Source: Chiloscyllium plagiosum
Lineage: Eukaryota
Assembly: GCF_004010195.1 (NCBI RefSeq)
Contig: NC_057755.1
Span: forward strand, 1,353,306-1,417,305
Reading direction: 5' to 3'
DNA: 64,000 nt
In this document: positions 1-64,000 of the stretch, in pieces
Layout of the letters: each line of letters opens with the position of its first letter
Position numbering within the stretch: the stretch's first letter is position 1
Translations under genes and position numbers: made by a program
The notes under the pieces: model-generated
What the model was told of the DNA's origin: nothing
The model's database searches: none
The model's input: the letters and a program-made list of their open reading frames with translations, nothing else

Positions 1-1261
1 TTAGTTTCTTGCATACTTCAATTAGATCTTCCCCAATTCCCCCTAGTGAATCTGGGCCGAAGCTGTTCAGTCTCTCCTCATAAGATAAGCCTTTCATCTC
101 TGGAATTAACCAAGTGGACTTTCTCTGAACTGCAGTCAGTCTTATTCCAGTTATGTCCTAGTGTTCAGGAATGCCAAGTAAATTACATTTGAATGGTTGT
201 AATCGATTCGAACTAAACTTATTTTCCATATGCCATCGAATTGCTTTATTTATTTGATGCACATAGAATTTATTGTAGAATTGAAAGATAAAACGCTGCA
301 GGATCACCTCACATTTGCCTGGATTGAACTCCATATCTGCGACTTCTCTGCCCAACTCCCCAGTCTATCTATATTCTCCTGTATTCATTGACAGTAAAAC
401 CATAACCCTCACCCTAATCTTATGCGTAATTGGCACAGAACCACTCTGTGATCATAGATTTCAAATCTATTGAGGTATATATTGGAATAGCATGATTTAA
501 AATAGCAAGAGGAAACATCAACTTTCCTTGTGAAATAACTCACAGAAGAATCAACAACTAAATTTCATGTTGAAACCATTCAAAAGAAAACAAATATTAG
601 TCAAAATTGATCACAAATGGAATGATAAAGAACATGTCTAACTCTGAACAGTACAAATTCAAGAGTTACCCTTACTTCTCTAAAATTTTGTAACTATCTT
701 AAAAAGTGCATTCTCTGGTTTATTAACAATCATTTCACATTATGTAAACGCTGGCGCAATTGTGGAGTCTGTAATATGTAGGGAACTGTGGAGAACATAT
801 CAGTACACAGGTGATCAGTTCAGAATTTGCAGTAGACTTAACAAACTTTACACTGTAATGAAGCAATCAAGGAGCTCACAGAATTCATCACATAAGCAGG
901 CATTTCCCTATCCCCATAACCCTTCAACGTATTACTAGTTAAAAATCTATCTCCGACTTAAATTTGTTCTGTGTTCCAGCATTTCTACGGGAGTGAATTC
1001 CACAGATTCATAACCCTATTAGAGGAGGAATTCCTCTAAGCAATAACGTAAGCAACAACATTGTTGATTTCGAACACATAATCACAGTTCAGGAGAGGTG
1101 GTGAAAATCTTGTTTAAAATCTGGGTTTCCAAAGGAGAATGGAGGCGAGACAATGGATGGTGAAAGGGGAACCTTATAACTTAGGTCACATGCCTGGACA
1201 ATGGTGGCACAATTAAAATCTGGGACTAAAACACATAAGATGTAGAGAAGTGCGGAAATAG

Positions 1262-2400
1262 TAGAACAAAGAACAAAACAATTTACAGCCCGGGAGCAGG
1301 CCCTTCAACCCTCCAAGCTTGTGCCAATCCCAATCCACTGTCTAAACCTATCTCCCAATTCCTCAGGATCTGTAGCCCTCTGCTCCCCACCTATTCATGT
1401 ATCTGTCCAGACGCAAGTTAAATGTATCTACCATGCCTGCCTCTACTACATCTGCTGACAATGCATTCCAGGTACCTTCCACCCTCTGTGTAAAGTACTT
1501 TCCGTGTGTATCCCCATTAAACTTTGCTCCTCTCACCTTGAATGCGTGCTCTCTCGTTATTGAATCCCCCACCCTGGGAAAAAAAAAGCTTATCTCTATC
1601 CATCCTGTTTATACCCTTCATGATTTTGTAGACCTCAATCAGGTCCTCTCTCAATCTCCTTTTTATTAATGAAATAAGCCTAACCTACTCAAACTCTCTT
1701 CATGGCTAGCACCTTCCATAGCAAGAAACATCCTTGTAAACCTTCTCTGCACCATCTCCAAACCACCACATCCTTTTGGTAATGTGACGACCAGAACCGT
1801 ACACAGTATTTTAAATGCGGCCGAACCAATGTCAGTTACAATTTTAACATGACCTAGCAACTCATATAGGCATACTCCGTCCGATGAAGGCAAACATTCC
1901 ATCTGCCTTCTTGACCACTCTATCCGCCTGTGCAGCCACCTTCACAGTACAATGGACCTGAGCTCCCAGATATCGTTCCTCATCAACTTTTTCCAAGGCT
2001 CTTCCATTTACAGTATAGTTCGCTCTAGAATTAGACCTTCCAAAATGCAACACCTCGCATTTGTCTGGATTGAACTCCATATCTGCGACTCCTCCGCCCA
2101 ACTCCCCAGTCTATCTATATTCTCCTTTATTCTTTGACAGTCCTTATGCTTTGTGATATTCCACCAATCTTCGTGTCATCGGCAAATTTACCGATCAGAC
2201 CACCAATCCCAGATTATTTATGTATATCACAAACAACAGTGGCCCCAGCACTAATCCCTGTGGATCACCACTGGTCACCTTTCTCCATTTCGAGAAACAC
2301 CCATCAACTGCTACTCTCTATCTTCTGTTGCTCAACCAGTTATGTATCCACCTAGCTCGAACACCTTGCACACCACGTGACTTCACTTTCTCCATTAGTT
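1262..2400 (-). mobile_element. CR1 LINE 3' fragment
   Basis: RT C-terminal remnants (FADDTK region, MEFNPDKCEVLHFGR, FTQRV) and a (AGAAC)-type tail at ~1262. Confidence 0.85.
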
Positions 2401-2645
2401 CACCAATAGAGTGATCCAGAGTTGGACAATTTTACAGGGATTAGCAGTGGTGGAAATAGAGAGGGATATGTCAACAAGATTTCTTTAAACATGATTGGTC
2501 CCATGACTGGTCAGTCTAGTAAGCCAGTGGGCAATAATTTGATAAGTGAACAGGACATTTTAAATGTTAGGATACAGTGACTGAGATTCTGGTGAACTGG
2601 GAAAGGTTTCAATGTAGGTGCCATGAGAAAGACAACAGTATAGAA

Positions 2646-3244
2646 TGTGACGATGCTGCTCCTTTAACAAGATTATGTTTTCTTGTTGTTTATTTCAAAA
2701 GGGGTCTTAAAAGGCAGAGGTACTGATTTGTCTGAAACGATGCCTAACAGGATTGCCTAAGGTAATAATCAGAAAAACAGATTTTCAGTTCTTCTTAAAA
2801 ATAAGACACTGGTACAATGAAAGGGGCGTGACCAGTTCTCCTGGTTCAGGGGTTTTTCTAGTTTGATTTAGTTTTCAGCTGGGGACCCAAAGAAACATCT
2901 ACAGTGAGAAGAGGCTCCATGCTGATTCTGTCTCTGATATCTCTCTTATAGAAACGTGTATTTGAATTTACCTTTTTTGCTAAGGGATGTTGTAGGAAAT
3001 TAGAACAGCATCATTAAGTTGCGATAGAGTTAGTTGGGCTTTCAGATAGGTTTTAAGTTATTCCATATTCTATTCTGTTTTGTTTGTGTTTCATCTGCTA
3101 GTCTGTGAACAAATTCTGTTTTGTTTAAAGCTGAGTCATTTGACTAGCTGCATCACTCCTGGAATATCCACTATACACATGCTTAAAACAATTGGAAACA
3201 TTAGGGCCTCAGCTACGTTTGGAGAGAGTCTGGTCTGGCCCCTA
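2646..3244 (+). mobile_element. Degenerate solo LTR
   Basis: Starts TGTGAC, shares blocks with 9756-10386 (gctgctcctt, tctggtctggcc), possible AGAA TSD. Confidence 0.5.
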
Positions 3245-3602
3245 AGAATAAGCATTTTAGCATTATACGTCGTAACATGTTAGATGGGTAACATTCTGCA
3301 AAAAAAAATTCTTTTTCTTATAAGAGAACTGACTCACTGGACAAGGTTATAACTTGGAGTTTCAGGGAAGCTATACATCAATGGCTAATATAACACAGCA
3401 CATCAAACCAATACTCCCTACTTGGAAATTGGAAAGAAAAATTGCAAGACTTGGAAAATATTCAAAGGCAGCATTTGCGAAGATGGAATCATTGATAATG
3501 ATTCATATTGGTGACCTCTCAGCAGAACAATGCAGAGCCTGGAGCACTTTCATCACAAACGTATATTGACTGAATCACTTCTGATCAGGGATATGCAAAC
3601 CT

Positions 3603-3719
3603 TCAATTATTGAATTCCTTATCTAACCAGAAGCTGGTGAGACCGATGTTCCAACCAGAGAGGGACAGTTGAAAGGCAGCAAAGAAAATTATTATCCAAT
3701 GATAACTGGACATGCAAGT
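3603..3719 (-). CDS. Terminal coding exon: MS4A TM4 (TCMSSYHWIIIFFAAFQLSLSGWNIGLTSFWLDKEFNN*)
   Basis: Acceptor gtttctgttctcttacag, phase 0; hydrophobic helix with the mid-helix Q/E typical of MS4A TM4; TGA at 3605-3603. Confidence 0.75.
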   Translation of the reverse strand, partial: TCMSSYHWIIIFFAAFQLSLSGWNIGLTSFWLDKEFNN

Positions 3720-6700
3720 CTGTAAGAGAACAGAAACATTGCCATGAACGGTGTGAAAATTGCATAATTACCCATCCCTAATTAACCAGAGGGCAGTTAA
3801 GAGTCAACCACATTGCAGGGGGAAGGGCTGGAGACACATAGAGGTCAGACCAGGTAAGGATGAGTTGATAAAACATGGCGCTGGAAAAAACACAGCAGTT
3901 CAGGCAGCATCTGAGGTGCCAGAGAGTTGACATTTTGGGCATAACCCTTCTTCAGGACGAGGGACGGGGAAGAGGGCTGAGAGATAAATAGAGGGAGGGA
4001 GAGTGGGGCTAGAGAAAACGTCGGTGGGATGGGAAAACGTAGATGATTTTGATAGGTTGGTGGGAAGTGTGGATCGGATAGGTGGAAAGAAAGATGGTCA
4101 GGGCAAAAGGGCGGAGCTTGCTAAGAGGTTTGGAGGGATGGGTAGATTTGGAAACTGGTGAATTCAGTGTCAAAGCCATGTGATTGTTGGTTCTCGAGAT
4201 GAAAGATGAGGTGTTCCTCCTCCAGTTTGTGGGTTGCCTTGAGTAGGCGGCGAAGGATGCACATGCAATCGAGGGAGTGGGAGGGGGAGTTGAAATGGAT
4301 GACGACAGGAATGTGAGGTTAGTTAGTTGTAAGGACCCGGAATGATCCCTGACCTGTTCTGCGATTTCAGCAAACAAAAACAAATTACCGCAGAAACTCA
4401 GCAGGTCTGTCAGCATCTGTGGAGAGAGAAACAGAGTCAACGTTTCAGGTCCTCGTTCTGAAAACGGGTCACAGAACTCTGAAAGTTATTTTCTCTCCCC
4501 ACAGATGTGGCCAGACCTGCTGTGTTTCTCCAGCAATTTTTGTTTGCTTGTTTCAAATCTCCAGTTCCTGATTTTGTTTCAGGTAAAGGTAAGGCGACAT
4601 TTACCTGAATAAGCCCTTCTTCAGGAATGAGGAAGGTGTGCCAAGCAGGCTAAGATAAAAGCTAGGGAGGAGGGACTTGGGGGAGGGGCATTGGGAATGC
4701 GATAGGTGGAAGGAGGTTCAGGTGTGGGTGATGGGCTGGAGAGGGGGTGGGGCGGAGAGGTCGTGAAGAAGTTTGCAGGTCAAGAAGGTGGTGCTGAGTC
4801 CGAGGGTTGGGACTGAGATAAGGTGGGGGGAGGGGAAATGAGAAAGCTGGAGAAATCTGCATTCATCCCTTGTGTTTGCAGAGTTCCTAGGCGGAAGATG
4901 AGGCACTCTTCCTCCAGGCATCATGTTGCCATGGTCTGGCGATGGAGGAGGCCAAGGACCTGCATGGGTAAGGCGACATTTACCTGAATAAGCCCTTCTT
5001 CAGGAATGAGGAAGGTGTGCCAAGCAGGCTAAGATAAAAGCTAGGGAGGAGGGACTTGGGGGAGGGGCATTGGGAATGCGATAGGTGGAAGGAGGTTCAG
5101 GTGTGGGTGATGGGCTGGAGAGGGGGTGGGGCGGAGAGGTCGTGAAGAAGTTTGCAGGTCAAGAAGGTGGTGCTGAGTCCGAGGGTTGGGACTGAGATAA
5201 GGTGGGGGGAGGGGAAATGAGGAAGCTGGAGAAATCTTCATTCATCCCTTGTGTTTGGAGGGTTCCTAGGCGGAAGATGAGGCGCTCTTCCCCCAGGCGT
5301 CGTGTTGCCATGGTCTGGCGATGGAGGAGTCCAAGGACCTGTATGTCCTTGCTGGAGTGGGAGGGGAGTTAAAGTGTTCACCCACGTGGCGGATGGGATG
5401 GTTGGTGCGGGTGTCCCAGAGGTGTTCTCTGAAACGCTCCATAAGTAGGTGGCCTGTCTCCCCAATGTAGAGGAGGCCGCATCGGGTGCAGCAGATGCAG
5501 TAAATGAGGTGCAGACGAATTTGTGACGGACATGGAAGGATCCCTTGGGGCCTTGGAGGGAAGTGAGGGGGGAGGTGTGGGCACAAGTTTTGCATTTCTT
5601 GCGGTTGCAGGGGAAGGTGCCGGGAGTGGAGGTTGGGTTAGTGGAGGGTGTGGATCTGATGAGGGAGTCACGGAGGCAGTGGTCTTTCCTGAATGCTGAT
5701 AGGGGAGGGGAGGGAAATATATCCTTGGTGGTGGGGTCTGTTTGGAGGTAGCAGAAATGACGAAGGATGAAACAATGTTTCTGGAGGTTGGTGGGGTGGT
5801 AGGTGAGGACCAGTGGGGTTCTGTCCTGGTGGCGACTGGAAGGGCGGGGTTCAAGGGCGGAGGACTGGGAAGTGGAGGAAATGCGGTGGAGAGCATCGTC
5901 AACCACGTCTGAGGGAAAATTACGGTCTTTAAAGAAGGAGGCCATCTGGGTTGTTCAGTATTGGAATTGGTCCTCCTGGGAGCAGATGTGGTGGAGGCGA
6001 AGGAATTGGGAATATTGGGTAGGCGTTTTTACAGGGGGCAGGGTGGGAGGAGGTGTAATCTAGGTAGCTGTGGGAGTCAGTCCCAGGACTCCTCCTTGGC
6101 ACACCTTCTTCATTCCTGAAGAAGGGCTTATGCCCGAAACGTCGATTCTCCTGCTCCTTGGATGCTGCCTGACCTGCTGCCTTTTTCCAGCAAAACATTT
6201 TTCAGCTCTGATCTCCAGCATCTGCAGTCCTCACTTTCTCCTCAGGTAAAGGTAGCAGTTTCTGGCATGAGTGAACTACTTTTTTTCCCTGACAATCAAC
6301 AACGTTTTTCGGCCCTTCCCCATTTGACTTAATTCCAGGTTTTTATTCAGTTCAAATTCAACCATGGCGGGTTTGAATGCAGGTCCCCAGAATTTTACCT
6401 TGGCTTCTAGTTTCACAGTCTAGCAATAATGTCATTAACTCATCACTTGCCCAGTGAGTGAGGAATTTAGCTTTGTTGACAGTATTCACTGTATAGGCAA
6501 AAGTGAGCACTGCAGATGCTGGAAATCAGAGTGCAGATTTGAGTGTTGCTGGAAAAGCACAGCAGGTCAGGCAGCATCCGCTGAGCAGGAAAATCGACGT
6601 TTTGGGCAAAAGCCCTTCATTCTGTTTCCCTCTTGATAGTTGCTGCCAGACCAGATGAGTTTCTGTGAGCAATTTCCATTTTGCTTCCAGATTTCCAGCA

Positions 6701-9700
6701 TCCATAATTCTTCATTTCGCTCCAGAAATTGCACACCTCTGAAGAATGTGGGATTTAACCCTGGGTCTCCTGATGCAAGGGTAGGGACACTATCACTGCA
6801 TCGTAAGTGTTCTCAGCCAATGGTGTACAATGCTAGGCACACTGAAATTAATCGATTAGGCCAGAAAATCTGTCCCCCTTTCATTATTCACCATCAGCTG
6901 TAGCCATCCCTCGATTCCCAAGAGAACGAATCTCGTTTCTTCTTATGCTTATTTACTTCATACAATGGCAGAGACGAAAAGATTAAAAGTTGAGCTGCAA
7001 ACCATTTGATGACGTTCTCCCATAGCCAACAGGTTACAGAGTGAGATGTTGAACCAGAATTGTCATAGAAGAATAGAAGTTGAAACTTTATTGCTGGAAC
7101 AGCACAGCAGGTCAGGCAGCATCCAGGGAACAGGAGATTCGACGTTTCGGGCACAGGCCCTTCTTCAGGTTCCTGAAGAAGGGCCTGTGCCCGAAACGTC
7201 GAATCTCCTGTTCCCTGGATGCTGCCTGACCTGCTGTGCTGTTCCAGCAATAAAGTTTCAACTTTGATCTCCAGCATCTGCAGACCTCACTTTCTCCTCC
7301 ATAGAAGAATAGAATCCTTACTGTGCGGAAGCAGGCCATTCAGCCCATCAAGTGTACACTGACCCGCCAAAGAGCATCACACCGACCCTATCCCTGTAAC
7401 CCCTGTGTTTGCCATGGCCAAATCCACCTAGCCCACATATCTGTGGACCCTATAGGGCAATTTCATATGGCCAATCCACATAGCCCACATATCCCTGCAC
7501 CCTATGGGGCAATTTCGCATGGCCAATCCCCCTAACCTGCATGGCTTGGGATTGTGGAAGGAAACCAAAGGGAACCCACATAGACACAGAGTATGCGCAA
7601 ACCTCCATGCATGCAGTCACCTGTGCGTGGAATTGAACCTGCATTCCTGGTACAGTGAGGCAGCAATACTAACCTCTGAGCCACCATACCAATTACGCTT
7701 GAAGTATGAGAAAGAAAGTCAGACAGCAAGCCCAGAATTATGTATCAAAAACGAATTTGGATGACCTCATTCACAAAAATACAAAGCATCTTTCGACATT
7801 AGTAGGAAATGTAAATATGGTATTGTTTTGTTTCCTGTATTCTCCTGGCAACGGATTGGGGTGGTCCTTTGAAAAATAACAATTGTGAAAGGACTTGCTG
7901 GGGTTTTAGAAACAAGTTACTGGTGCACATTGGTTTCATGTTCACACCATTGGTTTTGTTTCAAACAGCAGTGAAAGCCCTTGGTCAGTTTTCATCGAAG
8001 GAAAAATGAAGCATGAATCCAACGATGTATTTTTACTGGAAGCATAAAAAGGGGTGGCATGGCAGATCAGTGGTTAGCGCTGCTACTGCACAGTGCCAGG
8101 GAGCCGGGTTTAATTCCAGCTTTGAACGACTGTCTGTATGGAGTTTGCTCGATCTCCCAGTGTCTGCGTAGTTTTCCTCTGGGTGCTCTGGCTTTCTCCC
8201 GCAGTCCAAAGATGTGCAGGTTAGCGTGGAGTGGCCAAACTAAATTGTCCATAGTGTTCAGGGATGTGCAGGTTAGGGTAGATTGGCTGTGCTAAACTAC
8301 CCATGGTGTTCAGTGATATGCAGGTTAGGGTGGATTGGCTGTGCTAAATTGGCCCGTAGTGTTCAGGGATGCATACGCGAAGTGCATTTGCCAGGGGTAA
8401 ATGTAGAGTAATAGAGTCAGGGAATGGGTCCAGGTGGGATACTCTTCGGACGATCAGTGTGGACTTTTGGGCGGAGGGTTTGTTTCCACACAGTAGGGAC
8501 TCTATTTAAGGGCATCCGTGGGTCCATACCCACAATATTATGTCGAATTCTGGGCCCTATACGTTTTTGAGGAATGACTGGTGGTATGGTTTTGAGGAAC
8601 TGCAAAGTCTGATCATTGACTTCAGAAAGAAAGCAGGAGAACAAGCCCCACCTACACCAATGGAGCCGAGGTTGAGAACATCAAATTCTTGGGAGTGACA
8701 ATAACTGTCAATCTGTCCTGGACTTCCCAAGTAGATGCAATAGCCAAGAAGGCACAACAAAGGCGCTTCTTCCTCAGGTGGCTCAGGAAGTTCAGCATGT
8801 CCAAAGGATCCTCACCAACTTTTACAGATGCACCATTGAAAGTATAGTGTCCAGGTGAAGAACAGCCTTGTATGGCAACTGCTCTGTCCAGGACTGTCAA
8901 ATACTTCAGAAAGTTGTGTGCACCAGCCAGACTATCACAGAAGGGAAGCTCCTCCATGGACTCTATTTACACTTTTCATTACTGTGGAAAGGCTGCCATC
9001 ATTGTCAAGGACTCCTCCCATCCCCCCATTAGTACTCTCCTACACACCTCCTCCATATGGCAGAAGATACAGAAGCTTGAACACACACACACCAGCAGGC
9101 TCAGGAACAGTTTCTTCTGTGCTGTTGTTAGACTGCTGAATGGATCTCTCTGACTTCATATAATGTCAATTTGGCTCATATTGATCTTGCTTGAGACACG
9201 TTCCATGCAGTGTAACTTGTATGACTAACTCTGTAGAAGCAGTCTATGATCTGTATGCAACCTATGATCTGTCTGTCCTGCTCGCAAAACAAAGCTTTTC
9301 ACTGTACTAAGGTTCATCTGAGTATAATAAATTAAAGTCAAAATTCAACATCTGAGCAAATTCAAGCAATACTCCTTTGGTATGTGGGTCTGATTTTACT
9401 GAAACAATCGGAAGAAATGCAGTGAAACATAATGAGACGGAGAAGACAATTCTACTCTTGGGTGAATCAGGAAATAGCAGGCACAGTATTGAAATAAGCA
9501 TTTGAGATCGAAATTAAGAGAAGTGAATCTTAGAGAATGGCATTAATATATGGAATTCCATACCCCAGAGAGCTGCGCAGATTGAGTCACTAAATATATT
9601 AAAGGCTGAGATAGATGGTTTGTGAAACCATACGCAAAGTAAAAGCCTAGGGAACAGGGTGGTAGATGGAGTTGAATTCAGTATTATGGTTTTCTTGATC

Positions 9701-12700
9701 CTATTGAATAGGACATATTGGCCGAGCCCAACTCCTAACTACAATGGTCTTCTCTTGTCACAAAGCTGGTCTTTTTTTTTACTAAAAGCTGCTCCTTTTC
9801 CTAAAAATACTGCGTCTTTGGTTTTTCTTAAAAGGCTCGTAAACCAACTCCCAGTTCCGATTTGACTGGTTTGGTACAGAGATTAAAGGGTATTGAGAGA
9901 GCTTTTTGTTTGTATGTAAACAGATGCGACTTCAGGCCAAAGTGGTCATGTTTTAGAAGTGACTTGTATAATGTTAGCGAGTGGTCAGCTCTCTAGTAGA
10001 GCAGTTCAGACCAGCACTCGTTAGTAGTTCAACAGTGAGCTGTGTGGAAACAGGGTCTCTCCCCCTGTCTGCCCTTCTAACTTCAACCTGTAAGCATCTG
10101 TTCCAGTTTTACTGTATTTTTTGGGGGGGTTGCTTATTGGGACTGTTGTGCACATTGGGAACAGCATAATTAAGTCCAGTTTGGATAGCCTGATTTCTGT
10201 AGGGGTTCTTGGTATTTAATTGCGTAATTTTGTGAATAAATTTTTGTCTGTTTTAAAACCTGGTAGTCAACGTAGGTAACCTACTCCATGTAATTTTCAC
10301 TGTACACTTACCGAAACAAATTGCAAAGCTATGATCTGGGATGCTTGCTTAAGAATATTTTGAGCGGTCTGGCCTAGTCCAAAACACTCTCATGGACATT
10401 GTGCAATTGTCTAATATGTGTGACCGCAAATATTTATCTCTTTCATTTACTTGACTTGAGTGAATGCAAAATGAGCTGAGATGTAAAGCGGTTTGCACGC
10501 TTACTATTGCCTTGTTAATAGGAAGATCATGAGACCTCGGAGCATAGAGTTATACAATAGGGAAACAGACATTTAAGTGCAACCCATCCATGCCGACCAA
10601 GTTTCCCAAACTAAACCATTCCCACTTGCCTGTGTTTGTCCCATATCCCGCAAAACCTTTTGTATTCATGTTCCTTTCAAAATCTCTTTTAAATGTTGCA
10701 ACTGGACTTGCATCTACCACTTCCTCTGCATGAAAAAGCTGTCCCACAGGCTCCTTTTAAATCTTTATTCTCGCAACTTAAAAATATGGCCCCTAGTTTT
10801 GAATTCCACCACCTTAGGGTAAAGAAAAGACCTTTGCTATTCACCTCACCTACACTCCTCATAATTTTATAAACCTTGGTAAGGTCACTCCTCAACCTCC
10901 TGTTCTCCTGCGAAATAAGTGCCAGCCTATTATTTTAGAAATCAACCCTCCAGTCCTGGCAACACCTTGATAAATCTGTTCTGAACCCTCTCCATTGACT
11001 CATCAAGTCTTTCCACCATTCAATGAGATCATGGCTGATCTGGCAATCTTCAGTTTCAACCTCGTGGTTTTTTTCCCAAAGTCCATAATTTCTTCACTGA
11101 TTCAAAAAACTGTTTGTCTCAACATTCAATAAGGACGCATGGGATACAAGGAAATCTGGCTTTCTGGATACAGAATTGGTTGGCCCATGGCAGATAGAGG
11201 GTGGTAGTATTTGGAAAACAATCAGCCTGAAGCTCAGTGACCAGGGGTGCGCCAAAGGGGTCTGTTCTGGGACCTCTGCTCTTTGTGATTTTTCTAAATG
11301 CCTTGGATGAGGAAATGCAAGGATGGATTCATAAGTTTGCCAACGACCTGAAAGTTGGTAGAGTTGCAGATAGTGTGGAGGGCTGTTGTAAGTTGCAACG
11401 GGACATCGACAGGATGCAGACCTCGGCTGATAAGTGGCAGATGGAGTTCAACTTGAAAAAAGTGTGAAGTGATTCCTTTTGGAAGGTTGAATTTAAATGC
11501 AGATTACAGGGCTAAAGGTAGGATTCTTGGCAGTGTACAGGAACAGAATGATCTTGGGATCCACATCCATAGATCCTTCAAAGTTGACACCCAAGCTGAT
11601 AGGATTGCTAAGAAGGCGCATGCTATGTTGACTTTCATTAGCAGGGAGATTGAGTTTAAGAGCTGCGAGGTTACGCTGCAGCTCTATAAAGCCCTGTTGA
11701 GACCACACTTGGAATATTTTGTTCCGTTCTGGTCGCCATATTTTAGGAAGGATGTGAAAGCTTTAGAGAGGGTGCAGAGAAGATTTACCAGAATGGCTAC
11801 CTGAAATGGAAGGCATGTTTTATGAAGAAAGGTTGAGGGAGCTAGGGCTTTTTAAATTGGAGTGAAGAAGGATGAGACGTGACTTGATAGAGGTGCACAA
11901 GATGATGAGAGGCATTGATAGAGTGGAAAACCAGAGACTTTTGTCGAGGGCAAAAATGGCTATCACGAGGAGACATAATTATAAGGTGATTGGAGGAAGG
12001 TTTGGGAGATGGCAGTTTTAGGTTCTTTACTCTGAATGATGAATATGTGGGGAATACACTGCCTGCAGAGGTGGTATAGTCAGATACATTAGGGACATTT
12101 AATCAACTCTTGGATAGGCACATGGATGTTAGGAAAATGAAGGGTACGTAGGTTAATTTGATCTTAGAGTAGGATAAAAGGTCGGCATACCATAGAGGGC
12201 TGAAGGGCCTGCACTGTGTCAAACTGTTCTATATTCTATGTACTTCACAATGTAACTCTACAGCAGTCTGCAGTGAGAAATGGCACAGATTCACTGTCTC
12301 CTGAGGGATGAAATATATCTTTATCCCTGCTTTAAATGGGCACCCCCTTACTCCGAGATAATGGAAACTAGACCTAGGCTCTCCGGCAGGGAGAAGAAAT
12401 GTCTCAACATCAAGTCCTGCAGCATGGAAACAGGCTGATATCTAGACGCAGTGTGTATTAGGACAGGAAGCTGCATGTCAAAGAGGAGAGATTTAGTGTC
12501 AACAATGCTACTATCAGGCAAGAGTTATGGTTAACAGGCATCTCATCATTGCCCAGCAAGAATCTCAGGTCAATACCTCCAGCTTCGGTGGAAAATGTAG
12601 CTCGTTCCTCCAGAACTTGAGATAGGCCTCGTTGGCTGTGGGAAATAATCTCCCAGATTATTCCCACAGCCCACATCAGTCAGGCCCTTATCAGACGCCA

Positions 12701-13830
12701 CCTTTAGGGAGAGGGAAGACCAGAGGACAATTATAGGATGATCAGACCCATCATCAGATTTGGAAAAATGCTGAGATAGTGAAGTTGTAAGGCAAGACGT
12801 GGTATCAGAGACAGGAAGAAAGGCATTTAAGGTGAAGAGGTTTGCATTCAAGCCTTTGGTATAACCAAATACAACAAACGTAAGTAAATATATTGACTGC
12901 AGAGGACAAATACACCCGATTAGGAAAGTATCTAGCAAGACATTCTGCTATTAATATCAATAAACATCAATAATATGTATTTAATTTAACGAAGGAGCTT
13001 CACACTTTAGGCAAATGCAATCCAAATTGAACGTTCTCACCTTAATGTCACTAGTCTGTTCAATTCCATTCCAGATTGATAATCCAATTGACGCTAAAGT
13101 AATCAGCAAACCTATGATGTTCGAGACAAGTACAATACGTAACTGGAAAGGAGAGGTCAATCATTGGTTAACACGAGTCATTGAGTCATGCAACATGAAA
13201 CAGAACCTTCAGTCCAACTAGTCAATGACGAACATAATCCCAAACTGATCTATTCCCACCTACCTGCTGCCCACCTGCCCATATCCCTCCAAACCTTTTC
13301 TATTCATCTACTTGTCTTTAAATATTATAATTGTATCTGCATCCTTCATTCCACACACGATCCACTCTCTGTGTAAAATATTTGCCTCTCATATCCTTTT
13401 TAAGTCTCCCTGCTCTCACCTACTGTTTCTTATGACCCTGCCTCACTAGTTACCTGATGAAGGAGCAGCGCTCTAAAAGTTATGTTATGGACGAGGCCAG
13501 ACCACACAAAACATTCTTAAGCACGCAGCCCAGACCATAACTTTGCAATTTGTTTTGGTAAATGTACAGTGAAAATTACCCAGAGGAAGATAGCGAGGTT
13601 GACTACTCGATTAAAAACAAATAAAAATGTATTCACAAAATTGCAAAGTGAAACACCAAGAACAAAATAAGGAACCGCTACAGAACTCAGTCTATCAAAA
13701 TGAGGCTTCATTATGCTGTTCCGAATACATACAACAGTTGCAATAAGCAAACACCCTTAGAAACCAGTATAAATAAATGGAACAGATGTTTAGATGTTGA
13801 AGTTAGAAGGGCAGAGAGAGAGAAAAAGAG

Positions 13831-13918
<88 letters not shown>

Positions 13919-16900
13919 TCCAAACAGCTCACTCTTGAACTCCCAACTAGCTGGAGAGCCCTTTCGTTCTAGAGGTCACTTCTAAAACACTGGCCTGAAG
14001 TCTTTTCTGTGTATATATAAAGAAAAAGGCTTATAAACACCATTTAATCTCTGTACCAAACCAGTCTAATCAGCACCGAGAGCGGCTTATTACCCCTTTG
14101 AAAAAACCAAGGATATAGTATCCTTGAGAAAAGGAACAGCTTTTAGAAATAAGAAACGAGCTTTGTGACAGCTAGTGCTTCCAAATACACCTGTTGCACC
14201 ATAACCTGGTGTTGTTGCACTTTTAACTTTGTTCACCTTAAAGGTGTGACCCCTAGTCTTAAAAATGTCTTTCCTATGGAAAAGACAACTACCATTAACT
14301 CTATCTGTACCACTCATTATTTTATAAACTTCTACAAGGTCGTCTCTCAAACTCTTACACTCCAGTCAAAAAAGTCCCAGTCAACCAGCCTCTATTATAA
14401 TTCAAACCCTCCATTCCTGGCAACAGCCTGGTAAATTTCGTTTGAACGCTTTCCAGCTTAATAATAACCTTCATATAACAGGGCAACCAGAACGGGAGAC
14501 AGTACTCCAGAAGAGGCCTCACCAATATCCCATACACCCACAATCCTATACTTCCCAACTCTTATATCAATGAACTGAGCAATGAAGATAAAAGTGATAA
14601 ATGCCTTTTTATCCACACTGTCTACATATGACACAAACTGCAAAGAAGTCGACAGCATGCAAACAGCCCTTATCCATGCTGCCCAGTATTCAAAATTAAA
14701 CTAGTTCCATTTAGAGTCATAGAGATGTACATCACTTTGCTCCAACTCATCCATGTCGATCAGACATCCGAAAGTAATTTGGTTCCATTTGCCAACATTT
14801 GGCCCACTCCCTCTAAACACTTTCTATTCATGTACTTACCCAGATGCCTTTTAAATGTTGTAATTGTACCAGCCTCCACCACCTCCTCTGGCAGCTTGTT
14901 CCATACACACACCACTCTCTGCGTGAAAATTATGTCCTTCAAATCTTTGTTATTTCACCTTAAACTTCCTTTTGGACTCTCCTACCCTGGCATAAAGACC
15001 CGGGATATTCACCCTATCCCTATCCCTCTCACGATTTTATAAACTCTGTAAGTTCGGCCCTCAGCCGCTGATGCTCCAGAGAAAAAAAAAACCCCAGTCT
15101 ATTTCAGCCTGTCCCTGTAGCTCAAACACTCTATCCTTAAACTATTTTCTGAACCCTTTCAAGTATCTTCTTTCCGAAAGGAGGGAGATAAGAATTGAAT
15201 GCAGCATTCCAAAAGTGGCCTAACCAATGTCCTGCGCAGCCACAACATGACCTTTCAACTTCTATAGTCAATGCGCTGGCCAGTAAAGGCTTGGGTGTCA
15301 AACACTTCACTAAGGATAGAGAGAAGGTCATATATGAACACCTGAAGATAGTTGGACATTATTTTACATTGAATAAACTCGACCACTTAATCACCAAAGA
15401 TACAATACCTTAAATTTTTCACTTATCCTGAGGGGTAACAAAGGAATCATTCCTATGACACAAAACTGCAACAGAAAAGAGAAAACACACACAAATTAGA
15501 TAAAAGTATTGTGATCTCTTGTGTGTCAGACAGAAAACCTCCCTCATATAAATTGTCTCAGTCAATGCAACTGCAGAGTTTGTATTTAAAATTGTTTAAA
15601 ATAAGGTATCTCATTAATCAGAAGGAAATTGCCCCATTCTGATTGCCTGGTTTCAGCTCAGTCATTCTTTTGTGAGATGCAGGGTTACAACTCCTCAGAT
15701 ACTGAGGCAGCTTATGTCCAAAAGCAGCAGGAACTGAACAATAGCGGGACTTGGAATGAAAAATAGCAAGTATAAAGGTTTATAAAATCTTGAGGGGCCC
15801 GGATAGGGTGAATCGACAAGGTCTTTTCCCTGGAGTGGGGCAGTCTAGTACTGGAGGGCATAGGTTTCGGATGAGAGGTGCAAGGTCTAAAAGAGACCTA
15901 AGGGGCAACTTTTTTCACACAGAAGTTGGTGCGTGTATGGAATGGGCTGTCAACGGAATACGTGGAGGCTGATACAATTGAAAGCCTTCTGGCTGGGCAA
16001 ATGAATAGGGGGTTTAGAGGGATATGGGTCATGTGCAGACAAATGGGACTAGATTAGGTTACAATATCTGGCCGGTATGCACGAGTTGGACCGAAAAGTT
16101 TGTACATGTCTAAGGCTCGAAGACTAAGTAACATTCAAGCATCAGTCAATGACTGGGCACTGCATGTTGGCATAAGGTTAAGATTATATTTCAAATCAAC
16201 TTGGTCAACATGCCACACCAAAACGAGATGTTTGCACTTCTCCATTTAATAGTGCAGCAAATTATAGAATTACAGAGGAACACAGCAATTAAGGTAAGCC
16301 TACACTATCAGAGCAATTCCAAAGTGATGACACTACCTCGAGATCTCCCAAAAACATGAACCCATGTCAATCCTATCCAAATCCTACTGATCAGCCCTGA
16401 AACAAACAAAGACCAAGCCTACTTTTTGTTTCCTTCCAAAGTCTCCCACAGCCCCGCATCAACTCTACAGCAAGAGTATTGTGTGCAGTTCTGGAATCCA
16501 CATTGTAGAAGGGATGTGATGGCATAGGAGAGGGCGCAGAGGAGAATTTTACCTGAACTAGAGGGTTGCAATCACCAACAACAATTGGACATACTTGGGT
16601 TTGTTTTCCTTAGAGGAGACCAAGAGAGGATGTGTCAGAGGTGTGTAAAATTATGATGGATACAGACAAGAAGGAACATTTCCAGTTGGTGCAGGGGTCA
16701 ATAACTGGAGCATAGATTAAAGGTAGCATGTTCAGAAATGATGCATGGAAATCATTTTTTTACCAAGAGGGTAGTGGGAATCTGCAACTGTAAGAGTGGT
16801 AAAGGCAGAAACCGTCATATCTTTTAAGAACTATTAATAAGGCATGCAAGGCTGTGAGCTAAGTGCTGCAAAATGGGATCATTATAGAATCATCGAGTTG

Positions 16901-19900
16901 TACAGTTGAAACAGACCTTTTGACAATGCTGACCAGATATCCTAAATTAATCTACACCTGTTTGCCACCGTTTGGCCAATATCCCTCTAAGAAATTCCTG
17001 TTTTTGTACACATCCAGAGGCCTTTTAAATGTTGGAGTTTTCCTAATCTCAATAACTTCCTTTGGCAGCCCATTCCATACATGGACCACCTCTGTGTGAA
17101 AAAGTGACGACTCAAATTCCTTTTAAATTTTTCCCCTCTCACCCTAAACCAATGTCCTCTAGTTCTGGTCACCCCCACTCTGGACAAAGACCTTGGCAAT
17201 TCACGCTATGCTTGCCCCTCAAGATTTTATAAACCTCTATAAGCCTCTGAAGCTGCAGTGAGAACAGTCCAAACCTATTCAGCGTCTCCCTGGAGCTCAA
17301 ACCCTCCAACCCTGGCAACATTCTTGTAAATCTTCCCTGAACCATTTCACGTTTAATAACATTTTTCCTATAGCAGGGAGACTAGAATTGAATGCAGTAT
17401 TCGAAGTGTCCTGTACAACCACAACATGACATCCCAACTCTTCTACTGAATTGGGTGCTTCTTTTTGACTGGCGTGGACATGATGTGATGATTGGCTGAA
17501 GGGTCTTATTCTGTAGTAGATATCCATGAATCTATCGCTATATTTATCACTATAAAACATAGCTTCTTATGATATGTGAGATCCTTGACACAAATAAATC
17601 TGTCCTGCTCCACCCTGTATCTCTGTATCAGTCCTAACCCAAATCACCATCCAGTTTTCTACAATTAGACCCTTTTAATTTTTCTTTATTTAATTTGATT
17701 TATTATTGTCACGTGTACCTTGGTAAAGTTTTATTTTGCGTTGCAGTACAGGAAGATCATATCATACGAAATGTATGAGTAATAGAACAGAGCGAGGAAT
17801 ACAACATTACTGCTGCAGAGAAGACGCACAAAGACTGAGACCAACATGACATTTAAAACTGGAAAGGGTCCAATCTGAACTAATAACAGCAGGGAAGAAT
17901 CTGTTACTATGTGTGTTTAAGCTTTTGTATCTTCTGCCGGACGAAAGGGATTGGAAAAGATTATAACCGAGTGGGAGGGGGCATTGATGTTAGCTTCCTT
18001 TCTGGAGTAGCAGGAAGTATAGGTGGAGTCAATAGATGGGATGTTGGTTTATGGATAAAGAATGTTTTTCCCATTTTCTTCTATAGCCCTAAATCAATTA
18101 CGAAGCAAACCTATCCCAGTAGTCCCATAATTGTAGCTACTGAACCCAAATTAGTCCCACTGCCCTAATTCCTCTTCTTAGTTATGTATCAATGCAAATT
18201 AAGTTCAATATCAGGGTCCAGTCTGAGACCCTGATCAATCCGCAATAGGACCAATTTAAAGACTCTTACCAGAACGCCAGACCACCATGGAATGCGGGCC
18301 TGTGCAAATCGGCTATGGGGCGTTAAAATCGCCGATGCAGCTCCCAAAACACTGATTGTGAAGCCCAAGTACATTTGGCTTATCTGTAGACAAGTACCAA
18401 AGCAAAATAGGACATCAGCAATGAACAGACATAAAGGTTTGGTGATTAGCAGACAATCAAGAATTCAATGGTTTTCTAAATCAACATCAGGCACATGGTA
18501 TTTCTAACTGAATAGACACCAAAAGCGAAAAATTGAATGGTTATGCTCCATATCGGAACAAACATTTAACAAGCATTTGGAGGTAATGTTCTTGAGGGTT
18601 TGTGACTGGCCTAACAATTCAGAAGTCCATAACAAAGCTTGGGACATGAATGCCAGTCCTACCAGGCATCTGTAATGAAATCATGAAACCATAACTGATT
18701 GTTGTAAAAGCCCAATTGGCCCGTATATGTATTTTAAAGGAAATAAAATCAATCTTCCATTCCTGTAATGACCTACTACAACAATGTGGTCGCCTCTGAC
18801 ATGCCTGTACTAGACACATCCATTAAGGACAATAAGGCATGGGTAAAATTAGCAATGCCCTTGAAAGAAAATATTTTATTTGGTTTAAGTTAAGAGAAGC
18901 TGCTGGATACACCATGGATTGTGTGAACTTATTGTGGTATTAAAGCATGCATTTTTTTCCTTTTTTTTTGAAGAGAGGTTTTAAGGCAGAGGTGATGAGC
19001 TGTCTACCACAGTCAAAAGGATAAACAGCCCAGCGAGGCGTTTAGTTTTTATTTAAAAAATTGGATCCATAGAAGCAGCCTGAAGGGGTGTGGGAAAACT
19101 CCCATTGAACCAAGGCTTTCTGGTTTAGCTTTCTGCAGTTGCTGTTGGGGTCTTGAAGAAGAGGAAGTTATTTTTTCTTCCCCTCTTTCAGTTACAGTCA
19201 AAAGCTGGGCTGTTCTTTTATTGCTACAGGAGTTGCATATGACACCGTCTGTTTTTGAATTTGCCTGTTTTTATGAAGCATGGGTTTGTGTGATGTTATT
19301 ACATTGGAACAGTTAATTCGTAATAGTTACTGATCTATCATTTTGTTAAATTTTCCAATGGAGTTATGTGAACCCAATTCCTTCTTAGTTTGTTGCATTT
19401 TAACAATAGTGGATGAATAAAGTGTGTTTGCTTAATGTCAAGTGTATGACAAATTCAATTGCATCTGGAGCGTAACACCTCAAGAGGAAATGGTCTAGAC
19501 CTCCTTCTGAAAAGTGTGAGCGGGTTTGGTCTGGTCCACAATAAGTTGATAACATTATTAATGGAATGGAGTTTTCCTTCTGCAACTGATTAGCGATGCT
19601 CATGAGAAAGCAATGCTATGATACAGTAGCACGGTGGCAATTTTAGTTTTATTGACAAAAAATGGGCACTGAAACATTTATAATGTTTTTACGGACATGG
19701 CACAAAATTAAAATGGTAGAGGCCTTTATATATCCTTCTGCTCGGAAGTCTAAAATGAAATAAAAATATTCAGTCTGTAATGGACACCGGAACACAATTG
19801 CATTTATACTGGAATGAGATAAAGTACGGAACACATAGTACGCTGATAATCTTTAAGATTTGTTTTCATTCATTCACAGGATGTGAGTAGTAATGGCCAA

Positions 19901-22900
19901 GACAGCGTTTGTTGACTATGCCTAATTGCCCAGAGGGCAGTTCAGAGTAAACCACGTTGCTGAAGCCACCTGAAGGCCAGACCAGGTACGGACAGCTGTT
20001 TCCTTCCCTATTGGACAATACAGGGCCAAATGGGTTTTCTCGACAATGTTCCACTGGGATCCGTTCTATGTCCTCTTTTGTTTCTCATGTATATAAATGA
20101 TTTGGATGAGAATATCCAAAGCATGACTAGCAAGTTTGTGGAATATTGTGTACAATTCTGGTCTCCTTCCAATCGGAAGGATGTTGTGGAACTTGAAAGG
20201 GTATAGAAAAGATTCACAAGGATGTTGCCAGGGTTGGAGGATTCGAACTACAGAGAAAGGCCGAATAGGCTGGGTCTGTTTTCCCTCGAGTGTCAGAGGC
20301 TGAGGGGTGACCTTATCGAGGTTTATAAATGGTGAGGGGCATGGATATGATAAATAGACAAAGTCTTTTCCCTGGGGTGGTGGAGTCCATAAGACGGCAG
20401 AAGTTCAAGGTGAGAGGGGCAAGATTTAAAAGGGACCGAATGGGGCATCTATTTCATGCAGAGGGTGGTGCATGTATGGAATGAGCTGCCAGAGGAAGTG
20501 GTGGAGGCGACTACAATTATAGCATTTAAAAGGCATCTGAATGGGTATATGAATAGGAAGGGTTTGGCGGGATATGGGCCAAGAGCTTGCAAATGGGACT
20601 AGATTAGGATATCTGGTCAGCATGAACGTGTTTGACTGAAACAGCACTGTTTCCGTGCTGTACATCTCTATGAGTCGAAGACAAAACGTTGGTGGCATAG
20701 TAGAAAATGAAGAAGGCTTCCTAAGATGACAATGGGATATTGATCAAACGGATCAATGGGCCGAAACATGGCAGATAGAGTTTAACCTGGATAAATGCGA
20801 GATATCCCATTTTGGTACAGCCAACAAGGGTTGGGCTTACACTATTAATGATAGGGGCAAACGTTGTAATTAAATTCTCATTGAGCACCAGTGGGATCTT
20901 TTTGCATCCATCTTTTGGAATACTCACTGAAGGATATCGTAGCTTTCCATCACGTCCATAGTCTTTGACTTTATTTTTACCTGAGAGAGATCAATGTACG
21001 GAAAACAGTTCATCATCAGAAAATCAAAATGGGTTTTTAGTATTCTATTAGCAATGTTCCAGCGCATTATTTGATCTTGCATTAAATCCCTACCTCCCGC
21101 CCAGATGAGACAAGAGTTTACTTCGAGGCATACAACATAGACAGAACCCTTTGGTCCATCGTGTCTATGCCAAACACCAAACATTTACCTGGAACTTGGT
21201 CGGTAACTTACTGCACACCCTGAAACTTGAAGCGCTCAACTCAATGCTTCATAAATGCTGTAAGAGTTTCTGCCAGTCCCACTCTCTCTGGCACAACCCC
21301 ATATTTCTACCACCCTCTAGGTGAAAAAATCTGCCCTCAGGTCAGTTACACATTACTTTAAACTTATACCCTCTTTAGGTACCTCTGCCATGGGGCGGTA
21401 ATTCCCATGATGCACTCTGTGCTGCCTTGCATACATTCTATTTCTGGGCCTGACCTTCCATGGAGAGCTCTGCCTCAAAATTCTCACAGACAGCACTTCC
21501 ATAGCAGTCACTCCGCACTTGCTGTCACAAGACAGGAATGTTCGAAGGACACAAAACTTCAGTGAGAGGCGACCAAATGAATGCATGTGTGTGAGTAAGA
21601 TGTGTAAGTAATTTGAGAGAGTAACAGGACAGCTTGGCAACTGAGTGAGGGGTCAGGATGGTAGCGTGTACGAGAGGTTGTAGAGTCATAGACATGTGCA
21701 GCACAGAACCAGACCCTTCAGTCTAACTCGTTCATGCTGACCAGATATTCTAAATTATTCTAATCTTGTTCGCCAGCACTTGGCACATATCCCTCTAAAC
21801 CCTTCTTATTCATATACCCATCCTGATGTCTTTCAATTGTACCAGCCTATTCATACACCCAGATGCTTTTAAATGTTGTGCCAGTCTCCACCACTTTCTC
21901 TGGCAGCTCATTCCATACACGCAACCCACTCTGTATGAAAAAGCTGCCCCTCAGTTCCTTTTTAAATCTTTCCCTTCTCACCTGAAACCCGTACCCTCTA
22001 GTTTCGGAATTCCCCACTCAGGGAAAGAAAGATCTTGGTTATAGACTCTAAGCAGGCCTCGTATGACTTTTATAAACCTCCATAAAATCAACCCTTCAAC
22101 CTCTGACACTCCAGGGAAAATATCTCTAGTCTATTCAGCCTCTCCCTGTAGCTGAAACACTCCAACCCTCACAACATCCTTGTCAATCTTTATAAGAAGT
22201 GTGAAGTGAGGACAAGGGGAGAATAGAGGGGAGGAACAGGGGAGGCGGTGGGGTTGATGTAGAGAGGGAGGGGGGAAGGCGATAAGTGGGGGTGAGAGAA
22301 GTGGAAGTTAGAGGGAAAGGGGTGAGGAGGGGAAGTGTGGCGAGGTGGAGAGTAAAAGGAATGAGGAGGGGAAGGGGATTGAATGAGGAGAGTCATAGGG
22401 ATGGGAAAGGAAGGTGAGGGGTGGGGATGGAAGAGGAGGGAAAATAGGTAAAGGAACGGGGAGGAAGACTGAGTTTGGATTGTCGGTTGAGGGTGTTTGA
22501 CACACCTTTATGCTCTAACTTTTCCTGGGTTACTCTCCAAGTAATCGTTTTTGAATCCTTCGAAGCTCCCTGATTCCAGCCTTTGATGTAATGGTTTCCG
22601 ATGCAGAGTAATCTGCCAATCATAAGATTCAACTGTCAGGCCATCTCCACATAGTCAGTGCATTGGAAACTTGGTGGGGCTAAACCTCCCTCATTCCTTG
22701 GCGTGATTGTTTTTCCAATCAGCTGGGTGTGTATCTGAATTTTGACAAGTACGACCAATACATTTTTCTGCTCACCGGACAAGTCCCTCGCAACTTGAGA
22801 TGCTGACCAGAATGTTAAAATACTCACGGACATTTGCTTTTACATTTCGCTTATTGATTGGCTGCTTTAACTCTGAATCTTGGTCATGATCAGGGCTCGC

Positions 22901-25417
22901 TCCTGACAATGCTCGTTCTTGATGACATAAGTAGCCCACTGATTGTTTCCTGAATCCATCAAGTTCATCAAGGTCCTGCACAGATAGGAATATCACTGAA
23001 GCTCTGTAACAGTATTCTGGATGTAAATCCACCACATGAACTACAGAAACTGCAGGGAGATTGATTATGCATTCCACATTCTCCAGAACAATGAAGGATG
23101 GGAAAAAAATGAATTCCTCTCTCCCGCACCCACCAGTCCAACCACCCAACCCCACCCCACCCCCAACACAGACATACTGATACACACACACACACAAGCA
23201 AAGAGTTCTGAAAGACAAATCTCTGAGGTGTGGAAGGAAAAAGATAATCTGAACAGAATTCATAAGGCAAGATCTTGTTCGACTCGTAGGGTTGAATGTT
23301 TGAGAAGTTTAAAGGGAGAGTTGATAAGGCAATGCATTTGATGTGGATGTTCTAAAATATATTGATAAGATTTCACTAGCTTCGAAAATAAAACCTTACA
23401 AGTCAAAAGAACAGAGCAAATCGGATTGGAAGTTCTCTCAAGTCTACACAGCCACCTGCTTACTTGACATACTTCCCCATGTCAACAGCACTAGCTCAAT
23501 CCTCCACACACTCAGTGACCCATTCATTGATATCAGAACTGAACCTATTAAAGGTATTTCCATGAAGAAGCATAACTGGTCTTCCCTGTGATTTACTCTA
23601 CTCCTTCGGAGGTTTCCAATGGATGCTATACTCCATACTTGTGGCGAGGTGGAGCTCATAAACATGGTGTGAAGTGGGGCTTTTGGGAAATCAAAGTGAA
23701 TTGAACATAATGACAGTTGACTCCATTGTAATTGATTAAATTTGAATATGGCTTGATGTAGGAAGCAGAGAGAGGTTGTTTGCTCTTGTTTTGGAATGGT
23801 TGCTGAGCATGTGGGGATGTGAAACTGTAAGATTGGCATTAAGTCATTTATGACCAAGCTGAGGAAATATTTCTTCATTGAACAGCTTTGGATTTGCCTC
23901 TGTCAGATTGTTGCGACGCTATTTAATTTTATCCATTATCGACAAATTAGTGTCTGTCAGGAAATTCTTATCTATGCCAAGTTGTCAGAGAACCTTAGTC
24001 AGGATCTTGACGGAACTGGTTTAAGGAGCAATATGATGTGCTCCTACTCATATCAGTTATGTGCTTTGCATTTGTTTCTTTTTCTGGAAAGAGGCACAAA
24101 TTCACAGGAAATGTTAACCAGCTTCACCGAATTGGTTTCTGTCACTAAGATCTTTGCTAACACCAGTAAATAATTGAATGAGACCTATTTCTGGAGAAGG
24201 ATAAGCTGCTGGAACCCCATGAAATCCCAAGTGCTTCCAATTAGTAAGGCACACAGACCAAGGGATACAAGATCATAAAGACCACAATATGTAGGAGTAG
24301 AATTAGGCCTTTCGGCCCATTGAGTAAGCTCTGCCATTCGATCATGACTGATACGTTTCTCAATTTAATTCTCCTGCCTTCTCCCCGTAACCTTACTAAG
24401 CATGAACCTATCTATCTTTGCCTGAAATCCAATCAATGACTTGGCCTCATCAGCATTCTGCGGCGATAATTTCTATGGATTCACCTCCCTCCAGCCCTAG
24501 ATGTTCCTCAGAAACATTCGTCAGCCACATGCGACCGAAATTCAGAAACCTTTTCCTACCGAGAAGGTTGAATTACATCCTCAAGCAACCTCTTATATTC
24601 AAGAGACAGCTCGGATGTACGAAGGGAATGTGAAAGAAATGTAAAACCTGAAAAATGTGGAGTTGATCCACACATCATTCCGACAACAGGAAATGGGAGG
24701 TCACAATGAAGAGAATCCCTACAGCGTGGAAACTGACGATTTGGCCCAACAAGTTCACACCAACATTCCGAAGAGCATGCCCCCACCGCCCCCCCCCCCA
24801 AACCGAGCCCCCAACTACCTTAACTCTGTCGCCCTGCATTTCCCAATGGCTAATCTATCTAGCCTACACATCCCTGGACACTATAGCCAGTTTAGCACGG
24901 CCAATCCACCCAGCCTGTACATCTTTGGATTATGGGACGAAACCGGAGCACCTGGGGAAAACCCACACAGACACGGAGAGAAGGTGCAAGCTCCACACAG
25001 ACACTTGTCTGAGGCTGGAATTGAACCAAGGTTCATGGTATCGTGAGGCAGCAGTGCTAACCAGTGAGCCCACAATACTCTGCGGTATTAACTTAGCACA
25101 GAGCAATCTACAGTTGCAAAGCAATCGCTTGGCTCGAAAAACACCAGTTGAGTTTTTGAGGAAGGAAACTTGAAATTTACCTCTTTCCCTATGAGCCTTT
25201 CCACCAAATCCATTCGGGGAATGGTTCCCAGAATATCCACAACCACGTTTAAAGCTTTCTTCTTGTCGTGGTAGAATTTCTTCAGCAGCTCCGCCACCTT
25301 CCAAGCATTAGCATTTTCTAGTTTGCCAGCTGGTATGCGATGATCGCCCAATAAGTACCTGAAGTGTTTCATCTCCTCGTCTGTCAAATCCTCTAGAATT
25401 TGCTGAATTTTCTCCAT
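3603..25417 (-). CDS. Spliced gene model: PYD-linker-MS4A/CD20-like four-TM protein, 275 aa; join of 25417-25181, 22975-22828, 20980-20928, 18383-18270, 15465-15409, 13142-13041, 3719-3603
   Basis: All introns are GT..AG with pyrimidine tracts, phases match at every junction (0,1,0,0,0,0), and the 828 nt have no internal stop. Translation: MEKIQQILEDLTDEEMKHFRYLLGDHRIPAGKLENANAWKVAELLKKFYHDKKKALNVVVDILGTIPRMDLVERLIGKE/DLDELDGFRKQSVGYLCHQERALSGASPDHDQDSELKQPINKRNVKANVR/KNKVKDYGRDGKLRYPS/ISQMYLGFTISVLGAASAILTPHSRFAQARIPWWSGVL/FCVIGMIPLLPLRISEKFK/LRIVLVSNIIGLLITLASIGLSIWNGIEQTSDIK/TCMSSYHWIIIFFAAFQLSLSGWNIGLTSFWLDKEFNN*. Confidence 0.75.
3870..4350 (-). mobile_element. Degenerate Penelope-like 3' fragment
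   Basis: Similar to 4600-5400; decayed hammerhead core cctgaagaagggttatgcccaaaatgtc on the minus strand. Confidence 0.65.
4592..6241 (-). mobile_element. Penelope-like element (RT C-terminus + GIY-YIG), internal 379-bp tandem duplication and inverted 3' terminus
   Basis: ORF remnants DRTPLVLTYHP, CNRKKCKTC, IYCICCTRCGLLYIGETG; TSD tcaggtaaaggta at 4579-4591 and 6242-6254. Confidence 0.9.
6116..6143 (+). ncRNA. Minimal type I hammerhead ribozyme motif
   Basis: CTGAAGA-A-GGGC(TTAT)GCCC-GAAAC-GTC at a Penelope terminus. Confidence 0.7.
7079..7299. mobile_element. Penelope-derived palindromic mini-element with hammerhead motifs on both strands
   Basis: Perfect 93-bp arms 7077-7169/7172-7264; TSD catagaagaatagaa at 7064-7078 and 7300-7314; plus-strand core at 7173-7200. 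Confidence 0.85.
7315..7690 (-). mobile_element. tRNA-derived SINE (shark HE1-like) with internal duplication
   Basis: tRNA-like head with A/B boxes near 7690-7630 on the minus strand; CR1-like tail. Confidence 0.75.
8051..8505 (+). mobile_element. tRNA-derived SINE with three ~52-bp internal repeats
   Basis: A-box tggcagatcagtgg, B-box ggtttaattcc; gatgtgcaggttagggtggattggctgtgctaaattg unit repeated 8211-8370. Confidence 0.8.
8590..9310 (+). mobile_element. Rex/Babar- or L2-like LINE 3' fragment
   Basis: Remnants KKAQQRRFFLRWLRKFSMS, LTNFYRCTIESI, SRLRNSFF. Confidence 0.7.
9756..10386 (+). mobile_element. Solo LTR
   Basis: TG...CA termini, 4-bp TSD ctct (9752-9755 / 10387-10390), internal AATAAA; reverse-complement homologue of 13483-14170. 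Confidence 0.8.
10540..10995 (-). mobile_element. CR1 LINE 3' fragment
   Basis: RSDLTKVYKIMR and TFKRDF remnants. Confidence 0.75.
11130..12240 (+). mobile_element. CR1 LINE 3' fragment
   Basis: [28 protein letters not shown]...[11 protein letters not shown]; ttctat tail. Confidence 0.9.
13041..13142 (-). CDS. Coding exon 6: MS4A TM3 (LRIVLVSNIIGLLITLASIGLSIWNGIEQTSDIK), 102 nt
   Basis: Acceptor cctctcctttccag, donor AAG|gtgaga; hydrophobic helix with the conserved MS4A TM3 Asn at exon position 8. Confidence 0.85.
13483..14170 (-). mobile_element. Solo LTR containing (GATA)n, inserted into a hammerhead-bearing Penelope terminus
   Basis: TG...CA termini, TSD gtta/gcta; the flanks rejoin as cctgatgaaggagcagcgctctaaaagctagtgcttccaaatac. 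Confidence 0.8.
13830..13918 (+). repeat. (GATA)n microsatellite
   Basis: Directly visible, about 21 units. Confidence 0.98.
14230..15290 (-). mobile_element. Two stacked CR1 fragments
   Basis: DDLVEVYKIM, LVRPLLEYC, FTQRVVCVWNKLPEEVVEAG remnants. Confidence 0.8.
15409..15465 (-). CDS. Coding exon 5: 57-nt MS4A TM2/intracellular loop exon (FCVIGMIPLLPLRISEKFK)
   Basis: Strong acceptor ttttctcttttctgttgcag, donor AAG|gtattg. 19 codons, phase 0/0, same length and position as the CD20 YIISGSLLAATEKNSRKCL segment (recalled, not aligned computationally). Confidence 0.82.
15770..17450. mobile_element. Cluster of short CR1 3' fragments on both strands
   Basis: GHRFR..RG, FFTQR and tail motifs at ~15770-16110 (+), ~16480-16870 (+) and ~16885-17450 (-). 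Confidence 0.7.
18270..18383 (-). CDS. Coding exon 4: MS4A TM1 and start of TM2 (ISQMYLG...IPWWSGVL), 114 nt
   Basis: Acceptor ttggtacttgtctacag, donor CTG|gtaaga. Qxx(L/I)G in TM1 and PxWxG at the exon end are MS4A/CD20-family motifs. Confidence 0.85.
18933..19542 (+). mobile_element. Degenerate solo LTR (related to 2646-3244)
   Basis: Shared blocks aaggcagagg, tttgaatttgcc, aataaa, ggtctggtcca; ends approximate. Confidence 0.5.
20050..20860 (+). mobile_element. Rearranged CR1 fragments
   Basis: [29 protein letters not shown] remnants. Confidence 0.75.
20928..20980 (-). CDS. Coding exon 3: basic juxtamembrane segment (R)KNKVKDYGRDGKLRYPS, 53 nt, phase 1->0
   Basis: Acceptor ttgatctctctcag, donor TCA|gtgagt; restores phase 0 for the TM1 exon. 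Confidence 0.7.
21683..22195 (-). mobile_element. CR1 3' fragment
   Basis: agagtcatagac tail and 3' RT remnants. Confidence 0.75.
22200..22470 (+). repeat. Purine (GA)-rich low-complexity tract
   Basis: Directly visible. Confidence 0.85.
22828..22975 (-). CDS. Coding exon 2: charged linker (DLDELDG...KANV), 148 nt, phase 0->1
   Basis: Acceptor ttcctatctgtgcag, donor C|gtgagt; open in the phase left by the PYD exon. Confidence 0.65.
24705..25075 (-). mobile_element. tRNA-derived SINE
   Basis: Same family as 8051-8505, reverse strand. Confidence 0.8.
25181..25417 (-). CDS. Coding exon 1: pyrin (PYD) death-fold domain, 79 aa
   Basis: Acceptor tatttctttcag, then GAAGTAATGG (good Kozak context); donor GAG|gtaaat, phase 0. 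The pattern LEDLTDEEMKHFRYLL...RIPAGKLENA...VAELL...Y...ALNVVVDIL..I.RMDL matches the PYD consensus. Confidence 0.88.
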
Positions 25418-25711
25418 TACTTCCTGAAAGAAATAGGGTGACACGCTGTACTTGTCATACAATATCATGTTGTATAACTTTCAAAGGGGATGAATAGTGA
25501 GACCGAGAGTTGGCAAAATGACTTCAAAGCTTGATTCAATGTGACTGTGTCTAATTTCCCATCGCCCCGTGCACATATCTCACTAACCTCATTGCCCACG
25601 AATTACAAAACGTTATCAATTTCAGTTTTGAACACTCCAAAGATGACACTAAAGAACATAAGAGCAAGTAGATGGAGTAGACAAGCAGGAAGCTGGAAGG
25701 CCACAACAGGT

Positions 25712-25890
25712 GTTTCAGTGACTCAGTGGTTAGCACTGCTGCCTCATAGCACAATGGTCCCAAGTTTGATTCCGGCCTCGGGTGACTGTCTCGGGTGAAT
25801 GTGGCATTTGCACATTCTCCCTGTGTCTGTGTGGGTTTCCTCCAGGTGCTCCGGTTTCCTCCCACAGTCCAAAGATGTGCACGTCATGTG
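25712..25890 (+). mobile_element. tRNA-derived SINE, 5' part
   Basis: gtgactcagtggttagcactgctgcctcatagc...tttgattcc. Confidence 0.75.
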
Positions 25891-28059
25891 AATAAAGGGG
25901 GTGGGGAGGGCAGGGTTGTGAGGTGGGGTTAGTTATACGGTATGACCTGATTGGTTGATGGGAGGAATGAATCCTGTTGGTGGCTGGAAGGAAGGGTCGA
26001 TGAGAGGAAAGGGCGGGAGGGGCTGAACAGGACTAGGCCATTCGAACATGCTTCACCATCAATGCGACCATGGCTGATCCCATTTTGGCTTCACCTCCAC
26101 TTTCCTGCCTGCTCGCCTTAACCATTCAACCTGCTACTGATTCAAAATCTGTCTATCGCCTCCTTAAAATTAATCAACGCCCCTGCATCCATCGAACTCT
26201 GGGCTAGTAATTCCACCGATTCATGAACCAAGTAAATTCTCTGTTGCAAATCTGCTACCCCTTATCCAAAAACTATGACCTCTCCTAGAATGACCTACAT
26301 GAGGAAACGTCCTTTCCATGTCTACTTTGGCAATCCCCTTTATAGACTTCAAATATATCTCCTCTCAATCTTTCAAACTCGAGAGAATATTGACTTAAAC
26401 TGCTCAATGTCACTTTTTAAGACAAACTCCTCACTAAATTTCATTACAAGCCTATTACAAGGCAAAGTAGACCAGTCCTTCAGTTTGAAGATCTATCATT
26501 GAAAAATCAGTCTCTGGCTCAGACTGGTTTATGTCCTGGCTAGTTCAATCTTCTCTCTTGAGACTGAGCTCTGACAGACCTTTGACACTGCCGCAAGCAT
26601 CAAATTACTGCCTTTTTTTATTAAACTCAGAACATAGAGTAGCTCCTGATTCTCTCTATGCCCCGGTATGTTACAGCTGCACTAAGCAAATTCTGTTTGA
26701 GGGCTTCCTTCACTCTCTCCCCTTCTGCTGTCAGCTGCACTCAACTTCTGATGTCTCTCACAGACGTGTGCTGCCTGAAATCACTAAAAGGTGACTTGTA
26801 TGGCCTGAAACCTGTTCTTTCACTTATGGCCAATTCCAAGCTCCAACCAATCTCGCCTGCAAAAACTCCAATCAAATCAAACTAAAAATTATTTTTTAGC
26901 TCCATCCATCTGCATGACAAGCTAGCCTTTTCCAGATGACTTAGCACTTAAGAAAGACTGTTGAATGCTTAACTTTCTTTCTTTATTTTTCTGCGTTGTC
27001 CCTGAGCTTTTGTGCCTAGGTCCTTTTATGTCTAAGAGGGTGCTGGGAATGGAGAAATTGTATTCTTTTTGCTGTACTCACGTGCTTCTGTATACGTGAA
27101 GCAAATTCTGATTCATGAAATCGCTACAGTGAGGAAACAGGCCATTTGGCCCATCATGTCCGCACTGATCCCTCAGAGCATCCAACCACTCTACCCCATC
27201 CCTGAATTTCCCAAGGCTAATCCACCCAGCTGTCAGATGAATGATGAAGCAGACTCGATGGGCCAAATGGCCTACTCCTGTTCCTGTTTCCTATGGTCTT
27301 CTAGTCGTACACCACTTCCTAAGCAACTTAAGTTGCATTCATCTGGAATGGGCAATTTGTTAACTGACAGTGCTCTGAAGTGCTCAGTTATTTCTCGCTG
27401 TCAATTGTAAGTTCTGAGCAATATATCTGTCCTTGTTCTCCTCTCTGCTGTTCTACCACGGGCTTCACCCTTTTTAGCTGTGAGGTCAACTGTTTTGCCT
27501 GTATTCCTTACTTCAGATATAGCCATCAGAAATCCCCTTTTTTCACCCCTAGCTATCAACATCAAACACTTAATAATTGATTCATTTTTACTTTTGCAAA
27601 GAAAAATACTTGCATTCCTGCAAAGAATGATCGCTGCTCGATCTGTCACATTACTCTTCCTGTGTGGTTTCTCAATGCCTTGTTCCACAGACTGCATTGT
27701 GCATGATTTCAACTGAAAACTCTACGTGGAAATAGAACATAGAATGGTACAACTAAGTATAGACCCTTCGGTCATCAGTGTTGTGCCGGCCATTTATCCT
27801 AATGTAAGATCAAACTAACCTACAAAGCCTTCAATTTACTGTCATCCATGTGCCTGTCCAGGAGTCGCTTAAACGTCCTTAATGTGTTTGATTGCACTAA
27901 TACCACTGGCAGTGCATTCCATGCACCCACCAGTCTCTGAATAAAGAATCAACCACTGACATCTCCGCTGAACCTTCCTCAAATCACCTTTAAATTATAT
28001 CCCCTTGTGATAGCCATTTTTGTCCTGGAGAAAAGTTTCTAACTATCCACATTATCTTT

Positions 28060-28345
28060 TGATTCCAGCCTCAAGCGATTGTCTGTGTGGGGTTTGCACA
28101 TTCTCCCCGTGACTGTATGGGTTTTCTCCTGGTGCTCCAGTTTCTTCCAAAACTCCGAGAATATGCAGGGTAAGGGTGAATTGGCTATGCTAAATTGCCC
28201 ATACTGTTGAGTGATGTGTAGGTAAGTTGCAAAATTCAGCGGTAAATGTAGAGTAATAGCATAGGTGGGATACTCTTCGGAGGGTCAGAGTGGACTTGTT
28301 GAGCCAAATGGCCGGTTTCCACACTGTAGGGATTCAATGAATTCT
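28060..28345 (+). mobile_element. 5'-truncated SINE nested in a CR1 fragment
   Basis: ttgattccagcctcaag...gtttccacactgtaggga. Confidence 0.7.
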
Positions 28346-29132
28346 ATTTTATGAATTCTATTAATCTATGCCCCTCATCATCTTGTAATCTCTATCAAGT
28401 CACCTCTCACTCTTCTCCATCTCGATGGGTATATGAATAGGAAGAGTATGGACCAAGTGCTGGCAAATGGGACTAGATGGGGTTGGGATAACTGGTCGGC
28501 ATGGAGGAGTTGGACCGAAGGGTCTGTTTCCATGCTGTATATCTCCATGACTCTGCGACCGTAGGGTCTGTTTCTGTCATTTACGTCTCTATGACTCTGT
28601 GAATCTCTGACCGAAGGGTCTGTTTCTGTGCTATACATCTCTATGACTCAAAAAGGAAAGTTCACCACATTGGTTTCTCTGAAATTAATGTTTTTTTGAC
28701 TACAAAACATCCGGACATTGGTAACAGTTTCTCCTTATTCACTCTATTCAAATAGCTCAAACTTTTGAACAATGCAATTTTAAAAAAAGTTTAATTAATT
28801 ATTTGCATTCTCAAGAAACACGTCTATTCTTTTAAAAAATCACGTATTTACTGAAGTGAACAATTTTCCTGATTGTTGCCGAACTAGTGCACCTTCTCAA
28901 AAATGTTTGATTGTTCCTGAAGCTTTGTTACTTCTCTCAGATTTAGAATTATAGTAGTCTGTTCCAGAATCCTTAGCTTTACTTAGCAATACGCTGAATT
29001 AAAGTCTTTTCTAACTGTGATGATACGAAGGGAAGTTCTTACCTCATTCATAAAACAAAAGCTGTTCAGTTGTCACGCAGTATAAAACAAAATTTAAAAT
29101 GTGTCCTCTACGATGAAAAATCGATCCCAAAT

Positions 29133-29150
29133 GAAAATGAAACAAGAAAC
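29133..29150. promoter_or_regulatory. ISRE/IRF-like element GAAAATGAAACAAGAAAC, candidate promoter of the PYD-MS4A gene
   Basis: Matches GAAANNGAAAC; lies ~90 bp upstream (minus strand) of a strong donor GAG|gtaaga at 29043/29042. Confidence 0.35.
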
Positions 29151-31479
29151 AGTGGATACTGAAGAGCTGAAGCAAAGGGAGAAATCGCTGGAGAAACTCT
29201 CTTGTGTAGAGAGAGCAGAGTGAACCTTTCGTGTTCAGCGACCCTTGTTTAGAACAACCTACCTTGCTGAGTGACAGTCATTTCGAAATAGTAGTTGCAG
29301 ACCTTCGAGAACGTGGGCTGTTTGAACAAGAGAGACACAACAGAGAGTCTGCTAACAAAAAGGGATACAGCAGAGAATCACAGACAATTCAAAAAATTGC
29401 CCCGAAGAAAATTAATTGGCACTTCGGAAAATACCAGCTGATTCATTTGGCCAATGTATTTGGTAGGATGGTGTTGATGTGGTGATGAAATTAATGTGTA
29501 TAGGGACTTTGAACAGTGCATCATAGAATAAGTTTGCAAGCAGGATACATGGCACCATATGGTAACATTGATTGATCCCAGTTTGTCTGATGGCACATGC
29601 TGGTGAATGGTTCATTTACTCTCGAAGGATAATACAAAGCTGCACTCAAACTCCAGGGAACTGAAGCTCATCGTCTAAATGTCAGATACAAACTGGGTGC
29701 TTTGAGTGTTCAGACGCTTCTTCAAACATTTCTTCAAGGACCAGCAGATGGCTTAAGTATCAGAGCAAAGTCTTGGCATACAACCACAGCATTGAACAGG
29801 CAGAGAATTGGGAGTCTCTAATGCCCTGTTGTATGTACTTAAGAACAATACTGAGACAGTGCCAAACTTCTGAGGGAGCCTTTCAGCTCGAAATGAGCCC
29901 ACAATCCAACTTGAAAGCGGACTTAAATACGAGAATAAAATTACAACTGCGGTAAAAAAAGTTGCTGCGTTACTTCGCTGTCCCTGTAACAATTCAAGTG
30001 GTCTCATTTTAAATTTCCTCTTTGCAAATAACACTGGGGTTATAAAACCATGAGGGGCACAGGTAGGATGAATGATAGCTGTCTTTTCCCCAGGTTTGGG
30101 GATTTGAAGACTAGGGGCCACAGTTTTAAAGTGAGAGTAGAAAGATTTTAAAAACACACGAGGGCCTCTGTTTTTACACAGAGAGTGGTTGTGGATAGAG
30201 GAAGTTGTGGGTATGGATAAAATGTTTAAAAGACACTTAGATAATGACATGATTAAAAAAATGTTTGGAAGGATGTGGGCCAAGCGCAGACAGGTGGATA
30301 GGTTTAGTTTGGGATTATGGTCAACATGGACTGGTTGGACCAATGGATCTGATTCCCTCTATGACTTTATAAGTTTACAAAAGCAGTAGAGATTCTCCCA
30401 TTCCTCAACTTGTGTTTACATCTAAAGCTGCATTAGGTCCAAACTGGTGATCTGACCTGTTATCTTACCGTAGCTGGTGGTATCCTACTGTCTGAAAAAT
30501 GTTGACCCGTCATATTACTTTGAAATTATTTGATTGTGTAAGGAATGCTACATCTTGAGAAATGCGATTTCTAACGCTCTAACTATGAGCAACACCACAA
30601 ACACAAAGAGGTCAAACCTTTATATTCTCTGCACAAAATGTGGGCACAAGGTGTTTTTATTCGAAGCAACTCCTCAGTTAAAATTTAAAAAAAAAGGCAT
30701 TGCTGGAGATGGATTCCAGAAATCGATAAGCTTGGATTTATAAATACAGCCAAAAATATCACAGATGCTGTTGAGTTGAAAAAGAAAACAGAAAGTGCGG
30801 AAGGAATTCTTCAGGTCTGGCAGCCTCTATGGAGAGATGGACAACAGGAAGATTTTGAGTCTGGGATTTTACCTGTTGGGTTGCAGGATGCGGAATGCCC
30901 ATCTACTTTTCAATCAGTTGCCTCGAACTGATTTTTGCTCACTGTGTGCCAGGTAAGTGCATCACTGTGTTGCCTCTGTCCTAGTTAAATGATTGATGCA
31001 CAGGTAAATCTGTAAAGACAAATCTTCATTTTCACCATCACCTTTCCAGAACAGTTTCTTCCCTGTTGTTATGATTCTTTTGACTGGAGCTCTCATATAT
31101 TAAAGTTGATCTCTTTCCGCACATTCTCTGTAGCTGTAACACTAAATTCTGCATTCTGTTCTCTTACTCTGACATCAGGTATGATTTGTTTGGACTGCAC
31201 CAAATGAATGCTTTTCACTGTGTCTCAGTACATGTGACTATAGCCAAATAAATCAAAATCAAATCAAAGAAGTAATTTTAAAACTGGATAAAATGTTATA
31301 TTCTCACTGTCTAATGGACTGTCCTTCCACCCTAAAGTTGAACATTTGAGTAACTTCCATTGTATGCTTTTGGAATCACAGAAAGACAAAGCGCATAACA
31401 AAAAAGATCATTCACTCCATAAACTGAGTAGCTTTCTGAACTGTAACCCATTCCATAGAGTAAAGATCTGTCAACAGGA

Positions 31480-33150
31480 AGAAATGCATATTTATGTTGC
31501 AGGGCGTTGGTGAAGACACACTGGGAGTTTTCTATTCAGTTTTGGTCACCTTGCTATAGGAAGGACGTTATTAATCTGGAAACAGTGCAGAAGAAATTTA
31601 CAAGAATGTTGCCAGGACTCAAGGGAGAGATTGGATAAGCTAGGATCTTTTATTTAGAGCATATGAAAGGGGGGAAAATCTTATAGAAGTCTATGAGATT
31701 GTAAGAGGCAAGGATAGGATGAATGCACTCAAACTTTTTCCCAGGGTTGGGGAATCTAGGACGAGAGGGCATCAGTTTAATGTTAGAGGGGAAAGTATAA
31801 AAGGGAACCTGAGGGTCAACGTTTTTAGACCGAGGGTGGTACACATATGGAATGAGCTGCCAACGGAAGTGGTTAAGGCGAGTACATCAACAATGTTTAA
31901 AGGGCATTTGGGCAAATACATGGATCAGAAAGGATTAGAAGGATATGGGCCAAGTGCAGGGAAATGGGGTTAGCATGGATAGACATTTTGGTCAGCATGG
32001 ACTTGTTTGGGCTAAAGGGCCTGGTTCTGTGCTGTAGGATTTTATGAGTCTATAACTGGAGCAAGAGTAGGCAATTCAGTCCCTCAAACGTGCCCGGCTA
32101 TTTATTAGTCCTCTGCAGTGACATCAAGAGATCAGGTAGCCACTGGAAGTTCCAACACTTAATCAATTGCAATTTTCTAGTAAGCACTGTGCCCTTACTA
32201 TTTTATTAAGAATTGTACACTTACAGGCAGAATGCCTTTAATTGAAAGGCTTGACTTATCTATCCTTTTCAAAAAAAGGCAACATCATCTCTCTGGCAAT
32301 TGCATGTCTCACGTTAAACAAATATTTGAAATAGAAATACACGGGAATGTGGAACATAATGACATACCGGCGTTTCACCCAAATAGTCCATGCTCAATGT
32401 GATTTCCTTTCCCAACCTCATCTACCTAATCCTATCTGCATAACCAACAAAATTATAATCCCAATGGAGAGAAATGCCAGGGTGCTTCAGTGCAGGGAAA
32501 TCTCGATGTCCGTGTGCATGGATCACAGAAAATGAGTGTACAAGTACAGTGAGTAATAAGGAAAGCAATTGGAGTGTTAGCATTTATTACGAAAGGAATA
32601 CAATATAAAACTAGGGAAGTGTTCTCTGAGTAGACAAGGCATTAGTGAGACTGCACTTGGAGTATTGTGGATAATTTTCGTCTCTTTATTTGAGGAGGAT
32701 GTCGTTTTATTGAAGGCAGTTCAGAGGAGATTCACTCGATTGACTCCAGAGATTAGGAGTTTGTCTTATGAAGAGAGATTTCTTAGGCAGGCACTTCATG
32801 GAGTTTCGGAGAACAAGAGGAGATCTAATTGAGGTATATAAGATGCTGCAGGGGATTGACGAAGGAGATGTTTCCTCATATGGGGCAATTTAGAGCAATG
32901 GGTCAGTGTTCTAGCAGAGTTAAAAATCTGTTAGGATAAAATCACTTCTGTCAAAGGGTCTTGGATTTGAGAAATTCTCTTACCTAAAATACGGTGGATG
33001 CCAGGACACTGAATAAACTGAAGGAGAAAGTGGACAGATTTTTAATTAGTAATGGGCATGATACAGAGTGGAGCTGAAGACTATGAAATAAACCACAATG
33101 GTACAGAATGGTGGAGCAGGCTAGAGGAGCTGAATAGCCTACCCCTGATC
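31480..33150 (+). mobile_element. Two CR1 3' fragments (31480-32050, 32500-33150)
   Basis: LFPRVGESRTRGHQF, HLEYCG, VQRRFTR remnants. Confidence 0.8.
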
Positions 33151-33184
33151 CAAGCTGTGGATAAATATATCTGCCTGCGCTCAT

Positions 33185-34910
33185 AAGGTCAGAGAGATGT
33201 ACAACATGGAAACAGACCCTTTATTTCAACTTGTCCATGCTGACCAGATAGCCGAACCTAAACTAGTCCCATTTGCCAGCACTTGGTCCATATACCTCTT
33301 AATCCTTCCTATCCATACACTCAGATGCCTTTTAAATGTTGTAATTGCACCAGCTTCCACCACTTCTTCTGGCAGCTAATTCCATACACGCACCCACCTC
33401 TGTGTGAAAAGTTGCCCCTTTTAAATCTTTCCCCTCTCACCATAAACCTGTGCCCTCTAGTTCTGGGTTCCCCTGACCCACGTAAAAGACTTTGTCTATT
33501 TATCCAATCCATCCTCCTCTTGATTTTGTAAACATCTATAACGTCACCCCACATCCTCTGATGCTCCAGGGAAAACAACCCCAGCTTATTCAGCCTCTCC
33601 CTATAGCTGAAATCCTCCAGACCTGGGAACATCCTTGTAAATCTTTTCTGAACCCTTCCACATTTCCCCCCTAAAGGGGGAGAGCAGAATTTCATACTGT
33701 AGTCCAATGTCCTAACCAATGTCCTGTATAGCTGCAACATGACCTCCCAACCCCTGCACTCAGTGCTCTGATCAATAAAGGAACGCATACCAAATGCTTT
33801 CTTCACTATCCTAGTTACCAGAGACTCTACTTTTAAGGAGCTATGGACCTGCAGTCCAAGGTCTCTTTGTTCAGCAACATGTCCCGGAACCTTACTACTA
33901 AGTGTATAAGTCCTGTCCTGATTTGCCTTTTCAAAGTTCAGCACTCACATTTATCTAAGTTAAATTCCAACTACCACTCCTGAGCCCATTGGCCAATTTG
34001 ATCAAAATCCTGTTGTACTCTGAGGTAACCTTCTTTGCTGTCCTCTACACCTTGAATTTTGTTGTCATCTGCAAACTTACTAACTATCCCTCTTGTGTTC
34101 ACATCTAAATCATTTATATAAATGACAAAAAAGTAATGGACCCAGCACCGATCCTTGTGGCACACCGCTGACCATAGGCCTCCTGTCTAAAAAACAAACC
34201 TCCACCACCACCCCCGGTCTTTTACCTTCGAGTCAATTCTGTATCAAAATGGCTGGTTCTCCCTGTATTCCATGTGATCTAACCTTACTAATCAGTCTAC
34301 CATGAGGAATCTTGTCGAACGCCTTACTGATATCCATACAGATCATGTCCACTGCTCTGCACTCATAAATGCTCTTTGTTACTTATTCAAAAAACTCAAT
34401 GAAGTTTGTGAGACATGATTTCCTGTGTGCACAGCCATGTTGATTATCCCTAATCAGTCCTTGCCTTTCCAAATATATATAAATCCTGTTCCTCAAAATT
34501 CCCTCCAACAACTTGCCCACCACCAATGTCAGGCTCACTCATCTATAGTTCGCAGCTTGTCCTTACCACTATCTTAAATAGTGGCATCACCTTAGTCAAC
34601 CACCAGACTTCCAGCACCTCAACTGCGCCTTTTGATGACCTAAATATCTCAGCAAGGGACTCAGGAATCAGTTTCATAGCTTTCCACAGAGATCTAGGAA
34701 ACACCTTATCAGGTTACGGGGATTTAACAACATTTATGATTTTTAAGACCTCTAGCATCTCTTCCTCTGTAATATGGTAATTTTTCAAGATGGCACCATC
34801 CGTCTCGCCACATTCTATATCTTCTGTGTCCTTATCCACAGTAAACACTGATGCAAAGTAGTCATTTAGTATCTACCCCTTATCCTGCAGTTCCATGCAC
34901 AGGCTGCCTT
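33185..34910 (-). mobile_element. CR1 LINE RT fragment
   Basis: YINDLDV..SKFADDNK, LYRTLVR, RVQKRFTRMFPG. Confidence 0.9.
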
Positions 34911-35819
34911 GCTGATAATTAAGGGTCCCGAATCTCTAAGAGAAAGTGAGATCTTAAGATGCTGGAAATCAGAGTCAAGAGTGTGGTGCTGGAAAAGCAC
35001 AGCAAGCCAGGCAGCAAATGAGGAGCAGGAGAATCGACGTTTCGATCAGGCAAGAGGCTTGTGGGCTGGGGTCTCCGAGATAAATGGGAGTGAGGTGGTA
35101 ATGAGGGAAAGGTAGCTGGGAATGTAATAGGTAGATGAAGATGGGGGTGAAGGTGATAGTTCAGAGAGGAGAGTGGAGTGGATAGATGGGAAAGACGATG
35201 CACGGGTCAAGAGACAGCGTATGCAAGAGGGTCAGAGATAGAGAGAGAAGGAGAGAGAGAGAGGGGGAACGTGTACAAGAGAGCCAGAAGATCACAGAGC
35301 GAGGCAGCGCACATGAGAGAGTCAGACAGTGTGCGAGTGTCAGAAAAACAAAGAGAAAAAAAGCATTTTAGTATTAACACTATTATTATAATAATAATGA
35401 TGTAAAAATCAGATATCCAGATATCACATAACAACAGGCGTAACTGGAGATGAGAGTCGAAAAGTGTGGTGCTGGAAAAGCATTGCAGATCAGGCAGCAT
35501 CCGCGGAGCAGGAGAATCGACGTTTTGGGCATATGCTCTTCATCAGGAAAGTGGGGGTGGGCGGCAGGACAGGGACCGAGGGATAAATAGAAGCCATAGC
35601 CGAAGACACCACGAGCACCACATGCAACTTCACCCCTGCTCCCGCAGATGACAATGAACACAGCACTAATGCCTCCCCCCACCGACCACCACGGTATAAC
35701 TGGAGTTGGACATTTGCTCCCTCAGCTTGCTTTACTATTTAATGTGATTGTGGCTGACCAGTTTGTGTTTTGAACTCTACATTCCCATTTACCCGCAGTA
35801 ACTTAGATACTTGTTATTG

Positions 35820-38180
35820 CAAGGTTTGTGAAGGTTTGTAGCTCAGGTTGAGGTTTAGGGTGTAGGTTTGCTCGCTGAGCTGTAGGTTTGATATCCAGAG
35901 GTTTCATTACCTGGCTCGGTAACATCATCAGTGGTGTTCTCCAAGTGAAGCGAAGCTGTTGTCTCCTGCTTTCTATTTATATCTTTCTCGTGGATGGGGT
36001 TCCTGGGGTTTGTGGTGATGGCATTTCTTGTTCGTTTTCTGAGAGGTTGATAGATGACAACTAGATCTATGTGCTTGTTTATGGCGTTGTGGTTGGAGTG
36101 CCAGGCCTCTAGGAATTCTCTGGCATGTCTTTGCTTAGCCTGTCCCAGGATAGATGTGTTGTCCACTCGAAATGGTGTTTTTTTACATCCGTGTGTAGGG
36201 CTACGAGGGAGAGAGGGCTAGCTGGTGTTCGTGGTTCCTTGTGGCTAACTTTCTTCCTGTTTGTCCTACGTAGTGTTTGTGGCACTCCTTGCATGGAATT
36301 TTGTAGATGACGTTGGTTTTGTCCATGGGTTGTCCTGGGTCTTTTCAGTTTGTTAGTTTTTGTTTGAGAGTGTTGGTGGGTTTGTGTGCGACAAAGATTC
36401 CGAGGGGTCTTAGTAGTCTGGCTGTCATTTCTTTGATGTATGGTAAGATGGTTAGGGTTTCTGGCTGTGAGATCATTGCTTTGTCTTCCTCTATTTTGAT
36501 GTTTTTGATGATTTTTAGGAATTTTTAGGAAACAAAATTACATATCTCCTAAGAAAAGTGTACAATTCCAGACAATTAAACAAGACGGAATTGCAGAAAA
36601 TGAAACCCGACTGGACCAACACCCCACGATTCTACGGACTACCAAAAATCCATAAACCAGGAGACCCCTCAGACCAATAGTCTCACTAACCGGAATACCA
36701 ACTTACAGATTGGCCAAAGAACTACACGCAAGACTGAAATACCTAGTAGAAGAGTCAAAGCACTCCATCCACTCCACCCAGGAATTCCTAAAATTCATCA
36801 AAAACATCAAAATAGAGGAAGACGAAACAATGATCTCATTCGACGTAACAGTACAGTTCACCTCAATCAACATCGATCTGGCAAAGCAAACACTTACCAC
36901 ACTTTTAGAAGAGACCATCTCACACACACACACCAACCACAATCAATCACATTACCAACGAAACCATCATGAAGCTAGTGGACTTGTGTCTCACCACCCA
37001 CTTCAGTTTCAACAACATAGTCTCCAAACAAACCAACGGCACACCCATGGGAGCCCCGCTATCAGGATTCATAGCAGAAGCAGTAATGCAAACAGCCGTA
37101 CCAACCATCAAACCAAAAATCTGGGTCCACTACATAGATGACACCTTTGTCATCACAAAACGAAACAAGATAGAAGAGACATTTAACATCATCAACAACA
37201 CCCTCACAGGCATCAAGTTCACCAAGGAGGAAGAAACTGACAACAAACTCGCATTCCTGGACGTCACAGTCGAAAGAAAGGACAACAGAGAACTACAAAC
37301 CTGCGTATACAGAAAACCGACAAACACGGACCAAGTACTTAACTACACCAGCAACCATCCCAACACACACAAACAAAGCTGTATCAGAACACTATTCCAA
37401 CGAGCCCCCACACACTGCAGCACAGACGAACTTTGGAAAACAGAGGAGAACCACCTATACAACGTATTCAAGAAGAACGGATACTCAAAAAATGCAGTGT
37501 ACAGATTCCTCAAGAACAAACCACGACAAGCAGACCAAACACGGCCAGAAACCCTAACCATCTTACCATACATCAAAGAAGTTTCAGAAATGACAAGCAG
37601 ACTACTAAGACCCCTCGGAATCTTTGTCGCACACAAACCCACCAACACTCTCAAACAAAAACTAACAAACTTAAAAGACCCAGGACAACCCATGGACAAA
37701 ACCAACGTCATCTACAAAATTCCATGCATGGACTGCCACAAACGCTACGTAGGACAAACAGGAAGAAAGTTAGCCACCAGGATCCACGAAAACCAGCTAG
37801 CCACAAAAAGACACGACCCTCTCTCCCTTGTAACCCGACACACGGATGAAAAAAAAACACCAATTCGAGTGGGACAACACATCTATCCTGGGACAGGCTA
37901 AGCAAAGACATGCCAGAGGATTCCTAGAGGCTTGGCACTCCAACCACAACGCCATAAACAAACACATAGATCTGGTTGCCATCTATCAACCCCTCAGAAA
38001 ACGAACAGGAAATGACATCACCACAAACCCCAGGAACCCCATCCATGAAAAAGATATAAATAGAAAGCGGGACACAACAGCTTCGCTTCACTCAGAGGTC
38101 GCCACTGATGATGTTACCTAGCGAGGTAATGAAACGTTTGAATATCAAACCTACAGCTCAGCGAGCAAACCTACACCCTA
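35820..38180 (+). mobile_element. Penelope-like element, 5'-truncated RT + GIY-YIG, with an inverted 3' copy (35820-36470) upstream
   Basis: ORFs 36710-37141 and 36969-37901: SFDVT..FTSI, QTNGTPMGAPLS, WVHYIDDTF, NVIYKIPCMDCHKRYVGQTGRKL; frameshifted. Confidence 0.93.
38105..38138 (+). ncRNA. Minimal hammerhead motif in Penelope 3' terminus
   Basis: CTGATGA-T-GTTACCT(AGCG)AGGTAAT-GAAAC-GTT; a mirror copy is on the minus strand at ~35898-35931. Confidence 0.65.
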
Positions 38181-38469
38181 ATCCTTGTTACTCAAAGGAA
38201 AATAACTAACTGTGACTTTAAAATAGTCAATGACCCCAACCTTTCTGGGATAGAGAGTTCCAAATTCACACCATCCACAAAAGAACTTCTCCTCATCTCT
38301 ATCCTAAAAGGGCAGCCCCTCGTTTTAAAAAAAGTGCCCCATCGTCCTGAACTCGCCCACAAGAACCACGATCCATTTAACATCCACTTCATCAAGGCCC
38401 TTAAGGCCTTTATACATTTTGATCAAGTCACTCATAAACCTGTCTGAACCCCAATGGAAGTTAGCCCAA

Positions 38470-38864
38470 ACTATTGATTCAAAGTATTAATCTAGTAAGC
38501 CTCGAGCAGGAATTTATAAACAGCAGTTTGTTCCATCAAAACATTGCAGAGGGGCCTTGGGGCCAGAAAAGGTTTAGACACAAGGACATGAAGGACATTG
38601 ATAAGAAATGAGGCAAAACAATAACGGTCTAAATGATTCTTGACTGAGTGAAAAAGACATGCATGTCATTAATGTATGATCTGGAACAGAAATCTCTTTT
38701 CTTCTGTTTGTATGAAGCAAGATTAGATGCTTCTGGTATAAAAGGTCCTCAATTTTTCTGTATTCTCCAGTATCTTACTCTGGAGTTGCGCTCCCTGCGT
38801 TGCTTGAATAATACAACTGTAATCCTGTACTCAATCTCCAGTGGTCTATTAAGTTACTGCAACA
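38470..38864 (+). mobile_element. Possible ERV-type solo LTR
   Basis: TATAAAA at ~38737, polyA-like signal, ends tgcaaca; interrupts a decayed LINE; 5' end unclear. Confidence 0.35.
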
Positions 38865-40330
38865 GAGAACAAAATTATACAAAGTATCCGAGATGTGATT
38901 TCACAGGCCCTGTATAACTGAAGCATAACATTCTTACATTTCCATTCAATTCCACTTGTAGCAAAGGATAGTTCCTCTTCCTTTTAAGTAAGATACTGCA
39001 GCTGTAACTCATGTACTAGAACACCAAAATCCGTCAACACCTCAGAACTCCTGAGTCATTCTGCCTTTAAAGGAAAATGATGTTTAACCAACATATTAGA
39101 CTTCATCGAAGGATTATTATTTGCTTTGGATAAGGGGAGTCAGTGCACTTACTATTACTGTGTTTGATATCTCTAGGGTTTCCTGCCTCCCGCCAACCTT
39201 GAACAGAGGAATTATATTGGCAGATTTCAAGACGAATGAAACCACTCTTGAATCTTTAGAAATTTGGAAATTCGGAAATTCATGTCAATATGTCTCCGAC
39301 CTCATTAGCAATCTCCTTCAAGGCCCTGTGATGGAGTCCACCTGGAGCTGGAGACTGGTCAGTCCCTTATTTCATCAGTTTACTGAGTAACGTATCCTTA
39401 GAGAATCTAATCTCACTATGTTTCTCCCTCTCACATCTTGATTTTGTTTTATCTTCTACAGTGACAGAGAAGCAAAATATATGTTCATTTCATTAGTCAT
39501 ATCTTCAATACCTATCATTTACTCTATGTTCTTACTCTCAAGAGGACTAACATTTACTTTTTGTACACATTTTATTTAGATAATCCTTTGGAAACTCTTG
39601 CTTTGTTGTTTTCAGATTTCAAGCTTGCTTCTTCTCATATTCTAATGTCATCCTCCTGATTAACCTTTGAAGCATTCTCTGCCATTCTTTATTTTTAGAT
39701 CAATCATCTGACTTACTTTCACCCTTTCAATTGCATCAAATTGGATGATTTCTCTCACTTCTTTAGCTAATCACAGATAGAGAGTCCTCCATCTAAAATG
39801 TTTTGCTTTTGTTTGAATAGACTTATTTTGAAGTATCCTCTTAAATGTCACTACTATTAACATAAATCTATCTCCTTGCTTATTATGCTATTCTCTTCAG
39901 CGAGCTTAGCTTTCATACGCACAATTTATTTAAAATTAAAATAGTTGTCTTGGACACAATCTTCTCTCTTTCAAATCTGATGCAAAATTAAATCATGCTG
40001 TGATTGCTGCAACCTGGGAGTGTCTTTACTCGGAGATTGTTTCACAAATCCTGTCACATTCACAATTCCCATGATATGATAAACGTATAACCTGCTGCCT
40101 GATTGCTACTAAACATGCAGCTCGAAGAAATTCTCTCAAAAGTAATCGATAACTTATCATCCAGGCTACTACTGCTAAACTGATTTGCACACTTTATATA
40201 TAAATTCAGGTCAATAATGATTATTGCCGTCCCATCATCACAAGCACCGAACATTTAATCTTGTCTACCTTGTCCTACACGGTGATCACCATTAGGGGGC
40301 CTGTAGACCATGCCTATGAATTACTGCTTT
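38865..40330 (-). mobile_element. Old, heavily decayed CR1-like LINE
   Basis: Faint remnants (GRDDGTAIIIIDLN, SPGPDG-like segment). Confidence 0.5.
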
Positions 40331-40609
40331 CCTCTAAGAGTCCTCGTGCCATAATGATTCACCTCAATGTGTGTTCGGAATTTGTTCACTTTGTTACGAA
40401 AGACATGGAGCTTTCACTTTTCTCTTTGTTTACTTTGTGACGTTAATTTTGATGGTTGCTGTATTCCTAGCTTTCTTTTATTTCTCTGTCCCTTACTGCA
40501 ATTCTCTAACTCTCATTTCTCATGTTATCATTTTCCTTTCAACTTTTTTTTGATAAATCACCTCTTTCCATCTTGGAATCCCTTGCACCCATTATTGAGT
40601 GTGGGTGGA

Positions 40610-40880
40610 AGGTCGCCCAATGGTTAGCATTGCTGCCTCACAGCACCAAGGACCCTGGTTCAATTTCAGCCTCGGGTGCCTGCCTGTGGGAATTTGCGCA
40701 TTCTCCCCACGTCTGCGTGCATTTCTTCCGGGTGCATTCGGTTTCCAAACATGTGCGGTTAGGCGAATTGGCAATGCTAAATTGCCCATAGTGTTCAGGG
40801 ACGTGCCGGTTAGGGGAATTGTAGAGTCGTAAGGTAGGGGAATGGGTTTAGGATGGTATATCTTCGGCGGGTCGGTGTGG
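40610..40880 (+). mobile_element. tRNA-derived SINE
   Basis: tggttagcattgctgcctcacagcaccaaggaccctggttcaatttc. Confidence 0.8.
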
Positions 40881-41357
40881 TCTTGATGTTCTGTTGCATA
40901 TCTCCAAGTTTCAGATTGGGGCTGAATTACTGTCACAATGGGGAAATGTCTCAAAAGCTGTTTACTGTCCTGCATTAATACATCATCAAAACATGAATTC
41001 CCTTGGAAGATAGGAAATGGAGACAGCTCGTTGAAGGTGTCTGTATCGCTATATGAAGGTCTGTCTGAGTATGTGTTTCCGTGTGTCTGTATGTGTCTGT
41101 TCGTGTGCGATTCAGTATGTGCATTCAATGTTAAATATTTTCAACCTGTATTGATGCTGCCAGTCGTTTTTGCGTTTTCTTATTTATAAAGTCAATGTCA
41201 GTGTTGTGCTAACATAAAATGTTGGCTGTGGACAATTCTAAGATGTCTGCCGGACTCATTTGGGTCAGGAATGCTTTCAGCAAGGGAGAGGGGGCAATGT
41301 GTTCACTTTGTGACTCACTCACCATTACATGTCATTCTACACAAAAATTTTCACACA

Positions 41358-41660
41358 TCCCTCGATTAGATTCCAGTCTGTAACTCACTCCGGGGTATCT
41401 GTTATTGTGTATATAAACCACCCTGAAAGCCTTGATTAGATTTTTGTCTGTAACTCACTCTGGTGTATCTGTTTATTTCAATATAAAAACCACCCTGAAC
41501 CCCTTGATTAGATTCCATTGTGTAACTGACTCCGGGGTATCTGTTATTCTGCATATAAACCAACCCTGAACCCTTGATTAGATTCCAGTCTGTAACTTAC
41601 TCCGGAGTATCTGTTATTCTGTATATAAACCACCCTGAACCACTTGATTCGATTCCACTC
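41358..41660 (+). repeat. Minisatellite, ~70-bp unit, ~4.3 copies
   Basis: cttgattagattccagtctgtaactcactccggggtatctgttattctgtatataaaccaccctgaa recurs at 41361, 41431, 41503, 41573, 41643. Confidence 0.93.
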
Positions 41661-42798
41661 CCTGTCATGTTAAGCTCATGTCCCCAACACAATCTAATCT
41701 CAATTATGCTCAATGTATCACTTGTCCTCCTATCTGCTGGCACTACCATCATGTTAACTTTCTGATGTTTACGTACAAGATCAGCGAAAACTTTGGACAA
41801 CAAAGTTTCAGAATTTCTCACCATATTGCACAAACATTCTGTTTTTTCTATTCTTCCTGCACATCACATTCCAGCATATTCTATTCCACCTGCCAATGTT
41901 TTGAATATAATTCACAAAACACTGACAGCAAAGTAGATGACATGATGGAATGTAGCAAACTCTGTTACACTCAGTACCTTCATGTTGCAGTGTAATAATA
42001 TAGTCAGAAACCTTCCCTCCCTCAGAGACAAAACGTACCTGGCTCTGGAAATGGGAAATGGGTAGGATTTTAGTCTGCCACTGTGTTAGTTTAGAAATCT
42101 GTGCTACACATGGACACTTCTTCACAATATTTTCCATCTGCCTATGACTTGCTCACTCAGTGAAGCTGGCCATTGCGGGTCACAGCGTCTTTGGTCGTCC
42201 CCACAGCTTTCTCTCGCACCCAATGAGGGTCGTGTCAGTGTGTAGCAGAGGCTGACAAAAGAACAGACAGCATCAAACAAAGAACTTGATGTTGAATTTG
42301 TAGAAGAGTTCAGTACCTTTTGAGAATGTTGAGCCACTGATATATTGACCCGGTTGTACTGTGTGTGTGTGTGTGTGTGTGTGTGTTTGTGTGTCTGTGC
42401 ACATGTGTCGCTGCATGTGTGTCGCTGCGCTGTGTCTGTATGCAGATGATAGACAAATGTCAATGGCGTAATAAACTTGAGGAGGATTTAAGCAGACGCT
42501 GTTTACTGTCATTGGCAAGGTGCCTGCAGATGAAGGTGGTCCACAGGATTGCTGATGTCATCTCAGTAAAAGACTCAGTGAAACTTCCTTACTGTTCTTG
42601 GCCAATTGATATGAAGGACAGAATTCCTGTGAAATAGGCAGGTGAGTGCTGAGTGCTTTCTGTTTGTCATAAAGAACAAAGCGGTCAACCAATGTGCAAG
42701 TGCAGACACACACACACACAGACAGACACACACACAGACACACACACACAGCTATGGAATGCGTAAATATATTGGAGGGATATTGGCTTTATATTAAT

Positions 42799-43005
42799 CC
42801 CTGTGCTGTTACTGTCCCAGCAGTGTTTGATGGGACAATGGAGAGGGAGGTTTACTCTGTATCTAACTCTGTGCTGTCACTATCCTGGGAGTGTTTGATG
42901 GGGCAGTGGAGAGAGAGGTTTACTCTGTATCTAACTCTGTGCTGTCACTGTCCTGGGAGTGTTTGATGGGGCAGTGGAGAGGGAGATTTACTCTGTATCT
43001 AACTC
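42799..43005 (+). repeat. Minisatellite, ~67-bp unit, 3 copies
   Basis: gtgtttgatggggcagtggagagggaggtttactctgtatctaactctgtgctgtcactgtcctgggag. Confidence 0.9.
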
Positions 43006-44629
43006 CATTCTCCCCAGACTCAGAGATTCAGATGGAGGAAGTATATGTGAATATTCATGGAGCTGCCCAAAGTGTGTTTGATGGGGACAGCGTTAGGGAG
43101 GTGGGTGATTTTATTAATACGCAAGGCCACACAGTTTTGCCCATTCACGCAGTCTATCATTCTTCCTTTCTAATTAATGGTAGGGACAGAGAATTTTAGT
43201 TGTTACTGGGGGATAAATGTTCATATTTTCAATCTGCATAGATGTTGCCAATCTCTCTTGCATTTCCCTATTTATAAAGTCAATGTCAGTGCACTCGTGT
43301 AAACCACATGCTTGTCGAATTATCACATTATTGAATTTTAATATACTGAAATTCCAATTGTTTTAAATTCAAGTGGTGTCAATGTTTCGACCCAATGATG
43401 AGTAGCATGTAAGCTATTACAAAAGCCAGTCTTGGTTACTGTTTCAGATGAACACTTGCCTCAAGTGGCTCTGTCATGCTAGCAGTATCTGTTAGTATAG
43501 AACACTAGGGTGTAAGTTAATGGCTGTGATATTATAAAATGGTTTTCTATGACTCATTATTCTTGGTAACTAAACTATCCACTATATGGATCTGCCAACA
43601 AGTTATACACAACCAACCAATTGCAAATAGAAGAACTTTGCTAATTGGCAATGCGTGTGTGAAGAGAATTACATACACTGTTTGGAAAGTAACATATATT
43701 TGCTATTTATTAGCCAGTAACAATTCGGGAAGTTCTGTTACAATACCATAACCTTCTATGATACATGTTTTATTCTTCTGAGCTTAGTTACGAGAATAAT
43801 TTTATTTGAATAATTGATCCACCTGCTCTGGAATGCTCCTGAGTATGAGTGTTTAATTTTAACTAGAGCATATTATTGACCTATGATCATTCATTATACA
43901 ACTTGCACAGTTTATTGAAATCTTATCCGTCAGTTCTTAACATCATTCCATGTATTGGTGTATCTGGCTGGTCCCATGCTTGCCTCAATTATTTGAGCTG
44001 TATTTGGACGTTGAGGACAACTGTGAACAGAGTTTCATAATATGGAGATCAAACCAGGCAAGTAAATAATAAATAATAATTACACAGGAACTATTAATAA
44101 TTATGAAATATATTTATACACCTCATAGCACTACTATCATTCTTTTTGGAATAATTGTACTCCTCAACAATATCAGTTTCGTGGGGTACGGAGAGACTCT
44201 GAGAAAGTCAGCCTCGGGGGGTGGGGAGGTGTTTGTCTGTTGTGTCGGAGACCTAGAAATATTTTGGACTCCTTGAAAGAATCAAAGAAGCTTTTATTTT
44301 AACACCTGCCATCTGCCCCATCTGCCCCAGGGTGTTTGATGTGGTCAGTGTGAGGAGACTAGAATTTATTTGTTTTTTGGTCCAATGAGAAGAAATTCTG
44401 TCTGAATTTTAAAACCTCCTTATTCGTGTTCTGACAGTGCTCAACGGGGACAGAGATGAGGGGATTTGACTTTTTTATTGTCTACTTTCTTTTTGAATGA
44501 ATAGAGGAAAGTTTAGTCTATAATTTTAATCCCTTGTTGTCCGTACCCTGAGGGATAGGGTCAAGGGAAAGTCATTCTTTATTTTCAGAATGGAACGACC
44601 TTTATTTTGTGTTCAAGAGAGTTGAAAGA

Positions 44630-47600
44630 CATAAAACATAGAATATAGAACATTACAGCGCAGTACAGGCCCTTCGGCCCTCGATGTTGCGTCGACCTGT
44701 CATGCCAATCGGAAACCCATCTAACCTACACTATTCCATGTACGTCCATATGCTTCCAATGACGACTTAAATGTACTGAAAGTTGGCGAATCTACTACCA
44801 TTGCAGGCAAAGCATTTCATTCCCTTACTACTCTCTGAGTAAAGAAATTACTTCTGACATCTGTCTGATATCTATCACCCCTCTATTAAAAGCTATGTCC
44901 CTCGTCACCATACTTGGAAAAAGGCTCTCCCTGTCCACCCTATCTAATCCTCTGATTATCTTATATGTCTCTATTAAGTCACCTCTCAAACCTTCTTCTC
45001 TCTAACGAAAACAGCCTCAAGTCCCTCAGCCTTTCCTCATAAGACCTTCCTTCCATACCAGGCAACATCCTAGTAAATCTTCTCTGCACACTTTCCAAAG
45101 GTTGCACATCCTTCTTATAATGCGGTGACCAGAACTGTACACAATACTCCAAGTGTGGCCACACCAGAGTTTTGTACAGCTGCAGGACATCCTCATGGTT
45201 CCCGAACTCGATCCCTCTTAATAAAAGCTAAAACACTGCATTGCCGTCTTAACAACCCTGTCAACCAGGGTGGCAACTTTCATCGATATGTGTACTTGGA
45301 CACCGAGATATCTCTGCTCATCTACACGACCAAGAATCTTACCATTAGCCCTGTACTTTGCATTCCGGTTACTCCGACCAAAGTGAATCACCTTACACTT
45401 GTCCGCATTAAACTCCATTTTCCACCTTTCAGCTCAGCTCTGCAGCTTATCTATGTCTCTCTGTAACCTACAACATCCTTCATCACTATCCACAACTCCA
45501 CTGACCTTAGTGTCATCTGCAAATTTACTAACCCACCCTTCTAGGCTCTCATCTAGGTCGTTTATAAAAATGACGACAGCAGTGGACCCAACACTGACCC
45601 TTGCGGTACACCACTGGTAACTGGACTCCAAGATGAACATTTCCCATCAACCACCAACCTCTGTCTTTTTTCAGTGAGTCAATTACTGATCCAAACTGCT
45701 ATATGTCCCACAATCCCAATCTTCCACATTTTGGACAATAGCCTACTGTGGGAAACCTTATCAAACGCCTTGCTGAAAACCATATACACCACATCAACCT
45801 GTTTACTCTCGTCTACCTGTTTGGTAACCTTCTCAAAGAACTCAATAAGGTTTGTGAGGCACGACCTACCCTTCACAAAACCGTGCTGACTGTCCCTAAT
45901 CAAATTATTCTTTTCTGGATGATTATAAATCCAATCTCTTATAAATTTTTCCAACACTTTGTCAACAACTGAAGTAAGGCTCATTGGTCAATAATTACCT
46001 GGGTTGTCTCTACTCCCCTTCTTGAACAGGGAACCACATTTGCTATCCTCCAGTCTTCTCGCACTCTTCCTGTAGACAATGACAAATGCTCGGCAATCTC
46101 CTCCCTGGCTTCCCAGAGGATCCTAGGATAAATCCCATCCGGCCCAGGGGACTTATCTATTTTCACATCTGCAGGATTTCTAATACCTCTTCCTTGTGAA
46201 CCTCAATCATACCTAGTCTAGTAGCTTGTATCTCAGTCGTCTCCACGACAACATTGTCGTTTTCTAGAGTGAATACTGTCGAAAAATATCCATTAAGTGC
46301 TTCCCCTATCTCCTCTGACTCAACACACAACTTCCCACTACTATCCATGATTGGCCCTAATCTTACTCTCGTCATTCTTTTATTCCTTAAAGCCGTTTAG
46401 AAAGCCTTAGGGTTTACCCTGATCCTATCCATCAACAACTTCTCATGTCTCCTCTTAGTTCTTCTGAGCTCTCTCTTTAGGTCTCTCCTGGCTACGTTGT
46501 AACCCTCAAGCACCCTAACTGAGCCTTCACATCTCATCCTAACATAAGCCTTCTTCTTCCTTTTGACCAGAGATTCTACTTCCTTCATAAACCATGGCTC
46601 CCGCGCTCTACAGTTTCCTCTCTGCCTGACAAGTACGTACTAATGTAGGACACACAGGGGCTTTTCTTTGAATGAGCTCCACATTTCTAATGTGTCCATC
46701 CCCTGCAGTTTCCTTCCCCATCCTATGCTACCTAAATCTTGCGTAATCGCATCGTAATTACCTTTCACCCAGCTGTAACTCTTGCCCAGTGGTATACACC
46801 TATCCCTTTCTATCACTAAAGTAAACATTACAGAATTGTGATCGCTATCACAAAAGTGCTCACCTACTTCGAAGTCTAACACCTGGCCGGTCTCATTACC
46901 CAATACCAAATTTAATGTGGCTTCACCCCTTGTTGGCCTATCTACATACTGTGTCAGGAAGCCCTCCCACACACACTGGACAAAAACTGAATCTTCAATA
47001 GTACTCGTACTATAGTGTTCCCAGTCAATATTTGAAAAGTTGAAGTCCCCAATGACAACTACCATGTCTCTCTCACTCCTATCGAGAATCATCTTTGATA
47101 TCCTTTTCTCTACATCTCTGGAAATATTCGTAGGCCTATAGAAAACTCGCAACAGGATGACCTCTCCTTTCCTGTTTCAAACCTAAGCCCATATTACCTC
47201 AGTTCACGAGTCCCCAAGCATCTTGTCTGCAACTGTAATACTGTCCTTGACCAACAATGGCACACCTCCACCCCCCCGCCCCCCCCCCCCCCCCCCCCCC
47301 CCGCCTTGGACCGCCAGATGTACCATCTCCTCTGTTCTTACTGAAACATCTAAATCCTGGAACCTGCAACAACCATTCCTATCCCTGCTCTATCCATGTC
47401 TCCGAAATGGCCACAACATCAAAGTCCCAGGTACCAACCCATGCTGCAGGTTCACCCACCTTATTCCGGATGCTCCTGGCGTTGAAGGAGACATGCTTCA
47501 AACCAACTTCTTGCTTGCCGGTGCCATCTTGCGTCCCTGAAACTTGATTTCGGACCTCCCTACTCTCAAACTTTTCTATACTCGAACTAGAATTTTGGTT

Positions 47601-47890
47601 CCCTTCCGCCTGCTGGATTAGTTTAAACGCACCCCAATAGCCTTAGCGAAATCCCCCCCCCCCCCCCCCCCCCCGGATATTGGTACCCCTCTGATTCAGA
47701 TGACGACTATCCTTTTTGTAGAGCTTCCACCTACGACAGAGCCCCAATTATTCAAGAATCCAAAACCCTCCCTCCTGCACCATCCCTGTAGCCACATGTT
47801 CAACTCCTCTGTCTCCCTATTCCTTGCCTCACTAGCACTTGCCATGGGGAACAAACCAGAGACAACAACTCTGTTCGTCCTAACTCCAAC
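44630..47890 (-). mobile_element. Long CR1 LINE (end of ORF1, APE endonuclease, RT), degraded
   Basis: VFYRPT..VVIGDFNF..IDW..SDHN (APE), [47 protein letters not shown]. Confidence 0.93.
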
Positions 47891-48176
47891 GAGTCGAGGA
47901 AACGATTTTATTGTTTAACAGCAGTGGTGACATTGGCAGCTGGCGACACCCCTACATACAACAATAAGAATGGTGTTTTCAAAAGTATGTGAAACAAATA
48001 GTAAATATTGTGTCAGAGGCCCAGGGTTAGACGTCTTGCACCGTCAGACTCCGAGAAGTGATTAAAAATCTTTGCCCAGATAATGTTGGAAAGGATCATT
48101 TTAGTTTGGAAATTTTGTTTCGCATGGCTGAGTTGGACCAAAGGCTGTTTCTGTGTGTTATGACTGTATGTATAGA

Positions 48177-48835
48177 TTAGAGTGGTGCTGGAAAAGCACA
48201 GCAGATCAGACAGCATCCGAGGAGCAGGAAATCGACATTTAGGGCAAGAAACCTTAACCAGGAATGAGGCAGGGACTGTCTGGAGTGGAGAGATAAATCG
48301 GAGGGGGTGGGGCTGCGGAAAAGGTAGCTAAGAGTACAATAGGTAGATGGAGGTGGGGATAGGTCAGAGAGGAGGGTGGAGCAGATAGGTGGGAATGAAG
48401 ATTGGCAGGTAGGACAGATCATGAGGATGATGCTGATCTGGCAGGTTCAAACTGGTGTAAGGTTGGCGAAGGGGAAATGAGGAAACAGTTGAAGTCCACA
48501 TTTATGCCCTGGGGTTAAAGCATTCCGAGACAGAAGCTGAGACGTTCTTCCTCCGGGCGTAGGTTGGTGAGGGAATAGAGTTCCTGCATGTCCTCAGCAG
48601 ATTGGGAGGGGGAGTTGAAATGTTCGGCCACGGGGCGGTAGGTTTGATTGGTACAGGTGTCTTTGAGATGTTCCTTAAAGCTCTCTGCGAGGACGTGTCC
48701 TGTCTTCCCTATGTAAAGGAGACCGCATCGGGAGCAGGGAATATTATAAATGACATTGGTGGATGTGCAGGTGAAATTTTGTTGGATGTGGAAGATTCCT
48801 TTGGAGCCTTGGATGGAGATAAGGGGGAAGGATGT
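48177..48835 (-). mobile_element. Penelope-like 3' fragment (GIY-YIG)
   Basis: VIYNIPCSRCGLLYIGKTG; terminus of the same family as 4592-6241. Confidence 0.85.
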
Positions 48836-49101
48836 CATTCACAAGGGCTTGGGATGCACAACTCAGTGGAACGGATTGGGGGTGGATACAGGAAAACCTG
48901 TGATGGACCAAAACACTGAAATTGGTTTGCTATTCTTGAGCTTTGTCCCAGGCTGTGGAGTGTCATTGTCCAGGCTCAAGTGAAGTTGTGGGAGGACAGA
49001 AGTGAGGAGGAAGATTGAACGGGAATGTTGGAAGAGGTTGGTAGATGCCAAACAAATTGGAAACACCTGATCTTCAGAGAACTTTCTCTTTTCTTTTACA
49101 G

Positions 49102-50211
49102 TTAATTTATTGGCAATTCTTACTGTGCTTCGGGGAAACTGTGGCCTTTCCGCTTGCACTACTCGCTATTGTGGCCATGGCAGCATCGGATCTAATGTTC
49201 ATTATCACTGAGACAGATCTATTACTTATATTTTCCAGTGGGCATCTTGGACATCACCTATGCTTGTTATATAATCAATCTCTTGTTTTGAGTTGCTACA
49301 GACTGTTCTGTTCGGTTCACCATCACTTTCACCTTTGACCGATTTGTGGCCATTTGTTGCCAGAAGATTAATATGCAATATTGCATGAAGAAAACTGTGC
49401 GTATAGTTTTAACAACAATGTCTATTCTGTTCTGCTTTAAAAAAAAAACCCTTTTACTTTACTTTTGAACCTGGAAAGCTAGTTAACAATGCTCTGTGGT
49501 TTTGTTGCAGAAAGACAAACTATTTTACCGATCCAGGTTGGGTGGGTTTTATTGGTTTGATTTGATATTTAGGGAGAAAATGAGGTCTGCAGATGCTGGA
49601 GATCAGAGCTGAAAATGTGTTGCTGGTAAAGCACAGCAGGTCAGGCAGCATCCAAGGAACAGGAGAATCGACGTTTCGGGCATAATTCCTGATGAAGGGC
49701 TTATGCCCGAAACGTCGATTCTCCTGTTCCTTGGATGCTGCCTGACCTGCTGTGCTTTACCAGCAACACATTTTCGTTTCTGATTTGATATTTACCCCAT
49801 TACTCCCATTTCTTTCCGTCATGTTGCTGAATGCTCTGATGGTCAGACATATTTTGGTGGTTGGTCAATTCCGATTGTGACTAAGCAGAAAGAACAAGAG
49901 GAAAAATATCAATGTCCCAGAGATAGAGAGTAGACAGAAATCTGTGGTTTTGCTCTTCAAAATATAAGGCAGCTTTATAATTCTATGGCTGCTGTACGTA
50001 ATAAATTTCTTCTATGCGCTCACAGACAATGTTTACAATGATACATTTTATAAAGTTCGAAGAGCTGGCTGGATGCTGCGGACCTTAAATTGCAGCACAA
50101 ACACATTCATTTATGTGGCAACTTAGGAGAAATTCAGAAATGAGATGAAGAGCGCAGTGAAATATCCTTTTTACGAGAATTATTCAATTAATGAGTAAAC
50201 GAAAGAAGTGA
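49102..50211 (+). pseudogene. Class A orphan GPCR (GPR139/GPR142-like) main exon, pseudogenised
   Basis: Acceptor ttttcttttacag, then NLLAILTVLRGNCGLSACTTRY, VAMAASDL, DCSVRFTITFTFDRFVAICCQK and CSTNTFIYVAT*EKFRNEMKSAVKYP. Several frameshifts and stops, plus an insertion at 49572-49780. Confidence 0.85.
49572..49780. mobile_element. Penelope-derived hairpin mini-element with hammerhead (49689-49716)
   Basis: 75-bp arms 49611-49685/49701-49775; TSD tgatttgatattta at 49558-49571 and 49781-49794. Confidence 0.88.
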
Positions 50212-50934
50212 GAGCAGCATAGAGAAACTCTCTCGTTTTCCCTATCCGTGGACTTAACATTTAACTCACACCTACTCAGCATTAATTATAACTCTATAAA
50301 TAACTCTCATGGGGACGGTGCACCGATTATATTTCGGTATGTCAGATTAAGCAAACTGTAGATGCTCGTCAGAGGTTCAACTCCGACGTGATAACGTTGC
50401 CTCACCACAAACAACTTAACTGGGAATTAATAAATACCCTGGAACGGGAGAGGTTGAAAGATTATTCACGATAGGGATTACACAGATGCTTGGAGTTGGA
50501 AACCCAAAAAGACAGTGGAGACAGAACACACTGTGATATTCAGAATGCAGGAAGAAAGTCAAACCATCACATTCACACTCCCACCTCCCCTGGATTAATT
50601 CTCATGTCCTTGCACCACCTCCCTCTCCTTTTTCATCTAATGCTCCCTAATACAGTGTCTGAACTGGCATCTTGATCGTTCTTAAAAATTGATGCCCGGC
50701 CTCCAAACTGCAATTCTAATCTGGAAAACGCGAACTCTGTCGATGTCCCTTGTCTATTATTACAGAGATTAATCCCCAGTTTGAATGTCCAAAGTCAATG
50801 TTGCACACTTGATAAAGTAGCAAAATTGCTCCTCTTAAGTCACATCCTTTGCATATTACAGTTTATTTTGGAACAAAGATAAACTTCCATGTTCAATCTT
50901 CTAAACCTTACCGTTGCTTTGTACATGGTTGAAT

Positions 50935-51490
50935 AGAACATAGAACAATACAGCACAAAACATGTCCTTTGGACTTCGATGTTGTGTCGATCATTTATCT
51001 TATTTAAGAGTCAGTTAAATGTCCCTAATGTATCTGACTCTACCACTACTGCTGGCAGTGCGCTCAAAGCACCAACCAATCTCTGTGTAAAGAACCTACC
51101 TCTGACATCTTCACTAAACCTTCCTCCAATCACCTTAAATTTATGCCCACTCCTGATAGCCATTTCCACCATGGCAAACACGTCTCTACCTATCCACTGT
51201 ATCTGTGCCTCTCATCATCTTTTACACCTTTGTCAAGTCACCTCTCATCCTTCTTTGAGAAAAGCCACAGCTCCCTCAACCTTTCCTCATAAGACATGCC
51301 TTGCAGTCCTGGCAGCATTCTGGAAAATCTCCTCTGCACTCTTTCTCAATCTTCCAAATTCTTTCTATAATGAGACGACCAGAGCTGAATGCAATATTCT
51401 GAGTTTGGACGAACCAGGACTTTATAGAGCTGCAGTATAACTTCACGACTCTTAAAGTCAGTCCTCCTGCTCGTGAAAGCAAACACATCA
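50935..51490 (-). mobile_element. CR1 3' fragment
   Basis: REVILQLYKVLVRPNSEYCIQLWS; atagaac tail. Confidence 0.8.
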
Positions 51491-52549
51491 CAGGACGAAT
51501 CTGCTGTGAACTGATTCCTCTGTAAGGCACCGAATTCAATTTTGTCCTTAATCTTAACTCCTCTCGTCTTTCTCTTGCAATCCACTCTTTTCTTATTATT
51601 CAGCTATTGCATTTGGCGATTGTTCTTTCATCATGTCCTCTTCCACATGTAGGTACTGTCCCCTCAGAGACTTCAACAATACATTAAATGTTTCAATATG
51701 TACACAAGCAACGTGAGCATCTAACTCCCTGACACTCCTGTCTCCTGAAATCTTCCTAAAACTCAAATTTCTTAACGAGAGTTACGTACTGGCAGAGCAA
51801 ATATTTCTGCCAATTAAATATTTGGCAACTGATCACAGGACATTGCATCACTTTTGAATTCATTCAAAATTTGATTACCCAGATACTGGCTCCAATCTAC
51901 TCACTGGAAAACATGGCTGAACGTTTGGAAAATTTTCATCATGCATCAATGAGAGATTGGTTCCGACCAACTCACTCACATCTTGCACATCTTTTTGAAA
52001 CTTCCTTCTTACATTTTCACAACATCGTCCACCTTGTGTTATTTCATCAGTGTATATAGTTGCCTTTCTCCTCCAGTCCGATTTGACAAGCACATTCCTC
52101 TCTCCATGAAACAAAATCACGTTTTCTGGTGTTTAACACCCTGTTAGCTTTTCCTAAAGAAGTTCACTAATTGTCACGCACTTTGCTGAGCTGTATTTTA
52201 TTGCACTTCCAACAATTTCCTGCTTTCAAAATTCTGATCCTTGTTTTCACATCCTTGTTCATCCAATTCTTTAATCACATCTGACGAATGAAACCTCCAA
52301 GTGGTGTATACTCCTCTAATTTTGGCTTGAGATTTCACGTATTTTTTTAAGGGAACAGCCTTATGTTTAGGACTCCAACCTCCAGAAAATCCTTGCAACA
52401 AAGCTCCATCAATCGACCTTGCATTCCTCTTTTAAGACTATTCCTTAACTATAGTCAGTTTGACCAAGATTTTGTAGCATCTCTCCATCCACGTGAATGA
52501 GATAGAAAACAAATATCTCCTCAGTTACAGTGCTGCTAATCTCAAATAA

Positions 52550-52842
52550 TCCCTTACAGTGTGATAATAGGGCATTCGGCCCAACCAAGAGGATTCCAAC
52601 CAGACCCATTCACCTCCTCTATTACTCTACATTTCCCATGATGAATACAACTAACTTACACTCCTGAACACATTGTTCAATTTCGCATGACCAACTCACC
52701 CTCATCTGTCCATATTTGGATTGTGGGATTAAAAAAAAAGAACAACCAAAGAGAACATGGGGCAAATGCGCAAACTCCACCCAATTGCCCAGAGACTGGA
52801 ATCGAATGTAAATCAGCAGTGCCAACCACTGAGCCACCACAC
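52550..52842 (-). mobile_element. Degenerate tRNA-derived SINE
   Basis: gtggtggctcagtggttggcactgctg on the minus strand. Confidence 0.65.
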
Positions 52843-53123
52843 TACACATTTGAGTCAAGTTTGCTCAAGTCTGCTCCATGATGTTTTCTATGAAGGAAGC
52901 ATAGAGACAACAAACCAAGGAAATCAATAGTTTTGGAATGTGGGGCACATGATATATCAGAACTATATTTTCCCTAAGCGATTGTTTACATGAGAAGTTA
53001 GACACAGAGTTTGATCTGAAAAACTGAGCCAATAGAACAAGCTTGTTTAATCGAGATTTTGAGGCAGTGACAGTTATCTGGAAATCAACTTATCATCTTC
53101 CCTTCTTTCTCAGAAGAGGTGTT

Positions 53124-53710
53124 AGAGCCACAGAGATGTACAGCACAGAAACAGACAAACTTGTCAATGCGAACCAGATATCTCAACATAATCTAGACAC
53201 ACCTGCAAGCACCCGACCCATATCCCTCCAAAACCTTCCCAATCATATACCCATCCAAATGCCTCTTAAATGTTGCAATTGTACTCACCTTCACCACTTC
53301 CTCTGGCAGCTCATTCCGTTCGCCCTCGGCGTGAAAGGTTGGCCCTTGAGACTCTTTTATTTCTTTCCCCTCTCACCATAAACCTATGCCCTCTAGTTCT
53401 GGACTTTCCCACCCCAGGGAAGATACTTTGTCTATTTATTATATTCATGCCCCTCATGATTTTGTAAACCTTTATAAGGTCACCCCTCAGCTTCCGACGC
53501 TCCAGGGAAACCAGTTCCATGCTATTCAACCTCTCCCTATAGCTCAAGCCTTCCAACCCTGGCAACATCCTTGTAAATCTTTTCTGAACCCTTTCAAGCT
53601 TCGCAACATCCTTCCAATAGGAAGGAGACCAGAATTACACGCAATATTCCAACAGTGGCCTAACCATTATCCTGTACAGCCGCAACATGACCTCCCAAGC
53701 CATATACTCA
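53124..53710 (-). mobile_element. CR1 3' fragment
   Basis: MLPGLEGLSYRERLN..LRGDLIKVYKIMRG. Confidence 0.88.
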
Positions 53711-53711
53711 A

Positions 53712-54492
53712 TTTTTGTGCGAAGATTTGTAGCTCGGGTGCTCGTTGTTGTGGTTCTGTTCGCCGAGCTGAAGTTTTTGTTGCAAACGTTTCGTCCCCTG
53801 GCTAGGCGACATCATCAGTGCTTGGGAGCCTCCTGCGAAGCGCTTCTTTGATGTTTCCTCCGGTGTTTATAGTGGTCTGTCCCTGCCGCTTCGCAGGAGG
53901 CTCCCAAGCACTGATGATGTCACCTAGCCAGGGGACGAAACGTTTGCAACAAAAACTTCCAGCACGGCGAACAGAACCACAACAACGAGCACACGAGCTN
54001 NNNNNNNNNNNNNNNNNNNNNNNNNNNNNNNNNNNNNNNNNNNNNNNNNNNNNNNNNNNNNNNNNNNNNNNNNNNNNNNNNNNNNNNNNNNNNNNNNNNN
54101 NNNNNNNNNNNNNNNNNNNNNNNNNNNGAGATGCTCCTGATGTATGGTAGTGTGGCTAGTCCTTTTGGTTGTGGTATGTCCTCGTTCCGTGGTCTTTCTC
54201 TTAGGCATCTGTTGATGAAGTTGTGCGGGTATCCGTTTTTGGCGAATACCTTGTATAGGTGTTCCTCTTCTTCTTTTTGCAGTTCTGGTGTACTGCAGTG
54301 TTTTGTGGCCCTTTTCAATCGTGTCCTGATGCAGCTTCGTGTGTGTGTGTTGGGGTGGTTACTTTCATAATTTAAGACTTGGTCTGTGTGTGTGGCTTTC
54401 TTGTATACCCTTGTAGTGAATTCTCCGTTCGGTGTTCTCTGTACCATTACGTCTCGGAATGGGAGTTGGCTATCCTTTTCTTCTTTTTCACT
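53712..54492 (-). mobile_element. Penelope-like element spanning an assembly gap, inverted termini with two hammerhead motifs
   Basis: VYKKATHTDQVLNYESNHP...TLPYI; inverted arms ~53731-53842/53887-53999; cores at 53911-53944 (+) and 53818-53785 (-). Confidence 0.88.
54000..54127. other. Assembly gap (N run)
   Basis: 128 Ns. Confidence 1.
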
Positions 54493-55937
54493 GTGTGACA
54501 ATCAATATTCACACTGAAGCAATAATTGTGACCGTGAGGATGAATATAATGATGCTTTGTTTTTCCTGCTGCATCAGTAATCTCTAAACTACAGAACAGA
54601 TGTTGAAATGTGGTATGCAAATATTCATTCACAGTAAACAATCTACTCTCTTAAAACATAAAAGTACAGGTTTCTCGAATATTTGGAGTTCAAACGTCTT
54701 TCTTTTGAACTCAAAATAAAGTTGTTTTCGCTCTTTGAAAATAAAAATGACTTTCACTCACTTCCATGGCTGTCAAGCACTACTAACACAGGGACAGCAA
54801 GGGGTTAAAATTGAGACTACTGTTTCCTCTAATTGTTTCAACTCAAGCTAAATTTAAAGTCCCTTCAAATTTGTACTCGGCAAACATCCCGGGACAGGGA
54901 TAGCATGACGTTAAAAAACAGAGGAAAATTAATTTGACTCATTTGAACTGAATAAAAAAGGTTCTCCTCCCACTGACCCAACAAACACTTTTTGGACAGG
55001 GACAGCAGGGTGTTAAAATGAAATCTCCAAACACTTCAATTGATTCTTAATGTTTCCAGCAGACTTAATTCTGTGTAACGTGATGTTTCATTTTGTTCCC
55101 CGTGTATTTGGTGTAGTATGCAGTTTTCAGTATTTCTTTGAACAATAATTGCAATCCAATTATTACATGCTGTAAATTAATCTAGAAAAGCTGTGCATGT
55201 ATCATGGAATATGGTTTTACAGAATAGGATGCAAACTAAGCTGCATTAAATATTCGTCAATCTTGATATTTTATTTATACAGCACTGAATTATGCGTGAG
55301 CCCTATTTAATCCACTTATTAAAAAATATTTATGGAATTGAATTATTTGCCTTTCTTCCTATGAAAGGAACAATAGCATGTCTATGGCGGGAACTAAGCT
55401 AAGAGGTTCCAGAACTGAAAGAGCAGATCTAAGCTCTGCAATCCTGCCATATACAGTCGGGAATCGTGGTGGACAACTAAACAACTCACTGGAGGAGGAG
55501 ACTCCACAAATATACACATCCTCAATGATTGAAGAGCACAGCAGATCAGTACAAAATTTCAGGCTGAAGGATTCACAGCAATCTTCAGCCAGAAATGCCG
55601 AGTGGATGACCCATCTTGACCTCCTCTAGAGGGGTCCACAGAATCGCAGATCCCAGATTTCAGCGAATTCTCCACTTTGCTGTAGTTTCCCATTGCCAGA
55701 ACTGTGACTTTATTTTGGAAATTGTGACAATGTCATTTAAGAAAAGAAGGGAAGAAATATAATAACACTGAAATGCAGAACGATTGAGCTGACATCAGAT
55801 TTAGGGAAATGTAATTAAAATGTATTGGATGTGAAAACTGGCTACATAGAAAATAGTCTGATGGAGTAGTGCCGACATTGCTGTGTGAAAGGAAATCACG
55901 TGTCACAAGGAATTCTCGGGAAGATACTGGTCGACCT

Positions 55938-56290
55938 ACCTATCTCTAAAGCATCCTCCAGCCCCGAAAGCTCTCTATCTTTGTATCCGCCTCTGGCCCC
56001 GACACCCTCTCTATCTCTGTAACCTCCTCCAGCCCCGACCCCCCTCCCTATCTCTATAATCTTCTCCAGCCCTACACCTCCTCCCTTGCTCTGTAACCTC
56101 CTTCAGCCTCAACACCTTTCTTTTCTGTAACCTCCTCCAGCCCTTACACCCCTCCATATATCTGTAACGGCTTCCAGACCATATTGTCTTCCTTACCTCT
56201 GTCACCTCTTCCAATCCCTACAGTCCTCCCAATCTTTGGAACCCCCTCCAGCCCCAACGCCCCTCTCCATCTATGCAAACTCCCTCATCC
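55938..56290 (+). repeat. Degenerate ~35-bp tandem repeat (ctatctctgtaacctcctccagccc)
   Basis: Directly visible recurring unit. Confidence 0.85.
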
Positions 56291-56304
56291 CCCACTGTCC
56301 TTCC

Positions 56305-56765
56305 TATCACACATGCACAGTAACACATGCAGACTCAGACAGCCATACATGCACAAGCACTCATATACATAGGGAAACACACGTCCAAACAGACACAAAC
56401 ATAAGAAGGCGTAGGCACACACTTATGAACATACAGTTACACATAAATAGGCGTTCAAATGCACAGATACATATATACATGCACACAAACTCTCTCTCTC
56501 TCACACACGCACACACAAATGTACACACTCACTCACATGCATTAAGACACATGGGCTCACACACGAATGAACACACTCAATCACATACAATAACACACAC
56601 GGGCTCACACATGTGCACAAATTCGCCCTTAAACAGGTAGAGACACTGTCACTGTCATACAAGCAGACACGCACAGGCAATATGTACACCCATTCATACA
56701 TTTACAAACACACATACACACACACGCTCACGCACCCAAACACTCGTACAAACAGACACATTGTA
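56305..56765 (+). repeat. CA-rich low-complexity tract
   Basis: Directly visible. Confidence 0.85.
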
Positions 56766-58899
56766 TATTAATACACGATCAATAGCATGGGATACCTGAT
56801 ATTTGAGTACTCAGCAGCATTCAGCTACTGGATTGTGAAAAGAAGTACAGGTACAGCTGATGTTTGGACACTCTGCAGTATGCAAAGCGTGTACTCTCTA
56901 CAGTCATGCATTACCCACAGTGTACAAAAACTGAGATTTGGACAGTAAGCAGTTTGTCGTGTGGCAGACTGAAACTTGAACATTCAGTTATGTGCAGTGT
57001 TAGTATTGAATACACGGACACGCCATGAGAGGTTGGATTCCTTACAGTCTTGACAGTGGGACAATGCAATCTTTGTTGGACTCCGGGAGAATAAATTGAG
57101 CCTTGTGGCAGGTGAGGTCCGCGTTACAGGCAAATATTTAATAGACTGACCGATTGCCTAAAATGATCAGATTGTTCCTCCTCATGTCCCTGAGATGGAA
57201 ACATTTCTGTCAATTGTGTCCACCTTCAGGCGTTTCGCCTGTTCTTGTATCCCTGATGAAAGACTCCAGCTAATTCTCACCCCTTGGGTTACTCTTAAAT
57301 ATCTAAAAATAGCAGGCAAGCTACTGAACGCTCTTTGGTGCCATGGCTCCAGGAGATCTGTGTTTATCTCCCACATCTCCACATCGCACCTAGGAAGCAT
57401 AAAATCAAATTTCAAACTGCAGCAATGTTTTCTTCAGCAGTAAAAATGGCTGCTGTATGTTGAGTCCATCATTGGCGTGGGAAAACCAGTAGCAGTCTGT
57501 GATTAAACCAATTGCAATCCTTCAGAGAATGATGCGTTTGAAAGGGGCTGAGAGATTATGTCTGCATCATTTCTTCCTTTTCCCCTATTGTCCAGCTGTG
57601 ACTATCCTTTCCGATTACATAGCTAATTCTAACGCTGTATGACGCAACTGAGTGAGCTTCCAGCCCCGCTTTCACATGGTAGGTTATATTTAACCAACAT
57701 TGAAAGCAATTTTACTCATTCTCCAACTCAGCCTTCTCCCAGTTCCCTACCAGTTACTGAACGTCCCTCAATCTCAAACATTTCTTGGAAGCAGACCTCG
57801 GGATTTACCCACCGTGCTCTGGCACCAATAACTATCCCTTGATAGGACCAGCTGACACTTGGTTGCTAACTTTATGAGCTGCCCCCTTTAAGACAGTGAT
57901 CGCACTCATTAGTCGGCTAACCAACACTCTGAGTCATCCTGCATTTCTGAAAGGTGTTGTCGGTTAATTCCTTTAATTCTATACCTTTCCTGATCTGCCT
58001 CCTTCTCAGCAGTTCACTCTACTTTTCCTTCTGTCACTCTCTTTTTGTCTCTGTCTGTCTGTCCAATTCTATCTCGCTGCTTCTTCCTGATAATTTTGTT
58101 CTCCGATTTTTTTCACACTCTGCTTTTCCATCTTAAATATTTCACGCACTCACTCATTTTCTGTTCGTCAACTAGTTTTCCCTGTGTTTACATTCCCTTA
58201 TTCATATGTATCACCATCCATAAACAATCTTTCAACTTTCCATCTCCATATCATTGCTATTGCATCGATGTTGGGTTTGGGTAGCTCTCCTGGCTGGGTG
58301 GCTATATTGTAAGGCAGAGTGATACTAACAATGAAGGATTGCTAACAATGCCTGTACCAGCCACGATAAAGATCACAAGAGATAGGATGAGGAGTAGGCC
58401 ATTTGGACCTTCAAGCTTTATTGGTTAATCAACAGGACCATGGCTGTTCCAAAAGTCCTTACATCCACTTTCCTGCCTTTTCTGTTTAAATATTCATTCT
58501 CCAACTGATCAAGCATCTCGCTATCTAAGTCTTAAATATCCACAAGGATTCTAGCCCTCATAGCTCTCTGCAGTAAGGAAATCCAAATGTTCATAATCCT
58601 GCCAGAGAACAAAATTCTCCTATCTCAGACTGAAATTGGAGTTCCTTTATTCTGAAACACTGGTTCCTTGACTCCCCAAAAAGCGCAAATATTCTCTTAA
58701 CATTTACCCTCAAGAATCCTGTACGTATCATATGAGATCACCTCTCATTCTTTTAAACTCCACTGAATCGAGTTCCCGCCACTTTTGCCTTTGTTCATAA
58801 GTCAATCTCCCAATGCCAAGAATTTTTCTAGTGTACCTTCTGTGAACTGTCTTCAATAATGACATGTTTCCTTGAATAAGGAGACGAAAACTGCGTGTA

Positions 58900-59200
58900 G
58901 CACTTGAGTGGCACGCTGGTTCATTGCTGCCACTGTTCCAGGTTCGATTACAGCCTCGGATGAATGTCTGTGTAGAGTTTGTACTTTCTCCCCATGTCTG
59001 CGTGGGTTTCCTCCGCGTGCTTTGGTTTCCTCTCACAGTCCAAAGATGTGCAGCTCATTTGAATTGGCCATGCTACGTTGCCCATAGTGTTAGATGCATT
59101 AATCAGAGTGAAATGGGTTTGCGTGGGTTACTCTTCAGAGGGTCGGTTTGGACTGGTTGGGCCGAAGGACTTGTTTCCACACTATACGTAATTTAATCCA
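58900..59200 (+). mobile_element. tRNA-derived SINE nested in a CR1 fragment
   Basis: ggttcgattacagcctcgg...gtttccacactat. Confidence 0.75.
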
Positions 59201-61163
59201 CTACAGATGTGGTATCGCCAGCATGAGGTGCAGTTACACTGAGACTTCCCTACTATTATACTCCAACCATGTTGAAATAAGGGTCAACATTCCATTAACT
59301 CCCCGGATTACCTGCTGTCCCGTGTGGTAGTTTTCTGTATTTCATGCGCGAGCACCTTCCCACTCCCCGCCCCCCCCCAACCCCCGCCATCTCTTTATGA
59401 TACAGGTTTCTCCTTTTGTACAATATTCTGCTCTTTCCTTCTCCCTTCCAAGATGAGCAAGTTTATGTCTTCCCAACTTCTCCACAATTGGCCAACATTT
59501 TGCGCACAGATTAAATTATCAATATATCTCTCTGAACTGTTTGCATTTCTCCTGCCACCAACCTTTCCACCTCTTGTCAGGTCATCTGCAATTTTGGCGA
59601 CAGAACGTTTACTGCCTTGCTACCAGTCATTAATAACATGCAGGTCCCACCTTCTCATCTCTCCTCTCACCTGAGGCGTGGTGACCCTCAGGTTAAACCA
59701 TCACCAGTTTTCTCCCAATGGTTACACATTTCTCAGGAGCTACGGTTGTTTTCTTTAGTGTTTATCTCTGAAGCGGATCCAGCTGCCATCCTGTCTGACC
59801 ATTTTTCTAAAGCTGCTTGGAATCTTGCCCTCATGGTGAACCAGCAGTTTGTTCACTGCCCGAACTGCAATAACCATTTAGGTAGGCGAACGAAATGTTG
59901 GCCTTCATTGCAAGAGGATTGGACTTCAGAGGTCAGGATGCCTCACTAAAGTTATACAGGGAGTTTGTGAAATCACCCCCGGGAGCGTTGTGTAGTGTTT
60001 TGTTCTCCCTAACTCAAAGCTGAGAGTCTCGCTGTATACAGACTCACCGTCCTGTCAACTCCATCACTCAATGAGGTCAGAGCTGATCTGATCACCTTCA
60101 AATCCAGTTTCCTGCCTTTTCTCCAGAACCCTCGATTACCTTCCTGATTGAAAAAAAACCCCTCTCTTTCACAGTCTTGAAAGTGCTTACGGGGCGAAAC
60201 TCCTCCATAGTAAAGAATTCCTCAGATTCACTCCCCTGGCAGAGAAATTCCTCATCATCTCTGCCTTAATCGATTGACCCATTGTTCTGACATGATGCCC
60301 TCTACTCCTAAGCTATCCCACAAGAGGAAACAACCTATCTGCATTCAGCCTGTCAATTCCCGGAAGAAAAAAAAATATGTTTCAACAAAGTTGCTTCTCA
60401 TTCTTCCAATCTTCAATTTGCACCAGGCCAATCTATTCAACGTCTCCACACAAGACTGTACCTTCAAATCTGGGATCTGCCTCTCGAACAAGATGGGTTA
60501 AATTACCTCTGGATCTATAGGTGAAGTTTTGTTTGTAGTCTGTACCCTCAGCTATTGACGGACTGTACGAGATCCAGCATTCCAAGTGGAAAGAGCAATG
60601 TTTTGCAAGCCTCCTGCTCAGCTGATCAGAGCTCTGACCCAAGTTCAGACTGTCCTTCTGAGCTTCTCCAAAGATCTGAATCGGACGTGGTGCCACTGAG
60701 AACTCTATAAAATGTTTCTCTGGCTACAGTAAGAGTATCGTGTGCACTTATGGAATCCATAAGTTCGGAGGGATATGATTGCACCGGGCGAGTGGGCAGA
60801 GGTGATTGTCCAGCATGTTGCCATAGCTGAAGCGATTACTTATGCATTTGTTCACCTCACAACAGAAGAGATTGAGAGCGGACATGATATAAATGTATCA
60901 ATGATGAGAGACACAAACAATGACGACAGAAAAATAAGCTATTCCATTTGATTGAGGCGTCAATGACCGAAGGCATAGATTAACAGCAAGAGGAGGACGA
61001 TTTAGAGAACATGTGTTTTTTTTTTAACTGAGAAAGTAGTGGCAATCTGTAACTCATTATTTGTGACGATGTTAAGGCAAAAATCCTCATCACATTGAAG
61101 AAGTATTTGGAGGAAAGTAGGCAGTCAAATATTGGGAGACAAGTAAATATCTCCCTGAAAGTG

Positions 61164-61365
61164 CTGAAAATGTGTTGCTGGAAAAGCGCAGCAGGTCAGG
61201 CAGCATCCAAGGAGCAGGAGAATCGACGTTTCGAGCATGAGCCCTTCTTCAGGAATGCCCAAAACGTCGATTCTCCTGCTCCTTGGATGCTGCCTGACCT
61301 GCTGCGCTTTTCCAGCAACACATTTTCAGCTCTGATCTCCAGCATCTGCAGTCCTCACTTTCTCC
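61164..61365. mobile_element. Penelope-derived hairpin mini-element, hammerhead on the minus strand (61252-61225)
   Basis: TSD atctccctgaaagtg at 61149-61163 and 61366-61380. Confidence 0.88.
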
Positions 61366-62214
61366 ATCTCCCTGAAAGTGTCAACAAAAGTGGATACAGT
61401 TGTAAACAAGGCCTTCGATATGCTTGCGTTTAATGGTTGGGGCATGAGGTCAACGGGCCATCTTGTGGCCACAATTGTGTCCCTGCCAATGAGCGGCTAG
61501 CCCATTGCTTCCTGCATTGTTTTGAATAAAACTCACTGCATTCATGACCACTTCTGTTTTGTGCTCATTTCTCATGAAGAGGGTCACTGAGTCACACAGC
61601 AACGGAAGAGGTCCTTTGGCTCATCATGCCCTTATTCTGGGAGGATGTGTATCCAGTCTTGGACTCTTCCTCAAGCGGAAACAACCTCTCCACACCTACT
61701 CCATCAATTCCGCTAAGAATCTTGTATGTTTCAATGCAATAAGACATACTCTACATTCCTTGGATCTGTCTGGCTACCATTGTAATGTCAGAGCAGGATA
61801 TGTGGTGTAACCATCACTGAATCTCCAACTCTTAACATCCTTGGGCTCACCAATGACCGGAAACTCAACTGGCATTACCAATAACAACATTTTTTACAAG
61901 AACAGATCAGAGGCTAGGAAAATTGTGGCAAGTAACTCACCTCCTGACGCACCAAAGCCTGTCTACCATATACAAGGCACAAGCCAGGAGTATGATGCAA
62001 TACTCACCAATTGTGTCGGTGAGTGCACCTCCAACGACACTCAAGAAACGCAACACCATTTAGAGAAAGCAGTTCTTTTGACATTCACAAGCATCCACCC
62101 TCTCCTCCACCACCCATGCTCAGTAATAGCAATGTGTACTGTCTACAGGATAAAGTATTGAAAATCATCAAAGAGCCTTAGATAGCATCTTTCAACAAAC
62201 TTGCCAGATCGAAT

Positions 62215-63000
62215 ACAATGCAGGGAAGTGTGAGGCCATGTACTTTGGTAGGAAGAATCGAGGCACAGACTATATTCTGGGTGGAGAGAAAATTCGGAAC
62301 TCTGATGTGCAAAGGGGCTTGGGAGTCCTAAACATGGATTCCCTTAAGGTCGACTTTCAGGTTAAATCAGTAGTTAGGAAAGCAAATGCAATTTCTCATT
62401 TACTTTGAGAAGACTAAAATGTAAAAGAAGAGATGTATTCTAAGGGTTTCTAAGGCTTTGATCAAACCTTAGATTATTGTGAGAAATCTTGGGCCCCATA
62501 CCTCAAGAAGGATATATTGGACTTGAGGTGCGTCCAGAGGAGGTTCAAGAGAATGATCTCGGGAATGAAAAGATTAACATATGAGGAACATCTGAGACTC
62601 TGGCTCTATCCTCGATAAAGTTTATAAGGATCAGGGCAGATCCCATTGAAACATGTAGAATACTAAAAAAAGATTGGATTGAGTGGACATTAAGAATAAT
62701 TTGGCTTTAGCAGGATAGATTTAGAGTAAAGAGAAAACCCTTAGGAAAGGAGATGAGGGGAAACTTCTTCAGCTAGAGAGTGATGAATCTATGGAATTCA
62801 TTACCAAAGAAGTTTGTGGAGGCCAGGTCATTGAATATATCGAAAACAGAGGTAAGTATGTTCTTGGTTGTTGAGGGGATCAAAGATTATGGGGAGAAGG
62901 CGGGTGAATGGGGTTGACACACTTATCAATCATGACTGAATGGTGGAGCAGATCTGATTGGCCGAGTGGCCTAACTTCTGCTTCTATGTCTTATGGTCTT
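62215..63000 (+). mobile_element. Degraded CR1 3' fragment
   Basis: KCEAMYFGRKN, VQRRFKRMISG remnants; tcttatgg tail. Confidence 0.75.
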
Positions 63001-63654
63001 AAGGTTTCATCTAGAAGGACAAGGGCAAGAGATACATGGGAAAACACACCAACTGTACATTACCCAGCAAGACATTCACCATCACTATCGCCTTTCCTTC
63101 ACTGTTATGGGGTGATTCCCTCCGTAGAGTGGTGCGGGTCAACCAACAGAACATGGACTGCAGCATTTCAAGAGCTCATATCCACCTTCCCAAGGGCAAT
63201 TAGGTATAGTTAATAAATGCTGTCCATAGCCATGTCCCATGAGTAAATTAAAAATCACACTGCCCTCCTCGGCAGCGGATTCTAGATCTCGCCTCTCTCC
63301 ACTGCACCCCACCTACTGGGTGAAGGATTTTTTCCTGAAATTCCCAAGAAACCTCCCACTAATCATTTTAAAATGGTGCCCCTATGCTATTGATCCTTCG
63401 TCTAAGGGAGCAGATGCTTGCAATCCACCTCGTTTTTGTGCCAATTGGTCATATACATCACTATCGAGTCCCTATTCAACCTGCTCTGCTACAAAGAAAA
63501 CAACCCAAGTTCATCCAGCCTCTATTTATCGCTGAACTGTTCATTTCCAGACTCCAGACAAACGCCCTATTATCCCTCTTACTCTCAGCTTCCTAGTCCC
63601 TAGCCATTCGTTGAATACTCCCTCGTCTCGTTATTTCTTCCAAAGTTGATGACG

Positions 63655-63849
63655 GGAGAAAGTGCGGACTGCAGATGCTGGAGATCAGGGATTAAAAATG
63701 TGTTGCTGGAAAAGCGCAGCAGGTCAGGCAGCATCAAAGGAACAGGAGAATCGACGTTCCTGAAGAAGGGCTTATGCCCAAAACGTCGATTCTCCTGTTC
63801 CTTTGATGCTGACTGGCCTGCTGCACTTTTCCAGCAACACATTTTTAAG
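63655..63849. mobile_element. Penelope-derived hairpin mini-element, hammerhead core mutated
   Basis: Imperfect TSD caaagttgatgacg (63641-63654) / caaggtttatgacg (63850-63863); GAAA box changed to AAAA. Confidence 0.82.
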
Positions 63850-64000
63850 CAAGGTTTATGACGCCCAGGTATGGCAAGGTTTAATTCTATATACCACGAT
63901 TTGTCCTTTATATTGGTGGTTTTCCTTATGGAAAGAGAGAGAGAGAGAGAAGGTCAGAAAATGGCAGGACCACAGTTGATCTGTCAAAGATCCAAGACCA

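Follow-up and report, generated by a model that had tools for sequence, protein, structure and literature searches.

Does a set of small minus-strand exons in the genome of the bamboo shark Chiloscyllium plagiosum encode one protein that joins a pyrin domain (PYD) to a CD20-type membrane domain, and what could such a protein do? The question arose from an initial annotation, made from sequence alone, of a 64,000-nucleotide stretch of DNA (hereafter the window). Our analysis indicates with high confidence that the gene, LOC122544060, encodes an N-terminal PYD joined through a linker of ~65 residues, predicted to be disordered and closing with a conserved basic motif next to the membrane, to a CD20-like four-helix membrane domain whose outer loops are very short, followed by a 9-residue tail, and that it is one of nine such genes in six galeomorph sharks.

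Gene structure

The gene model comprises seven coding exons on the minus strand (25417-3603), with AG...GT at every internal border and consistent phases. Joined, they give an uninterrupted coding sequence of 828 nt, made up of 275 codons and the stop. These exons, splice sites and phases, and the stop-free 275-aa product, had been proposed in the initial annotation and are borne out by the borders, by RefSeq isoform X3 and by a paralogue. The last 275 residues of XP_043538990.1 (P0049; LOC122544060 isoform X3, Chiloscyllium plagiosum, 280 aa) are identical to the protein assembled from the seven exons and are preceded by five upstream-exon residues. As judged from sequence, RefSeq identity and the matching exon plan of the paralogue place the model far beyond chance. 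The description of the gene as hidden did not hold, as it is already modelled in RefSeq with identical exons (isoforms X1-X4 in the NCBI annotation) and relatives are named in UniProt. The gene also reaches further upstream than the ATG originally chosen, with an additional 5' exon and an earlier start of the pyrin exon. The UniProt label of the relatives is "Pyrin domain-containing protein". The features are as follows.

29043..29051, minus strand: end of the upstream exon, ATG AAT GAG = ATGAATGAG, then gtaaga; gives Met-Asn-Glu of X1/X3/X4
25181..25423, minus strand: pyrin-domain exon; AG acceptor at 25425-25424, ATG of the initial annotation at 25417
22828..22975, minus strand: linker exon, 148 nt, phase 0 in and 1 out; no Pfam match, predicted disordered
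20928..20980, minus strand: linker/juxtamembrane exon, 53 nt, phase 1 in and 0 out; conserved basic motif KDYGRDGKLRYPS
18270..18383, minus strand: TM1, outer loop 1 and start of TM2, 114 nt; ends ...IPWWSGVL
15409..15465, minus strand: remainder of TM2 and basic inner loop, 57 nt
13041..13142, minus strand: TM3 exon, 102 nt; an invariant Asn is exon residue 8
12577..12701, minus strand: alternative exon of RefSeq X1/X2, 125 nt; borders aaag/GTG...GGAG/gtattg (P0001/P0046, tblastn)
3603..3719, minus strand: last coding exon, with outer loop 2 (one conserved Cys), SYHW, TM4, the 9-residue tail and TGA at 3605-3603

The Met-Asn-Glu encoded at 29051-29043 agrees with the N-terminus MNEEVMEK of P0046 and P0049; this is the single match in the window to ATGAAYGARGT, a pattern found at least once in 27 of 100 shuffled sequences. 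From the ATG at 25417 the pyrin exon runs for 79 codons to a phase 0 end at 25181, followed by gtaaat, and its translation is 100% identical to residues 1-79 of P0001. Inclusion of the alternative 125-nt exon shifts the frame, such that the last exon yields only LACPVIIG before a stop and no TM4 is encoded; in RefSeq isoforms X1/X2 and X4, TM4 or TM3 is destroyed.

Two features of the model argue for a PYD-tetraspan fusion and against two genes: no in-frame Met separates the PYD exon from TM1 in the protein sequences, and exons 2 and 3 (148 + 53 nt) preserve the frame only jointly, with equal phases in the paralogue (145 + 53). A search for the PYD exon among sequencing runs returned no RNA run among the holders listed. 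Exact contigs from three runs of unstated kind (X5, X7 and X8) span introns over 5521-25520 and hence behave as DNA, and a single-cell RNA run (X10) gave 0 reads on window positions 5521-25520 from ~6% of the run, a result uninformative on expression. Because no transcript was seen, the exon joins rest on NCBI models and conservation.

This absence of RNA is compatible with there being no working fusion, either because predictors chained pyrin-only and tetraspan transcription units or because the gene is drifting without function. A paralogue dN/dS near 1, the broken membrane domain of several annotated isoforms, and a relative's isoform (P0008) that takes the PYD exon out of frame point the same way. 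We nevertheless consider this explanation very improbable. The paralogue, 6.3 Mb away on the same contig, has the identical seven-exon plan and phases (237/145/53/114/57/102/117, AG/GT throughout), the architecture is common to all nine genes in the six species, and a separate tetraspan would be left without a start codon. Moreover, when neutral drift was simulated at 10% change per site, 2.4% of copies remained stop-free and 0.14% also retained splice sites and the ATG; against this expectation, open frames and splice sites are retained.

Pyrin domain

The proposal that exon 1 encodes a PYD is upheld by Pfam, with a match well over the cut-off and across the full profile: the exon alone scores 56.3 bits against PYRIN (PF02758; E 3.8e-15, cut-off 22.9, profile positions 2-76 of 76). 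The first six proteins scanned, from bamboo and epaulette sharks, scored 52-58 bits, and PYRIN matches occur in 8/8 aligned family members. The DED profile scored lower than PYRIN (20-34), under its cut-off of 35.9. Compared with the PDB, the PYD profile matched the PYDs of NLRP6, AIM2, NLRP3, NLRP4 and ASC (best E 4.7e-8), and the AlphaFold model of the domain contains helices at 2-9, 13-24, 30-33, 38-48, 52-65 and 69-76 (pLDDT 76-85). Residues 80-151 of the AlphaFold model have pLDDT <50; within the KDYGRDGKLRYPS motif six residues are invariant in the family (K134, Y136, G137, K141, L142 and R143; alignment A1). Pfam scans found no CARD, NACHT or HIN domain within the family proteins, and the ASC-type architecture, PYD and CARD in one protein, is absent, there being no CARD in any member.

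Evidence for a CD20-like membrane domain

The remainder of the protein contains four hydrophobic segments (19-residue Kyte-Doolittle peaks 1.47, 1.80, 2.37 and 1.64), and hydropathy and modelling predict four membrane helices, with both ends cytosolic by inferred topology. Lys and Arg are enriched ahead of TM1 (5/18 residues) and in the TM2-TM3 loop (3/8); this charge distribution, taken with the known topology of MS4A proteins, predicts that the PYD is cytosolic.

Pfam CD20 (PF04103) matches 9/9 full-length members (E 1.4e-9 to 4.5e-4), four of them over the curated cut-off of 27.9 bits. P0049 scores 24.7 bits (E 2.7e-5), under the cut-off, and its eight relatives score 38.7, 34.0, 31.8, 28.1, 27.7, 26.6, 26.4 and 20.7. 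The match spans profile positions 6-100 of 156 only, equivalent to TM1-TM3, with the 114-nt TM1 exon corresponding to positions 6 to ~41. When a profile of the TM part was compared with the PDB, all eight hits (E <=10) were CD20-family chains (sarcospan, Fc-epsilon-RI beta and CD20), individually insignificant at E 0.022-0.13. The same three proteins account for 8 of the top 10 Foldseek hits to the TM model (best E 0.045, TM-score 0.42-0.50). VIA-align, run over 48,161 chains, gave Fc-epsilon-RI beta as the best natural match (Z 9.7, rmsd 4.2, 133 residues aligned); family matches have Z values of 9.7, 9.3, 8.5 and 8.1, within a range where chance for helical bundles reaches ~13. In the ESM Atlas, the best three clusters listed are MS4A or CD20-bearing (score 0.87-0.89). 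The TM-only model is poor (mean pLDDT 61), and AlphaFold applied to the full-length protein gave a membrane region too uncertain to use (pLDDT 35-63).

Across 1.84 billion representatives, HMMER detected no MS4A protein lacking a PYD at E <=0.001, and a word-based profile search started from the TM part returned only three proteins, all members of the PYD-tetraspan family. Five other single exon or ORF pieces, too short for the purpose, matched no Pfam family. The CD20-family matches each point weakly in one direction, suggesting from sequence and models that the membrane half is a divergent CD20-like/MS4A-type four-helix domain. The MS4A-type assignment thus stands to the extent that Pfam CD20, the PDB profile, Foldseek, VIA-align and the ESM Atlas agree weakly, while the window's own protein falls under the Pfam cut-off.

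Exon structure can be compared as well. LOC122544060 and its paralogue share a plan in which one exon covers TM1 and half of TM2, a 57-nt exon follows, and TM3 and TM4 have an exon each. Elsewhere in the genome, another six CD20-type exon matches end at HMM positions 40-44, with exon 4 here ending at an estimated ~41. The 57-nt exon, the Asn at residue 8 of the TM3 exon and IFFAAFQ in the last exon, all pointed out in the initial annotation, are present. W179, W180 and G182, encoded by the 114-nt TM1 exon, are invariant across the family alignment. So are polar positions inside helices or at their edges, namely the Asn of TM3, the SYHW that precedes TM4, and a Q or E within TM4.

Family distribution and genome context

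The nine PYD-tetraspan genes derive from six galeomorph shark species of the orders Orectolobiformes, Lamniformes and Heterodontiformes, and database searches found no PYD plus CD20-like design outside galeomorph sharks. The suggested restriction to cartilaginous fish agrees with this distribution, the family having been found only in sharks in the searches made. The family alignment contains 71 invariant columns, and the TM part is best conserved (mean column identity 75% vs 64% overall). For the paralogue pair, dN/dS is 0.77 overall (PYD 0.67, linker 0.78, TM 0.84; dS 0.20), a value that by rough estimate, rather than formal test, is not clearly different from 1; the genes are therefore under weak constraint or diversifying. 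Recent exon shuffling of the PYD was rejected, as it shares only 28-32% identity with the other two shark PYDs. Literature searches for the combination, at the level of listings and abstracts, returned no paper on a pyrin-MS4A/CD20 protein, in keeping with the earlier statement that none was known. The domains are known and their combination is novel, in a gene that is annotated already yet unstudied.

A whole-genome scan of the bamboo shark detected only four PYD exons: two belong to the PYD-tetraspan family, one adjoins a death-domain exon and one adjoins a HIN-200 exon. No CARD exon was found close to any of the four or on contig C46, and this pyrin-exon scan revealed no PYD-CARD (ASC) gene. 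The connection to ASC and caspase-1 drawn in the initial annotation is weakened, since ASC was the presumed partner. As the genome seems to hold very few PYDs and no ASC was found, the family may represent a large part of PYD function in sharks.

A tight MS4A cluster around the gene was not seen; the nearest CD20-type exon match lies at C46:3.40 Mb (E 0.11). Our ORF scan of the window covered 144 of the 246 frames of >=70 aa, namely those from 25535 onward, leaving out 102 frames at 684-25480. The only three matches it yielded were fragments of LINE-type elements, two of reverse transcriptase and one of endonuclease. Two tblastn hints, at 33620-33447 (E 0.012) and 52756-52667 (E 0.07), were weak, had no Pfam support and were dropped.

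Possible function

To our knowledge, every pyrin domain described so far belongs to a soluble sensor, adaptor or regulator. A cytosolic PYD on an integral membrane protein would mean that polymerising death folds can be coupled directly to a membrane tetraspan. Taking identity and mechanism as one statement, we regard a membrane-tethered pyrin-domain signalling subunit as the likeliest description of the LOC122544060 product, though with less than even confidence. The mechanism itself we offer tentatively. The tetraspan would serve as an oligomeric anchor in the membrane or as a co-receptor subunit, with the PYD as its output: clustering of the tetraspan in the membrane would increase the local PYD concentration, the concentrated PYDs would polymerise, and these polymers would recruit the few other PYD proteins of the genome, the PYD-death-domain and PYD-HIN proteins. 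The protein would then be a counterpart of the Fc-epsilon-RI beta chain (MS4A2), bearing a death-fold domain in place of a cytosolic ITAM.

Alternatively, PYD filaments that start from a sensor in the cytosol, such as the shark PYD-HIN protein, could recruit and cluster the tetraspan and thereby elicit ion conduction or membrane disturbance, in which case the pathway ends at the membrane and not at caspase-1. A link of MS4A and TMEM176 proteins to cation flux appears in the reference list of PMC2826416 and is compatible with such an effector. So are the invariant polar residues within or at the edge of the helices, the lack in our scan of a PYD-CARD gene to pass the signal to a caspase, and the very short outer loops, which argue against a ligand-binding ectodomain. 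Weighing against it are the low confidence of the TM model and the solved CD20 structures, in which we know of no obvious pore, and we judge it unlikely.

A membrane-bound decoy, which would tie up PYD partners at the membrane and damp signalling in the manner of primate pyrin-only proteins, seems more doubtful still. Consistent with a decoy, no known effector domain accompanies the PYD in the protein, its paralogues evolve fast, as is frequent in regulators under host-pathogen conflict, and TMEM176B is a reported restrainer of the inflammasome. A decoy, however, has no need of a conserved four-helix domain, yet the TM region is the best-conserved part of these proteins.

The signalling-subunit reading can be extended into a conjecture that we think improbable: a small galeomorph PYD network without ASC, in which PYD polymerisation links a DNA sensor of the PYD-HIN type and an adaptor of the PYD-death-domain type to PYD-MS4A tetraspans, so that an MS4A protein receives or executes the inflammasome-like signal at the membrane itself. 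If true, this pathway design would be new among vertebrates and would tie MS4A proteins directly, in function, to death-fold signalling. MS4A proteins matter in immunity and disease (CD20, Fc-epsilon-RI beta and the Alzheimer-linked MS4A4A/6A), and their working mode is poorly understood. Natural fusion to a domain of well-defined assembly hints at a tetraspan role in oligomerisation or membrane placement. Because the protein is small, these questions are open to standard cell biology.

Comparison with known systems

The best natural structural match is Fc-epsilon-RI beta (MS4A2; Foldseek ranks 1-3, VIA Z 9.7, PDB profile E 0.036-0.045), which the shark protein resembles as a predicted four-helix CD20-family membrane protein with a signalling element on a cytosolic tail. 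MS4A2 signals via a C-terminal ITAM, whereas in the shark protein a pyrin domain occupies the N-terminus and the C-tail is almost absent, and the two share only 12-16% sequence identity in structural alignments. The Pfam CD20-like match links it to CD20 (MS4A1) and other MS4A proteins, and its small phase-0 exons, including one of 57 nt, would be a further likeness. In CD20, outer loop 2 is long and disulphide-bonded, in contrast to ~17 residues with one Cys in the shark protein. Sarcospan is the top PDB profile hit for the shark TM part (E 0.022), and TMEM176 proteins appear grouped with MS4A in PMC2826416; unlike the shark protein, sarcospan and TMEM176A/B have no death-fold domain. The PYDs of ASC, pyrin-only proteins, NLRPs and AIM2 belong to the same Pfam PYRIN family as the shark PYD, the nearest solved being those of NLRP6, AIM2, NLRP3 and NLRP4. 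All of these are known as soluble proteins, whereas the shark PYD, with no CARD, NACHT or HIN domain alongside it, would be tethered to the membrane through an integral domain.

Gene structure of LOC122544060

The initial annotation described a "hidden" minus-strand gene of seven exons with canonical splice sites and a stop-free product of 275 aa. The exon positions proved exact: joined by coordinates, the exons are bordered internally by AG acceptors and GT donors without exception and give an 828-nt coding sequence in frame, with 275 codons free of stops up to the final TGA. The last exon contains IFFAAFQ, the TM3 exon has Asn as its eighth residue, and the expected 57-nt exon is present. 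The gene is not hidden, since RefSeq already annotates it as LOC122544060, and isoform X3 (P0049, XP_043538990.1) consists of MNEEV plus exactly those 275 residues.

Features of the LOC122544060 region
29051-29043, minus strand: 3' end of an upstream exon, ATGAATGAG with gtaaga beyond the border; sole match to this motif in the window, supplying part of MNEEV
25423, minus strand: true start of the pyrin-domain (PYD) exon, behind AG and six bases upstream of the initial start, supplying the rest of MNEEV
25417-25181, minus strand: first coding exon of the seven
22975-22828, minus strand: coding exon
20980-20928, minus strand: coding exon
18383-18270, minus strand: coding exon
15465-15409, minus strand: coding exon (57 nt)
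13142-13041, minus strand: coding exon (TM3)
12701-12577, minus strand: alternative 125-nt exon of RefSeq isoforms X1 and X2; shifts the frame, with loss of TM4
3719-3603, minus strand: last coding exon
4588-5345: 379-bp unit present twice at 97% identity, last intron
13827-13918: (AGAT)23, intron between the 57-nt and TM3 exons
36909-37898 and 45682-47176: LINE fragments (reverse transcriptase and endonuclease), upstream of the gene
54000-54127: assembly gap of 128 N

Used as a protein-search query, exon 1 retrieved six bamboo- and epaulette-shark proteins, 274-288 aa long, with a top match (100% identical) labelled [quoted passage not shown]. Cluster look-ups gave four isoforms, X1 to X4, of 292, 287, 280 and 246 aa. 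X1 and X2 carry a short unrelated tail in place of TM4 and X4 skips the TM3 exon; the four-helix form is the one common to relatives in other species. The splice joins are based on NCBI models and comparative conservation. A sequencing-run search listed no RNA run holding the PYD exon, and 0 reads of a single-cell RNA run were placed at the locus (about 6% of the run, against window positions 5521-25520). Three sequencing runs of undeclared kind behaved like DNA and were rejected as RNA evidence.

The introns contain repeats of very high depth in DNA runs. From 25.5 kb to the window end, LINE reverse-transcriptase and endonuclease fragments were the only elements recognized in a scan covering 144 of the 246 open frames of at least 70 aa.

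At the sequence level, the PYD and the tetraspan are parts of one gene, not two. The family proteins compared have no in-frame Met between the PYD exon and TM1, and the two linker exons (148 and 53 nt) keep the reading frame only as a pair. The same contig carries a paralogue, LOC122544135 (P0006), at a distance of 6.3 Mb (C46:7675297-7704976). Its reconstruction from genome loci gave exons of 237/145/53/114/57/102/117 nt, phases as in LOC122544060, AG/GT throughout and a translation identical to the RefSeq protein.

A pyrin domain joined to a CD20-like tetraspan

That exon 1 encodes a PYD was borne out by Pfam, where this exon alone covers the whole PYRIN profile at 56.3 bits (cut-off 22.9). 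Against solved structures, the family profile matches the pyrin domains of NLRP6 (E 4.7e-8), AIM2, NLRP3, NLRP4 and ASC.

The C-terminal half contains four hydrophobic segments. Basic residues are concentrated ahead of TM1 and between TM2 and TM3, a distribution that fits an inward N-terminus and hence a PYD that would be cytosolic. As to the MS4A/CD20-like character proposed for exons 4-7, Pfam CD20 matches nine of nine full-length members (E 1.4e-9 to 4.5e-4), but only four of these pass the curated cut-off of 27.9 bits; the window protein, at 24.7 bits, falls below it with a match spanning only TM1-TM3. Searched against 177,635 PDB sequences, a profile of the membrane part found only sarcospan, Fc-epsilon-RI beta and CD20 (8/8 matches, E 0.022-0.13). 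The same three account for eight of the top 10 Foldseek hits (best E 0.045) to a low-confidence model of this part (pLDDT 61). With VIA-align, the best natural chain among 48,161 was Fc-epsilon-RI beta, at a Z of 9.7 that is within the chance range for helical bundles. The three best ESM-Atlas clusters among those listed are MS4A or CD20-bearing (score 0.87-0.89), which we treat as a lead only. A HMMER search of 1.84 billion representatives, with a threshold of E <= 0.001, yielded no MS4A protein lacking a PYD, which counts against a close relationship. From these several weak but concordant results, we conclude that the membrane half is a divergent CD20-like tetraspan, an assignment at family level.

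Cys occurs once in outer loop 2 (window 3690-3719, minus strand) and nowhere in outer loop 1. The loop 2 Cys is present in all eight aligned members, not always in the identical alignment column; judging from its lone extracellular position, it could form an intermolecular disulphide.

RefSeq and UniProt label PYD-tetraspan proteins only as "uncharacterized" or "Pyrin domain-containing". The literature searched, judged from listings and abstracts, contained no paper on a pyrin-MS4A/CD20 protein, in agreement with the initial annotation. The combination of these two known domains is therefore new and uncharacterized. According to the excerpted text of an MS4A phylogeny, MS4A genes originated in cartilaginous fish; a pyrin-MS4A fusion is absent from that account (PMC2826416).

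Distribution and selection

The architecture occurs in nine genes from six species in three orders of Galeomorphii: two each in C. plagiosum, C. punctatum and Hemiscyllium ocellatum, and one each in Stegostoma tigrinum, Carcharodon carcharias and Heterodontus francisci. An exhaustive scan (E <= 0.001) returned 35 proteins, only four of which, all from this family (P0002, P0008, P0009 and P0011), match past the linker. The others are P0012, a short PYD-only bamboo-shark fragment; P0021, a gecko PYD-death-domain protein matched up to query position 146; and 29 proteins whose match is confined to the PYD region. The library comprises predicted proteins only and represents each 50% cluster once, so the scan does not show that other sharks, or rays and chimaeras, lack the architecture. 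The C. punctatum model P0008 ("isoform X3", 231 aa, CD20 only) begins with a peptide that corresponds to another frame of the PYD exon (window 25308-25454, minus strand); rather than representing a PYD-less protein, this model was probably mis-started or is non-productive.

Among eight aligned family sequences, 71 columns are invariant. These include WW.G in TM2, the TM3 Asn, the SYHW that precedes TM4 and, within the juxtamembrane motif KDYGRDGKLR, six residues (K, Y, G, K, L, R). The membrane part is best conserved, with 75% mean column identity versus 64% overall.

Between the two C. plagiosum paralogues, Nei-Gojobori dN/dS is 0.77 (dN 0.153, dS 0.198, 271 codons), and by region 0.67 for the PYD, 0.78 for the linker and 0.84 for the TM part. 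This is high. By rough estimate it does not fall clearly below 1, and the pair is thus no proof of purifying selection; the values fit relaxed constraint or diversifying selection. In a substitution-only simulation with 10% change per site, 2.4% of copies stayed stop-free, and 0.14% also kept splice sites and ATG. The actual genes, the two paralogues as well as every orthologue, are intact. We regard it as very improbable that there is no working fusion.

Pyrin-domain repertoire and a possible role

Applied to the whole genome (3.56 Gb), the PYRIN profile gave seven candidates, all scored, and at least four PYD exons, two of which belong to the two PYD-tetraspan genes. A third lies on contig C11 (C11:82467674-82467883; L014:5618-5935). 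Some 9.4 kb downstream of it, a HIN-200 exon is encoded on the same strand (C11:82477092-82477613; L017:5093-5614; Pfam HIN 55.3 bits, E 8.9e-15), all 16 of whose PDB matches are to p204, AIM2, IFI16, p202, MNDA or p205. The flanks were scanned over 65 of 95 listed frames, those of loci L017 and L018. Going by its domains, this exon pair looks like a candidate AIM2-like (PYHIN) gene in a shark; a 2024 abstract gives PYHIN proteins as found only in mammals (PMC11054388).

The fourth PYD exon, on contig C43 (C43:11929304-11929516; L013:5230-5598; 59.9 bits), has a death-domain exon 2.8 kb downstream (L013:8380-8688; 36 bits), and the two constitute a PYD-death-domain gene. CARD exons gave 32 matches in the genome, none on C43 or C46 and two on C11, 32 and 79 Mb from the PYD exon. 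Since no CARD match lies near any PYD exon, the PYRIN and CARD exon scans, in which the PYD count is a lower bound, found no PYD-CARD (ASC) gene in this assembly. These counts fit a small pyrin-domain repertoire in sharks.

In the LOC122544060 product, a flexible linker connects a PYD, cytosolic by charge pattern, to a conserved membrane domain of four helices, and there is almost no ectodomain or C-tail. PYDs act by polymerization, and MS4A proteins are oligomeric partners of other membrane receptors. Because of these two properties, we tentatively favor, by analogy, a membrane-tethered PYD signaling subunit as one possible role. The protein might instead be an effector at the membrane that PYD filaments bring into clusters, which we consider unlikely; that it serves as a decoy seems to us a shade more doubtful still. 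As a signaling subunit, the protein would, on clustering in the membrane, provide a PYD platform for PYD-HIN and PYD-death-domain proteins, the shark gene for the latter resembling that of the gecko protein P0021.
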